Assembly: GCF_006345805.1 (NCBI RefSeq)
Contig: NC_042999.1
Coordinates: 28,148,001 to 28,212,000, forward strand
DNA: 64,000 nt
Reading direction: 5' to 3'
Source of the DNA: Octopus sinensis
Lineage: Eukaryota
Below, in pieces: positions 1 through 64,000 of this stretch. The notes below the pieces were generated by a model. That model had not been told where the DNA came from. It saw only the letters and a list, made by a program, of their open reading frames with translations, and ran no database searches. The translations under genes and the position numbers were made by a program. The stretch's first letter is position 1. Each line of letters begins with the position of its first letter.

Positions 1-2530
1 TGTGACTGACGAACAGGCTGGTGAAAAGAAGAGAGTATGGGGATGTGTGCCAAACAACTTTTAATAAACAAAACTATAATGTCTGAAGAAAACAACGCCG
101 AAGCCTTGTGGCGGTATGGCTTGACTATAAGAAGGCGTTCGACTCTATCCCTCATTCATGGCTGTTGAAGTACCTACATCTGGCAAAGGTACCTACTACC
201 TTAATTGTTACTATAAAGAGACTCACAAAGGCATGGATAACTATTCTTACTCTTACAACACAGAACAGAATAATGCTTCTAATAGTATAGGCATTACAAA
301 GGGATATTCCAGGGAGAGTCTTCTACTTCTTTTCATTTTGGCATTGAATCTATTATCGTTCCTACTGCAGAAAACAAATGGTTATATGCTAGGATATTCA
401 ACTGCCAGAATGTAACTCATAAAAGGCGGCGAGCTGGCAGAAACGTTAGCATGCCGGGCGAAATGCGTAGCCGTATTTTCGTCTGCCGTTACGTTCTGAG
501 TTCAAATTCCGCCGAGGTCGACTTTGCCTTTCATCCTTTCGGGGTCGATAAATTAAGTACCAGTTACGCACTGGGGTCGATATAATCGACTTAATCTGTT
601 TGTTTGTCCTTGTTTGTCCTCGCTGTGTTTAGCCCCTTCTGGGTAGTAAAGAAAAAAGTATTTCGTCTGCCGTTACGTTCTGAGTTAAAATTCCGCCGAG
701 GTCGACTTTGCCTTTCATACTTTCGGGGTCGCTAAATTAAGTACCAGTTATGCACTGGGGTCGATATAATCGACTTAACCTCTTTGTCTGTCCTTGTTTG
801 TCCCCTCTATGTTTAGCCCCTTGTGGGCAATAAAGAAATAAGAATGTAACTCATAATTTCTTTGTAGCCGACCAACCTAAAGATTTATGCCAAACAACTT
901 TTAATAAAGAAAGCTGTACTGTCTTGTGTTATCAATGCAAAAAAAATCGGATTTAATAACATTTTCAGCTAATATAGGCATGGAATTTGACCAAAAGAAG
1001 TGCTCATACTTGGTTATTGAACGGGGAAAGTCAGTGCCCCAAACTCAAAACCTGTGCGTCAACGGCCTCTCTATCTCCCTCATTCCACACAATGAATGTT
1101 ACAAGTACCTAGGCATAGACGAAAATGTATCATATGAAGGTACTGTGTATAAAGATAGAGTAACCCGAGAATATTACACCAGACTTAGAAAAATATGCCA
1201 GCCAGAACTCTCCTTTTACAACAAAACAGTTTCCCACAAAACATTTTCAGTACCAGTGCTGATCCCAACATTTGGGATACTTGACTGGTCTGTAGGGGAA
1301 ATCCACTCCATAGATGTCAAATCCCGCAAAATCCTCATACCAACTGGGAATTTCCACAGAAACAGTAATGTTGACAGGATCTACCTAAGAAGAAATAAAG
1401 GTGGTAGAGGCCTGAATTCAGTGCAGACAGCCATCCAATGCCATATAATATCACTAAACAATAGCAGCAAAAATAAATATATTAATGTAGTCCGAAAAGT
1501 GATGTGAGCAACATTGTACGAGTTGGCAGCGATCTCCTCAAGAAACACTCGCTTCCTGATGATCTCCTATACAGTCCCAAAACAGCTGGGCTCTCTTACC
1601 TCAGAGAAGACCTGGATGGAAAGCACACAGCATACAAAAAAAAGCCATGCATGGGTATGTTGCCCGGAAGCTTGAAGAAGAGAGTAGAATTGACACGAAG
1701 AGCAGCCGCTCTTAGAACGAAGACTATACATCACATCACATCACACTTTGAAGGCTTTGCGTTTGCAATCCAGGAACAGGAGATTACCACAAGTACCTGG
1801 CGAACAATAGAGAGAGTGACGCTCTTGTAATCCCAAAGTGCCAACGCACGTGTAGGCTATGTCATGTTTCTGTGGAGGCATTACGCTTGTGATTAGCAGC
1901 TGTCCTAAAATGCCGTAACGGTACTACCTCCCTATGTGGCCCGATGTTGTTGGTAAAACAATTTACAATGCCATCCAACAAAAAAGACTGTCCTGAAATA
2001 AACTTAGAAAACCCATCTGTTACGGAATACATTCATAAACACCAAATCAAGGAAGAATACTGGTGGAATATTCCCATCAAAACTTCTGTCAAATGTAAGC
2101 ATAACAAGTTGGATATTGATGTTTGGGACAGAGGGGCAAAGGTATGTATCATAATAGAGGTTAGCTGCCCTGCAGATATAAATATCTCTTTGAAAATCGA
2201 AGATAGAGAGGACATCTATGGACAACTGCTTCGAAACCTCCAGCTTCTATAACCAGACTATGAATTCATATTCACACCAATAATATTTGGAGCATTAGGT
2301 TTTGTTAGTAAATGTTTAAAGGAGGATCTGGATAAACCGGGACTCTCAGAGAGAGAATCTGACCAGCTTATTCGTACATTACAAGTCCCAACTGTGAGTG
2401 GAGCAGTAAAAATATGCAAAATTTTTCTCGAGCTCCATATGTGAATTTGCTTATATTAACTACATCCCATAGATGGAACGTTGTATTGTTGTTGGAGACC
2501 GGCTCCCTCCTCAGTGGAAGATCTATAATA
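1..2530 (+). mobile_element. Decayed RLE-type non-LTR retrotransposon (R4/Dong-like), RT to endonuclease, interrupted by a SINE and ending at a (CATA)n tract
   Basis: Frameshifted fragments WLDYKKAFDSIPHSWL (RT), YKYLG, DRIYLRRNKGGRGL, FEGFAFAIQEQEI and the PD-(D/E)xK-like HNKLDIDVWD..IIEVSCP; stops and frameshifts throughout. Confidence 0.85.
423..840 (+). mobile_element. tRNA-derived SINE, family A, with tandem duplication of its 3' ~185 bp
   Basis: A-box-like GCTGGCAGAAACG, B-box GAGTTCAAATTCC; 16-bp TSD AGAATGTAACTCATAA at 407-422 and 841-856. Confidence 0.9.
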
Positions 2531-2547
2531 ATTATAAAATAGAAGAG

Positions 2548-2656
2548 ACATACATACATACATACATACATACATACATACATACATACATACATACATA
2601 CATACATACATACATACATACATACGTACATACATACATACATACATATACATACA
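2548..2656. repeat. (CATA)n microsatellite
   Basis: Direct reading; source of the MYVC/HTYI artefact ORFs. Confidence 0.95.
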
Positions 2657-5600
2657 TTCATTCAATACGTACGAATCCGTTGCTCTAACCACTGGGCCAT
2701 TGTGCCTCACAGACTTATGACCAAATACGTTCGAATTACCATCACCCGTAGCATAGTGTAATCTAGACTATACCATAGAAATCTCCATAGAAAAGTAAGA
2801 AGATATGGCAGTTATTTCCAGCCAATTTAGACTTCACCAAGAAGTATCCTTGTTTTGGACTGTATACTAATGATTGATTAAGTCAGTGGAGCAGAGAGGT
2901 AATTTATAGGAAAGGTGTATAGTTACTGAAACCTGCTGCAACTCTAATATTATTGACTTATGAAAACTGATTACCAAAGTTTGTTTTATACCTGTATTAA
3001 AGGCTACAACTATTACTGTAATCTATTAATACTGTTCAGCTTTTCATCATGGTCACTTGAGTAATAAGATGGATTAAAGAGCCAGATGTGTCCTTTCGTA
3101 AACTTCTGAAAGCTATCGTTGGCGTTTAAATTATTTCTTTAGAAAATCAATATTTTTCGTGATTATGAGTCTCTTTGAGAAATTATTGCAAATATATGTT
3201 ATGGTATTCTCATTAATGCGTAATTAACTATCGAATTTATGTTGGAAACCTGACTCACGTCTATGTTACATTCATATTACAGCTCACCAAAAATATATTA
3301 CAAAACAAGAAAAAAAAATGTTAAGTAAATGTTAAAACTAGTAAGTAGGAAAATCTTCATTGCAGTATGTTATTTACATGTGTTCAAGTTCCAACCTTTC
3401 TAGATTCGATTTGCCTTTTCGCTACTCTGTAGTGAATAAGAGTACTAGACAAGATTTGGGGGTCGATTAAATCGACTATATACCCACTTTTTTGCTTTGG
3501 ATCAATACCAGGTATTAATATTAATATGAAGTATTAATATTTTCGTATAATTTTTCTATTTCAAATTTTTAAAGACATCACCTTGCCTACCTCTCATCTA
3601 TTTTATGGTTGCAGTTATGATTGTGTCGTTCAAGGCTTCTAGAATGGATACCACCCTCTAGAACCTTGAATAAGTGATCTCTGATATAGCTTCATAATGA
3701 CTAATGCTATGAGAATGGAGTTTGGTGTGGTGTAACTGTATGATCTAGTGTCATACACGCACGCACATACACGCACGCACATACACGCACACACACACAT
3801 ACACGCACACACACACACAAACACATGTAAATCTATGTAGTAGATATACAAAGCTGGCAAATTTAATCGATTTTCGGACCTTATTGAGCTCTTATCAGAG
3901 GTATTACATCACTTGACCACAACCATCCAGTGTGTTTATATGCACAAAAAATCGATTAGCTTCAAAGAACAGGAGCTACTAAGTACAAATAAACCCGAGT
4001 TTCAGAAATGTTAGGTTGCAGAAAATTTTGCCGTAATATAGTATTGTGTTACACAAAAGAGCTTTTCGATTAGTTTCCAAGTTACATGGAATTTGGTGCT
4101 TTACGCGATATAACGTTAGCTGGGTTCCAATTGAATCGTTTCTTGTCACAAGACGAATCTCAGACAAAATCTTTTGTGATATTTAGTAACGGTTTAAACT
4201 TGAATTCAAATCCCACCGCTGTCAACTTTGCATGTCATTCTAACAGGTCCGATGAAATAAAATACCTGTCATGTACTGGAGTCATTTTCCTAAACTTTAC
4301 TTCTCCAACAAATCTGAAATCTTGTTCCAATGGCAGAAATCAATAATTCGTAACATTCCTGGAATCACTGAATTTATATCTGACTTTTTATTTCTTTTCT
4401 GTATTAATGCTTTGTAGTTGACAATATCAGCAACAAATGCTATTGTTGTTGTTTGACCCTAGACAAACCTTAAGCAAGCCCTTTTCCAGTTGATCGACAG
4501 CGAGGAACATCCCAGGCGTCACAATCCTTCTTTTTATTTTGTCACAATGCACACGAATTACATTGTCAAATGAGTTATTTTTTGCTTTAGAAAAAAAAAA
4601 ACAAAACAAAAAAAAAACAGATGGCCCCTACAACTAACTATTCAAGCGATCACGTAAATACTCTCATATTGGCCTGTATAAGCACTAGTAATATACTGTT
4701 ACTAATATACTGTAAGCTAGTCATGCGCAATTACATAGCTTTAGATCAAGATTAGTAATAATTAGTTAAATGATTCTATTACTAAGAATTCGAAACACTC
4801 GTTATTATAAACAAAATATTTCCCTGCAGCCGTGGGCCAATCTGTACCTAGTGAGCGAATTTTGGGAGATAGAAACTGTATAAAAAGTCGGCAGTCCAAG
4901 AGAAGTTTCATGCCATTGAATGACAAATAGTTCATCACCTATTCTAATACCACCGTCTGATCCTTAAATGCCTGATCCTTAGATGTCTGATCCGTTGAAT
5001 ATATTGAGGATAGTCCACTGATGTGAGGGTAACGTCTTTTCCCCAATCTCTCATAGAAACCCTAAAAATGGTCGTTGCTGTTGCTTGACCTCCACTGATA
5101 AAATAGTAATTGTTTCTATTTTAGGCACAATGACATTAATATCAAGAACAGGATATCAGACAATACTATTGCACACAGTACTAGATTCATACTTTATTTA
5201 TCTGCCTCGGGAGGATGAGAAGTAAAATCGAGTTCGGTAGGACTTGAGCTCAGTAACGAACATAACTGGTGACCATAATGCATTTTATCCGACGTTCTAA
5301 GTATTCTGCCAACCCACCGCACTTTAAGAATTACTTCTGATTTAAGCAAGCGTCTAGCAATATTGAGGGTAGGGTTTAATTGACGTCATAGACACCAGTA
5401 CTTAACTGGACTGTATCGACTCTGGAGCAGAGTTGGCCTCAGCAGACTTTGCACTCAGATGGGAAGAAATCAGAATTGTTACCGCAGAGCATTTCTCCCT
5501 GACTAAGTAATAACAAATGTTGCGCAGTGAAGGTATATAGCAAACCTCAGCGAAAAGCCCACGAGTTATCAGTGTGTTACACAGACATATACAGCGGAGA

Positions 5601-5812
5601 ATTCGGAGAAATTTAGTAGACCAGGTTAAAAAGGATACTAACGACTAGCAGTATTCAACAGCCGTATTTAAGTATAATTTGCTTAATCACCAACCAATTC
5701 AGCAAACTCATTTCTATAGCCATCTTCAAAAATATAGACAATTTGATGCCATTAATATGGTGATATCGACTATTTCATGTGACTCTTTACTAAAACACAT
5801 CTAATTGTCGCT

Positions 5813-5853
<41 letters not shown>

Positions 5854-5863
5854 TACATGATAG

Positions 5864-6282
5864 GGATCCTTTTCGGTTTGAACGGCAGTTTTTTCTAGCG
5901 GTGTCATATGAAATTGTCACCCATAATTATGACCCTAGTATCGATCTATTGCATTTCAATCTATTTTAGGGTTAGGGTTAGGGGTGGGGGGAAGGGTATC
6001 TTTTTTTCTTCACAAATGTAAGTAAACCCAATCTGTTTTTTAAAGGAGGGACATATTCACACGGCACAGAATGTTGTTTACCTCAATGGACGTCAGTGAT
6101 TGGTTGAAATTGCAGAAATTGAAGAAAAAACAACAACAAATATCTTACAAACCATATACTTTTCCCAATAAAGCCAAGAGAAAAAGATGTTTTATAAACA
6201 CATTCTACCAGTATACGAAGTTTAAAATATTTTAGTTACCTAGAAATTATGTTAAAAACTGCCGTTCAAACCGAAAAGATCC
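5864..6282 (+). mobile_element. MITE with ~28-bp TIRs and 8-bp TSD (Merlin-like), carrying internal TTAGGG repeats
   Basis: Termini GGATCCTTTTCGGTTTGAACGGCAGTTTT...AAAACTGCCGTTCAAACCGAAAAGATCC; TSD CATGATAG at 5856-5863 and 6283-6290; second copy at 51736-52156. Confidence 0.85.
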
Positions 6283-6733
6283 CATGATAGTAAAATGCTA
6301 CGCGGAAAGACGGTGATAAAAGATACACCACTAATGAATCAGAAAAAAACAGCACAAAGGATGTGGTCGCGCTCACCCTTATCACAATTACGACACCTTA
6401 TTGATATCGATAGCATTGTTCCATTTGGCGACGTCAGCAGCGAAACCATGTAAGAGCATAAATGAGCATTTACATGGTTTCAAGCACAAAATATGATGGG
6501 GTCTCCAGAGTGAACAGTAAAATGGACGAGTTATCAGGACTATGGGGAAACTATATAAAAAAAGAAGAGAGAGTTTACGAAAAAAAGCAAAAGACGAAGA
6601 CAGGTGTTGTACATATATATTTGGATTTTCATTTTATATATATATTTATATATCATTCTTTGTATTATAGTGCATTGTTGTGTCATTCAAAACATTTTAT
6701 TCCTTATATATATACATTTATATATATACATAT

Positions 6734-6787
<54 letters not shown>

Positions 6788-6790
<3 letters not shown>

Positions 6791-7010
6791 AGAGTTTACG
6801 ACAAAAACAAAAGACGAAGACAGGTGGTGTATAAAACAAACAGATATATTAGTATAACGCTCAGGAATAGAAAAAGTCTTTTACATTTCGAGTCTACGCT
6901 CTTCTACAGAAAGGGACATAGAAAACAATGAGAGAAACAAGGAGAGAAAAAAATGTGTGTAGTGGCTAACGATCTATCATGGCAACAAGTGCCGGACAGA
7001 CGGTCAAACC
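6788..7010 (-). mobile_element. Probable PLE pLTR fragment next to (TA)n, with a degenerate HHR-like motif at 6878-6913
   Basis: Minus strand reads cttt-CTGTAGAA-gagc gtag actc-GAAA-tg-TA-aaag; its end is partly duplicated at ~6568-6612. Confidence 0.45.
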
Positions 7011-8019
7011 TTCTGTTTGGTCAGAAGAAGACCAAGATCAAGAATGAAAAAGTAAACGATACAAGTTCATTTTATACGAAGAAAGCCTTTCAACTATATG
7101 TTAGAACTAAGTTATAAAATGCATATAGAAAAATAAGACAAATCAAGAGCTGAAACACATTCTATGACAAGAGTGGAAAAATTACATCACAGCAACTAAA
7201 ATAAAGAAAAAGGGAACTAAATCTAAAAGAATAAACAATATTTATTTGTATCTACATTCAATTATACAACTGATCACGTTTTAAATTATAACAGTTAAAT
7301 ACAAATCGACACAGTTTATTTGTGATCTTTATATACAAAGAAACAAGAGAAATAGAAAGATAAAAACGAAAAGAAAGAAAAAAAAAGGGATGGGTAAAGC
7401 TGCAAAAGATGGAGTGGGAAGGGGCCGAAAAGATGGGTAGGTTTAGAAACAGGATTGTCACGTGCTACGTTTAAGAGAGTGGTGAGAAAGAGCGGGTTTT
7501 AACGGGTAGAGTGAAAGACTGCGAATGAAAGAAAGGGATATGTCGAACACAGAGAGGAAAGGGTAGGAATGGACGAAACAAATAAAGAATTAGAGAGAAG
7601 TTAGAGAGATCAAATACAAAGTAAGAGGGAGTGTGAAATAAGGGGTGACATGGTTGACAGAGGAAGTAATAGAAAACTAAGTAAAGGGACATGGTGTTGG
7701 GGCAGATAAGTAGAAAGAAATGTAGGGATAGAAGGATATTTGAAGAGAGTGGTAGGAACTAAAAAAGGCGAAGTGTACAAAATAATAACAGAAGATAGAG
7801 CGTAAGCAGGGAAAGAAAAGAGAGGGTGAAAGAGAGTAAAGAAGAAAGAACGAAAGAGAGACTGAGTGATGCGCACACACATACATACCAATATACAGGA
7901 AAGAAGAAAAAATGTTCAGGCCCAGAGGATGCTGGTACAAGTTTTATACTTGTTCTACACTAGTGGGAATGTAGTATTGATTTCAAATATCGGTCAAAAG
8001 CCAGCAATTTCAGAGGTTA

Positions 8020-8636
8020 CAATTTCAATTGGTTACATCGACACCAGTACTCAAATGGTACTTATTCTACCGACCCCAAAAGGATGAAGAGCAAAGTCAA
8101 ACTGGGCGGAATTTGAACTCAGAACGTAAAGCCGAACAAAATGCCGCTAATGATTTTGCCCGGCATGCTAACGATTCTGTCAGCTCACTGCCTATCAGTT
8201 TCTGATATTTATTTCTTTATTGCCCACAGGGGGCTAAACATAGAGGGGACAAACAAGGACAGACAAGGGGATTGAGTTGATTATATCGACCCCAGTGATT
8301 TCCTGGTACTTATTTAATCGACCCCGAAAGGATGAAAGGCAAAGTCGACCTCGAATGTAGCGGCAGACGAATTACGGCTGCTCATTTCGCCCGGCGTGCT
8401 AACGTTTCTGCCAGCTTGCCTCAGTTTCTAATATAAAGACTGCGAGCTGGCTAAATCGTTAGTAGCGTGGGCAAAAATACGTAGTGACATTTCGTTTGTC
8501 TTTACGTTCTAAGTTCAAATTCCGCCGAGGTCGACTTTTTCCTTCATCCTCTCGTACCAATTTAACACTGGGGCTCGATGTAATCGGCTTATCTCTTCCA
8601 TGAAATTGTTGGGCTTGTTGCAACATCTGAAACCAA
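8020..8636. mobile_element. Cluster of three family A SINEs (about 8020-8193 -, 8209-8420 -, 8437-8636 +)
   Basis: Similarity to 423-840; the middle copy has TSD TCAGTTTCT(G/A)ATAT at 8195-8208 and 8421-8434. Confidence 0.8.
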
Positions 8637-10134
8637 TATTTATATCTTATATCAACAAGTGCCTGTACATTTCTAGAGACAGATTACAATCCATTGAATC
8701 AATAATTATTTGTTAAATATTTCTTCATATTGATTCATCTGTGATTTAAAAATAAAGGTACCACTATATCTAAGGAGATTTTCACTCAGATTTTAGTTAT
8801 AGGATATTCAATACTATATGGTGTTTAGCCAAATGCTTTGTACTTTGCACCGAATAACGATGGCTAGCATAGGTACAAAAACGTCAAATGGAAAGCCTGA
8901 TTACTCTGTACTATTATAAATTAAGAATGTATCTAGCGCTACATCGGACAATATAATTTTAGATAGACGATATCCGAAAGAAAATACTGAATGGTTATAG
9001 CTGGAATACTTTTAAATATCGATTTATTCATTCAGGATCAACCTGTAGCTAAACAACAACAACAACAACAATAACAACAACAACAACAATAACAACAACA
9101 GCAAAGACAATGATATCAATCTGCAAGAAGTATTCTGCTATTAGAAGAAGCTTACAAGATCTCCATGTGACGAATTGGCGCAGATACGTGACATTAAGTT
9201 ATGGGAGCAAGACATTTAGAAGACGCTAACAATAGCCCTTGTCCAACCTGTGTCATTTCTTCCAATAATTTTCCTCTTTACAAAAGGTGATTGAAACATT
9301 TCTATAGTTATCGATTTTCGACATGAGAATTATTATCTGTTTTCCGGTATAATGACTATGTGTAATTACTAGAAAACTACTACGAGTTAACTCATTAAAG
9401 CCTATATCACATTTGATCGAACGGCTACATTCTTCTAGTGGCTGGATAATTTAATAAAGACTCCATACAGAAAGAATACCGTCGTTTCTCTTTCCTTTTC
9501 CTTCTTTTTTTATGTATTGGTATTCAATGTTTCGCATATAATGTACATTCGATTAGCAGCAAATTGGGTTACAGATTTACGATCACGTTGCTTACAATGT
9601 ACAGATGAAATCAATAGCAGTATTTGATTCTATTTTACATATATCACTCATAAAGATCAGAATCAGGTAAAATTATACGGGGAAACTTTTGGTAAATTTA
9701 CTGATATCAACTAGAGATTTGTTTGTTATTGTTCTTATTGTTATTATTGTTTAGTACCAGGCTGGGGCTGCTCGAGGAGACTTCTTATAGAAGTCATTCT
9801 AGCCATGACTGTCCATACTTTCTGGATATTGTTTATTGTTTGACTGCATTATGCAACATGTTATTTATGTTAAGGACAATAGAGTATAAGTTGGTGGACA
9901 TATTTATTAGCTGTTACATTTAGCAGCTTGAACGACTGCATAGAAGTCCTATATTGGCGCAACAGTTGATTTGCTACGATGCATAGGAGAAAATTCCGCG
10001 AAAGACTGTCAATACAAATTTGATAGGTACGTTGTGGTCTAGAAGATAAAGCATATTATAATGTATTCAATAATGTTAGAGAAATAAACAAAATGACATT
10101 ATGATGGCAATGATGATGATGATGATGACCATGA

Positions 10135-11650
<1,516 letters not shown>

Positions 11651-12648
11651 TGACAAATACAAACAAGAAATCATACCACCTAATAAACACAAAGAAGAAG
11701 AAGAAGATGATGAAGAAACAACAAAAGCTATAAAACAAATGAAATCCAAACTAAAAATAGAACAGCAAAGAGCCATGATAAAACGATGGCAAGAAAAGCC
11801 CCTTCATGGTAAATACTGCACTAAACTAAACGCAAAAGAAATAGACAAAGAAAAATCCCAGCAATGGTTGAGAAGCTCAGGACTCAAAGCAGAAACAGAG
11901 GGTTTTTTAATTGCAGCACAAGACCAAAGCCTCCCCACCAGAAATTACCAAAAACATGTAATGAAAAGAAATATTACAAGTAACTGCAGAATATGTGGAG
12001 ATGGACAAGAAACAATAAATCATATAATCTCTAGCTGCCCAGTCCTGGCTAAGAAGGAATATATTCACAGACATGACAGAGTTGGAACCTACATACATTG
12101 GAAGCTATGCCAACATTATGGAATAACAACAGAAAAAAGATGGTATAGGCACACACCAGAAAAGGTCACAGAAAACGAGAAAGCAACCATACTCTGGGAT
12201 ATGCCGATACACACAGATAGAGAAATTAAGGCCAACAGACCAGATATAGTTGTCAGAGATCATGAAGAAAAAAAATGCTTTCTAATTGATGTATCAATAC
12301 CAGCAGATGACAACGTGTCTCTAAACGAAATGGAGAAACTCTCAAAATACAAAGACCTGGAAATAGAGGTAACTAGAATGTGGAACCTGAAAACAGAAAC
12401 AATTCCTATCATAGTAGGCGCATTAGGCATGATAAAAAAATATTCAGACAAATACATAACAAAGACACCAGGACTTACAAACACATATAACATACAGAAA
12501 ATTGCACTACTATGGACTGCACACATCCTACGCAAAACACTTTCCATACAATAACCATCAGAGCATCACAACAAATCACAGCACATACCCAAGGCACACA
12601 GAGCTGCGCTCAGTAGTGAAGTGAAAGCACGCTATAAAAATAAAACTA

Positions 12649-12651
<3 letters not shown>
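11651..12651 (+). mobile_element. 5'-truncated R4/Dong-like non-LTR retrotransposon in (TAA)n
   Basis: Open C-terminal ORF plus ~95-nt 3' UTR, followed directly by (TAA)n. Confidence 0.92.
11739..12554 (+). CDS. C-terminal part of RLE non-LTR polyprotein: CCHC zinc knuckle and restriction-like endonuclease (truncated, lacks RT)
   Basis: ETEGFLIAAQDQSL, CRICGDGQETINHIISSC, RHD, RPDIVV...LIDVSIP...KLSKY motifs in a 271-aa open frame. Confidence 0.85.
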   Translation: MKSKLKIEQQRAMIKRWQEKPLHGKYCTKLNAKEIDKEKSQQWLRSSGLKAETEGFLIAAQDQSLPTRNYQKHVMKRNITSNCRICGDGQETINHIISSCPVLAKKEYIHRHDRVGTYIHWKLCQHYGITTEKRWYRHTPEKVTENEKATILWDMPIHTDREIKANRPDIVVRDHEEKKCFLIDVSIPADDNVSLNEMEKLSKYKDLEIEVTRMWNLKTETIPIIVGALGMIKKYSDKYITKTPGLTNTYNIQKIALLWTAHILRKTLSIQ

Positions 12652-12719
<68 letters not shown>

Positions 12720-12758
12720 TAATAATAATAATAATGATAATAATAATAATAATAGTAA

Positions 12759-13280
12759 AAAATGACCTGATGCAGTACCAAGCAGTGGTTTTCATGGAAG
12801 TGTTATTATGTATATTGTTTTGTCTTGGGACAAAAGACGGGCTGTAGCAAATATTCTGCTCAATAACACAGATTTGCTTGTCAGCTGCTTGACCTTAATC
12901 AGTTCAACATGTCCCTTAGGGGCTGGTGATAAGTGCATCTCTGATCACCAACAGAAGTAGTGGGGGAGCACCAAAGTAATGTGTTGAGAGGAATTCTTTG
13001 GGGTCTGAATAATTCTCCTCTGAGAACATGTGTGTTTTATTCATCACCCTTAAACAACCCTAATTCAGGGACCTTTTGAGTGAGATGGGCTACTCGACCA
13101 GACGAATATTCTAACTGGGCCCCACCTGCAAGGTCATGCGCTGTTTATCTTGATATGAGATCACCATATCGCGATCATATGTTTGTGATGCATGTGCCTG
13201 GTAGTCATGATGGGTATAATGGGCTTCGTATATTTGTGCCCCAGTTTCACTTTGATGGAATGCACTGCTCTATCACCCAA
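12759..13280 (+). mobile_element. Element X, second copy (internal deletions)
   Basis: Inverse match to 10168-10723; same 5' start (AAATG(A/C)CCTGATGCAGTACCA) and TAA tail. Confidence 0.8.
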
Positions 13281-13699
13281 TAATAATAGGAATGATAATT
13301 TCTTATACTTGGCACTCGGGACTTGGCACTTGGACGAAGGATGAAGGTTCAATACAAGGACAGACATAAAGTGTAGGGGTTTACATATCATAAAATGACA
13401 AAATAATAGTTTCAAATTTTGGCACAAGGCTGGAAATTTCGTGGGTAGGTTTATGATAAATTTTTGTCAGAAATTATTTTCCCTCTTTTTGGACTCCTCA
13501 AAAAGTTTGAATTGTTCTACTTGAACTTATATTTCTCTCTTTCTCTCTCTCTCTCTCGCTCACACACACACATATGTGTGTGTATGTGTGTGCACATGTA
13601 TACATGCACACGCGCATAAATTCTGTTTTGTTTTAACCTGGGAAGTCAAAATCAAAATGAATGATTGCTTCAGCCTCCACATATTCTGACGTCACATAT

Positions 13700-14830
13700 T
13701 CTGACGTCACTTTTATTTCTATTCTGCTTTATATACGTTATTCATAAGAATGTTTCGTCATATGCCTCGTTCAAAATCCTTCGATTTAATCCTTGGGTTC
13801 ATTGTTTTCAGCCTGTGACGAATTGTTTTCTCTGTTTCTGAAATAATTTTCAGTCTTGCCTTGTGTAGCATATCTTGTGCCTTTCCCTGTCACGGTTTTA
13901 GTTCGATTGATTCCATTGCCGTTCGTATTCCTATCCAACATTTTTCAACCCTTGGCATTGCACTTCTTTATACCTATTATATAAAATAACACGATGCAGC
14001 GTGCTAGCAGAATCGTTAGACCACTGGGCAAAATGCTTAGCAGCATTTAGTCAGTCCGTACGTTTGAGTTAAAATACTGCCGATGTCGACTTTGCTTTTC
14101 TTCTCTCTCTGGGTCGATTAAATAAATACCAGTTGAGGTCTGGCGTCGATGTAATCGACTAACTCCTTCCCCCGAAACTGCTGATCTTGTCCCAAAATTT
14201 GAAACCAATATATAAAACAGTTTAAATTTTGAGAATTGTTTATACGTTTATTAACACTGGATTCCAACTATTTAGCGATATCTTAATTCTGGCAGTTTTG
14301 ATTTCTGGTAGATTTCTTCTTATGATATATTACTGCAATTTTTCTCTTTTTATTTTATTTTCGATTTTAATTTCATAAAGGATTCGTAGATTTTTTCTCT
14401 GCATCTTTGTTTTCCACGTTGCTTTGTTTCAGTTTTGACATTCCCCCGATGAGTAAATCTGAGTAACAATATTTCTTTTGTATCTACTCTTTTCATTAAT
14501 TCTCAGATGACAAGATTTGCACTCTTTTTATTGATATTACTATTTCGTAGTTGAATTTATTCTTGTGAGATGTTTTTTATTCTTTTGTTTAAAGAAAGTT
14601 CTTATATTGATTTTGGTTCTTTAACTATTTGAATCTTTACATTGTTGTTATGTTCAAACTTTTTAATCTTTAAAATGTTCTGTTAATAAATATCTAATAT
14701 ATTCTCATTCATTCATAATTCATTTGCATTGTTCATGTTTGGTTTCCGTTGACCAATATTTTGTATGACTGCTAAGATTTCATTTTGTCGAGTTTTTCTT
14801 CGGTCACATTCGTGCTCGATGGAAAATCTA
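13700..14830 (-). mobile_element. Highly decayed N-terminal part of an RLE-type LINE, interrupted by a family A SINE (~13995-14208)
   Basis: Only weak residual peptide resemblance; the SINE itself is clear. Confidence 0.35.
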
Positions 14831-14984
14831 CAGGGGATTAGTGGCGAACAAGTGCAGATTATGTTCTTGGAGAAACTACAGGTGTCAACTAGAATCTGTT
14901 GCTGGTCTGTTTTGGTGAACTTTCCGTCCTGGGCTCATAAATAATTTCCAGAAATCTACGGTACAACTATCGAAATCGTTGCCA

Positions 14985-15155
14985 GGCGCAGGAGTGGCTG
15001 TGTGGTAAGTAGCTTGTCTACCAACCACATGGTTCCGGGTTCAGTCCCACTGCGTGGCAGCCTGGGCAAGTGTCTTCTACTATAGCCTTGGGCCGACCAA
15101 AGCCTAGTGAGTGGATTTGGTAGACGGAAACTGAAAGAAGCCCGTCGTATATATG

Positions 15156-15234
<79 letters not shown>

Positions 15235-15460
15235 TGTGTGTGTTTGTGTGTCTGCGTTTGTCCCCTAGCTTTGCTTGACAACCGATACTGGTGTGTTTAT
15301 GTCCCCGTTACTTAGCGGTTCGGCAAAAGAGACCTATAGAATAAGTACTGGGCTTACAAAAGAATAAGTCCCGGGGTCGAGTTGTCGATTAAAAAGGCGG
15401 TGCTCCAGCATGGCCACAGTCAAATGACTGAAACAAGTAAAAGAGTAAAAGAGTAAAGAG
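14985..15460 (+). mobile_element. tRNA-derived SINE, family B, with internal (TA)n(TG)n tract
   Basis: Head GGCGCAGGAGTGGCTGTGTGGTAAG, B-box GGTTCAGTCCC, CORE-like CCTGGGCAAGT, tail (GAGTAAAA)n; multiple copies in window. Confidence 0.9.
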
Positions 15461-15489
15461 TTCGTGATACAATCTACAGGTACGATAGA

Positions 15490-16128
15490 AGCGGAGCCGG
15501 ACCTGCTCGGGGAGCGCATAGAGCGACACAGCCAATCTGCATGCACTCTTCTAGTACCCCAGTATTGTTAATTTGTGGGTTTATGTTGAAAAATTGCTGT
15601 AAAGAGCAGGACATATTCAATTATGAGCTGGGTTCCTTATGACGATCACTCCTGCCGCTCTCCTTTGCCCAGGAATGGCAGGCATGTCTGTCAGCCATGG
15701 CAAAAGAAGTTGTTTGGTAGACAAGACTAATAGGACTGGATACAGAGACTTACCTCTTTGTCTATTCATCAACTTTTCAGATTCACATGAACAGAAAACT
15801 GAATGTGGAGAGAGAGGTGCTACCTTCTAACAATTTTGTTGTTTGATGGGTGAGTGTGGCCTGAGTAAATTGTCCTGCATTGAGCGTCTTCTTTTAAATT
15901 GAAAAAACGAATAGATGGTCACTTTGCTTAAGTGGCCAGGGTTATTGTGTTTTTTTATAGGATTTTCACGGGTAGCCCTCGGAGGTCTCCCAGCTTACTA
16001 GAGTATGTACGTCGTTTAGAATGTTATTGTTATGTTATTCTTGTAAGTTTTGCTTTCATAGAACAGTTTATGGTTTTCTTTTCGTACCTACCAATGTACC
16101 AATGTCATTTGAGATCAATAAATAAAGA
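15490..16128 (+). mobile_element. Decayed 3' end of an L1/Tx1-like LINE
   Basis: Residual peptide resemblance (LW.YVE.LL, AKEVVW, INFS..H); ends AATAAATAAAG before (ATC)n. Confidence 0.45.
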
Positions 16129-16217
16129 ATCATCATCATCATCATCATCGTCGTCGTCGTCGTAATCGGTGTTGTTATTATTATTGTTGTTGTTGCCGTT
16201 GTTATTATTATTATCAA

Positions 16218-16249
<32 letters not shown>

Positions 16250-16381
16250 TCTTTGGCTGAAGTCCTGCTGCAAGAAAATACCAAGAGCGGGCAACCAGTT
16301 TCTAGAACAATGTCTCTCAACCTTTTTAATATCCAACTTACATCCAAAACCTGGATTTTTTTTAGTGAGTCGCACGAAAAC

Positions 16382-16675
16382 ATGGGTCCTATCGACTTAA
16401 AAATAAAGGCATATTAGACATTGAGAAGCTAGATACACTATGTCAGCAAAAAGGATGGTCACAATCGAAGCGTCCAACAACATGGTCTTTTAACAGCGAC
16501 CTGTTAAACTGCAAAGAAAATAAAAGCTACCACATACACCTCAAATATTAAAATACGAACAGGAGTGGCTGTGTGGTAAGTAGCTTGCTTACCAACCACA
16601 TGGTTCCGGGTTCATTCCCACTGCCTGGTACCTTGGGCAAGTGTCTTCTACTATAGCCTCGGCCAACCAAAGCCA
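16382..16675 (+). repeat. Local duplicate of 22231-22495 (unique flank plus SINE B head)
   Basis: Shared TCCTATCGACTTAAAAATAAA...CTACCACATACACCTCAA...CAGGAGTGGC; this copy has ~27 bp extra. Confidence 0.85.
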
Positions 16676-17829
16676 AGTAAATTTTAGAATAATTCAGTAT
16701 TTTAATAGAGGAAAACCGTAACAAAAATTAGTAGACAATAAATTTTTATGTTGAACTTGACTTTGCTTTCGACTCTCAAAAGGTTTAACAGAACGAGAGC
16801 ATATGGAGGAAGAAGCAGTACACAAACGCTGGTTGACATGAAGGCCAGTTATTCAGTTGCGCAATCTTGTTTTGATGCCCACCAGATTGCTGAAAATTGC
16901 TTCAAACACGTATGTTGAACAAAATACAGATTCTGTGCATTAGTAATCAAGTTAGGATATTTCCCTTCTAGTATTTGAACACGGCAATGGCCTGATTCAT
17001 AATTTCGCCATCTAAATACAGCTCCTTGTGACAAACCAGAAGGTAGCTAATCCCTATTGCCATTGTTACCGCTTTAGAATCATTTACATATTTGAAGAAA
17101 TTCGTTTGCTTTGTGCGCGCTGGCTTCTTTAAGAATTCCAACTTTCTTCTCTTTGATTCTCTTTAGTAGCAATCATATTTGACAGAATGAGTTTTCTAGT
17201 AGCTCTCAGCATTGATCGACTTTAAACACTTTATCACCATAGGGTAGAGAATCCAGTTACATTGTAGTCTTTTTCAACCAAAAATATTTTACTTCCTCAT
17301 CGTCTTGAGATGAACGGTTCTCTTACATAAGGCTATAAGCTTTTTTCGAAGTTAGTACTGCCATGACAGTGGGTGATAATGCGCAGATGAAGGAAAAACT
17401 AATAACTAACTTACTAACTTCTTGCTTTGCTAATCTTGGTAATCGAAATACTCAGCACGTGCAGATCAATAATGCTCATTTACTATTCTGTGATTGGTCT
17501 ATGTGAATAAGCGTTTCTTGCCAATGTGTCTCCCCATGTCTTTCTCAATGTCGCAAGCTCGAGTCAATGAATGAAAGGAAAGAGTGCGGTTTCAGTTGAA
17601 GACGAAATCTAAGCTTGATATTTTCCCCAAATATTTTATTTTGGCACCAGTATTTCTTAATATGCATGGAAACATTCTAAATTAGGAGGAGTTTTCAATA
17701 TATTAAAAATATTCGAGGGCCGCATAATAAGTCCTGGGGTAGATTTACTCGATTAAAGGCGGTGTCCCAGTATGGCCGCAGTCAAATGACTGAAACAAGT
17801 AAAAGAGTAAAAGAGATATATTTTCATCA

Positions 17830-18680
17830 GGGTAACACTTACATCTATAGTCTACAAGTATTTTCTTCCCTACCTTTAATAATTATATCAAATCGATTAG
17901 CCTGGATCGTTCTGTCAGCGTTGACTGGAAAACCCTAGAGGATAGTGACACTTTTATCTTCAGCAAGTAGCTCAGGATGATGTTCATACAAGTGAGCAGG
18001 AGTGCTGATTTTGTAGTGTTTACATATTTTCCAATATAAATACTGGCACTTTTTGTATTCGTTTGGTGTCAGCACAGGACATCTCGAGACGATATGGTTT
18101 ATTGTTTTGTCAATTGTGTCGCAGAACCTGCATTTAGGGTCAGAACCGTTTTGTAGAAACCTAGCCTGATAGTTTTTTTTTTGTAAGCAAGCTTTGATCC
18201 TGTGCCACCAATATGAAACCTTCAGTCTTTGCTTTCATTCCTGAACTTCTAAGGCACTGAGTTGTTGCATGGTCTACATCAGCATTTGAACTTCGAAGTA
18301 TATACTGTCCATGCAGAGGCTTCTGGCTCCACTGCTCTTCAATTTGTTTCTGCCGGTTCCTTTTTGCAGCCTGCTCGATCCGTTTTGCTTGCTTTGTTGC
18401 AGTGGTTTCATGTTCCTCATCTATTTCATGGTTAATGACAAGTTACTTCGAATTTGCAAGCTTCCTTGACAATCGAATGTGATTTTTTGCTGCTTTTGTG
18501 TTTTTGCACACAAGGCGCAGCGCCCAGTCCTCTCTACTAGGTAAGTACCTGCTCATTGCTATTGTGGAAGTCTTATATCACTTCCCCCATTACTTCCAGG
18601 TAGGTACAGACGATCAACGTCTGCTTTTGGGTGGTGGTGCATGTTCTTAGATGCAAGAACTTTTCCTGTCTTCCTGGAGT
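17830..18680 (-). mobile_element. Decayed R4/Dong-like RLE LINE fragment (different subfamily from 11651-12651)
   Basis: Minus-strand peptides HPKADVDRLYLP, WSQKPLHGQY, AQDQSL, CRFC..DKTINHIVSRC and IQANRFDIII. Confidence 0.85.
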
Positions 18681-18681
18681 A

Positions 18682-19148
18682 TAAATATACGAAGACCAAT
18701 ATACCCATCAGGACTTCCTGTCTGATAAGGGTGCACCAGGCACATTCATCACAGCCATATGTGCGCGACATGGTGATCTCATATCAAGATAAACAGCGCA
18801 TGACCTTGTAGGCGAGCCCAGTTTGAATTTTCTTCATGGCATGTAGCACATCCCGCTCAAAACATCCATGAATAAGGTATCTTTACGGATGATGAACGAA
18901 AAACTCATCTTTCCAGAGGCGAATTATTGAAACGGCAAAGAATTCTTCTTAATACATGGCTGTGATGCTCCCTCGTTACTCCTGCTCGTGATCAGAGATG
19001 CACATATCGTTAGCCACTAAGGGACGTGTTCAACTGGTTATGGTCAAGCAGCTGGTAAGCAAATCTGTGGTATTGAGCAGAATATTTGCTGTAACCCATC
19101 ATTTATACCAAGACAAAACATGTACATGATAACATTTTCAATCAATTA
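18682..19148 (-). mobile_element. Element X, third and more diverged copy, abutting the LINE fragment
   Basis: Colinear match to ~10210-10677. Confidence 0.75.
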
Positions 19149-21419
19149 ATATGTGTGATATTGTGTTGGAACTTCTACGTGGTAAGTTCGAATAATACGG
19201 AGATCAATTTTGCCTTCCACTTTTCGGGGTCAATGTAATATAAAACAGTTAAATGCCAGGGTTCGTCTTTTCAAATGAAACATCCATTTTTAAAAATTCA
19301 GACCATGTGTCTAAGACAAAGAAAAAAAATTATATCGATATCAGCACAACCGATTGAGCGATTGGCAAATTTCTTTCGTTTACTTATATGACTATACATG
19401 TTCTGATTTCAAACCCAACTGGGGCCAACCGGCAGCGGGCCGGCAGAATCGCTAACTCGCATTTCTTCCGTCTTTACACCCTGAGTTCAAATTCCACCAA
19501 AGTAAACTTTGCCTTTTATCCCCTTGAGCATTGATGAAATAAGTATCAGTTAAGTACTGGGGTATATGTAATTAACTTTCCTTTTCCCCCAAAATTTCAG
19601 GCCTTATACCTGTAGCGGAAATGATTATTATTCCGACCTAAGGCAGCAGCGAGCTGGTAGAATTGCTACAGCGTTGAAAATACGTTTTGAAGTAACTGTT
19701 CTAGGTCTTTAAGTTCTGATTTTTGTCTAACCGAGGTCACCTCTGCCTCTCGTCCTTTCGGAGTCAATAAAATAAAGTACCGTTCAGTATCTGAGGTCGA
19801 TGGTTTTAGACTGATCCTCTTCCTCAAAATTATATGTAAATTATAAACGATCGTTATTACTAGCTTTTCGCTACGATAGTTCCTTCTCCAGTGAAGCCGA
19901 GCCATGGTTATATATAGTTCAAGATATCATAAACAATATGACAGAAATCATTTGATAAGAAACCTGTTTTATGAACTATCGTGTTTCATACAAACAGTTC
20001 TATTATGACAGGTGTATGAGTGCACACAAACACGCTGCATAAACACTGTTGCACAAACAAACACATTTGTTCAATCACAAACACGCCGATCATACGCAAA
20101 CACAGTTCTGTTTATAAAATCGTGTTTTCTCTAGAGTGTCGCTTTCATGCAGCTAAATAATTACGATTTTAGTTTCAACAACTTTCGTTGCACGTTTTTT
20201 TCTATTTTTCGAAATTAAATAGAACAAAATTTCAATAATAATTCAACCTGTCTTTTCTCACTTTTAAAATCTTCTTTTATATCTACACTTTCTTTCATTT
20301 TCATTTAAAACTGAAAATGATCAAAGGTGGTGTATTGGCAGAATCGTTAGAGTATGGCAAAAAAACTCTTGGTGGTATTTGTTCTGGTTCTCTGAATTCT
20401 GATTTCAAATCTCCTAGACACGAATATTGAATTCTATCTTTCGATAGCCGATAAAATAAATAAGCAACCCACGGTACTGGGTTCGAGTTCTGAGAGCACT
20501 GAATGACATACCTCACTCTATTAGTTCTGATTCTTTTTTATTCTAAGATGAAGTTGTGGACTTGATATATTTCCAAGTTTACTACCTCCACGTACAAGCT
20601 AGGTGTATCCAGTGCGTTTCAACTTTTAAGCGTTCGATTTAGGTAACGGTCACAGGATTGTTTCTTTATTTCTCTTAACAGTCTCAGACAAAAGAAGTGA
20701 TATGCGTCGCACTTCTGTTTCTGACTGTATGTTATGTCTTCATTAAGGTGCATCTCAGAGTGTTTTAACTAATAAAAGTGTATTTAAATGCATTGCCGTA
20801 TGAAAGAAATTTGGGGCTAAATCAATATTCTTCGCAAAATATTTTGTGGCATCGCTGATTTCGTATCTCACTAGGTCCTAACTTGCCTTTCATCACTCCA
20901 AAGTTTATGTAAAAAAAGAAATGGAACTGGATTTGAGTACACTTTTACTCCAAATTAGAAACCTGTTAGAAAGCTATATTTCATGAAATCATGAAAAGAT
21001 TTTGAGCAATAAGAAATAGCTTACATTGAGGTGGCAATTCGGTCTTACATCTTGATTAATACATGTTTACTTACAATTAATCTACCATTGCTCCTGTGTA
21101 AACATGTATGTCCACAATGTTCCAAATATTCGTGTTAATTTAGTTTTCTGTAAAATATAAAAGAAGTAATAATTTCTGGCATTGTTGTATTCCACCCCTA
21201 TTACAATTTAAGGGTTATAGGTTTAAACTGTCGCCTTGATTAACACCAACATTAGTTCTTTGAGTGCTTTGGCAAAATTAATTCTGTTACAAATATTTGG
21301 GCCAATGTTCCGGTCTGAGGAAATCTTCACTTTTACGAACCAGTCGGAGTGGATCTGAAAATAGTATTGGTTGTTCCGCTTTTTCTGAATAAACTATAAA
21401 AACTAGAATATTATCAACG

Positions 21420-22135
21420 GTTCAGGTACCAGATTGGAAGCACAAAAAGGAAAAAAAGTACAAATAAGATCTCCAAGATGTTCAGTCAGGTGATGAAAAA
21501 GCATGGGATAGCAAAATGGTATGATTTACCAAACAAGGCGTAAGGTTAAAGTGAGTCAACATATATCATCTCTTAGTTGAGTTTCCAATGGACTGACATA
21601 TATCACACTAGGCTAAAAAGCGTTGGGTTATTCACCCACTAACAAGGGACTGGATCCAGATTTAGACAGTCGTGAGACCTGTTAGTGAGACTGGTGCATA
21701 GTACGTACGTAGCTCTCCGAGTCGTCGGGGGTTCGGTGCGTTGCAAAGATGAAGTTCGATAATCTTCAAACATGGGAAAGAGTAAATCACTCTGAAAGTG
21801 GATAACTTCAACGGCTGTCACAGATCCTTACCCAACTGCCTCTGTCGCTGGCATCATAGCCAGCTACTCAAGGTGGTGGTGGTGATCACAAAAAAGCACA
21901 AGCTTGGAATTACTGGTGCAGCAAAATGATGGGAAATACTTTCTACTGCTGAAGCTACAGAGAAAGATGATAGAAGGCGTTGGATAAAGAAGGTAAATGT
22001 GTAGCTTATTGCTTCTGAGATGCACTCTGTGATTGATCGACTCTGATTAGGTTAAGTGCGCAACGGAGTCTGTTAAAAGACCCTAAACTCTTTAAGATTT
22101 CAGAGACATCAATGATGATGCATCCCAGAGTTTCC
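21420..22135 (+). mobile_element. HERO-like RLE non-LTR relic (interrupted)
   Basis: Residual C-terminus KLGITGAAK*..ILSTAEATEK...RWIKK and a 3' UTR-like ACATCAATGATGATGCATCCC; recognised from recalled family motifs only. Confidence 0.4.
21618..21686 (+). pseudogene. Diverged 28S rRNA fragment (domain V)
   Basis: AAGCGTTGGGTTATTCACCCACTAAC...TTTAGACAGTCGTGAGACCTGTTAGT resembles the conserved LSU sequence AAGCGTTGGATTGTTCACCCACTAAT...TTTAGACCGTCGTGAGACAGGTTAGT. Confidence 0.7.
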
Positions 22136-22380
22136 ATTAAATATTGCTTGGAACTTTCAAATGTGAACTAATGAAGCAGAATTTTCGTTGCCGCTTTTAT
22201 GCTGTAAACAGGAGATTAACAACTCTTAAATGGATCCTATCGACTTAAAAATAAAAGCATATTAGGCATTGAGAAGCTAGATACACTATGGCTGCAAAAA
22301 AGATGGTCACAATCGAAGCGTCCAACAAACTGCAAAGAAAATAAAAGCTACCACATACACCTCAATTATTAAAATACAAA

Positions 22381-22782
22381 CAGGAGTGGCTGTGTGGTAA
22401 GTAGCTTGCTTACAAACCACATGCTTGCGGGTCCATTCCCACTGCGTGACACCTTGGGCAAGTGTCTTCTACTATAGCTTCGGCCGACCAAAGCCTTGTG
22501 AGTGGATTTGGTAGACGGAAACTGAAAGAAGTCCGTCGTATATATGTATATATATATATGCATGTGTGTGTGTTTATGTGTTTGTGTTTGTCCCCCCCCC
22601 CCCAAATCGCTTGACAACCGATGGTGGTGTGTTTACGTCCATATAACCTGTTCGGCAAAAGAGACTGATAGAATAAGTACTAGGTTTACAAAGAATAAGT
22701 CCTGGAGTCGATTTGCTCGACTAAAGGCGGTGCTCCAGCATGGCCACAGTCAAATGACTGAAACAAATAAAAGAGTAAAAGA
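22381..22782 (+). mobile_element. SINE family B
   Basis: Match to 14985-15460. Confidence 0.9.
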
Positions 22783-23034
22783 ATGTAGTGTGTGATGCAA
22801 TATGTCTGAAAGTAAGTCGGAGTCGTCATAGCACGGTACTTATTTTATAAGTCTTGGTCTGGAGCTAAATGTTATTGGCAACAAAAATATATTCATTTAT
22901 CTCACTACAGATATTCTTCATACACGAGCCACAAAAGAAGTTTGAAGCAGTAAATAAATTCCCTTCTGATCACATGCTACCGTATAGAAAAAGGAAGAAC
23001 ATATTGAATAAAGTAGTTTTTTTTTTGTTTTTTT

Positions 23035-23231
23035 TACTTGTTTCAGTCATTTGACTGCGGCCATGCTGGAGCACCGCCTTTAGTCGAGCAACTCGACCCC
23101 GGGACTTATTCTTTGTAAGCCTAGTACTTATTCCATCGGTCTCTTTTGCCGAACCGCTAAGTGACGGAGACGTAAACACACCACCATCGGTTGTCAACCA
23201 ATGCTTGGGGGACAAACACACACACAAACAT

Positions 23232-23326
<95 letters not shown>

Positions 23327-23480
23327 TACGACGGGCTTCTTTCAGTTTCCGTCTACAAAATCCACTCACAAGGCTTTGGTCAGCCCGAGGCTATAGTATA
23401 AGACATTTGCCCAACGTGCCACGCAGTGGGACTGAACCCGGAACCATGTGGTTGGTTAGCAAGCTAATTACCACACCTCC
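23035..23480 (-). mobile_element. SINE family B (inverted relative to 22381-22782)
   Basis: Reverse-complement match; internal (CA)n(TA)n. Confidence 0.9.
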
Positions 23481-23637
23481 TGTGAATATACAAACAGGTG
23501 ATATAGTCAAGGCTGTGATCCTACGTCAACACAACCAAGACTTTCCAAGAATAAACGAGAGCAGCACCAACAACACAATACAAACCAGTATTCCCTGTTT
23601 ATTCATAAACCACGCAGTAATAACACTTTAGTAATAA

Positions 23638-24032
23638 CTAGCAGTATCGCCCGGCGTTGCTCGGGTTTGTAAGGGAAATAACTATATAAGCAATTTTAGA
23701 GAGTTATAGCCAAAAAATAACAAAAATGCATTAAAATTGGAGAAAAATGATAGTAATTTTTTAAAAAAATCTTTGACTCATCGTAGACATTTTTAGAGAG
23801 TTACTTCCCTTATATAATAGCGAAAAAATGCATTAAAATGGAAAAAAATGATGGTAAATTTTTTTTTAAATCGTAGACTCATAGTAGATGCGCGCTAATA
23901 CCCAGAAGGGCTCGATATGAATCACGACTATAAGATACCCGGTTTTGGTTAAACTGCACCGCAAAATGTGGGAGTAGTTAGGAATCTAAATCGTAGGAGG
24001 CAGACACACAACCTCTCTTTTATATATAAAGA
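23638..24032 (-). mobile_element. Non-autonomous Helitron
   Basis: Minus strand starts TC(TTTATATATAAAAG) and ends CTAG, with subterminal hairpin CCCGAGCAACGCCGGG; inserted between A and T with no TSD; copy at 50846-51243. Confidence 0.85.
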
Positions 24033-25033
24033 TTACCCATACTGTTTACTTTCCATTCTTTTAATTGACTTCTTCTGGCACCAGAATTCCTTAAACGTAT
24101 CTTTTCCAACGTTTATGTATTTGTTCAAGTAATTTTGAATTATTTTTTACGTATTCACTACTAAAATCAATTCTTTTTATTTTCATACGAGGCAACAGCA
24201 CATTCACTGACATATTAATACTTCATATGTAATTCTTGATGTTCAAGTATATCTACCGAACTAAATATATTTTTCATTATTCCCTACTTCAAAACTACTC
24301 CACTATACTTCAAAGATAAGTTTATTTCCATTAAGCATATATTCAAACTGTAGTTTCTTCTATAGTCTAAAAATTTTCTTTCTAAAGTTTTCTTCTCGTC
24401 TGTTTTATTTTTTTGTTCTTTTCTTTGTTTTCTGTTTTGACAAATTATCTTTCAAAATTAATACCTGTTGTTTCTGAACCTTAAAATATACTTCAGCAAA
24501 AGGGGCTTACACTCTCATCTGCCTTTCAAGTAAAAACAGCTCTAGGAAAATTTACTCAGGATTTTTACTTATATTTTCTAGCTTTTAGAACTCTGGGAGA
24601 CACCAGACAAAGACAAGCCAAGTAATTCATTCTATGAAGCATCAAATGGTGAATAGCAAAGTTAACCAATATAAGATTTAATTCAGATTCTATAGTGCAG
24701 GAAAAAATATCACAAAATATTTTGTTCGTTGTAAAAAATCTACCAAATTCAAGCCTCTTGCAAAGTAAGAATCAATTCTATGATTCTACCATTCCTAAAT
24801 ATTTATAAACTGACATGTTTACCAGTTGTACAATAATTTCATCTTATATGGATTTTTAAACATCGTTTGCCACTATTTTTCTGCCACTCATTTTAGATAC
24901 CCAATGCTTTTGAATACAAAACTCTATCACAATAATTTCAGTAGCATGATAGACACACTTGCAAGAAATAGCAACCAAATTTCACTCAAATAACACCATA
25001 GTACCATTTAAACATATTCAGATCTCATATTCC

Positions 25034-25556
25034 TACGAGGTTGGGCTGAAAAGTTAATAGGCTGACTATTAAGCAATGATGTTAAAGCTGGGAAATCTGA
25101 CAAAAATTAACCTAAACTTTTCATGTTATTAACTATGTCCTGCAACTTCGACTAACGAGGAAAACATTCATCGTGTTCACCACATAGTGATGGAAGGCAG
25201 ACGATTGACTATAAATCAAATAGCATATATTATTAGCATATCTTGAGAGAGAGTTGGGTTTTATTCTGCACCATAAACTTTGCCTAGCAAAGGTTTCTGC
25301 TCAGTGGGAGCCACGTCATCTGACACCTGATCAGAAGCACACCAAGCTGATTACATCAGGTGAAAATCTGACATTGATTGAAGCAGATCCTGCTTTTCCT
25401 TGAGTGTTTCCTAAGCCAGGATGAATATTGGGTTCATCATTATGAGCCAGTGACAATGAAACAATTTATGTAGTGGAAACACCTCTCATCAACTGCCTCA
25501 AAGAAAGCTGAAGTTGTTTCAAGTGCAGGGAAGGAAATGGTCTCAGTGTTTCTGGA
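25034..25556 (+). mobile_element. Mariner transposon 5' relic (irritans-like)
   Basis: TA-CGAGG TIR-like start; peptides RRLTINQIA, KVSAQWEPRHLT (WVPR-like), DEYWVHHYEP and SAGKEMVSVF. Confidence 0.8.
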
Positions 25557-25639
25557 GCTGAAAACTACATTTCTAGTTCTACAGCTAATGCCAGGGCTAA
25601 TCTTACATACCATGCAGTTATTCTCAAAGGGCTACGTCC

Positions 25640-26960
25640 TACATAGTTGTGATCTGACGGAGTTACCTTTTCAATAATCTTAATGTTGAGTTAGGTCTCC
25701 TTTAGAGCTTTCCTAAATCTACGGGCTAGTTCTCCATGGGCTGTGGCCCCTACGAACATCACTCCTCGATATTTGTCGGTTCACCCTGTTTGCTTTGTCA
25801 CAAGTTCTTTGTATCCTATTCCAGTCTTTGTTTCTATATCTAGGGTAGGATTCACTGGTATCATTACATATAATGTTATCTAATTTCTTTCTAGCACCCC
25901 TGTATACCCGAACCCTATCTTTCTGATCATATCTAGAGAATTGCATGATGTGCATGAAGTTATGTAGGTATTTTTTCTTCGTTTCATACGTTTCATAGTG
26001 GAGACACGTTCATTATCCTAACTAACTACAAAAGTTATAAGAATGGGAATGTGGTGCAACATATTCCAACCTATGAAAAGGACTGCACACAATTATAAAA
26101 CATCCAATAATTATGTTCCTACAATATACGGTTTACGCAAAGACAACGAGCCCTATATAAACCCTGTCATGGGGCCCCCAACTAGACCAGTTTGCAGAGC
26201 GAATATCTGCAGCAACTATAGACTGTCCTACTTCTTCTCATATGTGTTACGATCTCTCATAGAGATGTCTCCAGATGTCTGTGTGAGCAAGAAGGTCTCA
26301 GTAAAATCAGTACTTGCAATCACTCCAACGACATCACAGGTTGTGTAGTGGGTAGTTTTGGTGTGATTTCATTCTACCCATCTATAGACATAAATTTTGC
26401 ATTGAGGTAATCTGTGAGAGTGAAGTAGAGTTCCGTGAGGTCAACACGGAGGAACTAGGCGTCCTCCTTAGACTAAGCTACGACAGTAACTATTTAGACG
26501 ACTATGACCTCAGTAGATTCTGCCCAACCAGGTCACGGAAGGGAAGGCCACCCACCATCGGTATCAAGAACGGGGATTCTATTGTTGGGGTACGTAGTGG
26601 GGTGATATATAGTTACCTTGATATTTTGGTGGATGGAGTTAGCTACTTGCTGGATGCTCTCCATTACGTTTCTCTCAGTTTCAACATTACCGTTACTAGA
26701 GTTGGTCTTAAGCATGATATTAATGTCATCTACATACCTACTGTAGAGTACAAGTGTTGTGGACTGTTCTGCTAAGGATTGCTTAAGTTTTCTGTCCCAC
26801 CAGGTCATGAAGAGGCCGGTCACACCTCCAGCTACACCGACACCAATGTCTGCACCTTGAAGCTGCATGTATAGTTTTTGTTAAACTTTACTCTATGGTT
26901 CTTCAAGGTGGTTCTTACAACGGCTCCTATTGCATGTGCAGTCATTCCTTCACCTGATAT
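25640..26960 (-). mobile_element. Rearranged PLE RT fragment with an inverted internal segment (~26040-26555 on +)
   Basis: Minus: QGADIG..AG..LFMTWWD, YSRYVDDINI, NRIPVLD, MQFSRYDQKDR, PRYR. Plus: PTIYGLRKD, GPPTRPVC and motif-A-like VISFYPSID. Confidence 0.8.
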
Positions 26961-26977
26961 GTCTATGTATATATATT

Positions 26978-27060
<83 letters not shown>

Positions 27061-27166
27061 TTAATATTTATTTTTTGAGTATGCATGTATGAATAACTGC
27101 GCGTATATATATTTACTATTTACTTATTTTTTGAGTATGCATGTTAGTATGATATATATATATGTA

Positions 27167-27224
<58 letters not shown>

Positions 27225-27343
27225 ATATGTACATGTATGTATTTGTATGTAGGTGTACATGTATGTATGTGTGTGTATATTATATTTATGGGTGTATATG
27301 TATAGACTAGCCTTCTAAGAGTGTAGACATGATGTAGGTACGC

Positions 27344-27396
<53 letters not shown>

Positions 27397-28660
27397 ATGT
27401 ATGTAGGTGTACATGTAGTGTGTGGTATTTATATTTATTGGTGTATATGTATAGACTAGCCTTCTAAGAGTGTAGACATGAATCTGTAGGTACGCGTACG
27501 TATGTGTATATACGTGAATGTATGTAGATGTATGTATGTATGAATATAACGCGTGCGTGCGTGTATGCGTATGAGTGTACGAATGAGTGAGTGTACGTGC
27601 TAAAGAGTGTGCGTGAGTGAATGAGTAATTGTTTTCCAGTAGACGGATAAATGGTCTGGCTGTCATAGCCAAGATGTTTGTGACCAAGCGGCCAAAGATA
27701 ACAAAAGTAATAAACGAAGATAATAAAATTAAAATTAGGGAATGGGTCTGTATTTGTATATGTATATATATATTATGTGTATGTGTAGGTATGCATGGGT
27801 AACACTATTAATATATATATGTGTATATATATATATGTGTATGTATATATATGTGTATATTTTGTATGTATGTATATATAATGTGTATGTATGTGTATGT
27901 GTGGGTGTATATATATGTGTGTATGTGTATATATGTGTATATAGGGACTAGTGTGCTGTGTGTGCATCTGTGTGTATGGATTTGTGTGTGTATGCGTGTA
28001 TGTGAGTAGATGTGTGTGTATGTGTATATATATATTTTTCTGTGTGTATATGTATGTGTGGTCGAGTGTGTATATATACATGTGTGTATACGTGTATGCA
28101 AGTGAGTGTGTGTATGTATACATATATATGTGTATGTGTAGATATGTATATGTATGTGTGATTGTATATATATGTGTGTATTGTAGAGGTATAAGTGAGA
28201 ATCTCCTTATTTACCTAAAACTCTATTCCCCCCCTTTATACATATATATATAATATATATATATATATATAATATATATATATATATTAATTTTTTTATT
28301 TTTTTATTTTTTTATTTTTTTATTTTTTTTTTTTTTTTTTATTTTTATTTTATTTTTTATTTTTTTTTTTTTTACATATTTTTTATATTTTTTTTATATT
28401 TTTTTTTTATTTTCTATTTTCTATTTTTTATTTTTATTTTTTATTTTTATATTTTATATTTTTATTTGTTATTTTGTTATTTTTTATTTTTTTTTTTTAT
28501 TTTTTATTTTTATTTTATTCTCCTATCTAATTTAACACTGACTCCTTGACCACTCCCCCAAGTATGATTTTTTCGCTATGCCTACCCCCAAAAAGTCCCC
28601 CACCAACACCCCTTTAAACCTGCCTAAATGTATAAATGCCAATACAATTCTTGTTAACTA

Positions 28661-28709
28661 GCTTCCTGAAGATTTCTCTTGAATGAAACAGTTCTAGTCC
28701 TGTAGAAGC
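28661..28709 (+). ncRNA. Type I hammerhead ribozyme motif (C3-G8) in a pLTR-like segment (~28520-28795)
   Basis: gcttc-CTGAAGA-tttctcttgaat-GAAA-cag ttctagtc ctg-TA-gaagc; TATAAA upstream, AATAAA downstream, then (TA)n; basal stem II pair mismatched. Confidence 0.7.
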
Positions 28710-28820
28710 TCCTTCTATATAATAAATTAATTTTACTCTGCTATGTATTGAGTACCTTCTTTACTGTGGTTAACCCCGATCAACCCGGGACCTACATATA
28801 TATAATATATATATATACAT

Positions 28821-28900
<80 letters not shown>

Positions 28901-28969
28901 GTATATGTATATGTATATATGTATAGATGTATGTATATGTATATAACTTAGAATAACTTAGAAAGATTT

Positions 28970-29560
28970 TTGGCCAGTATTGGCCCAGGCCATGTCTAAC
29001 TTAATAGCACCACCTGGCGAAGTCTTTCAGTTCAGGATTTGGGCACCAAGGCCCATTCGAGCAGAGAGTTATTGTTTTTGCGGAGACATATCCGGGTGTG
29101 GGTGGTTTGTCCGGTACTGTTTGAAGGAATTTGTCCAAAGACTTCTTGAATTTTGTGTGGTCAGTTTCTTTTTTGACGTGTCCTGGTGTAATGTTGAAGA
29201 GAGCGGGTCCAATTGAGGTGAAATAGTTGTGCCGTATTGTCGTTATGTGATGCGATTTAGATTTTTGTTGTGGACGGATGGCACGTGGTCCAAGCCTTGG
29301 ATGCATTTTGAAGGTGATGCCAACATCATTCGGACAGTGCTGATGGAATATTTTCACATCATACAGATAATGTAGCGTTCACGGCGTCGTTGGAGTGAAT
29401 ACAATTTCAGCTTCTCTAGTCTACCCCAGTAGTCAAGATCTGACATGCCATCTATCTTTTTTGTGATTGACTTTTGGGGAGCCAATTCTCATAATATTTT
29501 GTTTTGTGTAGGGAGACCACAGTGGACAGCAGTATTCAAGGTGGGGTCGGGCAAAAGTGG
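28970..29560 (-). mobile_element. CR1/L2-group LINE 3' end
   Basis: [33 protein letters not shown] and FKKSLDKFLQTVPDKP. Confidence 0.8.
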
Positions 29561-29601
29561 AGAAGAGAAGGAATATATTATTATATTTATATATATATTT
29601 A

Positions 29602-29648
<47 letters not shown>

Positions 29649-29678
29649 ATATGTTGTATATATATATGTGTATATTTG

Positions 29679-29718
<40 letters not shown>

Positions 29719-29771
29719 TGTATGTATATATGTAAATATATATGCATATACATTTCTTTGTATATATAATT

Positions 29772-29810
<39 letters not shown>

Positions 29811-29971
29811 CTGTGTGTGTATTTATGTGTGTTTGTATGCAATTATATTAAGGATATCAAATCCTCTTAAAGGGATGTTACCATACAACTTCATCAGTTA
29901 TATCGAAAGCTGCAGTGAAAATCAAAGTTGTTAGTTTCACATAGATGGATAAGTTTATATAAATATTCTTG

Positions 29972-31848
29972 TATGAGAAAAAAAAAAAGAAATTGGAGAA
30001 ATAAATATATAGGAATGAATTTATTTGAACAAATTCGATTCAGTATAAAATCAAATTCTTTTCACCTACAGCTGTTTCCATACTCAATTCAATTTGAGGA
30101 ATTAAATTAATTTAAATTTTCATATCGAATATCGTAAATTGGGTATATATAAAACATGAAATCCAGTTTATTGTCATGTTCATAGGATAGTCTTAATAAG
30201 GTTAGGACTTGGATTCGTAGGAAAAAACGGACTAATTAAGAATAATTTAGTTGGAACCTTGTAAAACTTTTTTATAAACATTTTATCAAGGAGAAATAGA
30301 AATCATGATATAATTAACACCAGATTTCGCAGAGGTGCATTTCCGGTCTCTAATAACTTGGCTCAGATTGTTTCTTCCCTTAAAGAGTGAAAATTATCTG
30401 ATTTTTATAACAATAATCCCGTAATTAAATTCATCAATTATAATTCTCCTGGAAAAAATGTTAGTAATAAAGCGATTCATAATTCCTCTAATATACTAGG
30501 GGAAGCAATCCACATTAAATCCCATCTCAACCTGAAGAGTATACGTAACACTGTAAATAACAATTACACTGAATGTAAAGTTATAGATCAAAATAATAAT
30601 ACGAATAGTAATGATAATATACACGACGATTACTTGGTTAATATAACTGTTTATTTAAAAATCATTGCAAGCAAAAGAATTTAGTGTGTAGATGTAGAGT
30701 GATGTCTGAAGGTAAGAATTTCTTCTTACATCGGAGCAACGGAAAATTATGTAAGAAAAAAAAAAACGCATCTCTAATCACATTTTCACCATCAGTAAGA
30801 GAAACAATTCATTAGTAAATTTGTTTGGGAATTAAAAGTCAAGAATGTAATGCTTTTCTTTGTAGTGGAAGATTGTAAGTCAGGCTAGTACCTATAAATT
30901 TGGAAACGCTTTTTATTTTCTCTCACGGAGATACTTCTTCAAATCTTGTATCAAGGCGTCGACTCCCGAATGCGAGGTGGGAGACTAGTTTTTCATGTGT
31001 TCACGCCTGTAAATATGTCTTCACAAACTACCATTATATGTAATTTAAAGAATATATTAGGTATAATTGTAAGTTTACTGGAACTCTGAATCAGGCGGTC
31101 TCACTTGATTAATATGTTTACACCTGTAACTAATACAATTAAATTGTTCTTAATAAATATCTTATTAATATTAAAGTATAAATTAAATGGTTAATATGAT
31201 TATAAGGTTTTATGTACAGGTAACAGTAGTATATATTTGTTAAAGGTTACCGAAAATTTAATTTAGGCTTTTACTTTGAGAATATATGATTAATAGCTTA
31301 TGAATGGTTAATTAATTTAAATTAGAGATACAATGTATTAATTTAATATTAGCTTTAACTGTATTAATTTCTTAATTTGTTGATTTGATTTGTTAATATT
31401 TGTTTTCCTAGATTAGTTCGTTCATTTCTTTTCACATTATTGTGCACTAATATCAATGACGTAATATTCAGCTATGGTAATTGTTACACAGTTTTGATTC
31501 GTTATCATTTCGTAGCTTTCAATACTTTAACACACAAATACGCACAGACAAATAAGAATAATTACGGTTTTTTAAATACACCTGTTGCTAAAACTTATAT
31601 ATCTGAGTCTATCAAAAGTCAACCAACGCGTTCGAATGTTGCTCCGTTCTAAGAAATTCTCTCCCCTGACGAAATACCCAATTTACGATATTCGGTATGA
31701 ACATTTAATTTAATTTAATTCCTCAAATTGAATTAATTAGGTATGGAAACAGCTGGAGTTGTAAAGAATTTGATGTTATACTGAATGGAATTTGCTCAAG
31801 TAAATTGATGTCTATATATTAATTTCTCCATTTTCTTTTTTTCTTATA
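29972..31848 (+). mobile_element. Old 5'-truncated PLE with inverted pLTR and decayed GIY-YIG endonuclease (~30645-31030)
   Basis: Diverged inverted repeats at 29975-30146 and 31674-31846; interior peptides HCKQKNLVCRCRV..YIGATEN..RISNH..WKIVSQASTY..NARWE..CVH. Confidence 0.7.
31654..31771 (+). ncRNA. Hammerhead-like motif with large stem II insertion
   Basis: CTGACGA 31666-31672; atacc/ggtat stem II; GAAA 31746-31749; stem III cagct/agttg; TA; aagaattt pairs with aaattct upstream but is offset by ~5 nt. Confidence 0.55.
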
Positions 31849-32141
31849 TATGTGTATGTATGTTTTTATGTATGTATGTATGTATGTATGTATGTATGTA
31901 TGTATGTATGTATGTATGTATGTATGTATGTATGTATTATCTATGTGTATTATCTTTGTGACTGTGTTTGTCCCCACCATCACCACTTGACAACCTGTGT
32001 GGGTCTGTTTATGTTCTCGTAGCTTAGCGATTCGGCACAAGGGACCTAGACTTAAAAAAAATAAGCCCCTGGAGTCTATTTGTCGGACTAAAGCCTTGAA
32101 GGCGATGCTCCAGCATAGTCATATTCAAATGACTGAAAAAG

Positions 32142-32167
<26 letters not shown>

Positions 32168-32172
<5 letters not shown>

Positions 32173-32544
32173 GACTCTCCTATTGAAGATGACGTATGAG
32201 TTAGGGTATACAGGTCGTTAGATTTGCACGTGCTTCTAATGATATGTACTTCTCGGATTACAAAGGCTGCTTGCTGATGAGTCTAGCCTTGGCAGATCAA
32301 TTATATTCGTTTGCTAAAAAGAAGACGAAACTGCAGTACAAGATTAGCTGAGTTGGTAAACGTTTTTGATTTTCACTCCATTTCATGAATTTATCCCCTT
32401 TTTGTGTATCTAGTACTTGCTTCTTTATTTAGGGACCTTTTAATGTACTTATATATGAATAACATATAGTCTAATGACTAATTTGTCTTTTGTGCTTGAT
32501 CACTGGTAATAATAATTTATTTTATTACCCTATTTTACTATGTT

Positions 32545-32545
<1 letters not shown>
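32168..32545 (+). mobile_element. ~380-bp non-coding element (solo pLTR or retrozyme-like) inserted in (TA)n
   Basis: Unique sequence bracketed by (TA)n and centred on a canonical HHR. Confidence 0.6.
32265..32349 (+). ncRNA. Canonical type I hammerhead ribozyme
   Basis: cttg-CTGATGA(32274-80)-gtct...agac-GAAA(32327-30)-ctgcag-TA-caag; all core nucleotides present; palindromic stem III; GUA cleavage triplet. Confidence 0.85.
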
Positions 32546-32621
<76 letters not shown>

Positions 32622-32824
32622 ATATACGTAAATATATATATTACTCGTGTTGTCCCCATCTGCAGTACACGAGGCCTCCGTTGTAGTTGTATGTTATATA
32701 TGTGTATGTATGTTATATGTATGTGTGTGTGTTAGTATATGTACCTGACTTTACCCCACCCCCAACAGTGAAACGCATCGATTTTGAAACGTCACACTAA
32801 TGCATGCTAATTTATTTAGCAGGT

Positions 32825-33238
32825 AACTTATCTTGATGTTTGGTGATTACAAATCTCAAATTTCAAGAATATTTCTTGAGGTTCTTGCAGAATATAGAAT
32901 GGTACGAGCGTCCTCTGGCACTTCAAGAGCCAGCTATATTCGACATTGTTGAAAGCCGTGCTGCAATCTATCCAACAGCTAAATTCGTCTTCCTTACTCT
33001 CACACCTCATTTAATATTCTGCTATCTATATATATAGCAGATCAGAAGTCTCCTTTGATTTCTTGCAACATTTTTGTTCCTCTGGAAATAGATTCACCTT
33101 TTCCAGAAAATTATATACTCCATATACTATGAAACAAGTTAATACATTCCAGAGTAATGTTAAGCTAGTAATAAGTCTACAATTGCTTAAATGCCATCTC
33201 TTTTCTTTGTCCTTCTTTATCAATAATTTCGTTTGATC
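32825..33238 (-). mobile_element. RLE-type LINE RT N-terminal fragment
   Basis: SNCRLITSL (NYRPIT-like), LFPEEQKCC, DLLYI and CWIDCSTAFNNVEYSWL. Confidence 0.7.
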
Positions 33239-33667
33239 ACATGCTTACCACGAAAAAATCCTGTCTATCTGATCTCATGCATAGCTTATCACCGTCATTA
33301 GTTATTGTACTATGAGCAGATAGTATAACTTCTGCCTCATACCTAGATAAATTAGAAATACGGTTCACAAATATAAGTGCCTTATGCAGTAATATTGGAT
33401 TAAAAGTAGAATTATAACCTGAAATATCATATTGCATGAACTTATAGCTATTTTTATTTTCCAAACTTTTGAATCAACGAATATCATCCCAGTGCGTCAG
33501 ACCATAGCATACCTTTAATTATGGATCTTAGAGTTGTTAAGTTTCTATCTACTATATTTTAATAAATCTACCTACACCCGATTTAGATGGGCATATCAGC
33601 CTAACTGTTGAATCACCTTAAGGTTAATTTTATATATACATATATATATATAAATAAATAAAACATA

Positions 33668-33714
<47 letters not shown>

Positions 33715-33744
33715 GTACCTACCTCTACATGTATATATACACGC

Positions 33745-33941
33745 ATATATGAGTACAGGGCACCAAAAAACGTCGGACACAATGAGAAACGAAAACATAG
33801 ACACACACCCAAGGAACTGGACATTTTTCTTAAAAAACAAAAAAATAGAGTACAGGACAAATAACACAAGGAAAACCCTTCTTCAGTCGCCATGGTTTCA
33901 TCTACTCTACGTTTCGAAGGTGAAGGCGAGACGTATCTTCG
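33745..33941 (-). mobile_element. Probable PLE pLTR 3' fragment with the 3' half of an HHR
   Basis: Minus strand gaag...cttc-GAAA-cg-TA-gagt; the 5' core is cut off by (TA)n; flanked by TA tracts. Confidence 0.45.
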
Positions 33942-35216
33942 ATATATATATATATATGCAGGAAAATAGACAATGTATATGTTGCTTACAGTATTTGTTG
34001 ACTTATAGTTTCCCGGTCTTCTGGTTATAGCGTTCTTGTTACTGTTGTTGTAGATATGTATGAGGATAATGTAAGCATTGTGGTAGCAGTGATGGTGATG
34101 GTTTTCGTGGTGGTGGTGGTGGGTGTTTCGATAGTGGCTTTTAGTGTCGGCGGCGGGTACGAATCCTTTGGTTGTCAAAATTATCATCATGGTGGTGAAG
34201 ATTTTGTTTGCCATGATCCTCATTGCTATCCTCATCATCAGGATGATATGATGGTAACAGTGAAATCGAAAATGTTCCAATTGCTTTCTTAACGGATTCA
34301 TACGAGAACATATATGTACGTCAGATATTTCAACACACAACTGTGTATGTAAATTCGTACATCATATATATATATATATACATATATGTGTGTGTGTGTT
34401 TGTGTGCCAGTATGTATGTGTGAATGTGTATATGTATGTATTTATAAGTACATATATATTTGTAAGCGCTTAAGAATGTATGTTTATGCGTGTGTATACC
34501 TGTGTGTGCATGTGTGCGTATAACGAATAAGTATCTTTATATATAATTCCACACACACAAATATATATGTATATATAAGTATGTATATATATATATATAT
34601 ATATTTAGATATATATATATATATACCTTTGTATATTATATGTATATATATATATATATATATTAATATATATATATATATATACCTATGTATATATATA
34701 TATCTATGTATATATATATCTATATATATATCTATATATACATATATATATATAAAAATATGTATATATATACACATAAGATATATAATACTCCTGTTGT
34801 CCCCATCTGCAGTACACGACGCCTCCGGTGTAGTTGTATGTTATATTATCCCAAGTTATTCTAGCTTCATTCCGCCTTGTTATTCTTAAATAAATCATTG
34901 TATTGTGATAAAAACATAATATAAATACACAATGGAATTGTCCAAACTACTATTCGTATATTTTAGGATAATTTACCTTCCCTTCCGACTTGCTTGTTTT
35001 TCTTGAGTTATATTCTTCGTCAATATTTCGCTTCTGTAGTTATATTTATGCGCACTGCACGTGTTTGAGAGAGAGAGTGTGTGTGTGTGTGTGTGCGTGC
35101 GTGCGTGTGTGTGTGTCTGTGTGTGTATGTGAGTGCTTGTGTGTGTTTGTCGCTATGTATGTGTGTATACGATATCTATATCTATCTATCTATCTATTTA
35201 TATATGTATACATATG

Positions 35217-35308
<92 letters not shown>

Positions 35309-35422
35309 TATTATATACACCCCACACTCATATCATGGGTATATAGGTTTATATACATATATATATATACCTATATTTGCACACACATGTATACGTATAT
35401 ATACATAAATATACTTATATGC

Positions 35423-35455
<33 letters not shown>

Positions 35456-35932
35456 ATATATATATATATATATACATACATATATATATGCACACAGATA
35501 CACTCACACAAACACACACACTCACACTCACACAAACACAAAGACACACACACACACACACACACACATGCATATATATAACGCTAGTGTGCTTCCTTTC
35601 ATAGGATAAAATTTTCTGTACAAATATTATATTCCGTTCTCTCGCTCTTTATTTTACAGAGGCAAAGTACTGTAATAAGTCGGTTCTCTATCTCTAATAA
35701 CATATTTATATAGTATTAATGATATGGTGTTTGGTAATAACAGTAATAAAGTAGAATGTCTAAATATTTACTTTGTATCTATGTGTTCCTGAGAATGAGC
35801 GTGCTTGCCTCTGTGTCCCTTTGTTACTGTAAGCCAGCGTACAAGTATTTGAGTGAAAGTATATAAATCCATACAAACAAGATGGCATGAGATTTTAGCT
35901 ATACGAAATGTATAGATAGATAGACCAATATG

Positions 35933-36022
<90 letters not shown>

Positions 36023-36524
36023 ATATTATATCATATTATATTATATTATATTATATATATGTATTTATGTTATATTATATATATATATATTTATATAATA
36101 CAAAATGGGACAAGAACGCAAAACATCAGGACAGCTAGGTGATACAAAAAGGGACAATAAAATATCCAGATAGACGATACAAAAAAACAAGGACGGGTCA
36201 TTCGAAGCTTCTTTCCTCTGTCAAAAACTGGATCATCGTCGCAATCGCGGTTGATTATATATATATACTCAAAATAAGCAACAAGAATAACTTCGGTAAT
36301 TTGGTACGATCGTTTCACGCTACATCATATTATTAAATGTTGTAAGTATTACAACAGTTTTAAAATGATGAGCAATCATCAGCCATTAATAGAAGTTTTC
36401 CATTAATATATAGTTTTCATATCAATTGATAACCTTATAGAGAAGGTAGATATATAGACAAAGATGTCGATTTAAATTATATATATATATTTCTTTTTAT
36501 AGTTTCAGCTCAGAGCTATGGCCA

Positions 36525-37075
36525 TGGTGGTGCACATTCGTTTTGCTACACTGTTATTACTAAGGGCCTCCTCTAATATATGGCACTTGGTGAAGAATGG
36601 ATTTTGATATCGTTACCCTCATTTGCACCGCTTGCTCTGATGTAGGTTCATTTGGGACTCTAGACAGGAAGAGGTCCAGTTTCGACTTGAAAAATACCTA
36701 CATCAGCTTTGTGTAGGTTCCTAAGGCTCTTTGGAAGAGTATTAAAAAGCGGAGGGCTCCTGAAAGACAGGCTGTTGCAATAAATGGTCCTGAAGCACGA
36801 TGGCATTGCTGGGACATTTGTCACTGCAGTGTCAACCCGTTATGGCACTGGTGTAACTTTCAATGCCAAAATTTGGCATAATTCCTTCCAGGATCTTCCA
36901 GATGTATATTACTGCATACCTATCCCGCCTTCGCCCTAGGGAGTAGAGTCTTAGCTTTTTCAGCCTTTCCCAGTTGCTGAGCTGTTGCAATGAGACGATA
37001 TTCTTTGTGTGGCTTCGCTGGATTGTTTTAAGGTCCGCTGTTAATTTTACACTGTTGGGTAGCAATAATCCAGGC
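36525..37075 (-). mobile_element. CR1/L2-group LINE 3' end
   Basis: WERLKKLRLYSLGRRRDRYAVIYIWKILEG and FKSKLDLFL..VPNEP. Confidence 0.8.
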
Positions 37076-37234
37076 GGCTGAGAACGAATGTCCTCTAGAG
37101 GACCATCATCGTTTCCTTTTCCCTTGTTCTGAATGTTCTCAGGATCCATCCATCCAGTCGTTTGCACTTGGCCACCATCCTGGTTATGTGCACTTGGAAA
37201 GAGCATCGTCACTCATGTCGATATACTTATACAA

Positions 37235-37298
<64 letters not shown>

Positions 37299-37316
37299 CA
37301 TATATACATACATATA

Positions 37317-37359
<43 letters not shown>

Positions 37360-38534
37360 TAATTAATATATGTATGTATATATATATAATATATATACTA
37401 TATCTATGTATGCATATATATACATATATATATATATTTATATATGTATATATATTATATATATATATATTTATATATGTATATATATATTATATATATA
37501 TTTATATATATATAATATGTATATTTATATATATATATAAATACATGTGTATATACTTATATATATATAAATATATGTGTCTATATTTATATATATTATA
37601 TGTATATATATGTAAATATATATTAATATATGTATATTTACATATATATATATATTTATATACATACATACATATATATATATATACACTCACACACGCA
37701 CATACAAACGCGAAACCACATATATACTTGTATATGTATATATATGTATGCATATATCTATAAGTGTGTGTGTATGTATGTGTGTGTGCGCGTGTGTGTA
37801 TGTATAACACGTGTCTATATATGATATACATAATTCACCTATAATATACATAATGGATTTATGTATGTGCTTATGTCTGAGTGTGCCTGTGTTTATGTAT
37901 GAGTATGTGTGTACACTGGAAATATTCATATATGTATACACGTGTGTATGCGGGCTTTTATGTATGTGTGTATGCGCTTATCTCTACTTGTATGTCCCCG
38001 TTTTACTGATGCACGCCAGCTTAATTCTATTGTGTGAATATTTACATGTTTGTGAGCTTGGGTGTAAATACACTATAAATACTTTATATACAGATATTTC
38101 GTGATTAACTATGATACATCTCAAATTTGGAAGACTAACAGAACGTAATTGCTGCTGTATAATAAATAATTTCACTCTCCTTCCGCATTGAGTCCGTTTT
38201 CCTGTTAGTTAATTCAAAACATAAAGATTTTTTCCGCTACCTGAACTTAGAAACCTCGCTCACATATACGCATATACACACATGCACAAACAAACGCACA
38301 GACACGAATATAAGTACAGGGGTGGCGTATATTTTAAAGGAAAATATCAAAAATTGATAGTGACTTTGAAGTTTTAGTTGTTGCTGAGTACGTCAAACTG
38401 ATAGTCAAAGGAATCCATCGATCGATGAAAATATCAAAATTATTATCAGCGTTTCCTTTGTAGATATAAATGTAATAATCTAATTGGATGTACTGAATTA
38501 TCGTACAACGTGTGATATTTAAAAAAAAAATATA

Positions 38535-38935
38535 GGCGTAGGAGTGGCTGTGTGGTAAGTAGCTTGCTTACCAGCCACATGGTTCCGGGTTCAGTCCCAC
38601 TGCGTGGTACCTTGGGCAAGTGTCTTCTACTATAGCCTCTGGCCGACCAAATCATTGTGAGTAGATTTGGTAGACGGAAACTGAAAGAAGTCCGTCGTAT
38701 ATGTGTGTATATTTGTGTGTGTATGTTTGTGTGTCTGTGTTTGTTCCCCCAGCATCGCTTGACAACCGATGGTGGTGTGTTTACGTCCCCGTAACTTAAC
38801 GGTTTGGCAAAAGAGACCGATAGAGTAAGTACAAGGCTTACAAAGTATATGTCCTGGAGTCGATTTGCTAGACTAAAGGCGGTGCTTCAGCATGGCCACA
38901 GTCAAATGACTGAAAAAAGTAAAAGAGTAAAAGAG
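38535..38935 (+). mobile_element. SINE family B
   Basis: Match to 14985-15460. Confidence 0.9.
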
Positions 38936-39017
38936 ATGCATTAGAAACCTTGGTATTATATGTATGAATGTGTGTATGTATGAGTGTGCATGTTTGTGTG
39001 TATATATATGTACATAT

Positions 39018-39343
39018 GTGAAGGCCCGTGGCTTAGTGGTTAGGGCATTCGGCTCACGATTGTAAGGTCGTGAGTTCAATTCCCGGCGACGCGTTATGTC
39101 CTTGAGCAAGACACTTTATTTCACGTTGCTCCAGTCCACTCAGCTGGCAAAAATGATTTGTACCTGTATTTCAAAGGACCAGCCTTGTAACACTCTGTGT
39201 CATACTGAATCTCCCTGAGAACTACTTTAGGGGTACACTTGTCTGTGGATTGCTCAGTCACTTGCACGTTAATTTCACGAGCAGGCTGTTCCTTTCATCG
39301 TATCAGCTGGGACCCTCGTCGTCGTAACCGACGGAGTTCTCCT
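39018..39343 (+). mobile_element. SINE with a distinct tRNA head and a family C tail
   Basis: Head GAAGGCCCGTGGCTTAGTGGTTAG...GAGTTCAATTCCC and CCTTGAGCAAG; the 3' part from TGTACCTGTATTTCAAAG matches family C. Confidence 0.8.
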
Positions 39344-39455
39344 TGTATGTACATATATAATTTATATGTGACTGTGTGGTAAGAAGCTTGCTTCCCAACC
39401 ACATGTTTCCAGGTTCAGTTCCACTGTGGTAACTCGGACAGGTATATGCTTATAT

Positions 39456-39686
39456 AAGGCGGCGAGCTGGCAGAAACATTAGCACGCCGGGCAAAATGCT
39501 TAGCGGTATTTCGTCTGCCGTTATGTTGTGAGATCAAATTCCGCCGTGGTCGACTTTACCTTTCATCCTTTCGGGGTCGATAAATTAAGTACCAGTTACG
39601 CACTGGGGTCGATGTAATCGACTTAATACCTATGTCTGTCCTTGTTTGTCCCCTCTGGATTTACCCTTTGTGGGTAATAAAGAAAT
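39456..39686 (+). mobile_element. SINE family A (monomer)
   Basis: TSD AGGTATA(T/G)GCTTATAT at 39440-39455 and 39687-39702. Confidence 0.9.
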
Positions 39687-39824
39687 AGGTATAGGCTTAT
39701 ATTCAATTTGTCCAAGTTTTGGACATTCTGATGTTTGGTGGAAAAATGTCTTGTACACTCCACCACACAATATACCTGAAGCCAAGAAATACTGCTTTGA
39801 TGACCATAGGTTATATCCTTGTCT

Positions 39825-40214
39825 GGATGGAAACACTCCGTCAGTTACGACGACGAGGGTTCCGGTTGATCCGGATCAAACGGAACAGCCTGCTCGTGAA
39901 ATTAACGTGTAAGTGGCTGAGCACTTCACACACACGTGTACCCTTAACGTAGTTCTCGGGGATATTCAGCGCGACACAGAGAGTGACAAGGCCGGCCCCT
40001 TGAAATACAGGTACAACAGAAACAGGAAGTAAGAGTGAGAGAAAGTTGTGGTGAAAGAGTACAGCAGGGATCACCACCATACCCTGCCGGAGCCTCGTGG
40101 AGCTTTTAGGTGTTTTTGCTCAATAAACACTCACAACGCCCGGTCTGGGAATCGAAACCGCGATCCTATGACCGCGAGTCCGCTGCCCTAATCACTGGGC
40201 CATTGCGCCTCCAC
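39825..40214 (-). mobile_element. tRNA-derived SINE, family C
   Basis: Minus-strand head GGCGCAATGGCCCAGTG.TTAG...GGTTTCGATTCCC; TSD ATATCCTTGTCT at 39813-39824 and 40215-40226. Confidence 0.9.
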
Positions 40215-40484
40215 ATATCCTTGTCTAACAGTTGAAGGACAAGGCAATATCAAAAGTTATGTAATCAAATGATACAAAGATGCAGGAATGGTTGACAAAA
40301 CAACAGGTTAAAGGAATTTCGGAGGGAAATCCAACAAAACAATTTCACCTCGTCGTCATCGTCGTTGTCGTCGTCGTCGTCGTCGTCGTCCTCCTCCTCC
40401 TTCTCTTTTCCATCATCGCGTCGTCATCATCGTCCTCCTTCATCAATCCCCGTCCACCACCTCTTCCATCCCTCCCTCCCTCCC

Positions 40485-40584
40485 NNNNNNNNNNNNNNNN
40501 NNNNNNNNNNNNNNNNNNNNNNNNNNNNNNNNNNNNNNNNNNNNNNNNNNNNNNNNNNNNNNNNNNNNNNNNNNNNNNNNNNNN
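40485..40584. other. Assembly gap (100 N)
   Basis: Run of N. Confidence 1.
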
Positions 40585-40774
40585 ACAGAAAGAGTAGGGA
40601 TATTAATAGCGAATGTTAAATATAAAGGAAATTAAAGTTTAATTATATATAATGATAGAGACTACTTATATGCACTAAATGTGTGTTTTTGCCAATGATT
40701 ACATCTGTATGCTCGCTCTATAACCGTGTTTACACACACACACACACACACACCACACACACACACACACACAC

Positions 40775-40830
<56 letters not shown>

Positions 40831-40833
<3 letters not shown>

Positions 40834-41172
40834 CGAGATGTACTTGCATAGCAAATGACTTGAACCGAGATCTTGTTCCGAAGCAAAAACAATTGCAGGG
40901 TGGGAAAATATTTATAAGACATTAAGAACACACGCACATACAGAAAGTTAGATTCACTTCAACATTTAAATTTTATTTGTGTCAAAATATTTTGTCGCTT
41001 TGAAACCGCGACCTGTTCACTGACAAAACTTCAGCATGAAATTTTGTCAGTGAACAAGTTGCGGTTTCAAAGCGACGAAAATATTTTGACACAAATTAAA
41101 TTTAAATGCTGAAGTGAATTTAACGGCTTTTTGTCTGTTCAATGGTTTATAAACATCTTCCTTGCTGCAACT
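40831..41172. mobile_element. Fold-back (palindromic) non-coding element of two inverted pLTR-like arms
   Basis: Near-perfect arms at ~40944-41030 and 41036-41123, with diverged pairing continuing outward; flanked by (TA)n and (CA)n. Confidence 0.75.
41045..41091 (+). ncRNA. Variant minimal hammerhead with G3-C8 core
   Basis: tgtca-GTGAACA-a-gttgc ggtttcaaa gcgac-GAAA-atat-TT-tgaca; the antisense-arm copy (40980-41025, -) lacks the G of GAAA. Confidence 0.6.
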
Positions 41173-41258
41173 GTATACACACACACAACATACACCCACA
41201 CACACACACACACACACACACCACCACACCACATACAATATATATATACATATATGTA

Positions 41259-41290
<32 letters not shown>

Positions 41291-41660
41291 CTACATATAT
41301 ATATATATATATATATACAAATATATATACATATTATATATATACATACATATACATACACACACACACGCATATATATATATATACACGTATATTTGTA
41401 TGGTGTGTGTGTATACATATAAATAGATAATATAGTTATGTATATTTATAAATGTATACACACATGCATGCATATGGGTAGAAATGAAACGAATGCATAT
41501 ATATATATATAATGTTGTATTAGGAATAAAGGAAATTTAGTTTATTTAAAATGTGCTTGTGACACATTTAAACTTCTAAAGGTAAATTATCTACAGTTAC
41601 CAAGGTGAAAGATTTCTCGCTTATGGGTATGTTGTGAATCTACCTTTAGAAGTTAAAATA

Positions 41661-42918
41661 TCAGATTGAGTCAACCTGATTTTTTGTATTTAAAACTACA
41701 AGTAACAGTTCAAGCAAATTACATACGAAGAGCGTTCATAGAATCAAAATATATTCCATCGTAAGTTATTGTCTGTTGCCGTCGTTGTGCTAGTAGCTCA
41801 TATTCGACACTTATACTATTTAGTTGGTTTAGAGGCAAAACACTCCCTGTACCTGTTTTCAACCTCACTGTCGTTGTCGAACCTTCATCCATGCAGGCAA
41901 TGGTCTATGACTAAAAGATTTGTAATCTGATGGTGCAATGTTTGGACTGCAGGCAGTGCGAGGTAGCACGTTCAGCCCTCCTAGTTTCTCAAGTTTACGC
42001 CTAGTCTCATTGGCTGTGATAGTTGGAGAACTGTCATGCTTTTTGAGTGCGTGTTTTTGATTGACTGATGCCCGCTAGTGGGCTTTCAGAGCAGCATATA
42101 CTTACAGCAGGTGTTGTACATTACAGTTAGCGTTCACAATATGACCATTTGGGATAAGCTCAAAGTGCCAACACTCTCGAAATTCTACCAAACACACAAC
42201 ATGACCATCTGTTCAACCCTTACCTTATTTCACAACAGGTTATGAATCCTGGGCGGAGAGAATCCAGTGATTTCTTTCATTAAAATTATAAAATAGATTT
42301 ATGTTTGATCCCTACTCTTCATTCGACGCTGAAAAAGCGTATCACGAAGAAATGCCAGCAGTTGTTTGCAAATATTTACACGTCATTGGTCAAATTATGA
42401 AGAACTTTTCGACAGCCTCTGTTCACAAGGTCGAGCTATATAGAGGTGTCGACTGATGATGCTTTGTGGAGGACCAAGTTCCGACATTGTACGAGTGCCT
42501 GTGCTTGTGTGTTGCTCAGCCAGTTCAAGTAAGTTCTCACCTACCGCAACAAAAGATTTCCTTAAGTTTGGTTTATCTTCGACTGATATCACCCTCCTTG
42601 AAACGTCTGAACCAGTTTTGTGCCACACGTTCGTTGACAGTTCCTGGGCCTTGAACATTACTAACTTCTTTTGTCGCTGATTTTTCACTCCATCCTTTTA
42701 TCCATAGGTAGCGTAAAATGGCTGTAATTACAATTTTTCCACCGTTCCTTACCAAAGCTGTATAAACAATTAATGTTTGCATGTTATATACGAAAATAAA
42801 AAATAAACAATTCATCAACAATTGGACAAGTTGTATCAAATTATTGATGATGCGACAAAGAGATACAAGTTGCTAAAAAATCATCGGTGGAAATCCGAAA
42901 TCTTTTAACTTAGCCTGA
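41661..42918 (-). mobile_element. Full-length (~1.26 kb) decayed mariner transposon
   Basis: TA flanks; diverged TIRs (TCAGATTGAGTCAA / TCAGGCTAAGTTAA); peptides GTVNERVAQNWFRRFKEGD and CSPNIAPSDY (YSPDLAPSDY-like). Confidence 0.8.
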
Positions 42919-42961
42919 TATGTCACAAATATATTTTAACTAAGCTAAAGTTCATGCATAT

Positions 42962-43346
42962 GGAAGCACTCCGTCGGTTACGACGACGAGGGTTCCGTTT
43001 GATCCGAATCAACGGAACAGCCTGCTCGTGAAATTAACGTGTAAGTGGCTGAGCACTCCACAGACACGTGTACCCTTAACGTAGTTCTCGGGGATATTCA
43101 GCGTGACACAGAGAGTGACAAGGCCGGTCCTTTGAAATACAGGTACAACAGAAACATGAAGTAAGAGTGAGAGAAAGTTGTGGTGAAAGAGTACAGCAGG
43201 GATCACCACCATCCCCTGCCAGAGCCTCGTGGAGCTTTTAGGTGTTTTCGCTCAATAAACACTCACAACGCCCGGTCTGGGAATCGAAACCGCGATCCTA
43301 TGACCGCGAGTCCGCTGCCCTAACCACTGGGCCATTGCGCATCGAC
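42962..43346 (-). mobile_element. SINE family C
   Basis: Match to 39825-40214; TSD TCATGCATAT at 42952-42961 and 43347-43356. Confidence 0.9.
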
Positions 43347-44004
43347 TCATGCATATATAGGATTTGGTTAAATCTGAAGAGGGATGGCCTCCGTCAGTTT
43401 TAAATGCTGAAGGTACGCTGAAGGCGATGATGTGCCCCTATGACGCCACCAGAAATTGACGGCCTCAAATTCATTAGATAACTGTGTGCAGAGTACACTG
43501 TTACCGAAGGAGAAAAATATACTGCTGTGTCATGGCTGAGGTGCCTTTAATTACAGATCAGCTCCATCAACTAACTTTTTCAAAGGTGGACAGCACCAGG
43601 TTGACAAGCGAAAAATAACGAAATAGATAGTAAGTAGGATTGAGAGAAAGAGATGATGAAGGTACGAGTGTGTAACGATGACTAATCATTCCACTCTTTC
43701 TCTTATCAATTGCACATCACATAGAGAGGTTCTAATGGGTTGATTATCCTGTATTATCCTGCATTAACCCACTGTTGGCAACCGACCCAGAATGCTTTTA
43801 ACCTGATTCTGACAATACTGAGTTATGCGTGTATATGTATGTGGATGTTTCTACATTTGTGTGTGTAGGTTTTGCACGAGTATGTGCGCATGTATGTATA
43901 TGCGCAACTGTATTCATGCGTTTGTGTATATCTATGAGTTCATGATATATGTCTCCGTATGCTTGTGTAAACTTCCATATCTCTGTATGAGTGCATATAT
44001 ATAT

Positions 44005-44041
<37 letters not shown>

Positions 44042-44656
44042 GCATATGTATCTATATGTGTATGTGTATATTGTTAAAAATGTATGAATTATGTTTGTGT
44101 CTGTGTGGTTTTTGTAATGGTTTATGGTTGACAAGATAAGTGGTTTTACAACGTTTCTGAGCTTAAGCATATACACATACACACATGCATACATAGACAC
44201 TCAAATACATGTAGAGGCATGTACGTACAAAGACACTGAAATATCTACACTCACATAGCTACAAATGTATATATAATCATATATGTAAAACAACATTTGT
44301 CAGTTTCGACTAACGGGCAGGTAACGTAGATGCATCCAGAAGAGGGCAAACCGACTCACCAGTATAAAAGGAATCACCTTCAGCCATCAGTCGCAGGACC
44401 AAAGGCGCGCTGTGTCCACTCTATATTTAGTACTGATACTAAAATGTTCTATGCAACTAAAATGGTCTCTGTATCTTTTGTACTCCTACTAAAATCGCCT
44501 CGGCGCATGACACTTCCACTTACACATTCCCGACCTATTTGTCTATTCTCCTCCCGCCACTCTTGTTATGTCATCCTCCTTCTCCAGGCCCTACGATAAT
44601 CATTACGTTTATACCCCCAGATGTTTTGCTTCTAGAAGTGTTTTCCCGCTCCTGAG

Positions 44657-44965
44657 TGGAGGCACATGGCCTAGTGGTTAGAGCAGCGGACTCGCGGTCG
44701 ACGGATCACGGGTTCGAGTTTCAGACCGAGTGATGTGTGTGTTTATGAGCGAAAACACCTAAGCTCTACGCGGCTCCGGCAGAAGGTAATGGCGAACTTC
44801 TGCTGACTCTTTCGCCACAACTTTCTCTTACTCTTTCCTCCTGCATCTTGCAGCTCATCTGAGACGGACCGGCGTCCCGTCCAGGTGGGGAACCTATACA
44901 CCAAGAAACCGGGAAACCGGCCCTTATGAGGCAGGCATGGCTCGAGAAAGAACAAACAACAAACT
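44657..44965 (+). mobile_element. SINE with a family C-like head and body but a different 3' tail
   Basis: Matches family C up to CACAACTTTCTCT.ACTCTT, then diverges; ends (AAC)n. Confidence 0.8.
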
Positions 44966-46578
44966 ACTTCCTCTCCTGTCTTTCCGACATGATTTTTGAC
45001 ACAAAAGGTTCAATCGGAACACCATCTACATCAATCTGGAAAGAGCTGCAAAGGTCATATGCCATGCTGCTTCTTCCAGAGAAGCGAAATCTTGACGCAG
45101 TTCTTAGGTGAAAACAAAAAAACAAACAAACGAAAAAAAAAAAAACGTGATACAATGTGACAAAGCTACACCATTGAAAGTTAGATACAATCCAGGCAGA
45201 AAGTTAGAAATAAGAAATACCTATTTAGTATCTTAATCTATTATCTTTATTTATCGACTCTAATAGGGTAAAAGTAAAAACTAAGCACAAAGAATTTTTC
45301 AGGAGGCAGACTACTAAACATTCTTTCTGACGCTGTAATGATTCTGCGAATCCGACGGCTCTCTAATCTAAGTACACCATAATCTACAAGAGAATAATGA
45401 CATTCAATAATTGCTCATTCAACATTTATTTTACTTTTCACATCTCTTAGCTATCTAATTGGCGTTAAAATCAAATTCATATCTATATTAAACAATCTAT
45501 TTATTGATTCTTTGAATTAATTCACATATCTATTTAGCTAAACTGTAATATTTACTCAAAGAATGCCAGGCAAAATTATACAAATTTTTCATAGACTTGA
45601 ATAGCATTCCGAATGATTGTCAACTTGATGATTATGTTGGTGAACCCGTTGAGTTTACTGACATGTATCATATGCTTCATATGCCTGAAACAAAAAGTAT
45701 AATCCAAAAATAATTCTACCTCAAAATACATCACCTTTTCCTGCCCGAGGGCAAATCTTTCGTGACAAATACGACAAATGCGATTCATTTGTAAAACATG
45801 CGTTAGTCAAACGTAAAATATTTGATAGAAGATGCGGAAGATACTGAAACTATAATCCCAGACGACTGGAGGCCAGAAAGTGACTTACGCTTCCCTACGG
45901 CCCCCAAATTACATTGCTGAATCTATTTAGCAGGTAAAGTATAAGGTATCCTATATCAATTAGAACCACAACAATAGCACACAAACACACACAAATCGCA
46001 AAAATACATTTTCTACAACTATATAACACACACACACACACTACTGTACAACAAAACTATGATATACATGAGGAAATATATAAAAGAAACTTTGTATTGT
46101 ATAAGAGTAGCATGAGAATAGTTTTCAGTAAAAATAATTTAGACTTAAGGAAAGAACAACACATAAAATATGTTTGCAAGAAAAGATGGTTTGATAGCTG
46201 GCAGAAAACAGTTAGGGCAACAGAGAAAGGAACTGGAGATACAATGAGATATAATAGTTAAAGGAAACACTGAGAATGCCTATATAATTTACTGGTGCGG
46301 ATCTAAAATAAATAACAGCTGTATGAACAATGAAACAATGAGAATAATAGATGTCAGAAGGAAGCCTAGAGTATACAGTGATATAGAAACAGTTAAAACA
46401 AACATTGATAATTATATAAAGGGCTGAGAGAGTAAAGAGAAAGGAGAGAGAGAGGGAAAGAAAGACAGAGAAAGAGAGAAAGATAATATCTCGAATCTGT
46501 CTATCTGTTTATCTATCTATCTGTCTGTCTTAGTCTGTCGGTCTGTCTGTCTAGTTGTCTGAATGTCTGTCTGTCTCA

Positions 46579-46639
<61 letters not shown>

Positions 46640-46760
46640 AAATAGTAAAGAGTGAAAAAACTACAGAAGGCTTAAATGTTAAAAAATATATATATTTGCG
46701 TCAATATGTCTGAAGAATATTAGAAAATTTTTTTTTTTTCTCTATAATGACATAATTTAA

Positions 46761-46799
46761 AAGAAAGACCGGTTTCGCGTGTAGCTTTTCAAATTTCTT
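46761..46799 (-). ncRNA. Minimal hammerhead, U3-A8 variant (inverted pLTR copy)
   Basis: Minus strand aagaaa-t-TTGAAAA-gc tacac gc-GAAA-ccgg-TC-tttctt; palindromic ACCGGT stem III. Confidence 0.65.
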
Positions 46800-46953
46800 G
46801 CGACGTTATGTTTATATTGAATAGAGTTTTCGTTATGTTTATGTACAAGAGAGTTCTAAATAAGGGAAGGTAGTGAGTGATTTCTTCCGGTGTAAGGGAG
46901 ATAATCGCTTAAAATTTTTTCCTTTCCCTTGGTGTGAATTTCTCTGTATCAGT

Positions 46954-49938
46954 CCCTCTGTATACCGAGGGACAACCCCTCGAAAATACATTAGATCATT
47001 GGAAGGATACCTGTGAAAAAGAAGAGAGAAATTCTCTCCTGCGCTGGGAGAAAAACATGGACTTCTTCCAAAAATATAGTGCAACTTTCAAAAATGAATT
47101 GGGTACAAATAATCCCTTCCTTAAGAAAATTACAAAAAAAAAAAGAAAAACCAAACAACCCACGAACAACCCCCAACTATCCTCCATACACTAAAAACAG
47201 AAATCACCCACAACCAACCTTTGCAAACCACGCAAGACCTAACAGGGAACTAGCTGACAGAAACTAGCTGACAGACGACGCGTCTATGAAATAAATTACA
47301 CCAAAAACAGAACACACCAACAACATCCTAATACCAGACCCAACCACCATACAGCACAAAACGACACTAGAATAAGAAATACACCACACACAAGTCGCTA
47401 CTACCCCATGAACCAAAATTACTGGTCCCCACTAAACACAAGACAAACGCAAAAAAAACACTATGTCAAGCAACATCCCACAAGCAGTTCGAAACAAAAA
47501 TATTTCTCATACAGAAATTTTACACACACCACAAACAAAAACAACCATAGATTCCCCTACACACAACGATCGGGGGCATCAATACCACCACTCCCCCGAC
47601 CCAATATCACACAACCTCACAGACAACTCATACAAACAAAATTATACCCAACATTTTTCAGCCAGGGACCAGGGACACCAGGACACAGGCTGGAACCCAG
47701 TAATAAGGAAAAACCGAAGATAATCAATCTTTCAACCAAACCTCTTTCTAACATAAAAATTGACATCCTCTCAAAAGGGCTCAAATTTGCACCAACTCCA
47801 CGCAGAGCCAACCTAAATGAACTCAAGGATAATATAACAGAATTTTGCAGAAAATTAAGACTAGCAGAAGCATCAACCATTTTCAATACTGAAGATGAAT
47901 CACTAGTCAAGAACAAAAGTGAACACATCCCACACAGAGGAAGAAATAAAGATCTTGACGAATTCTGTAACCACATTGAGAACTTTCCCTACCATACTAT
48001 ACATAAACAGAAAGTTAACTCAAATTTTAACACTACACAATGGAAAGAACTGATAGAACTTCAAAATGATGAGTATATAACCATTAAGGAAGCAGACAAG
48101 GGAAATGCAGTTGTAATAATGGATACATCATACTACAGAAATCTTGTAATTTCCTTGCTTCACTAATTAAAACCCATGAAAAGGAACTAACAACCAAAGA
48201 GATTGACTTCCTAACAAACTTTAAATGCAAACCTAGCCTTTTCTATGGTCTGCCAAAAATTCATAAAAGTCAAATTATAAATGAAACCATTAAAAAATCA
48301 CCAAAGACATACATACACACACCTAACCCGGGGGAACTAAAACTACGACCCATTGTAGCTGGCCCAACCTGTGAAACACACAGACTAAGTCTACTTATGG
48401 ACATCGTCCTGAAACCCTTCCTTAAACATATCGATAGCCATATCAGAGATGACTTAGATATGTTAAACCACCTTCCAAAAAAAAGCCAAGGAAGAAACAA
48501 TCCTGGTTTCATTTGATGTAGTTAACTTATATACCAGTATACCTCATAATTATGGACTGGAGGCAATACAGTTCTGGTTAGACCAATTTCCGGAAGAAAT
48601 ACCAAAAAGGATCAGTAAAGAATTCATTACTAAATCAATTGAATTCATCCTACACAATAACCACTTCATGTTTGACAATACATTTTACCGTCAAAAATCC
48701 GGAATTGCTATGGGTACAAGGGCAGCACCAGTCATTGCGAACTTAACAATGGGATACATGGAAATAATCATTTACCAGGAATCTTTATCAATCTTTGGAA
48801 ACCCCCTCTCTCAATACATAAAAGAGAATTGGAAACGATTCTTAGACGATTGTTTTATTCTCTGGAATGAAAACACAGATAAACTCCTAAAATTTAAGAA
48901 CCTATTGAACAGCATAAACCCAAATATACAGTTCACAATGGAATACAACCAAAAGGAGCTCCCGTTCTTGGATATACTAATTAAAAAAATTAACCTTAAA
49001 ATAGAAACAGACATTTTTTACAAAGCCACAGACGCCAAACAATAGCTTCTTTTTAATTCATGCCACCCAAGACACACTAAAACAAACATCCCCTTCAACC
49101 TTGCAAGAAGGATATGCACAATAGTGTCAGAACAAAATACCAGGAACTTTAGACTGCAAGAACTCAAAAACACCCTAATTGACAGACATTACCCAGCTCA
49201 ACTCATAGAGGATGGGATCAGACGTGCAACAGAAATCAACATAGAAACTTTAAGAAAAGTTCAACACAACAATACACCTTCCCCGAAAATACTACTTTAC
49301 ACATCTACATACAACCCCAAAAACAAAGAAGCCTTCACCATCATCACCCAGAATTTACCAATACTTCATAAAGACCCCAAATTAAAGGAAATTCTAAACA
49401 TACACAAAATCATTAAAAGCTACAAACAGCCTAAATCACTCAAAAAGATTCTCACAAAGGCAAAATTGTCTTCTGAAATTACGGAGTAAAAAAATGTGGT
49501 AGATCGAACTGTGCAACATGTCCTAACCTGCTAGAAGGATCAGAATTCCTCTTTAAAGAGGGACAGAAATTCAAGATCAAATCTAACTTTACTTGTGCCT
49601 CTGAAAACATAATTTATGTCATAAAATGCTCGGGCTGCCACCAAGACTACGTGGGTTCCACGGGACTATCACTCAGACGTAGATGCACACTGCATCGACA
49701 ACAGTTTGCATTCCCAGAATATAGAATGATACCTTTTAGTGAGCACATTGAGAAATGCGCAAAGCAACTACTACCACAATTTTTAATCTTTCCATTTTAC
49801 CAATGTGCTTTCGGATCATCAACACATATTAGACTAAACAAGGAAACATTCTTCATTGAGAAGTACAAGCCCAGACTCAACCATCCGAATATACTGATAC
49901 AGAGAAATTCACACCAAGGGATGGGAAAACATTTTTAA
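46954..49938 (+). pseudogene. PLE polyprotein (RT, zinc linker, GIY-YIG endonuclease), broken by stops and frameshifts
   Basis: IINLS..LSKGLKFAPTP, EADKGNAVVIMD, FYGLPKIHK, RPIV, SFDVVNLYTSIP, QKSGIAMG, RFLDDCF, LPFLD, SCHP, CGRSNCATC, NIIYVIKCSGCHQDYVGST and PRLN. Confidence 0.92.
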
Positions 49939-50047
49939 GCGATTATCTCCCTTACACCGGAAGAAATCACTCACTACCTTCCCTTATTTAGAACTCTCCT
50001 GTACATAAACATAACGAAAACTCTATTCAATATAAACATAACGTCGC

Positions 50048-50086
50048 AAGAAATTTGAAAAGCTACACGCGAAACCAGTCTTTCTT
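50048..50086 (+). ncRNA. Minimal hammerhead, U3-A8 variant (3' pLTR)
   Basis: aagaaa-t-TTGAAAA(50055-61)-gc tacac gc-GAAA-ccag-TC-tttctt. Confidence 0.6.
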
Positions 50087-50249
50087 TTAAATTATGTCAT
50101 TATAAGAGAAAAAAAAAAAAATTTTCTAATATTCTTCAGACATATTGACGCAAATATATATATTTTTTAACATTTAAGCCTTCTGTAGTTTTTTCACTCT
50201 TTACTATTTTCTATATATTCACCCACGTGCTTTCACAAACCAACTTTCT

Positions 50250-50303
<54 letters not shown>

Positions 50304-50645
50304 AGCGCAGGAGTGGCTGTGTGGTAAGTAGCTTGCTTACGAACCACATGGTTCCGGGTTCAGTCCACTGCGTGGCACTTTGGGCAAGTGTCTTCTACTA
50401 TAGCCTCGGGCCGACCAAAGCCTTGTGAGTGGATTTGGTAGACGGCGTATATATGCATATATATATATATATATATTTGTGTGTGTGTGTGTGTTTGTCC
50501 CGCAACATCGCTTGACAACCGATGGTGGTGTGTTTACCAGCGGTTCGGCAAAAGAGACCGATAGGCTTACAAAGAATAAGTCCTGGGGTCGATTTGCTCG
50601 ACTAAAGGCAGTGCTCCAGCATGGTCGCAGTCAAATGACTGAAAC
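50304..50645 (+). mobile_element. SINE family B with internal deletions
   Basis: Match to 14985-15460. Confidence 0.88.
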
Positions 50646-50845
50646 CAACCGATATTTCATATATCCAGAACAATGCAACACAGGCTCACCACACAATATT
50701 AAACGTTTAAATATGACTTTATGAAATAAAAGCTAAGTATTGTTAAAAAAAATTTAGAACAAAATATGTTTAAAAGAAACAGGGGATAAAGATTTAGAAA
50801 CAACACTTACAACAGAGATAAGAATATAGAAGGCAGAATTAGATA

Positions 50846-51243
50846 TCTTTATATATAAAAGTCAAGTTGTGTGTCTGTCTCCTACGATTTAGATTCCTAA
50901 CTACTCCCACATTTTGCGGTGCAGCTTAACCAAAACCGGGTATCTTATAGTCGTGATTCATATCGAGCCCTTCTGGGCATTAGCGCGCGTCTACAATGAG
51001 TCTACGATTAAAAAAAAATTTACCATAATTTTTTTCCATTTTAATGCATTTTTTCGCTATTATATAAGGGAGATAACTCTCTAAAAATGTCTACGATGAG
51101 TCAACGATTAAAAAAAAAATTACCATTATTTTTTTCCCATTTTTAATGCATTTGTTTTTGCTATTTTTTGGCTATAACTCTCTAAAAATGCTTATATAGT
51201 TATTTCCCTTACAAACCCGAGCAACGCTGGGCGATACTGCTAG
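50846..51243 (+). mobile_element. Non-autonomous Helitron
   Basis: TC...CTAG termini, subterminal hairpin, A/T insertion site, internal tandem duplication; inverse of 23638-24032. Confidence 0.85.
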
Positions 51244-51735
51244 TTAGAACTAAAAGTAACATTGTTAACTGCAACATAAAAGACTGACGTGGAGGTAACA
51301 AGATAAACGCATAAAAATTATTTATACTTATGGTACCTCACTCTTCTTAAATAGAATGTAACTCGACTAGTATTACTCGTTACTTTGGAAAATAACTTTG
51401 CAAGGATACATTTACGCCATGGGCAATATCAATAAGTAAGGCATACATACAAGAATTATAATTTAATTTTTATCAAAATGTTCTGATGTTTATGTAAAGT
51501 GATTTGATCTAGACTAATTTTCGAAAAAAAAATTATTACGTTAAACTAGAATTAAACGAAACAAAAAAGAAAAAAAGCTTTCTCATTTGCATAACTTTTT
51601 CTATAACTACTGTGTCATTTACTCCTGCTTCTCCTCTTGCCACCAAACCTGGCATATGCACTCATCCTGCACCTTTCTATGTGTCTCTTTCTTTACTCTA
51701 TCTCCCCGCCTCTCTCTATGCAATATAAATGGCTG

Positions 51736-52156
51736 GGATCTTTTCGGTTAGAACGGCAGTTTTTAACATAATTTCTAGGTAACTAAAAATTTTAAACTTC
51801 GTATACTGGTAGAATGTGTTTATAAAACATATTTTTCTCTTGGCTTTATTGAGAAAATTCTATAGTTTATAAGATATTTGTTGTTGTTTTTCTTCAATTT
51901 CTGCAATTTCAACCAACCAATGACTGTCTATTGAGGTGAAAACATTCTGTGCCGTATGAATATGTCCCTCGTTTAAGAAACAGATTGGGTTTATTTACAT
52001 TTGTGAAGAAAAAAATATACCCTTTCCCCCACCCCTAACCCTAAACCTAACCCTAAAACAGATTGAAATGCAATAGATCGATACTAGGGTCATAATTATG
52101 GGTGACAATTTCATATGACACCGCTAGAAAAACTGCCGTTCAAACCGAAAAGATCC
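51736..52156 (-). mobile_element. MITE (Merlin-like), second copy
   Basis: GGATCTTTTCGG...CCGAAAAGATCC termini; 8-bp TSD AATGGCTG at 51728-51735 and 52157-52164. Confidence 0.85.
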
Positions 52157-53399
52157 AATGGCTGGGCAAAAATCATCTAATGAACCAATAAGGATATCGG
52201 CTATTATACAGAAATGTAAACTTATAATATCTAACTTCTGTTTGATATAACAAATACTAAAATTATTTATGGTCCCAGAATAAGATTATCCACAGTTCAG
52301 TCCTTACAAGTATGTCATTATAAGTTTTATTTTTCATGACGTGTTCCAGGGATTTTAAATCTGTAAGCTTCATCATCGCAAGCTTATATTTTTCATGACA
52401 TACGTTGCAGTCCTGATTCACTTATGGAAAGCAATTTCCTTGGATAAACTTTATTTTTTTCTTATTTTGTTTTTCATATTTAGAAAACATTCCTGAATTA
52501 GACTTCGTTCAAACTCTTAATTACGTTGAGCCCAGAAGATGACCATAATAGGAAAGAAACTAAATTGCTGGATTTCTGTATTACATTAAAAATGAATTAG
52601 ACATTGAGGATGGGAGTATAAATGTTTATTACACCAATACAATAATAACACGACACGCATCTACAACTATACAACACGCATACACGAACATACACGCATC
52701 ACAATGTTATTGAAACTCAACATTTTTAGAAGTGTCAATCCAAAAATAACTATTATAAAATATTGTAATAATTGAGGTGTTTAAGGGATTTTTGTATACC
52801 TTTTTATCTTGGTTCAAATTACAACCATAAATCAGTGTGATAATATATTTATTAAAACTAGTGTGATATACCCTGGGATCATATTACTCTTCTGAATATT
52901 GTCTCTACGGCAATTCTTGACGTTCATCGTGACACAAAATTGAACCCACTTATGATGTTGCTGAACACAAATAAAGGAAATTGGGTGAGTCAAACATAAC
53001 GACGCTATATATGATAAATATAATAAATTAAAAGAGCAATAGCAGAAAGAATATTTGCTGAAGAAAGTGGAAAGATAAATGATAACAGAGAACTGTTATA
53101 GTAATGATAAAACCGTAGATACAAACAGACAACTAAGCAAAAATAAATATTAATAACAGTTATAGAAAGGGCTGATGTGGAGATAACAGAATAGCTGCAA
53201 GAATAAAGTGGAGCATTGTGATAAAAAAGATAACTGATAAAAGATCGATGCTGGGTTTAACGATAACAGCTCTAATACTGCGATACAGAAAGATGGAAAG
53301 AGACAGACATATTGGAAAAGAAAGAGAAAAGAGTAAGGTCAAAGTCTTTAAACAGGTATTGATATGACAATATTTTATGAGGAATAATATTACAATGTG

Positions 53400-54010
53400 T
53401 AGATTTATATTAAAAACACACTCCTGTTAAATATAACAAGGTGTGAATTCTAAGCTATTAATTCACAGCAATACCCAACTCCTATTAAGTACATCTTATA
53501 ACACCTTACATTAAGTATAATGATAGCCAACACATGTATTAACAGCCGCTGTTAAAAGTAGGGTGCAAGTTTATAACACTTTATTCCTGTTAAATATAAC
53601 GTGGTGTAAAAGTCAGAATATATATGTCTTACTAAGCACAACGAGGCACAAATTATTTACACTTTATAACACCTTATATTAAGAATGAGAATGATACTCG
53701 AGTTGTACATTTCTAAACTCCAACTGCTTTTAAATGCAGGGTATAATTTCATAAAACTTAACTATTGTTGAATATAACAAAGGGTAAATATACAAAACCC
53801 AAGGCCTCTTACATGCAAGACCTTATAACACCTTACTTTAGATATAATAATGATACCCAAGATATACGGTTATAAGCTCCAAATACTGTTAATTACTAGG
53901 AATAAATCTATAACTTTTGACTCCTGTTAAATATAACAACGTGTAAATAAGCAATATCTAAGACCGGTTCCCAAAACTTACTATTGTTGAAGACAACAAC
54001 GTGTAAATAG
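53400..54010. repeat. Degenerate tandem repeat, ~160-177-bp unit, about 3.5 copies
   Basis: CTGTTAAATATAAC-like motif near 53424, 53587, 53765 and 53924; TTATAACACCTTA at ~53496, 53664 and 53823. Confidence 0.75.
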
Positions 54011-54310
54011 CCACTAGTGTTACAAGATAACTAAATAACTCTACAGCAAACCAACAAACGCAAAAACTAAATCCCTCTCAAATAACAACACTTACATCTA
54101 AGAAGGAAAAGCCACATTGGTTAATGAAATCCTGAGTCGACAGAAGGGATTGGGGTGGCTAGGATGGTTTCGATTACAGTTAAGTCCTCTGGGGTAGGTA
54201 TTGATTTCGAGGACTAAACAACACCAACAATCAAGTTGTAGGCCTAAGGCACTACCTCCCCATCTCCCTCGGTCTGTAACCCACCATCGCTATTAATGCC
54301 CATAACCATA

Positions 54311-54911
54311 CCTATTTCTTTTTCTTTACTACCCACAAGGGGTTAAACACAGAGAGGACAAACAAGGACAGACAAATGGATTAAGTCGATTATATCGACA
54401 ACAGTGCGTAGCTGATACTTATTTAACCGACCCCGAAAGGATGAAAGGCAAAGTCGACCTTGGCGGAATTTCAACTCAGAACGTAGTGGCAGACGAAATT
54501 CCTATTTCTTTACTACCCACAAGGGGCTAAACACAGAGAGGACAAACAGGGATAGACAAACGGATTAAGTCGATTATATCGACACCAGTGTGTAACTGGT
54601 ACTTAATCTATCGACCCTGAAAGGATTAAAGGCAAAGTCGACCTCGGCGGAATTTGAACTCAGAACGTAGTGGCAGACGAAATACCTATTTCTTTACTAC
54701 CCACAAGGGGCTAAACACAGTGGACAAACAAGGACAGACAAACGGATTAAGTCGATTATATCGACCCCAGTGCGTAACTGGTACTTAACTTATCGACCAC
54801 GAAAGGATGAAAGGCAAGTCGACCTCGGAGGAATTTGAACTCAGAACGTAACAGCAGACGATATACCGCTAAGCATTTCGCCCGCCGCGCTAACGTTTCT
54901 ACTAGCTCGCT
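54311..54911 (-). mobile_element. SINE family A with three tandem copies of its 3' ~187 bp
   Basis: Units begin CCTATTTCTTT at 54311, 54501 and 54685; single head at ~54865-54911. Confidence 0.9.
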
Positions 54912-55925
54912 ATATATGTATATAGCTATAAAAAAATAGAAGAAAAACGCAATAGAGGACAATAAAACATTCGGACAAATAGACGGTACAAAAGCGGACA
55001 GGAAAAATGAAAATTACAAGGACAAGGAAAAAGTCCGGTCATTCGTGGCCTGCTTTCCTCAGTTAAGTTACCAGAAGGCTTTACTGTTTCGGGTGGTTAT
55101 ACTTTTGAGACAGTTGGATCTAGTTGCCCCCACAAAAAGTCTAAGCTAAAGGCATTAAATTTTTTTGTAAAAAAGCGCTAACGAATGTGTACAGAAACAA
55201 AGACAAGAAACGGAGAACATGGTACACAATCACAAATACAAACAACAAGAGTATAACAACAGGTGTCTTTCGACTGAGAACGAATCAAACTGAGCTGGTG
55301 TGTATGAAATGAAAGCCTAAAGGCAAGAACATTGGAGATAGACATAAGAGATATTGGCGGTCGGCAGTCAGGCCAAGACAGAAAAATTATGGCTGACTGG
55401 ATACTGGTCACATTGACGGAGGAGAGAGGGGTATGGGCAGCGGTTTTGAAGGATTAGAAGAAAACATCAGAGACAAAGGGAAAGGTACAAGAGAGATAAA
55501 GGAGGAGGAAATGTAGGAGTTAAAGAAAGAGAGAGCCAAGAAATGTGTGTGTGAGAGAGAGAGAGAGGAGGAGGAGGAGCGAGAAAAAGAAAAGAAGATG
55601 AAAGCATGAGGGGACTAAAAGAGAGTCGTACAACATTTAGAGACATACTTACAATAAAGTGAGCACAAGTGTGTACGTACGCCGCTATATGTATATATAA
55701 TTATACAAAATGGAACAAAAACGCAATAGAGGACAAAAAACATTCGGACAGATAGACGATACAAAGGCGGCCAGGAGAAAGAACACTTACAAGGACAGGG
55801 AAAAAAATACGGGTCATTCGTGGCCTTCTTTCCTCAGTCAAGTAACCAGAAGTCCTTACTGTTTCGGGCAGTTACACTTGAGGCAGTTCGATCTGGTTGC
55901 CCTCCGCCTAAAGCCTACGCTAAGA
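54912..55925 (-). repeat. Two copies (~54940-55150 and ~55715-55925) of a repeat family also at ~36100-36255; probable pLTR fragments
   Basis: Shared AAACGCAATAGAGGAC...GGTCATTCG...TTTCCTCAGT; minus strand has GAAA-cag-TA but no recognisable CUGANGA in register. Confidence 0.55.
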
Positions 55926-56942
55926 CCATTGGCCATGCCGGGACACCACTTTGGAGAATTTCTTGTCGGAGGAATCGACTCCAGTATTTATTATTTTAAG
56001 TCTGGTACTTATTTTGCGGAACCGCTAAGCTACAGGGACGTAAACACACCAGCACCGGTTGTCAAGTGGTGGTGAGGGACAAATACAGACACAAAGACAC
56101 ACACACACACGCGCGCACACGCACACATAAACACACACAATTTTGTAGTTATAAGAAATAAGAAATGTGCAAGGGATAGGTGACAACTGGTTGAAGAAAC
56201 GAGCCAACGAACGAACGAACGAATCAATTAACCAACCAACCAACCAACTAACCAAGTGTCTGATATGTTAAAGCATTATTTTCTTTTTTCCCTTTCGTTT
56301 TGAAACTCACTCATTGTCCTTTCGAAGTCTTTTCTGTTTGCATAAAACTCTTGCAGGGCTACGATTTCTTTTATTGTACAAACAAATGTGAATTCACAAG
56401 AAACAAAATCTTATGCAGCGAAGTTTCCTCTTGGGGTTATAGGACAAGAACAACTTGTAAATAATTTATTATTAACTGACCAAGGAAGAAAAAGTGCAGA
56501 TTGGGACAGAATGATCTTTAGACTTACAGTGAATATAGCAGCCTCTCAGTTTATGCACACGCACACACACACACACACACACACCACACACACACACACA
56601 CACATATGTACACACACACAGTTACATAATACAAATGTATGTATGTGGTAGCGTGTGTGTGTGTGGTCAGAAACTCTTTAGTGTTCAATGTATTTCTTCT
56701 AGTTTTTAGAAATTTAGAATAAGTATATTCTAGCAAAAATCAAAAATGTATTTTTGTTTTAAAGAGCTTACACATTTCCTCCTGCTCCTCCTCCTGCTCC
56801 TTCTCTTTCTCCTCCACCTCCTCCTCCACCTCCTCCTCCTCCTCCTCATCATCATCATTCTCTTCCTCCGCCTCCTCCACATCATCATCATTCTCCTCCT
56901 CCTCCTCCTCCTCCTTGTAGTCGTCGTCGTCATCGTCATCAA

Positions 56943-56981
<39 letters not shown>

Positions 56982-57249
56982 GTCATCACTTACAATTATC
57001 ACGCTAACCGTCCATCTCACCCCCCCTTTTGTTTCGACGTTAGCTGCCGTGCTCTCTGAGAGGAGACATGATGGAGCAACTCAGAGCTTTTGTTATGCTC
57101 TACAAAAACAGAGTGAGTTTGAGCAAGGGATCTAGCAACTTCTTCCCCTAAAAATGGAATTGATGCACAGTACAGCAAGGAATAGAAATGAAGAACAGAA
57201 GACAATGGCTATATATATATATATCGATAAGAAGTTGAGAAATTCGTAT

Positions 57250-58120
57250 TTTCCCAAAATATGTTCAGCGTAAATGGAGATGTTCAACTGTTTATAGATG
57301 ATCACTTTCTACTAGGTTGTAAATAGGTTACAAAGGAGTGCACTTAAATATCTATAAACACTGTGCGTTCAAATCTTCCGCTTACATTTAAATAAGTTCC
57401 ATGTGCTCCAAAAATTGACCTAACTGTAAATAGGCCCCGTGAATTAGTTCAGTGCGCCTTAACTATACATAGGGCACACAAATTTGGGCAGTCGACACAT
57501 GGTCCCATGTGTTAGTGCAGTTCAATTATCTATGAATAGATTCCATGAGTTAGTGCAGTCCATCTTAGATATACGTAGGCCCAGGCCACATGTATTGGCG
57601 CAGTCTACTTAAATGTAAACAGGTCCCATGTGCTGCTGTAGTCCACCTACCTGTGAACAGACCCCATGTGTTAATGTATTGCTCTTACAAGTCCCATATT
57701 TAGCTGCAGTCCATCTGGCCGTAAATAAATCCCATATGTTGGTGTAGTCCGCAATTAGTTGTAAGTCGGTACTTCTAAGGAAGCTGCCTTCCTTTTAGCC
57801 GCAAGTAGGTGCCATTGTACTACGTGTTGTCCTGTTATCTGTAAAGATGTACCTCTATGGTGCATACATTCTACCTAGCTGTAATACGGTAGCACTGTGG
57901 ATAGGTGCAGTTGTGCTGGTAATGAATAGGTACCCCTGTGAATAAGTACAATCCTTGTAGCTGATAATTAGTATCATCGCAATAGGTACAGATCACCTAA
58001 TTGTAAATATGTACCACGTGGTTATATAATCCACCCAACTGTGAATTATTACTTTGTGGTTATTTAATCTTTCTAAAAGTAAATAGGAATCAGTGGGGGT
58101 ACAATACCCTTGTCAATAAA
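57250..58120. repeat. Highly degenerate ~38-41-bp minisatellite (about 20 units)
   Basis: Recurring TGTAAATAGG-like motif; rough consensus AGCTGTAAATAGGTCCCATGTGTTAGTGCAGTCCACCT. Confidence 0.75.
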
Positions 58121-59231
58121 TAAACTGAATTTCCTTCGTTGGTTTCGACGGTGACCATTCATTTCTTTTTCACTGAACTCCTTTGATCATTAAATTAACA
58201 TGTAAGTAACTGTAAAGGGACGTGTATGAACCTTTTGTGTAATTCTCAGACAAAATTATGGCCACCTAAAGTTCATCCGATGAGCTTCTGTACATTTTCT
58301 GTATACCCAGATCCAATCATAAAGTTTTGTCAATCCTAGGTGAGGATTTTAAAATAAAAAACGATAAGCACTTACCCAAGGTTCCACCGAATGGGATGGA
58401 GCCCAGCACCTCCTGGGTTCGAAGATGGCTTCTTTATATCCTAGCCATGCTTGCGTCTGGACGTACGTACATCTAACTTTGGCAAGTACAGCTTACAGAA
58501 TACCTATACACATAAATAGATGTACGGACATACAGTCACATAACACACATACACGCACACAGAGAAACCACACTAAATGTACACGTCCATTTAGCTGTAC
58601 ATAGGTAGTACGAGCAGTGTAATGTCAACCTGGGTGCCATGAGTCGAACTTGCAGTCGATGGGACTGTGTCAAAAAGGCGGCGAATGTCTCGCAGAATTT
58701 GCCCCAAGTGTCACCGCTCTGTGTTCAAATCTCAGCGAGATCAATTTTATTTTTCATCCTTCCGGAGTTTTTAAAAATAAAATTCACAGTGTTGGAATGA
58801 AGGTACAATTACAATGGGAGACCAAAGTAACCTTGCGGTATTTGTCCCGGCTCTTTTTTGTTCTGAATCTTGGATTAACAGCACCACATGGCATCTTGGG
58901 TATTTTTACCGGGGTCACCATTTTACGCAGTGATTCTAGTAAGGTTTCCGTTTAGAAGATACATTCCTCCCTCTATCCCGCCCACTACTGAGGCCTTAAT
59001 GCATATAAAACACAGACACATCACCACATACTTACACACTGGGTCAAAATGAAGGTTATTGATTTATAACACGTTTTAGAATAACAAGGGAACGTATACT
59101 GATGCGATCACCCAATCGCTAAATGGTTATTGTTTACGAACACCTCAGGTATCATATATTGGTATTTTCTACCATGTACATTTGTATATTCGTGCTACTC
59201 AGAAATCAGTACATGCAACACTCACATACAC

Positions 59232-59282
<51 letters not shown>

Positions 59283-59294
<12 letters not shown>

Positions 59295-59679
59295 AATGAG
59301 GTAATCAGATCGGATGGTTCATATTTATAGATATTTATTTATACATTACATTTTTTACATATATATCATATCATTCAGATCATATCATTCGGATTAGCGC
59401 TTTCTCCCAATCGAGTGGGGTTTTCAAATCAAATCAATTCCTTGTGGGTAATTTGAACATTTTATAGTTTCGTAGTAGTGGTGGGGAGGAATAATTGATT
59501 TGATTTGAAAACCCACTCGATTGGGAGAAAGCGCTAATCCGAATGATATGATCTGAATGATATGATATATATGTAAAAAATGTAATATATAAATAAATAT
59601 CTATAAATATGAACCATCCGATCTGATTACCTCATTTTTTCTAATATATAATACCTGTACATCATCTCCAAACCTTCCA

Positions 59680-59680
<1 letters not shown>
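59283..59680 (+). mobile_element. Tiny fold-back PLE derivative (inverted pLTR plus pLTR) in (TA)n
   Basis: Near-perfect ~157-bp arms at 59283-59439 and 59493-59650, ~53-nt spacer, ~30-nt unique 3' tail; same architecture as 46637-50250. Confidence 0.85.
59502..59539 (+). ncRNA. Minimal hammerhead, U3-A8 variant (mirror copy at 59392-59430 on -)
   Basis: gat-TTGAAAA(59505-11)-ccca ctcgat tggg-a-GAAA-gcgc-TA-atc; palindromic AGCGCT stem III. Confidence 0.6.
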
Positions 59681-59716
<36 letters not shown>

Positions 59717-60085
59717 ATATATATACATACACACATACAACACACACTCAATACACACACACAACACAAAAACACTCACACATATAAGTATATTGGGGTT
59801 TGGGCTCAACAGGGGGTTGGGTTCTCCTGAAATCATCAACCGCTTTACAGAATCATTTTCTATGCCATAGGGTGAACTAAAATTCCCAATTTTACCAGGC
59901 TGGTTCGGTTGGTATTACCGGTTGAATAACTGACAGCTCAACCATGCACAGGTGGAATACTCTTACACTTCACTCGCTGGTTATCAGATCGCTAACTCAC
60001 GCATTATAATGCACTCCCGTATATATTTACAAAGTAAAATAGTAGTTTCTTATTAATTTGTTAGCTTTTGTTATCGAAAACTATA

Positions 60086-60455
60086 GGAGCACTCTGTCGG
60101 TTACGACGATGAGGGTCCCAGCTGATACGATCAACGGAACAGCTTTCTCGTGGAATTAACGTGCAAGTGGCTGAGCACTCTACAGACACGTGTACCCTTA
60201 AGGTAGTTCTCGAGGAGATTCAGCGTGACAAGGCTGACCCTTTGAAATACAGGTACATCAGAAACAGGAAGAAAGAGTGAGAGAAAGTTGTGGTGAAAGA
60301 GTACAGCAGGGTTCACCACCACCCCCTGCAGGAGCCTTGTGAAGCTTTAGGCGTTTTCGCTCAATAAACACTCACAATGCCCGGTCTGGGAATCGAAACC
60401 GCGATCCTACGACCGCGTGTCCGCTGCCCTAACCACTGGGCCATTGCGCCTCTAC
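60086..60455 (-). mobile_element. SINE family C
   Basis: TSD TATCGAAAACTATA at 60072-60085 and 60456-60469. Confidence 0.9.
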
Positions 60456-60599
60456 TATCGAAAACTATAACGTAACAATTAAGATTTCCTGCGAGTGTAC
60501 TCTTAGAATTAAGAGATAAAAGAATTCTCAGGTTTCTTAAAAGTGCAAAATGAAATAAAGATTTATTGTTTTTAACAAGTGGGTCATTCTTTGATGAGA

Positions 60600-60745
60600 A
60601 CTTTGTATTCAGTATAACTACTGTGTTCGTTATAATTATTGTGTTCATTATAATTATTGTGTTCATTAAAATCAGTGTATTCATTGGAATTTTTGCGTTC
60701 ATTATAATCTGTGCATTAGTCATAATCAGTGAGATTATGAAACTG
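60600..60745. repeat. Degenerate 18-bp minisatellite
   Basis: Repeats of (T)TCATTATAATTATTGTG-like units. Confidence 0.7.
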
Positions 60746-61844
60746 GTAATTGTATCAATGACGCTTTTGCTTACGAAATAATGCTATAACGTTCATGTTA
60801 TTCGATTGTGCATTAACTGTCTTCTTGCTAACATTCACAGACAACTGTTTTAACTGAACATTTACAGCTTAAATCTTGCGCGTTCGAAGGCAGTACGTAG
60901 AAACTTCAATTGGGTATCACTGTTCTCTACACAACTGTAGAAATGTTAATTTTATAACTTGTAATATTATTTATAACTATTTCAGTAAATTCACTTACTC
61001 CATATACAATGTACTTGATAAAATCGATATCAATTAAATAATGATAATTATTTTATTGATATCAAATAGCTGATGCATCGAATCAAGCTCAAATCCATTT
61101 AGAATCGAAAGTTAGTGATTTAGAATTACATTATGAAATGAGAAGTGTGTAGTGGAGCTGTGACCATGTGTACCGAGCTTTGGGACAACTAAACAATGAC
61201 AGAAGCCGAAAGCATAACATTTCTAAGGAAATATTCTTCAGTATAATTTAACATATAAATAAAATAAAGAATTCATAAACTAATTTGGTTATTATTTTTT
61301 CAATAATACAAAGAATCACAGTAACAAATTTAATGTCAAGCGATCTCTATTTTAAACAATAACGTTGGTGATAAAACATTTAATATTTAATGCAGGAAGC
61401 AATAAAATTCTAATCGATAGAATTTGCAATATTCATATTTACAATTAATTAGTAAAATTACTGATTACCTACCATTTTTATAAGTTAAACATATAAATCT
61501 AAATTACACTTATATATAAATTACAACTGTTTTTAATAAAATTAATGTTAATTTCAAAGAGGAAAGAAGATTCATTTTTGTATAATTTCCACTTAAAAAT
61601 AGTGCCGAAAGCACAGTAAAATTTAATCTCGAGTAATATTCATTAATTGGATTGCCATAGAGTTAATACTTTATTATGGTAGTGAAATAAGTTTCTAAAC
61701 ATACATACATACATACACACACACACATACATACATACATACATACATACAAACATACATACATACATACATACATACATACATACATACACTTTTATAT
61801 ACATATTATATAATGCATGTAAGCAGAATCCTCGTGACATACAC

Positions 61845-62290
61845 AAAGTGTGATGACAGGCCGGAAGAGAAGTCTAGAGTTCTAGCGAACTGCACTTCAA
61901 CGAATATGATGTTTTTTTTAGTAAATAAGCAACACCGCTGAAATTTGACTGTATGGTTAGACTATATGAAAGTATTTGACTTTCAACCTCATTTATACCA
62001 AAGCCATTACACAAGTATCCAAGTACATGTCATCAAAAGATCGACAACAATAATGTCTAGTGAGTTACTGGTAAGAAACAAAGCTAATACAGTCACAAAC
62101 ACAATTAGGTTAACAACAGGAATTTCGTTGTATGACAATTGACCTGTAATGCATTCTTGTTTCAATTCTGTTAAAGTATTGCGCAGGCTACGCGATAAGA
62201 TCTGCAGAGGAGAGAAAAATAAACTATTTATGGACAATATGTAATATTCCCGACACCAAGAGGATTTAGAACTAGCAACCCCATTCTTGT
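61845..62290 (+). mobile_element. Very decayed RLE LINE RT fragment, related to 1-400
   Basis: TVWLDYMKVFD resembles AVWLDYKKAFD; lies just after a (CATA)n tract. Confidence 0.5.
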
Positions 62291-63549
62291 CACACACACA
62301 CATACACACACACTCACACTTACCACATCCGTCGAAGAGACATAGGGTCAAAGGCTTTCCATCCATGTCTATCTCGTATTTTAGTAGTCTTTATGATTAT
62401 TTTATTCAATATCTTTTGATAATGTTAAAGCAATGAAATTTGATGTGGCATATATGGCTGCTATTTCTAGTAGATCTAACGGCCAAATAGATGCATTCAT
62501 TCGTTGTCTTTAGTGAAATGTATTTGTTCGCCAGGTGAGCATGGCCAATGGCAGAATAAACCTTTTATTCGGCAGTCTTACACTCTCGCAATGAAACGTA
62601 AAATTTCCAGTACAGAGGAAACCATTTAAACAATACTTGAAGGTAAATGCAAGAAATTTGTTAAGCAACATTTGATACGTACAAGCGTCTTTTCATATCT
62701 TATAATTTATAAAACATTGAAGAGACTAATTCAATAACTCACAAGAACTATAGAATCTTCTACATACTAAAGAAACAGAAGAACAAAGAACGACAATTGA
62801 GTTTGTTGGTGAAAGCCCACTCGGTGAAAGAATGGATCACTTTAGATCTCAAATACACCTTTCAACAATCCATTGAACCAACAGCCTTTATTTTAACATT
62901 CTCCCACAGAATTGTATTTATGTGTTTCAGTACATGTCACGTTTTGTACCACTACATTTGGATTTATAATAAAATTGAGATAAGTACATTGAATAAACTA
63001 ATACATTATCACGTTTTCCCCTTGTTGGGCTACACGAATTTTTATATTAGATTTTCAATCTAATATCATTCACGTTGCTTTTTCTTTCGGTAGTTTATTT
63101 ATCAATTTTGTATTTTATTCTATTTTAGTAAGTTATTGCCTGTGTAGGAAACACATCCATGAAATACCTGTTTCATTCAAGAAGGATACAATTTGTTTTA
63201 TTTTCAGTTGGATGCCTTTCCTGCTGACAACTCTATAACTAGAGGAAGTCACGTTTGGTTCCTACGTAAGTTAGAAGAACAAAATTATAACACCTACTTA
63301 TTTACAAGTGAAAAAATAAAACGTCTTCATTATCACATCACTAGCGCTATCCCTATTACCGTCATCATCATCTCCATCAGCATTATCACACTTACACCAC
63401 CCCCTCTTTCACCACATCATCAACGCTATCATCATCATCATCATCATCACCAGCAGCAGCAGCAGCAGCATTTAGGGCATATATAGTCGATAAATACTTT
63501 ACCTTATCTACAGAAATGTATTACTCTGTACCAATGTAAACTCGCTGAT

Positions 63550-63616
63550 TTCTTCTTCTTCCTCTTCTTTCTCTACATCTTCTTCTTATTCCTCCTCTTC
63601 TTCCCCTTCTCTCTTC

Positions 63617-63647
<31 letters not shown>

Positions 63648-63791
63648 CTTCTTCTTCTTCTTCCACTTCTTATTGTTCTTCTTCTCCTTCTTCGCCTTCT
63701 TCCTTTTCTCTCTCCACTTCTTCTTCTTCTTCTTCTTCCACTTCTTATTGTTCTTCGTCTCCTTCTTCGCCTTCTTCCTTTTCTCTCTCCA

Positions 63792-63825
<34 letters not shown>

Positions 63826-63990
63826 TTCTTCTTCCCCTTCTTCTTCTTCTTCTTCTTTCTCCACTTCTTCCCCTTCTTCTCTTTCTTCCTTTTCTCTCTC
63901 TCTCTCTTCTTCTTCTTCCTCTTCTTTCTCTGCTTCTTTTTCATCTACTTTCTCCACTTCTCCTCCTCCCCCTTCTTCTCCTTCATCTTC
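63550..63990. repeat. Polypyrimidine (CTT)n-rich tract with ~75-bp higher-order duplication
   Basis: Almost pure C/T; CCACTTCTTATTGTTCTTC at 63663 and 63738. Confidence 0.9.
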
Positions 63991-64000
63991 ATCATCATCA

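Follow-up and report, generated by a model that had tools for sequence, protein, structure and literature searches.

The 64,000-nt stretch of Octopus sinensis DNA analysed here (the window; contig NC_042999.1) contains six motifs of hammerhead ribozyme (HHR) layout, each belonging to a repeat family. All six core heptamers reported in a first-pass annotation were present in the window sequence, at 28666, 31666, 32274, 41050, 50055 and 59505. In family alignments of 24–29 further matches each, some of which are both arms of one fold-back, the type I layout was the majority state in 6/6 families. The layout that the annotation had ascribed to all six thus holds for the family majorities, but the copies in the window at 31666, 50055 and 59505 carry damage. 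The core is surrounded by stems I, II and III, with stem I open, weakly so at 59505 and 50055. GAAA, the A15.1-U16.1 pair and H17 were found in 6/6 family majorities and fail in the 31666 copy (G at 16.1) and in a left arm at 41020 (G12 missing). The majority cores read N3-UGA-N7-N8-A with C-G, U-A or G-C at 3-8, and 3/6 families fail the literal CUGANGA.

When all 16 combinations at 3/8 were permitted, a descriptor returned three Watson-Crick matches in the window (28666, 32274, 41050), compared to 0.175 expected per shuffle from 40 local dinucleotide shuffles. It also returned one A-C match (33312), which was absent from a second descriptor and was treated as chance. A relaxed descriptor recovered two intact minus-strand twins, with cores at 46792 and 59427, that had been overlooked in the annotation. 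Among the matches listed, Rfam Hammerhead_1 recognized only the 32274 motif, at 24.9 bits, which falls short of the gathering score (34). An Rfam match to MIR2646 at 40954–41117 (88 of 245 bits) was discarded as merely the fold-back around the 41050 motif.

Three of the motifs, all on the plus strand, have C3-G8. The motif at 28660–28710 has a U10.1·U11.1 mismatch and a predicted cut after A28704; its stem III is a 4-bp hairpin and no palindrome. The motif at 31653–31772 has a long stem II and A·G at 10.1/11.1. Its family carries the stem III palindrome ACAGCUGU, and the window copy is broken by a G at 31756 where the family has U16.1. Upstream on the same strand, at 30700–31000, lies a decayed remnant whose three-frame translation (YIGATEN...SKFVWELK...WKIVSQASTYK) we take to be GIY-YIG, and an inverted, 5'-truncated partner of the motif at 30029–30146 on the minus strand lacks the core and keeps GAAA-CAGCUG-UA. 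The third motif, at 32270–32342, is a canonical type I HHR with a palindromic stem III and a predicted cut after A32338.

The remaining three plus-strand motifs are minimal. The motif at 41045–41091 has G3-C8, an extra base at 9/10.1, G10.1-C11.1, a palindromic AAUAUU and U17, with a predicted cut after U41086; the left arm of its fold-back (40947–41032, minus strand) has a second G3-C8 core at 41020 from which G12 is deleted. The motif at 50048–50086 has U3-A8, a 2-bp stem II and, as in its whole lineage, an additional U between stem I and U3; in the window copy CCAG replaces the palindromic CCGG, which breaks the palindrome. Its intact U3-A8 twin (46760–46800, minus strand) sits inside the inverted 5' pLTR. 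The motif at 59502–59539, the right arm of a fold-back at 59281–59650, has U3-A8, a palindromic AGCGCU and a mismatch at 10.1/11.1, a feature present in three families. Its stem II is one base short in the window copy and its stem I has 3 bp only; the second intact U3-A8 twin lies at 59393–59430 on the minus strand. None of eight monomers folded better than shuffles (z –1.5 to +1.4), and two-copy folds gave the dimer HHR arrangement only for an A3-U8 motif from outside the window, the other motifs pairing otherwise. In predicted folds the window copies at 41050 and 59505 formed long hairpins that exclude the HHR, and the fold-backs in which these copies are found would keep the HHR from forming.

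Penelope-like elements and a retrozyme-like unit

Four of the six window families form the 3' end of Penelope-like elements (PLEs), and the 31666 motif follows a decayed GIY-YIG only. Upstream of the HHR, reverse transcriptase (RT) with a C-terminal GIY-YIG was found for the 50055, 41050, 28666 and A3-U8 families, and thumb and EN only for 59505. The annotation's view of PLE-type hammerheads is supported. At 47258–49938 on the plus strand, a frameshifted PLE ORF encodes RT, thumb, a CX4CX2C linker and, at the C terminus, GIY-YIG, with an RVT_1 match above the cut-off (E=1.7e-07) and a GIY-YIG match below it (E=0.015). PLE protein matches lay beside the motif in 30/30 loci of the 50055 family; for the 59505 family, GIY-YIG was found ~1.25 kb upstream in 5/30 loci and likewise in L219+L065. 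The 28666 motif is the 3' end of a young PLE family, with a microsatellite-rich 3' UTR at ~26955–28800 and 24/24 copies identical across the motif. Its region matches L218+L092, which hold RT and GIY-YIG frames, at 90.7% over 1,526 nt, and at L109 inverted RT/EN matches of 98% adjoin the HHR. A PLE frame near L154 was rejected as the partner of the 31666 motif, since the shared DNA begins only after the frame. We also saw copies truncated at 5' in which the 3' end recurs, inverted, on the 5' side, frequently near microsatellites, an arrangement already described in PMC8557442.

The parent of the G3-C8 family is an autonomous PLE ORF at L212, found in 1/7 of the copies with the longest common upstream sequence; no parent was found between neighbouring copies at 4/4 loci or in the 1.5-kb flanks of 30 loci. 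The A3-U8 parent, at L217, has RT and GIY-YIG. Between RT and EN, a CX2-5CxxC linker reads CGRSNCATC (50055), CNRPNCGIC (G3-C8) and CGDGRCGTC (59505), the motif named Neptune-type in PMC8557442. By this linker motif, the one character from which the clade was read, the variant-core elements would be placed in the Neptune clade. The U-A (50055), G-C and A-U elements form one PLE clade (45–59% amino-acid identity, support 100/99) in a tree of only 6 partial proteins. The 3-8 changes among them are therefore phylogenetic double changes and not independent origins, and the annotation's description of six unrelated families had to be given up. At least two such double changes fall within this one clade, while loops vary freely.

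The 32274 motif is of another kind. It lies within a ~435-nt non-coding unit that forms partial tandems, with a period of 434–436 nt and one HHR per unit at L132/L134 and L136, and a PLE ORF was found near it in 0/25 loci. In the family alignment 93.5% of cells were paired, a value reached in 1/500 shuffles, and 7/20 rows carried a U-A/C-G double change in stem I. Non-LTR retrozymes (bioRxiv 10.64898/2026.07.22.740005) are likewise short non-coding tandem units with a type I HHR; unlike them, the 32274 family is known here from partial tandems alone.

Variation of the 3-8 pair across the genome

The pattern of the G3-C8 family (41050) gave 7,883 matches compared to 14 in the control. As the annotation implied, CUGANGA-only searches would pass over motifs, and these number in the thousands. 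Counted by eye, 87 of the first 100 matches had G-C at 3/8, as did 55/63 aligned arms. The annotation had proposed comparing core with flank: in the 63 arms the non-majority share was 4.9% in the core compared to 7.4% in the 3' flank, and 15.7% in loop II. G12 was replaced by A in 12/63 arms, and every core position was kept in just 35/63. Across the families, the bulk of genomic copies are dead 3' fragments. In 4/4 runs, which carried four organism labels, assembled contigs showed no core variant of the G3-C8 family at or above 6%; wobble pairing was retained by each of the three listed stem variants, stem changes in this family being one-sided wobbles only. Most of the first 100 copies begin 10–45 nt upstream of the core (by eye), with no pile-up of 5' truncations at the predicted cut site. 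A second, small G3-C8 family lies outside the window. With A barred at 2.1, a general pattern for G3-C8 gave no excess (708 matches compared to 741 in the control), and its recurrent matches were the known family and a repeat that is presumably SINE-like.

In the U3 families N8 followed N3: among 100 matches each, N8 was A in 90 and G in 10 for the 59505 lineage and A in 80 and G in 20 for the 50055 lineage, never C or U, while N7 was free to vary. Stem II of the 59505 lineage showed a compensatory change (UCCA/UGGA to or from CCCA/UGGG); none was found in the 50055 alignment, nor in 28666, the copies of which are identical. Outside the window we found U3·G8 wobble subfamilies and a fourth Watson-Crick version, A3-U8, with 180 matches compared to 0 in the control (81/100 A-U) and, with a further pattern, 1,129 compared to 24 (82/100 A-U). 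The covariation of positions 3 and 8 between families noted in the annotation is supported and ranges wider than was claimed. Variant cores are a minority, 6/6 strict matches in a blind 400-kb sample being C3-G8.

Scans open to 16 combinations gave 19/21 non-seed matches with a Watson-Crick pair, and one of the two exceptions was a C3-G8 family member that had mutated. A mismatch control returned 65 matches in total (59 scattered mismatches, 3 G-C and 3 C-G), and no family with a mismatched 3-8 consensus was found in the one architecture tested. N17 was G in 0/100 listed matches of the 50055 lineage and in 2/100 of A3-U8, where the pattern left N17 free, and G12, A13, A14 and A15.1-U16.1 were kept among the matches listed. 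We dropped a rule by which N17 would not pair with N3: it accounts for G3 (U17, A17) and A3 (C17), but A17 is common in U3 families. A sister family with U3·G8 or C3-G8 and a GC-AAU-GC stem II has no good stem I and was not counted as a ribozyme.

Window motif features outside the search core pattern agree with the PLE min-HHR consensus of Cervera & de la Peña 2014, which has an extra base at 9/10.1, G10.1-C11.1 and a palindromic stem III (PMC4209133); location near the element's 3' end and opposite-strand motif pairs are also shared. The same paper describes a U3-A8 PLE family with about 1,300 matches in Schistosoma mansoni and one U3·G8 core in Saccoglossus (Fig. S3). U3-A8, a 2-bp stem II, U10.1·U11.1 and single-base core insertions are shared with Perreault et al. 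2011 (PMC3088659). The annotation had not said whether its families were catalogued; U3-A8, at least, was already known from these two papers, in PLEs and in nature generally. In contrast, G3-C8 and A3-U8 are absent among the 56 representatives of Fig. S3 of PMC4209133, which include no cephalopod, and here a single genome has all four Watson-Crick pairs, of which three fall within one clade. U3-A8 is the sole natural 3-8 change named in the available text of PMC3088659, which has rare single examples compared to hundreds to thousands of copies here. The Poseidon PLE of Anolis, PAc, likewise combines RT and C-terminal GIY-YIG with an HHR located in the pLTR, and its engineered C3G/G8C HHR is partly active (PMC11167929); G3-C8 was engineered there and is natural here, in elements with a CX4CX2C linker. 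A literature search, the coverage of which left aside Lünse 2017 and some supplements as possible sources, found no report of natural G3-C8 or A3-U8, and with Lünse 2017 outside the comparison both appear unreported in nature. That work by Lünse, Weinberg and Breaker, going by its title, reportedly concerns small PLE HHR variants that cleave as dimers.

Probable selection on the catalytic fold

We consider it quite probable that these are hammerhead-layout motifs at PLE ends, with one retrozyme-like derivative, in which a change at position 3 goes with one at position 8. The likely cause is that the RNA of each element has to remain able to fold and to cleave itself slowly. The cut would fall after N17, probably in a dimer joined by the palindromic stem III or with help from the element's protein. 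Selection would act on master elements, and the pair types may interconvert via the U3·G8 wobble, or via mismatched intermediates that leave no family. As copies and subfamilies are related, p-values overstate their independence.

PLE hammerheads are weak in vitro, and most lack the loop 1–loop 2 contact (PMC4209133); they are dispensable in reconstituted insertion, HHR-dead Anolis mutants inserting unimpaired in vitro, and in Anolis RNA-seq ends were absent at the cut site and cleavage required protein (PMC11167929); and Naiad PLEs do well although they have no canonical HHRs (PMC8557442). Low activity and the Anolis results would fit an HHR fold that PLE RNA retains for structure or protein binding, or else a ribozyme of very low activity, with the 3-8 pair kept for folding and cleavage not selected, as would the 10^5-fold loss of rate with G8C, only partly rescued by C3G (PMC8495972), and the atypical extra U, 2-bp stem II and 10.1/11.1 mismatch of the variant families. 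We regard this account as unlikely. The 3-8 pair is part of the catalytically active hammerhead fold, which argues against a purely structural role, as does the near absence of G at N17 among the matches listed, with G12, A13, A14 and A15.1-U16.1 kept. PMC3884650 is consistent with this place of the pair in the active fold.

Still less credible, and very improbable in our view, are neutral changes in dead-ribozyme masters that were then amplified, the Watson-Crick pattern stemming from chance or candidate choice: high copy number reflects amplification and is no proof of ribozyme function, the paired examples were picked in the first-pass annotation, an A-U match alone is at chance level (null 1.5 A-U matches per shuffle) and the U3·G8/C3-G8 sister family has no convincing stem I, but drift fits poorly with the outcome of the open 16-combination scans, the lack of a mismatched family and the repeated double changes in one clade while loops and N7 vary freely.

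Selection for self-cutting is the likely source of the Watson-Crick variety at 3-8 in PLE families, as read from sequence comparison. Repeated two-sided change of a core pair in one clade, with no mismatched family, is what would be expected if the active fold is selected. More tentatively, and at somewhat less than an even chance, one Neptune-type lineage may have passed through every Watson-Crick state of the 3-8 pair, with G3-C8 and A3-U8 as working, amplified ribozymes of active elements. The G-C, A-U, U-A and U·G versions are natural constructs in a near-identical scaffold, with which the surroundings that permit a swapped pair could be tested. About ten thousand motifs in the Octopus sinensis genome escape standard descriptors and Rfam. 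If the lineage reading is true, hammerhead families with natural G3-C8 and A3-U8 would be described here for the first time and would be evolutionary proof of in vivo selection on the catalytic fold of PLE ribozymes, and CUGANGA-based censuses would overlook whole classes of animal ribozymes.

Six motifs and their repeat families

The first-pass annotation had listed six hammerhead ribozyme (HHR) cores, at 28666, 31666, 32274, 41050, 50055 and 59505, and all six heptamers were found at those positions. Its interpretation, that the 3-8 core pair covaries among families in three Watson-Crick versions under selection for catalysis, was supported in part and extended by a fourth pair, A3-U8. The window (G000:C3:28148001-28212000 of a 2.72-Gb animal genome) abounds in microsatellites and repeats, and its repeat landscape appears similar to that of cephalopods. 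When N3 and N8 were left free, a type I descriptor matched the window four times, three of the matches being Watson-Crick (28666, 32274 and 41050); 40 local dinucleotide shuffles averaged 1.0 matches and 0.175 Watson-Crick matches. A relaxed descriptor returned the same three Watson-Crick motifs and two minus-strand twins (46792 and 59427), and Rfam returned only 32274, under its gathering score. The motifs at 31666, 50055 and 59505, which escape the descriptors, are damaged copies; judged by the family alignments, they carry a G at U16.1, a broken palindrome and a missing stem II base, respectively.

Every motif is repetitive (178 to 2,633 first-look candidates each), and in alignments with 24-29 further matches each the full HHR layout was the majority state in all six families; only the best 40 candidates were scored, so the aligned copies are biased towards the window copy. 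A mismatch at 10.1/11.1, variously U·U, A·G, C·A, G·A or C·C, is a family-level feature of four families, those with 28673/28684, 31673/31745 and 59512/59526 in the window and a 32274 subfamily.

Families with exchanged 3-8 pairs

For the G3-C8 family of 41050, the pattern TGTCANTGANNANGTYGC matched 7,883 times versus 14 with the reversed control. G3-C8 was present in 87 of the first 100 matches listed by position, counted by eye with both arms of fold-backs (inverted copies of the element 3' end) included. Among 63 aligned arms, 55 had G-C at 3-8 and 35 had the whole core intact. The share of non-majority letters was 4.9% for the core, 15.7% for loop II and 7.4% for the 3' flank. In 12 arms an A replaces G12, which is part of a CpG. 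Contigs of four runs with four organism labels, in which depth drops towards the core, contained no core variants at 6% or more, and their variants within the motif lay in loop II or were wobbles that keep pairing.

The 59505 lineage pattern matched 1,228 times (control, 0). Of the first 100 listed, 99 had U at N3; at N8, 90 had A and the other 10 had G. N7 was A, C or U, and 10.1/11.1 was mismatched in most; stem II alternates between UCCA/UGGA and CCCA/UGGG. The 50055 pattern, built with an extra U preceding U3, matched 852 times (control, 0), with U3 in 98, A8 in 80 and G8 in 20 of the first 100 listed and a variable loop II. Two more U3-A8 motifs, of other families, lie at L087:1297-1340 and L010:2692 in fetched loci; the former, a single copy with one extra A, follows a Penelope-like element (PLE) thumb and GIY-YIG frame that shares 59% identity with the one in the window.

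Scanning 892 kb from 195 loci gave 21 matches beyond the six families: 16 C-G, two A-U (a single place seen twice), and one each of U-A, A·C and A·G. Shuffles gave 1.75 matches each, 1.5 being A-U, so an A-U match on its own is at chance level. A3-U8 is nevertheless a repeat family, with 180 versus 0 matches (81 of the first 100 listed being A3-U8) and, for a wider pattern, 1,129 versus 24 (82 of the first 100). Its stem II is 2 bp long, and its stem III, ACCGGU, is also that of the 50055 family. Copies lie at L080:453-484 (+) and at L217:3521-3556 (G000:C3:37356000-37359800), where the motif flanks an RT and GIY-YIG element; this element copy is broken at 1664-2164 by a helicase-like fragment, which we take to be Helitron-type. 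Strand counts were 111 forward versus 69 reverse, and far less imbalanced for the wider pattern (592 versus 537); the imbalance is possibly a search artefact.

A control on this architecture, with neither N3 nor N8 being U, gave 65 matches: 59 scattered mismatches, three C-G and three G-C. The G-C motifs, in two places (L221:1143-1181 and L222; G000:C5:25943976 and C2:69495886), make up a further, small G3-C8 family, in which stem II has 2 bp, stem III is ACCGGU, N17 is A and, in L222, stem I has 7 bp; no ORF was found within the flanks fetched.

Hammerheads of PLEs (PMC4209133) and the U3-A8 pair (PMC4209133; PMC3088659) are already published. Fig. S3 of PMC4209133 lists 56 representatives, with U3-A8 and U3·G8 among them and neither G3-C8 nor A3-U8. 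No report of natural G3-C8 or A3-U8 was found in full-text literature searches, which did not extend to Lünse 2017 and Przybilski 2007, nor in passages of PMC3884650, PMC8557442, PMC6962438, PMC6765202, PMC6257768, PMC10085705 and PMC6155905.

Elements carrying the motifs

A near-complete, frameshifted PLE occupies 46700-50150, with RT, thumb, CX4CX2C linker and GIY-YIG (RVT_1 E=1.7e-07; GIY-YIG E=0.015, below cut-off) and a U3-A8 motif in each of its inverted ends. PLE protein matches occurred in all 30 loci of the 50055 family, and GIY-YIG ~1.25 kb upstream of the motif in 5 of 30 loci of the 59505 family. The 28666 family motif follows an RT and GIY-YIG frame of another type and a long microsatellite-rich UTR. 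Upstream of 31666 lies a decayed GIY-YIG, and the 31666 motif has an inverted truncated partner at 30029-30146. G3-C8 copies are mostly short 3' ends or fold-backs; the parent element was found in one of seven selected loci (L212), where an RT-thumb-GIY-YIG frame of 510 codons, sharing 57-59% identity with the window PLE, is followed by a UTR common to locus L210 (90% over 1,009 nt) and then by the motif. The 32274 family (at least 1,144 candidates; window 32200-32520, loci L132 and L136) is a ~435-nt non-coding, retrozyme-like unit with an HHR, in partial tandems; protein matches were looked for in 25 loci and none found.

Other repeats also lie in the window. Pieces of another retroelement RT occupy both strands of 26020-26900, laid out like a 5'-inverted PLE (RVT_1 E=0.014 at 26536-26880, minus strand), and one more decayed RT piece lies at 33306-33479, minus strand. 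LINE pieces adjoin (AAT)n arrays at 908-2252, 11649-12554 (zf-RVT E=6e-06 at 11649) and 17935-18442. A 184-bp tandem repeat belonging to a very abundant SINE-like family is present at 477-842 and 54314-54861 in opposite orientations.

Proposed cutting and history of the 3-8 pair

The 3-8 pair places residue 8 for acid catalysis. Paired swaps are tolerated at a reduced rate (PMC8495972). A tandem or read-through transcript of the element would be cut after N17, probably within a dimer joined through the palindromic stem III; alternatively, the element's protein may assist, as for PAc, the Poseidon PLE of Anolis (PMC11167929). Several results count against such cutting: monomers folded no better than shuffles, co-folding reached the dimer HHR arrangement for the A3-U8 pair only, the two fold-back copies in the window fold as long hairpins instead, and PAc with a dead HHR still inserts in vitro (PMC11167929).

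A blind 400-kb sample (40 stretches) contained six strict matches, all C3-G8, with four matches in eight shuffles; profile searches of the same sample found three G3-C8-family, two 59505-related and no 50055-family matches. The variant cores are real but a minority, and the window is unusually rich in them. About a dozen more C3-G8 type I candidates, whose stem III is either a palindrome or a hairpin, were seen in flanks and blind samples (L003, L011, L028, L030, L071, L090, L101, L119, L153, L170, L174, L197, L198, L204).

In a midpoint-rooted tree of thumb and EN (GIY-YIG) segments from six elements, without reference elements, the 50055 (U-A), G3-C8, A3-U8 and L087 (U-A) elements formed one group (support 100/99; pairwise identity 45-59%) with no clear internal order, and 59505 fell outside. 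Since U-A, G-C and A-U elements share this clade, the comparison indicates at least two changes of the 3-8 pair, each affecting both of its bases, within a single PLE clade.
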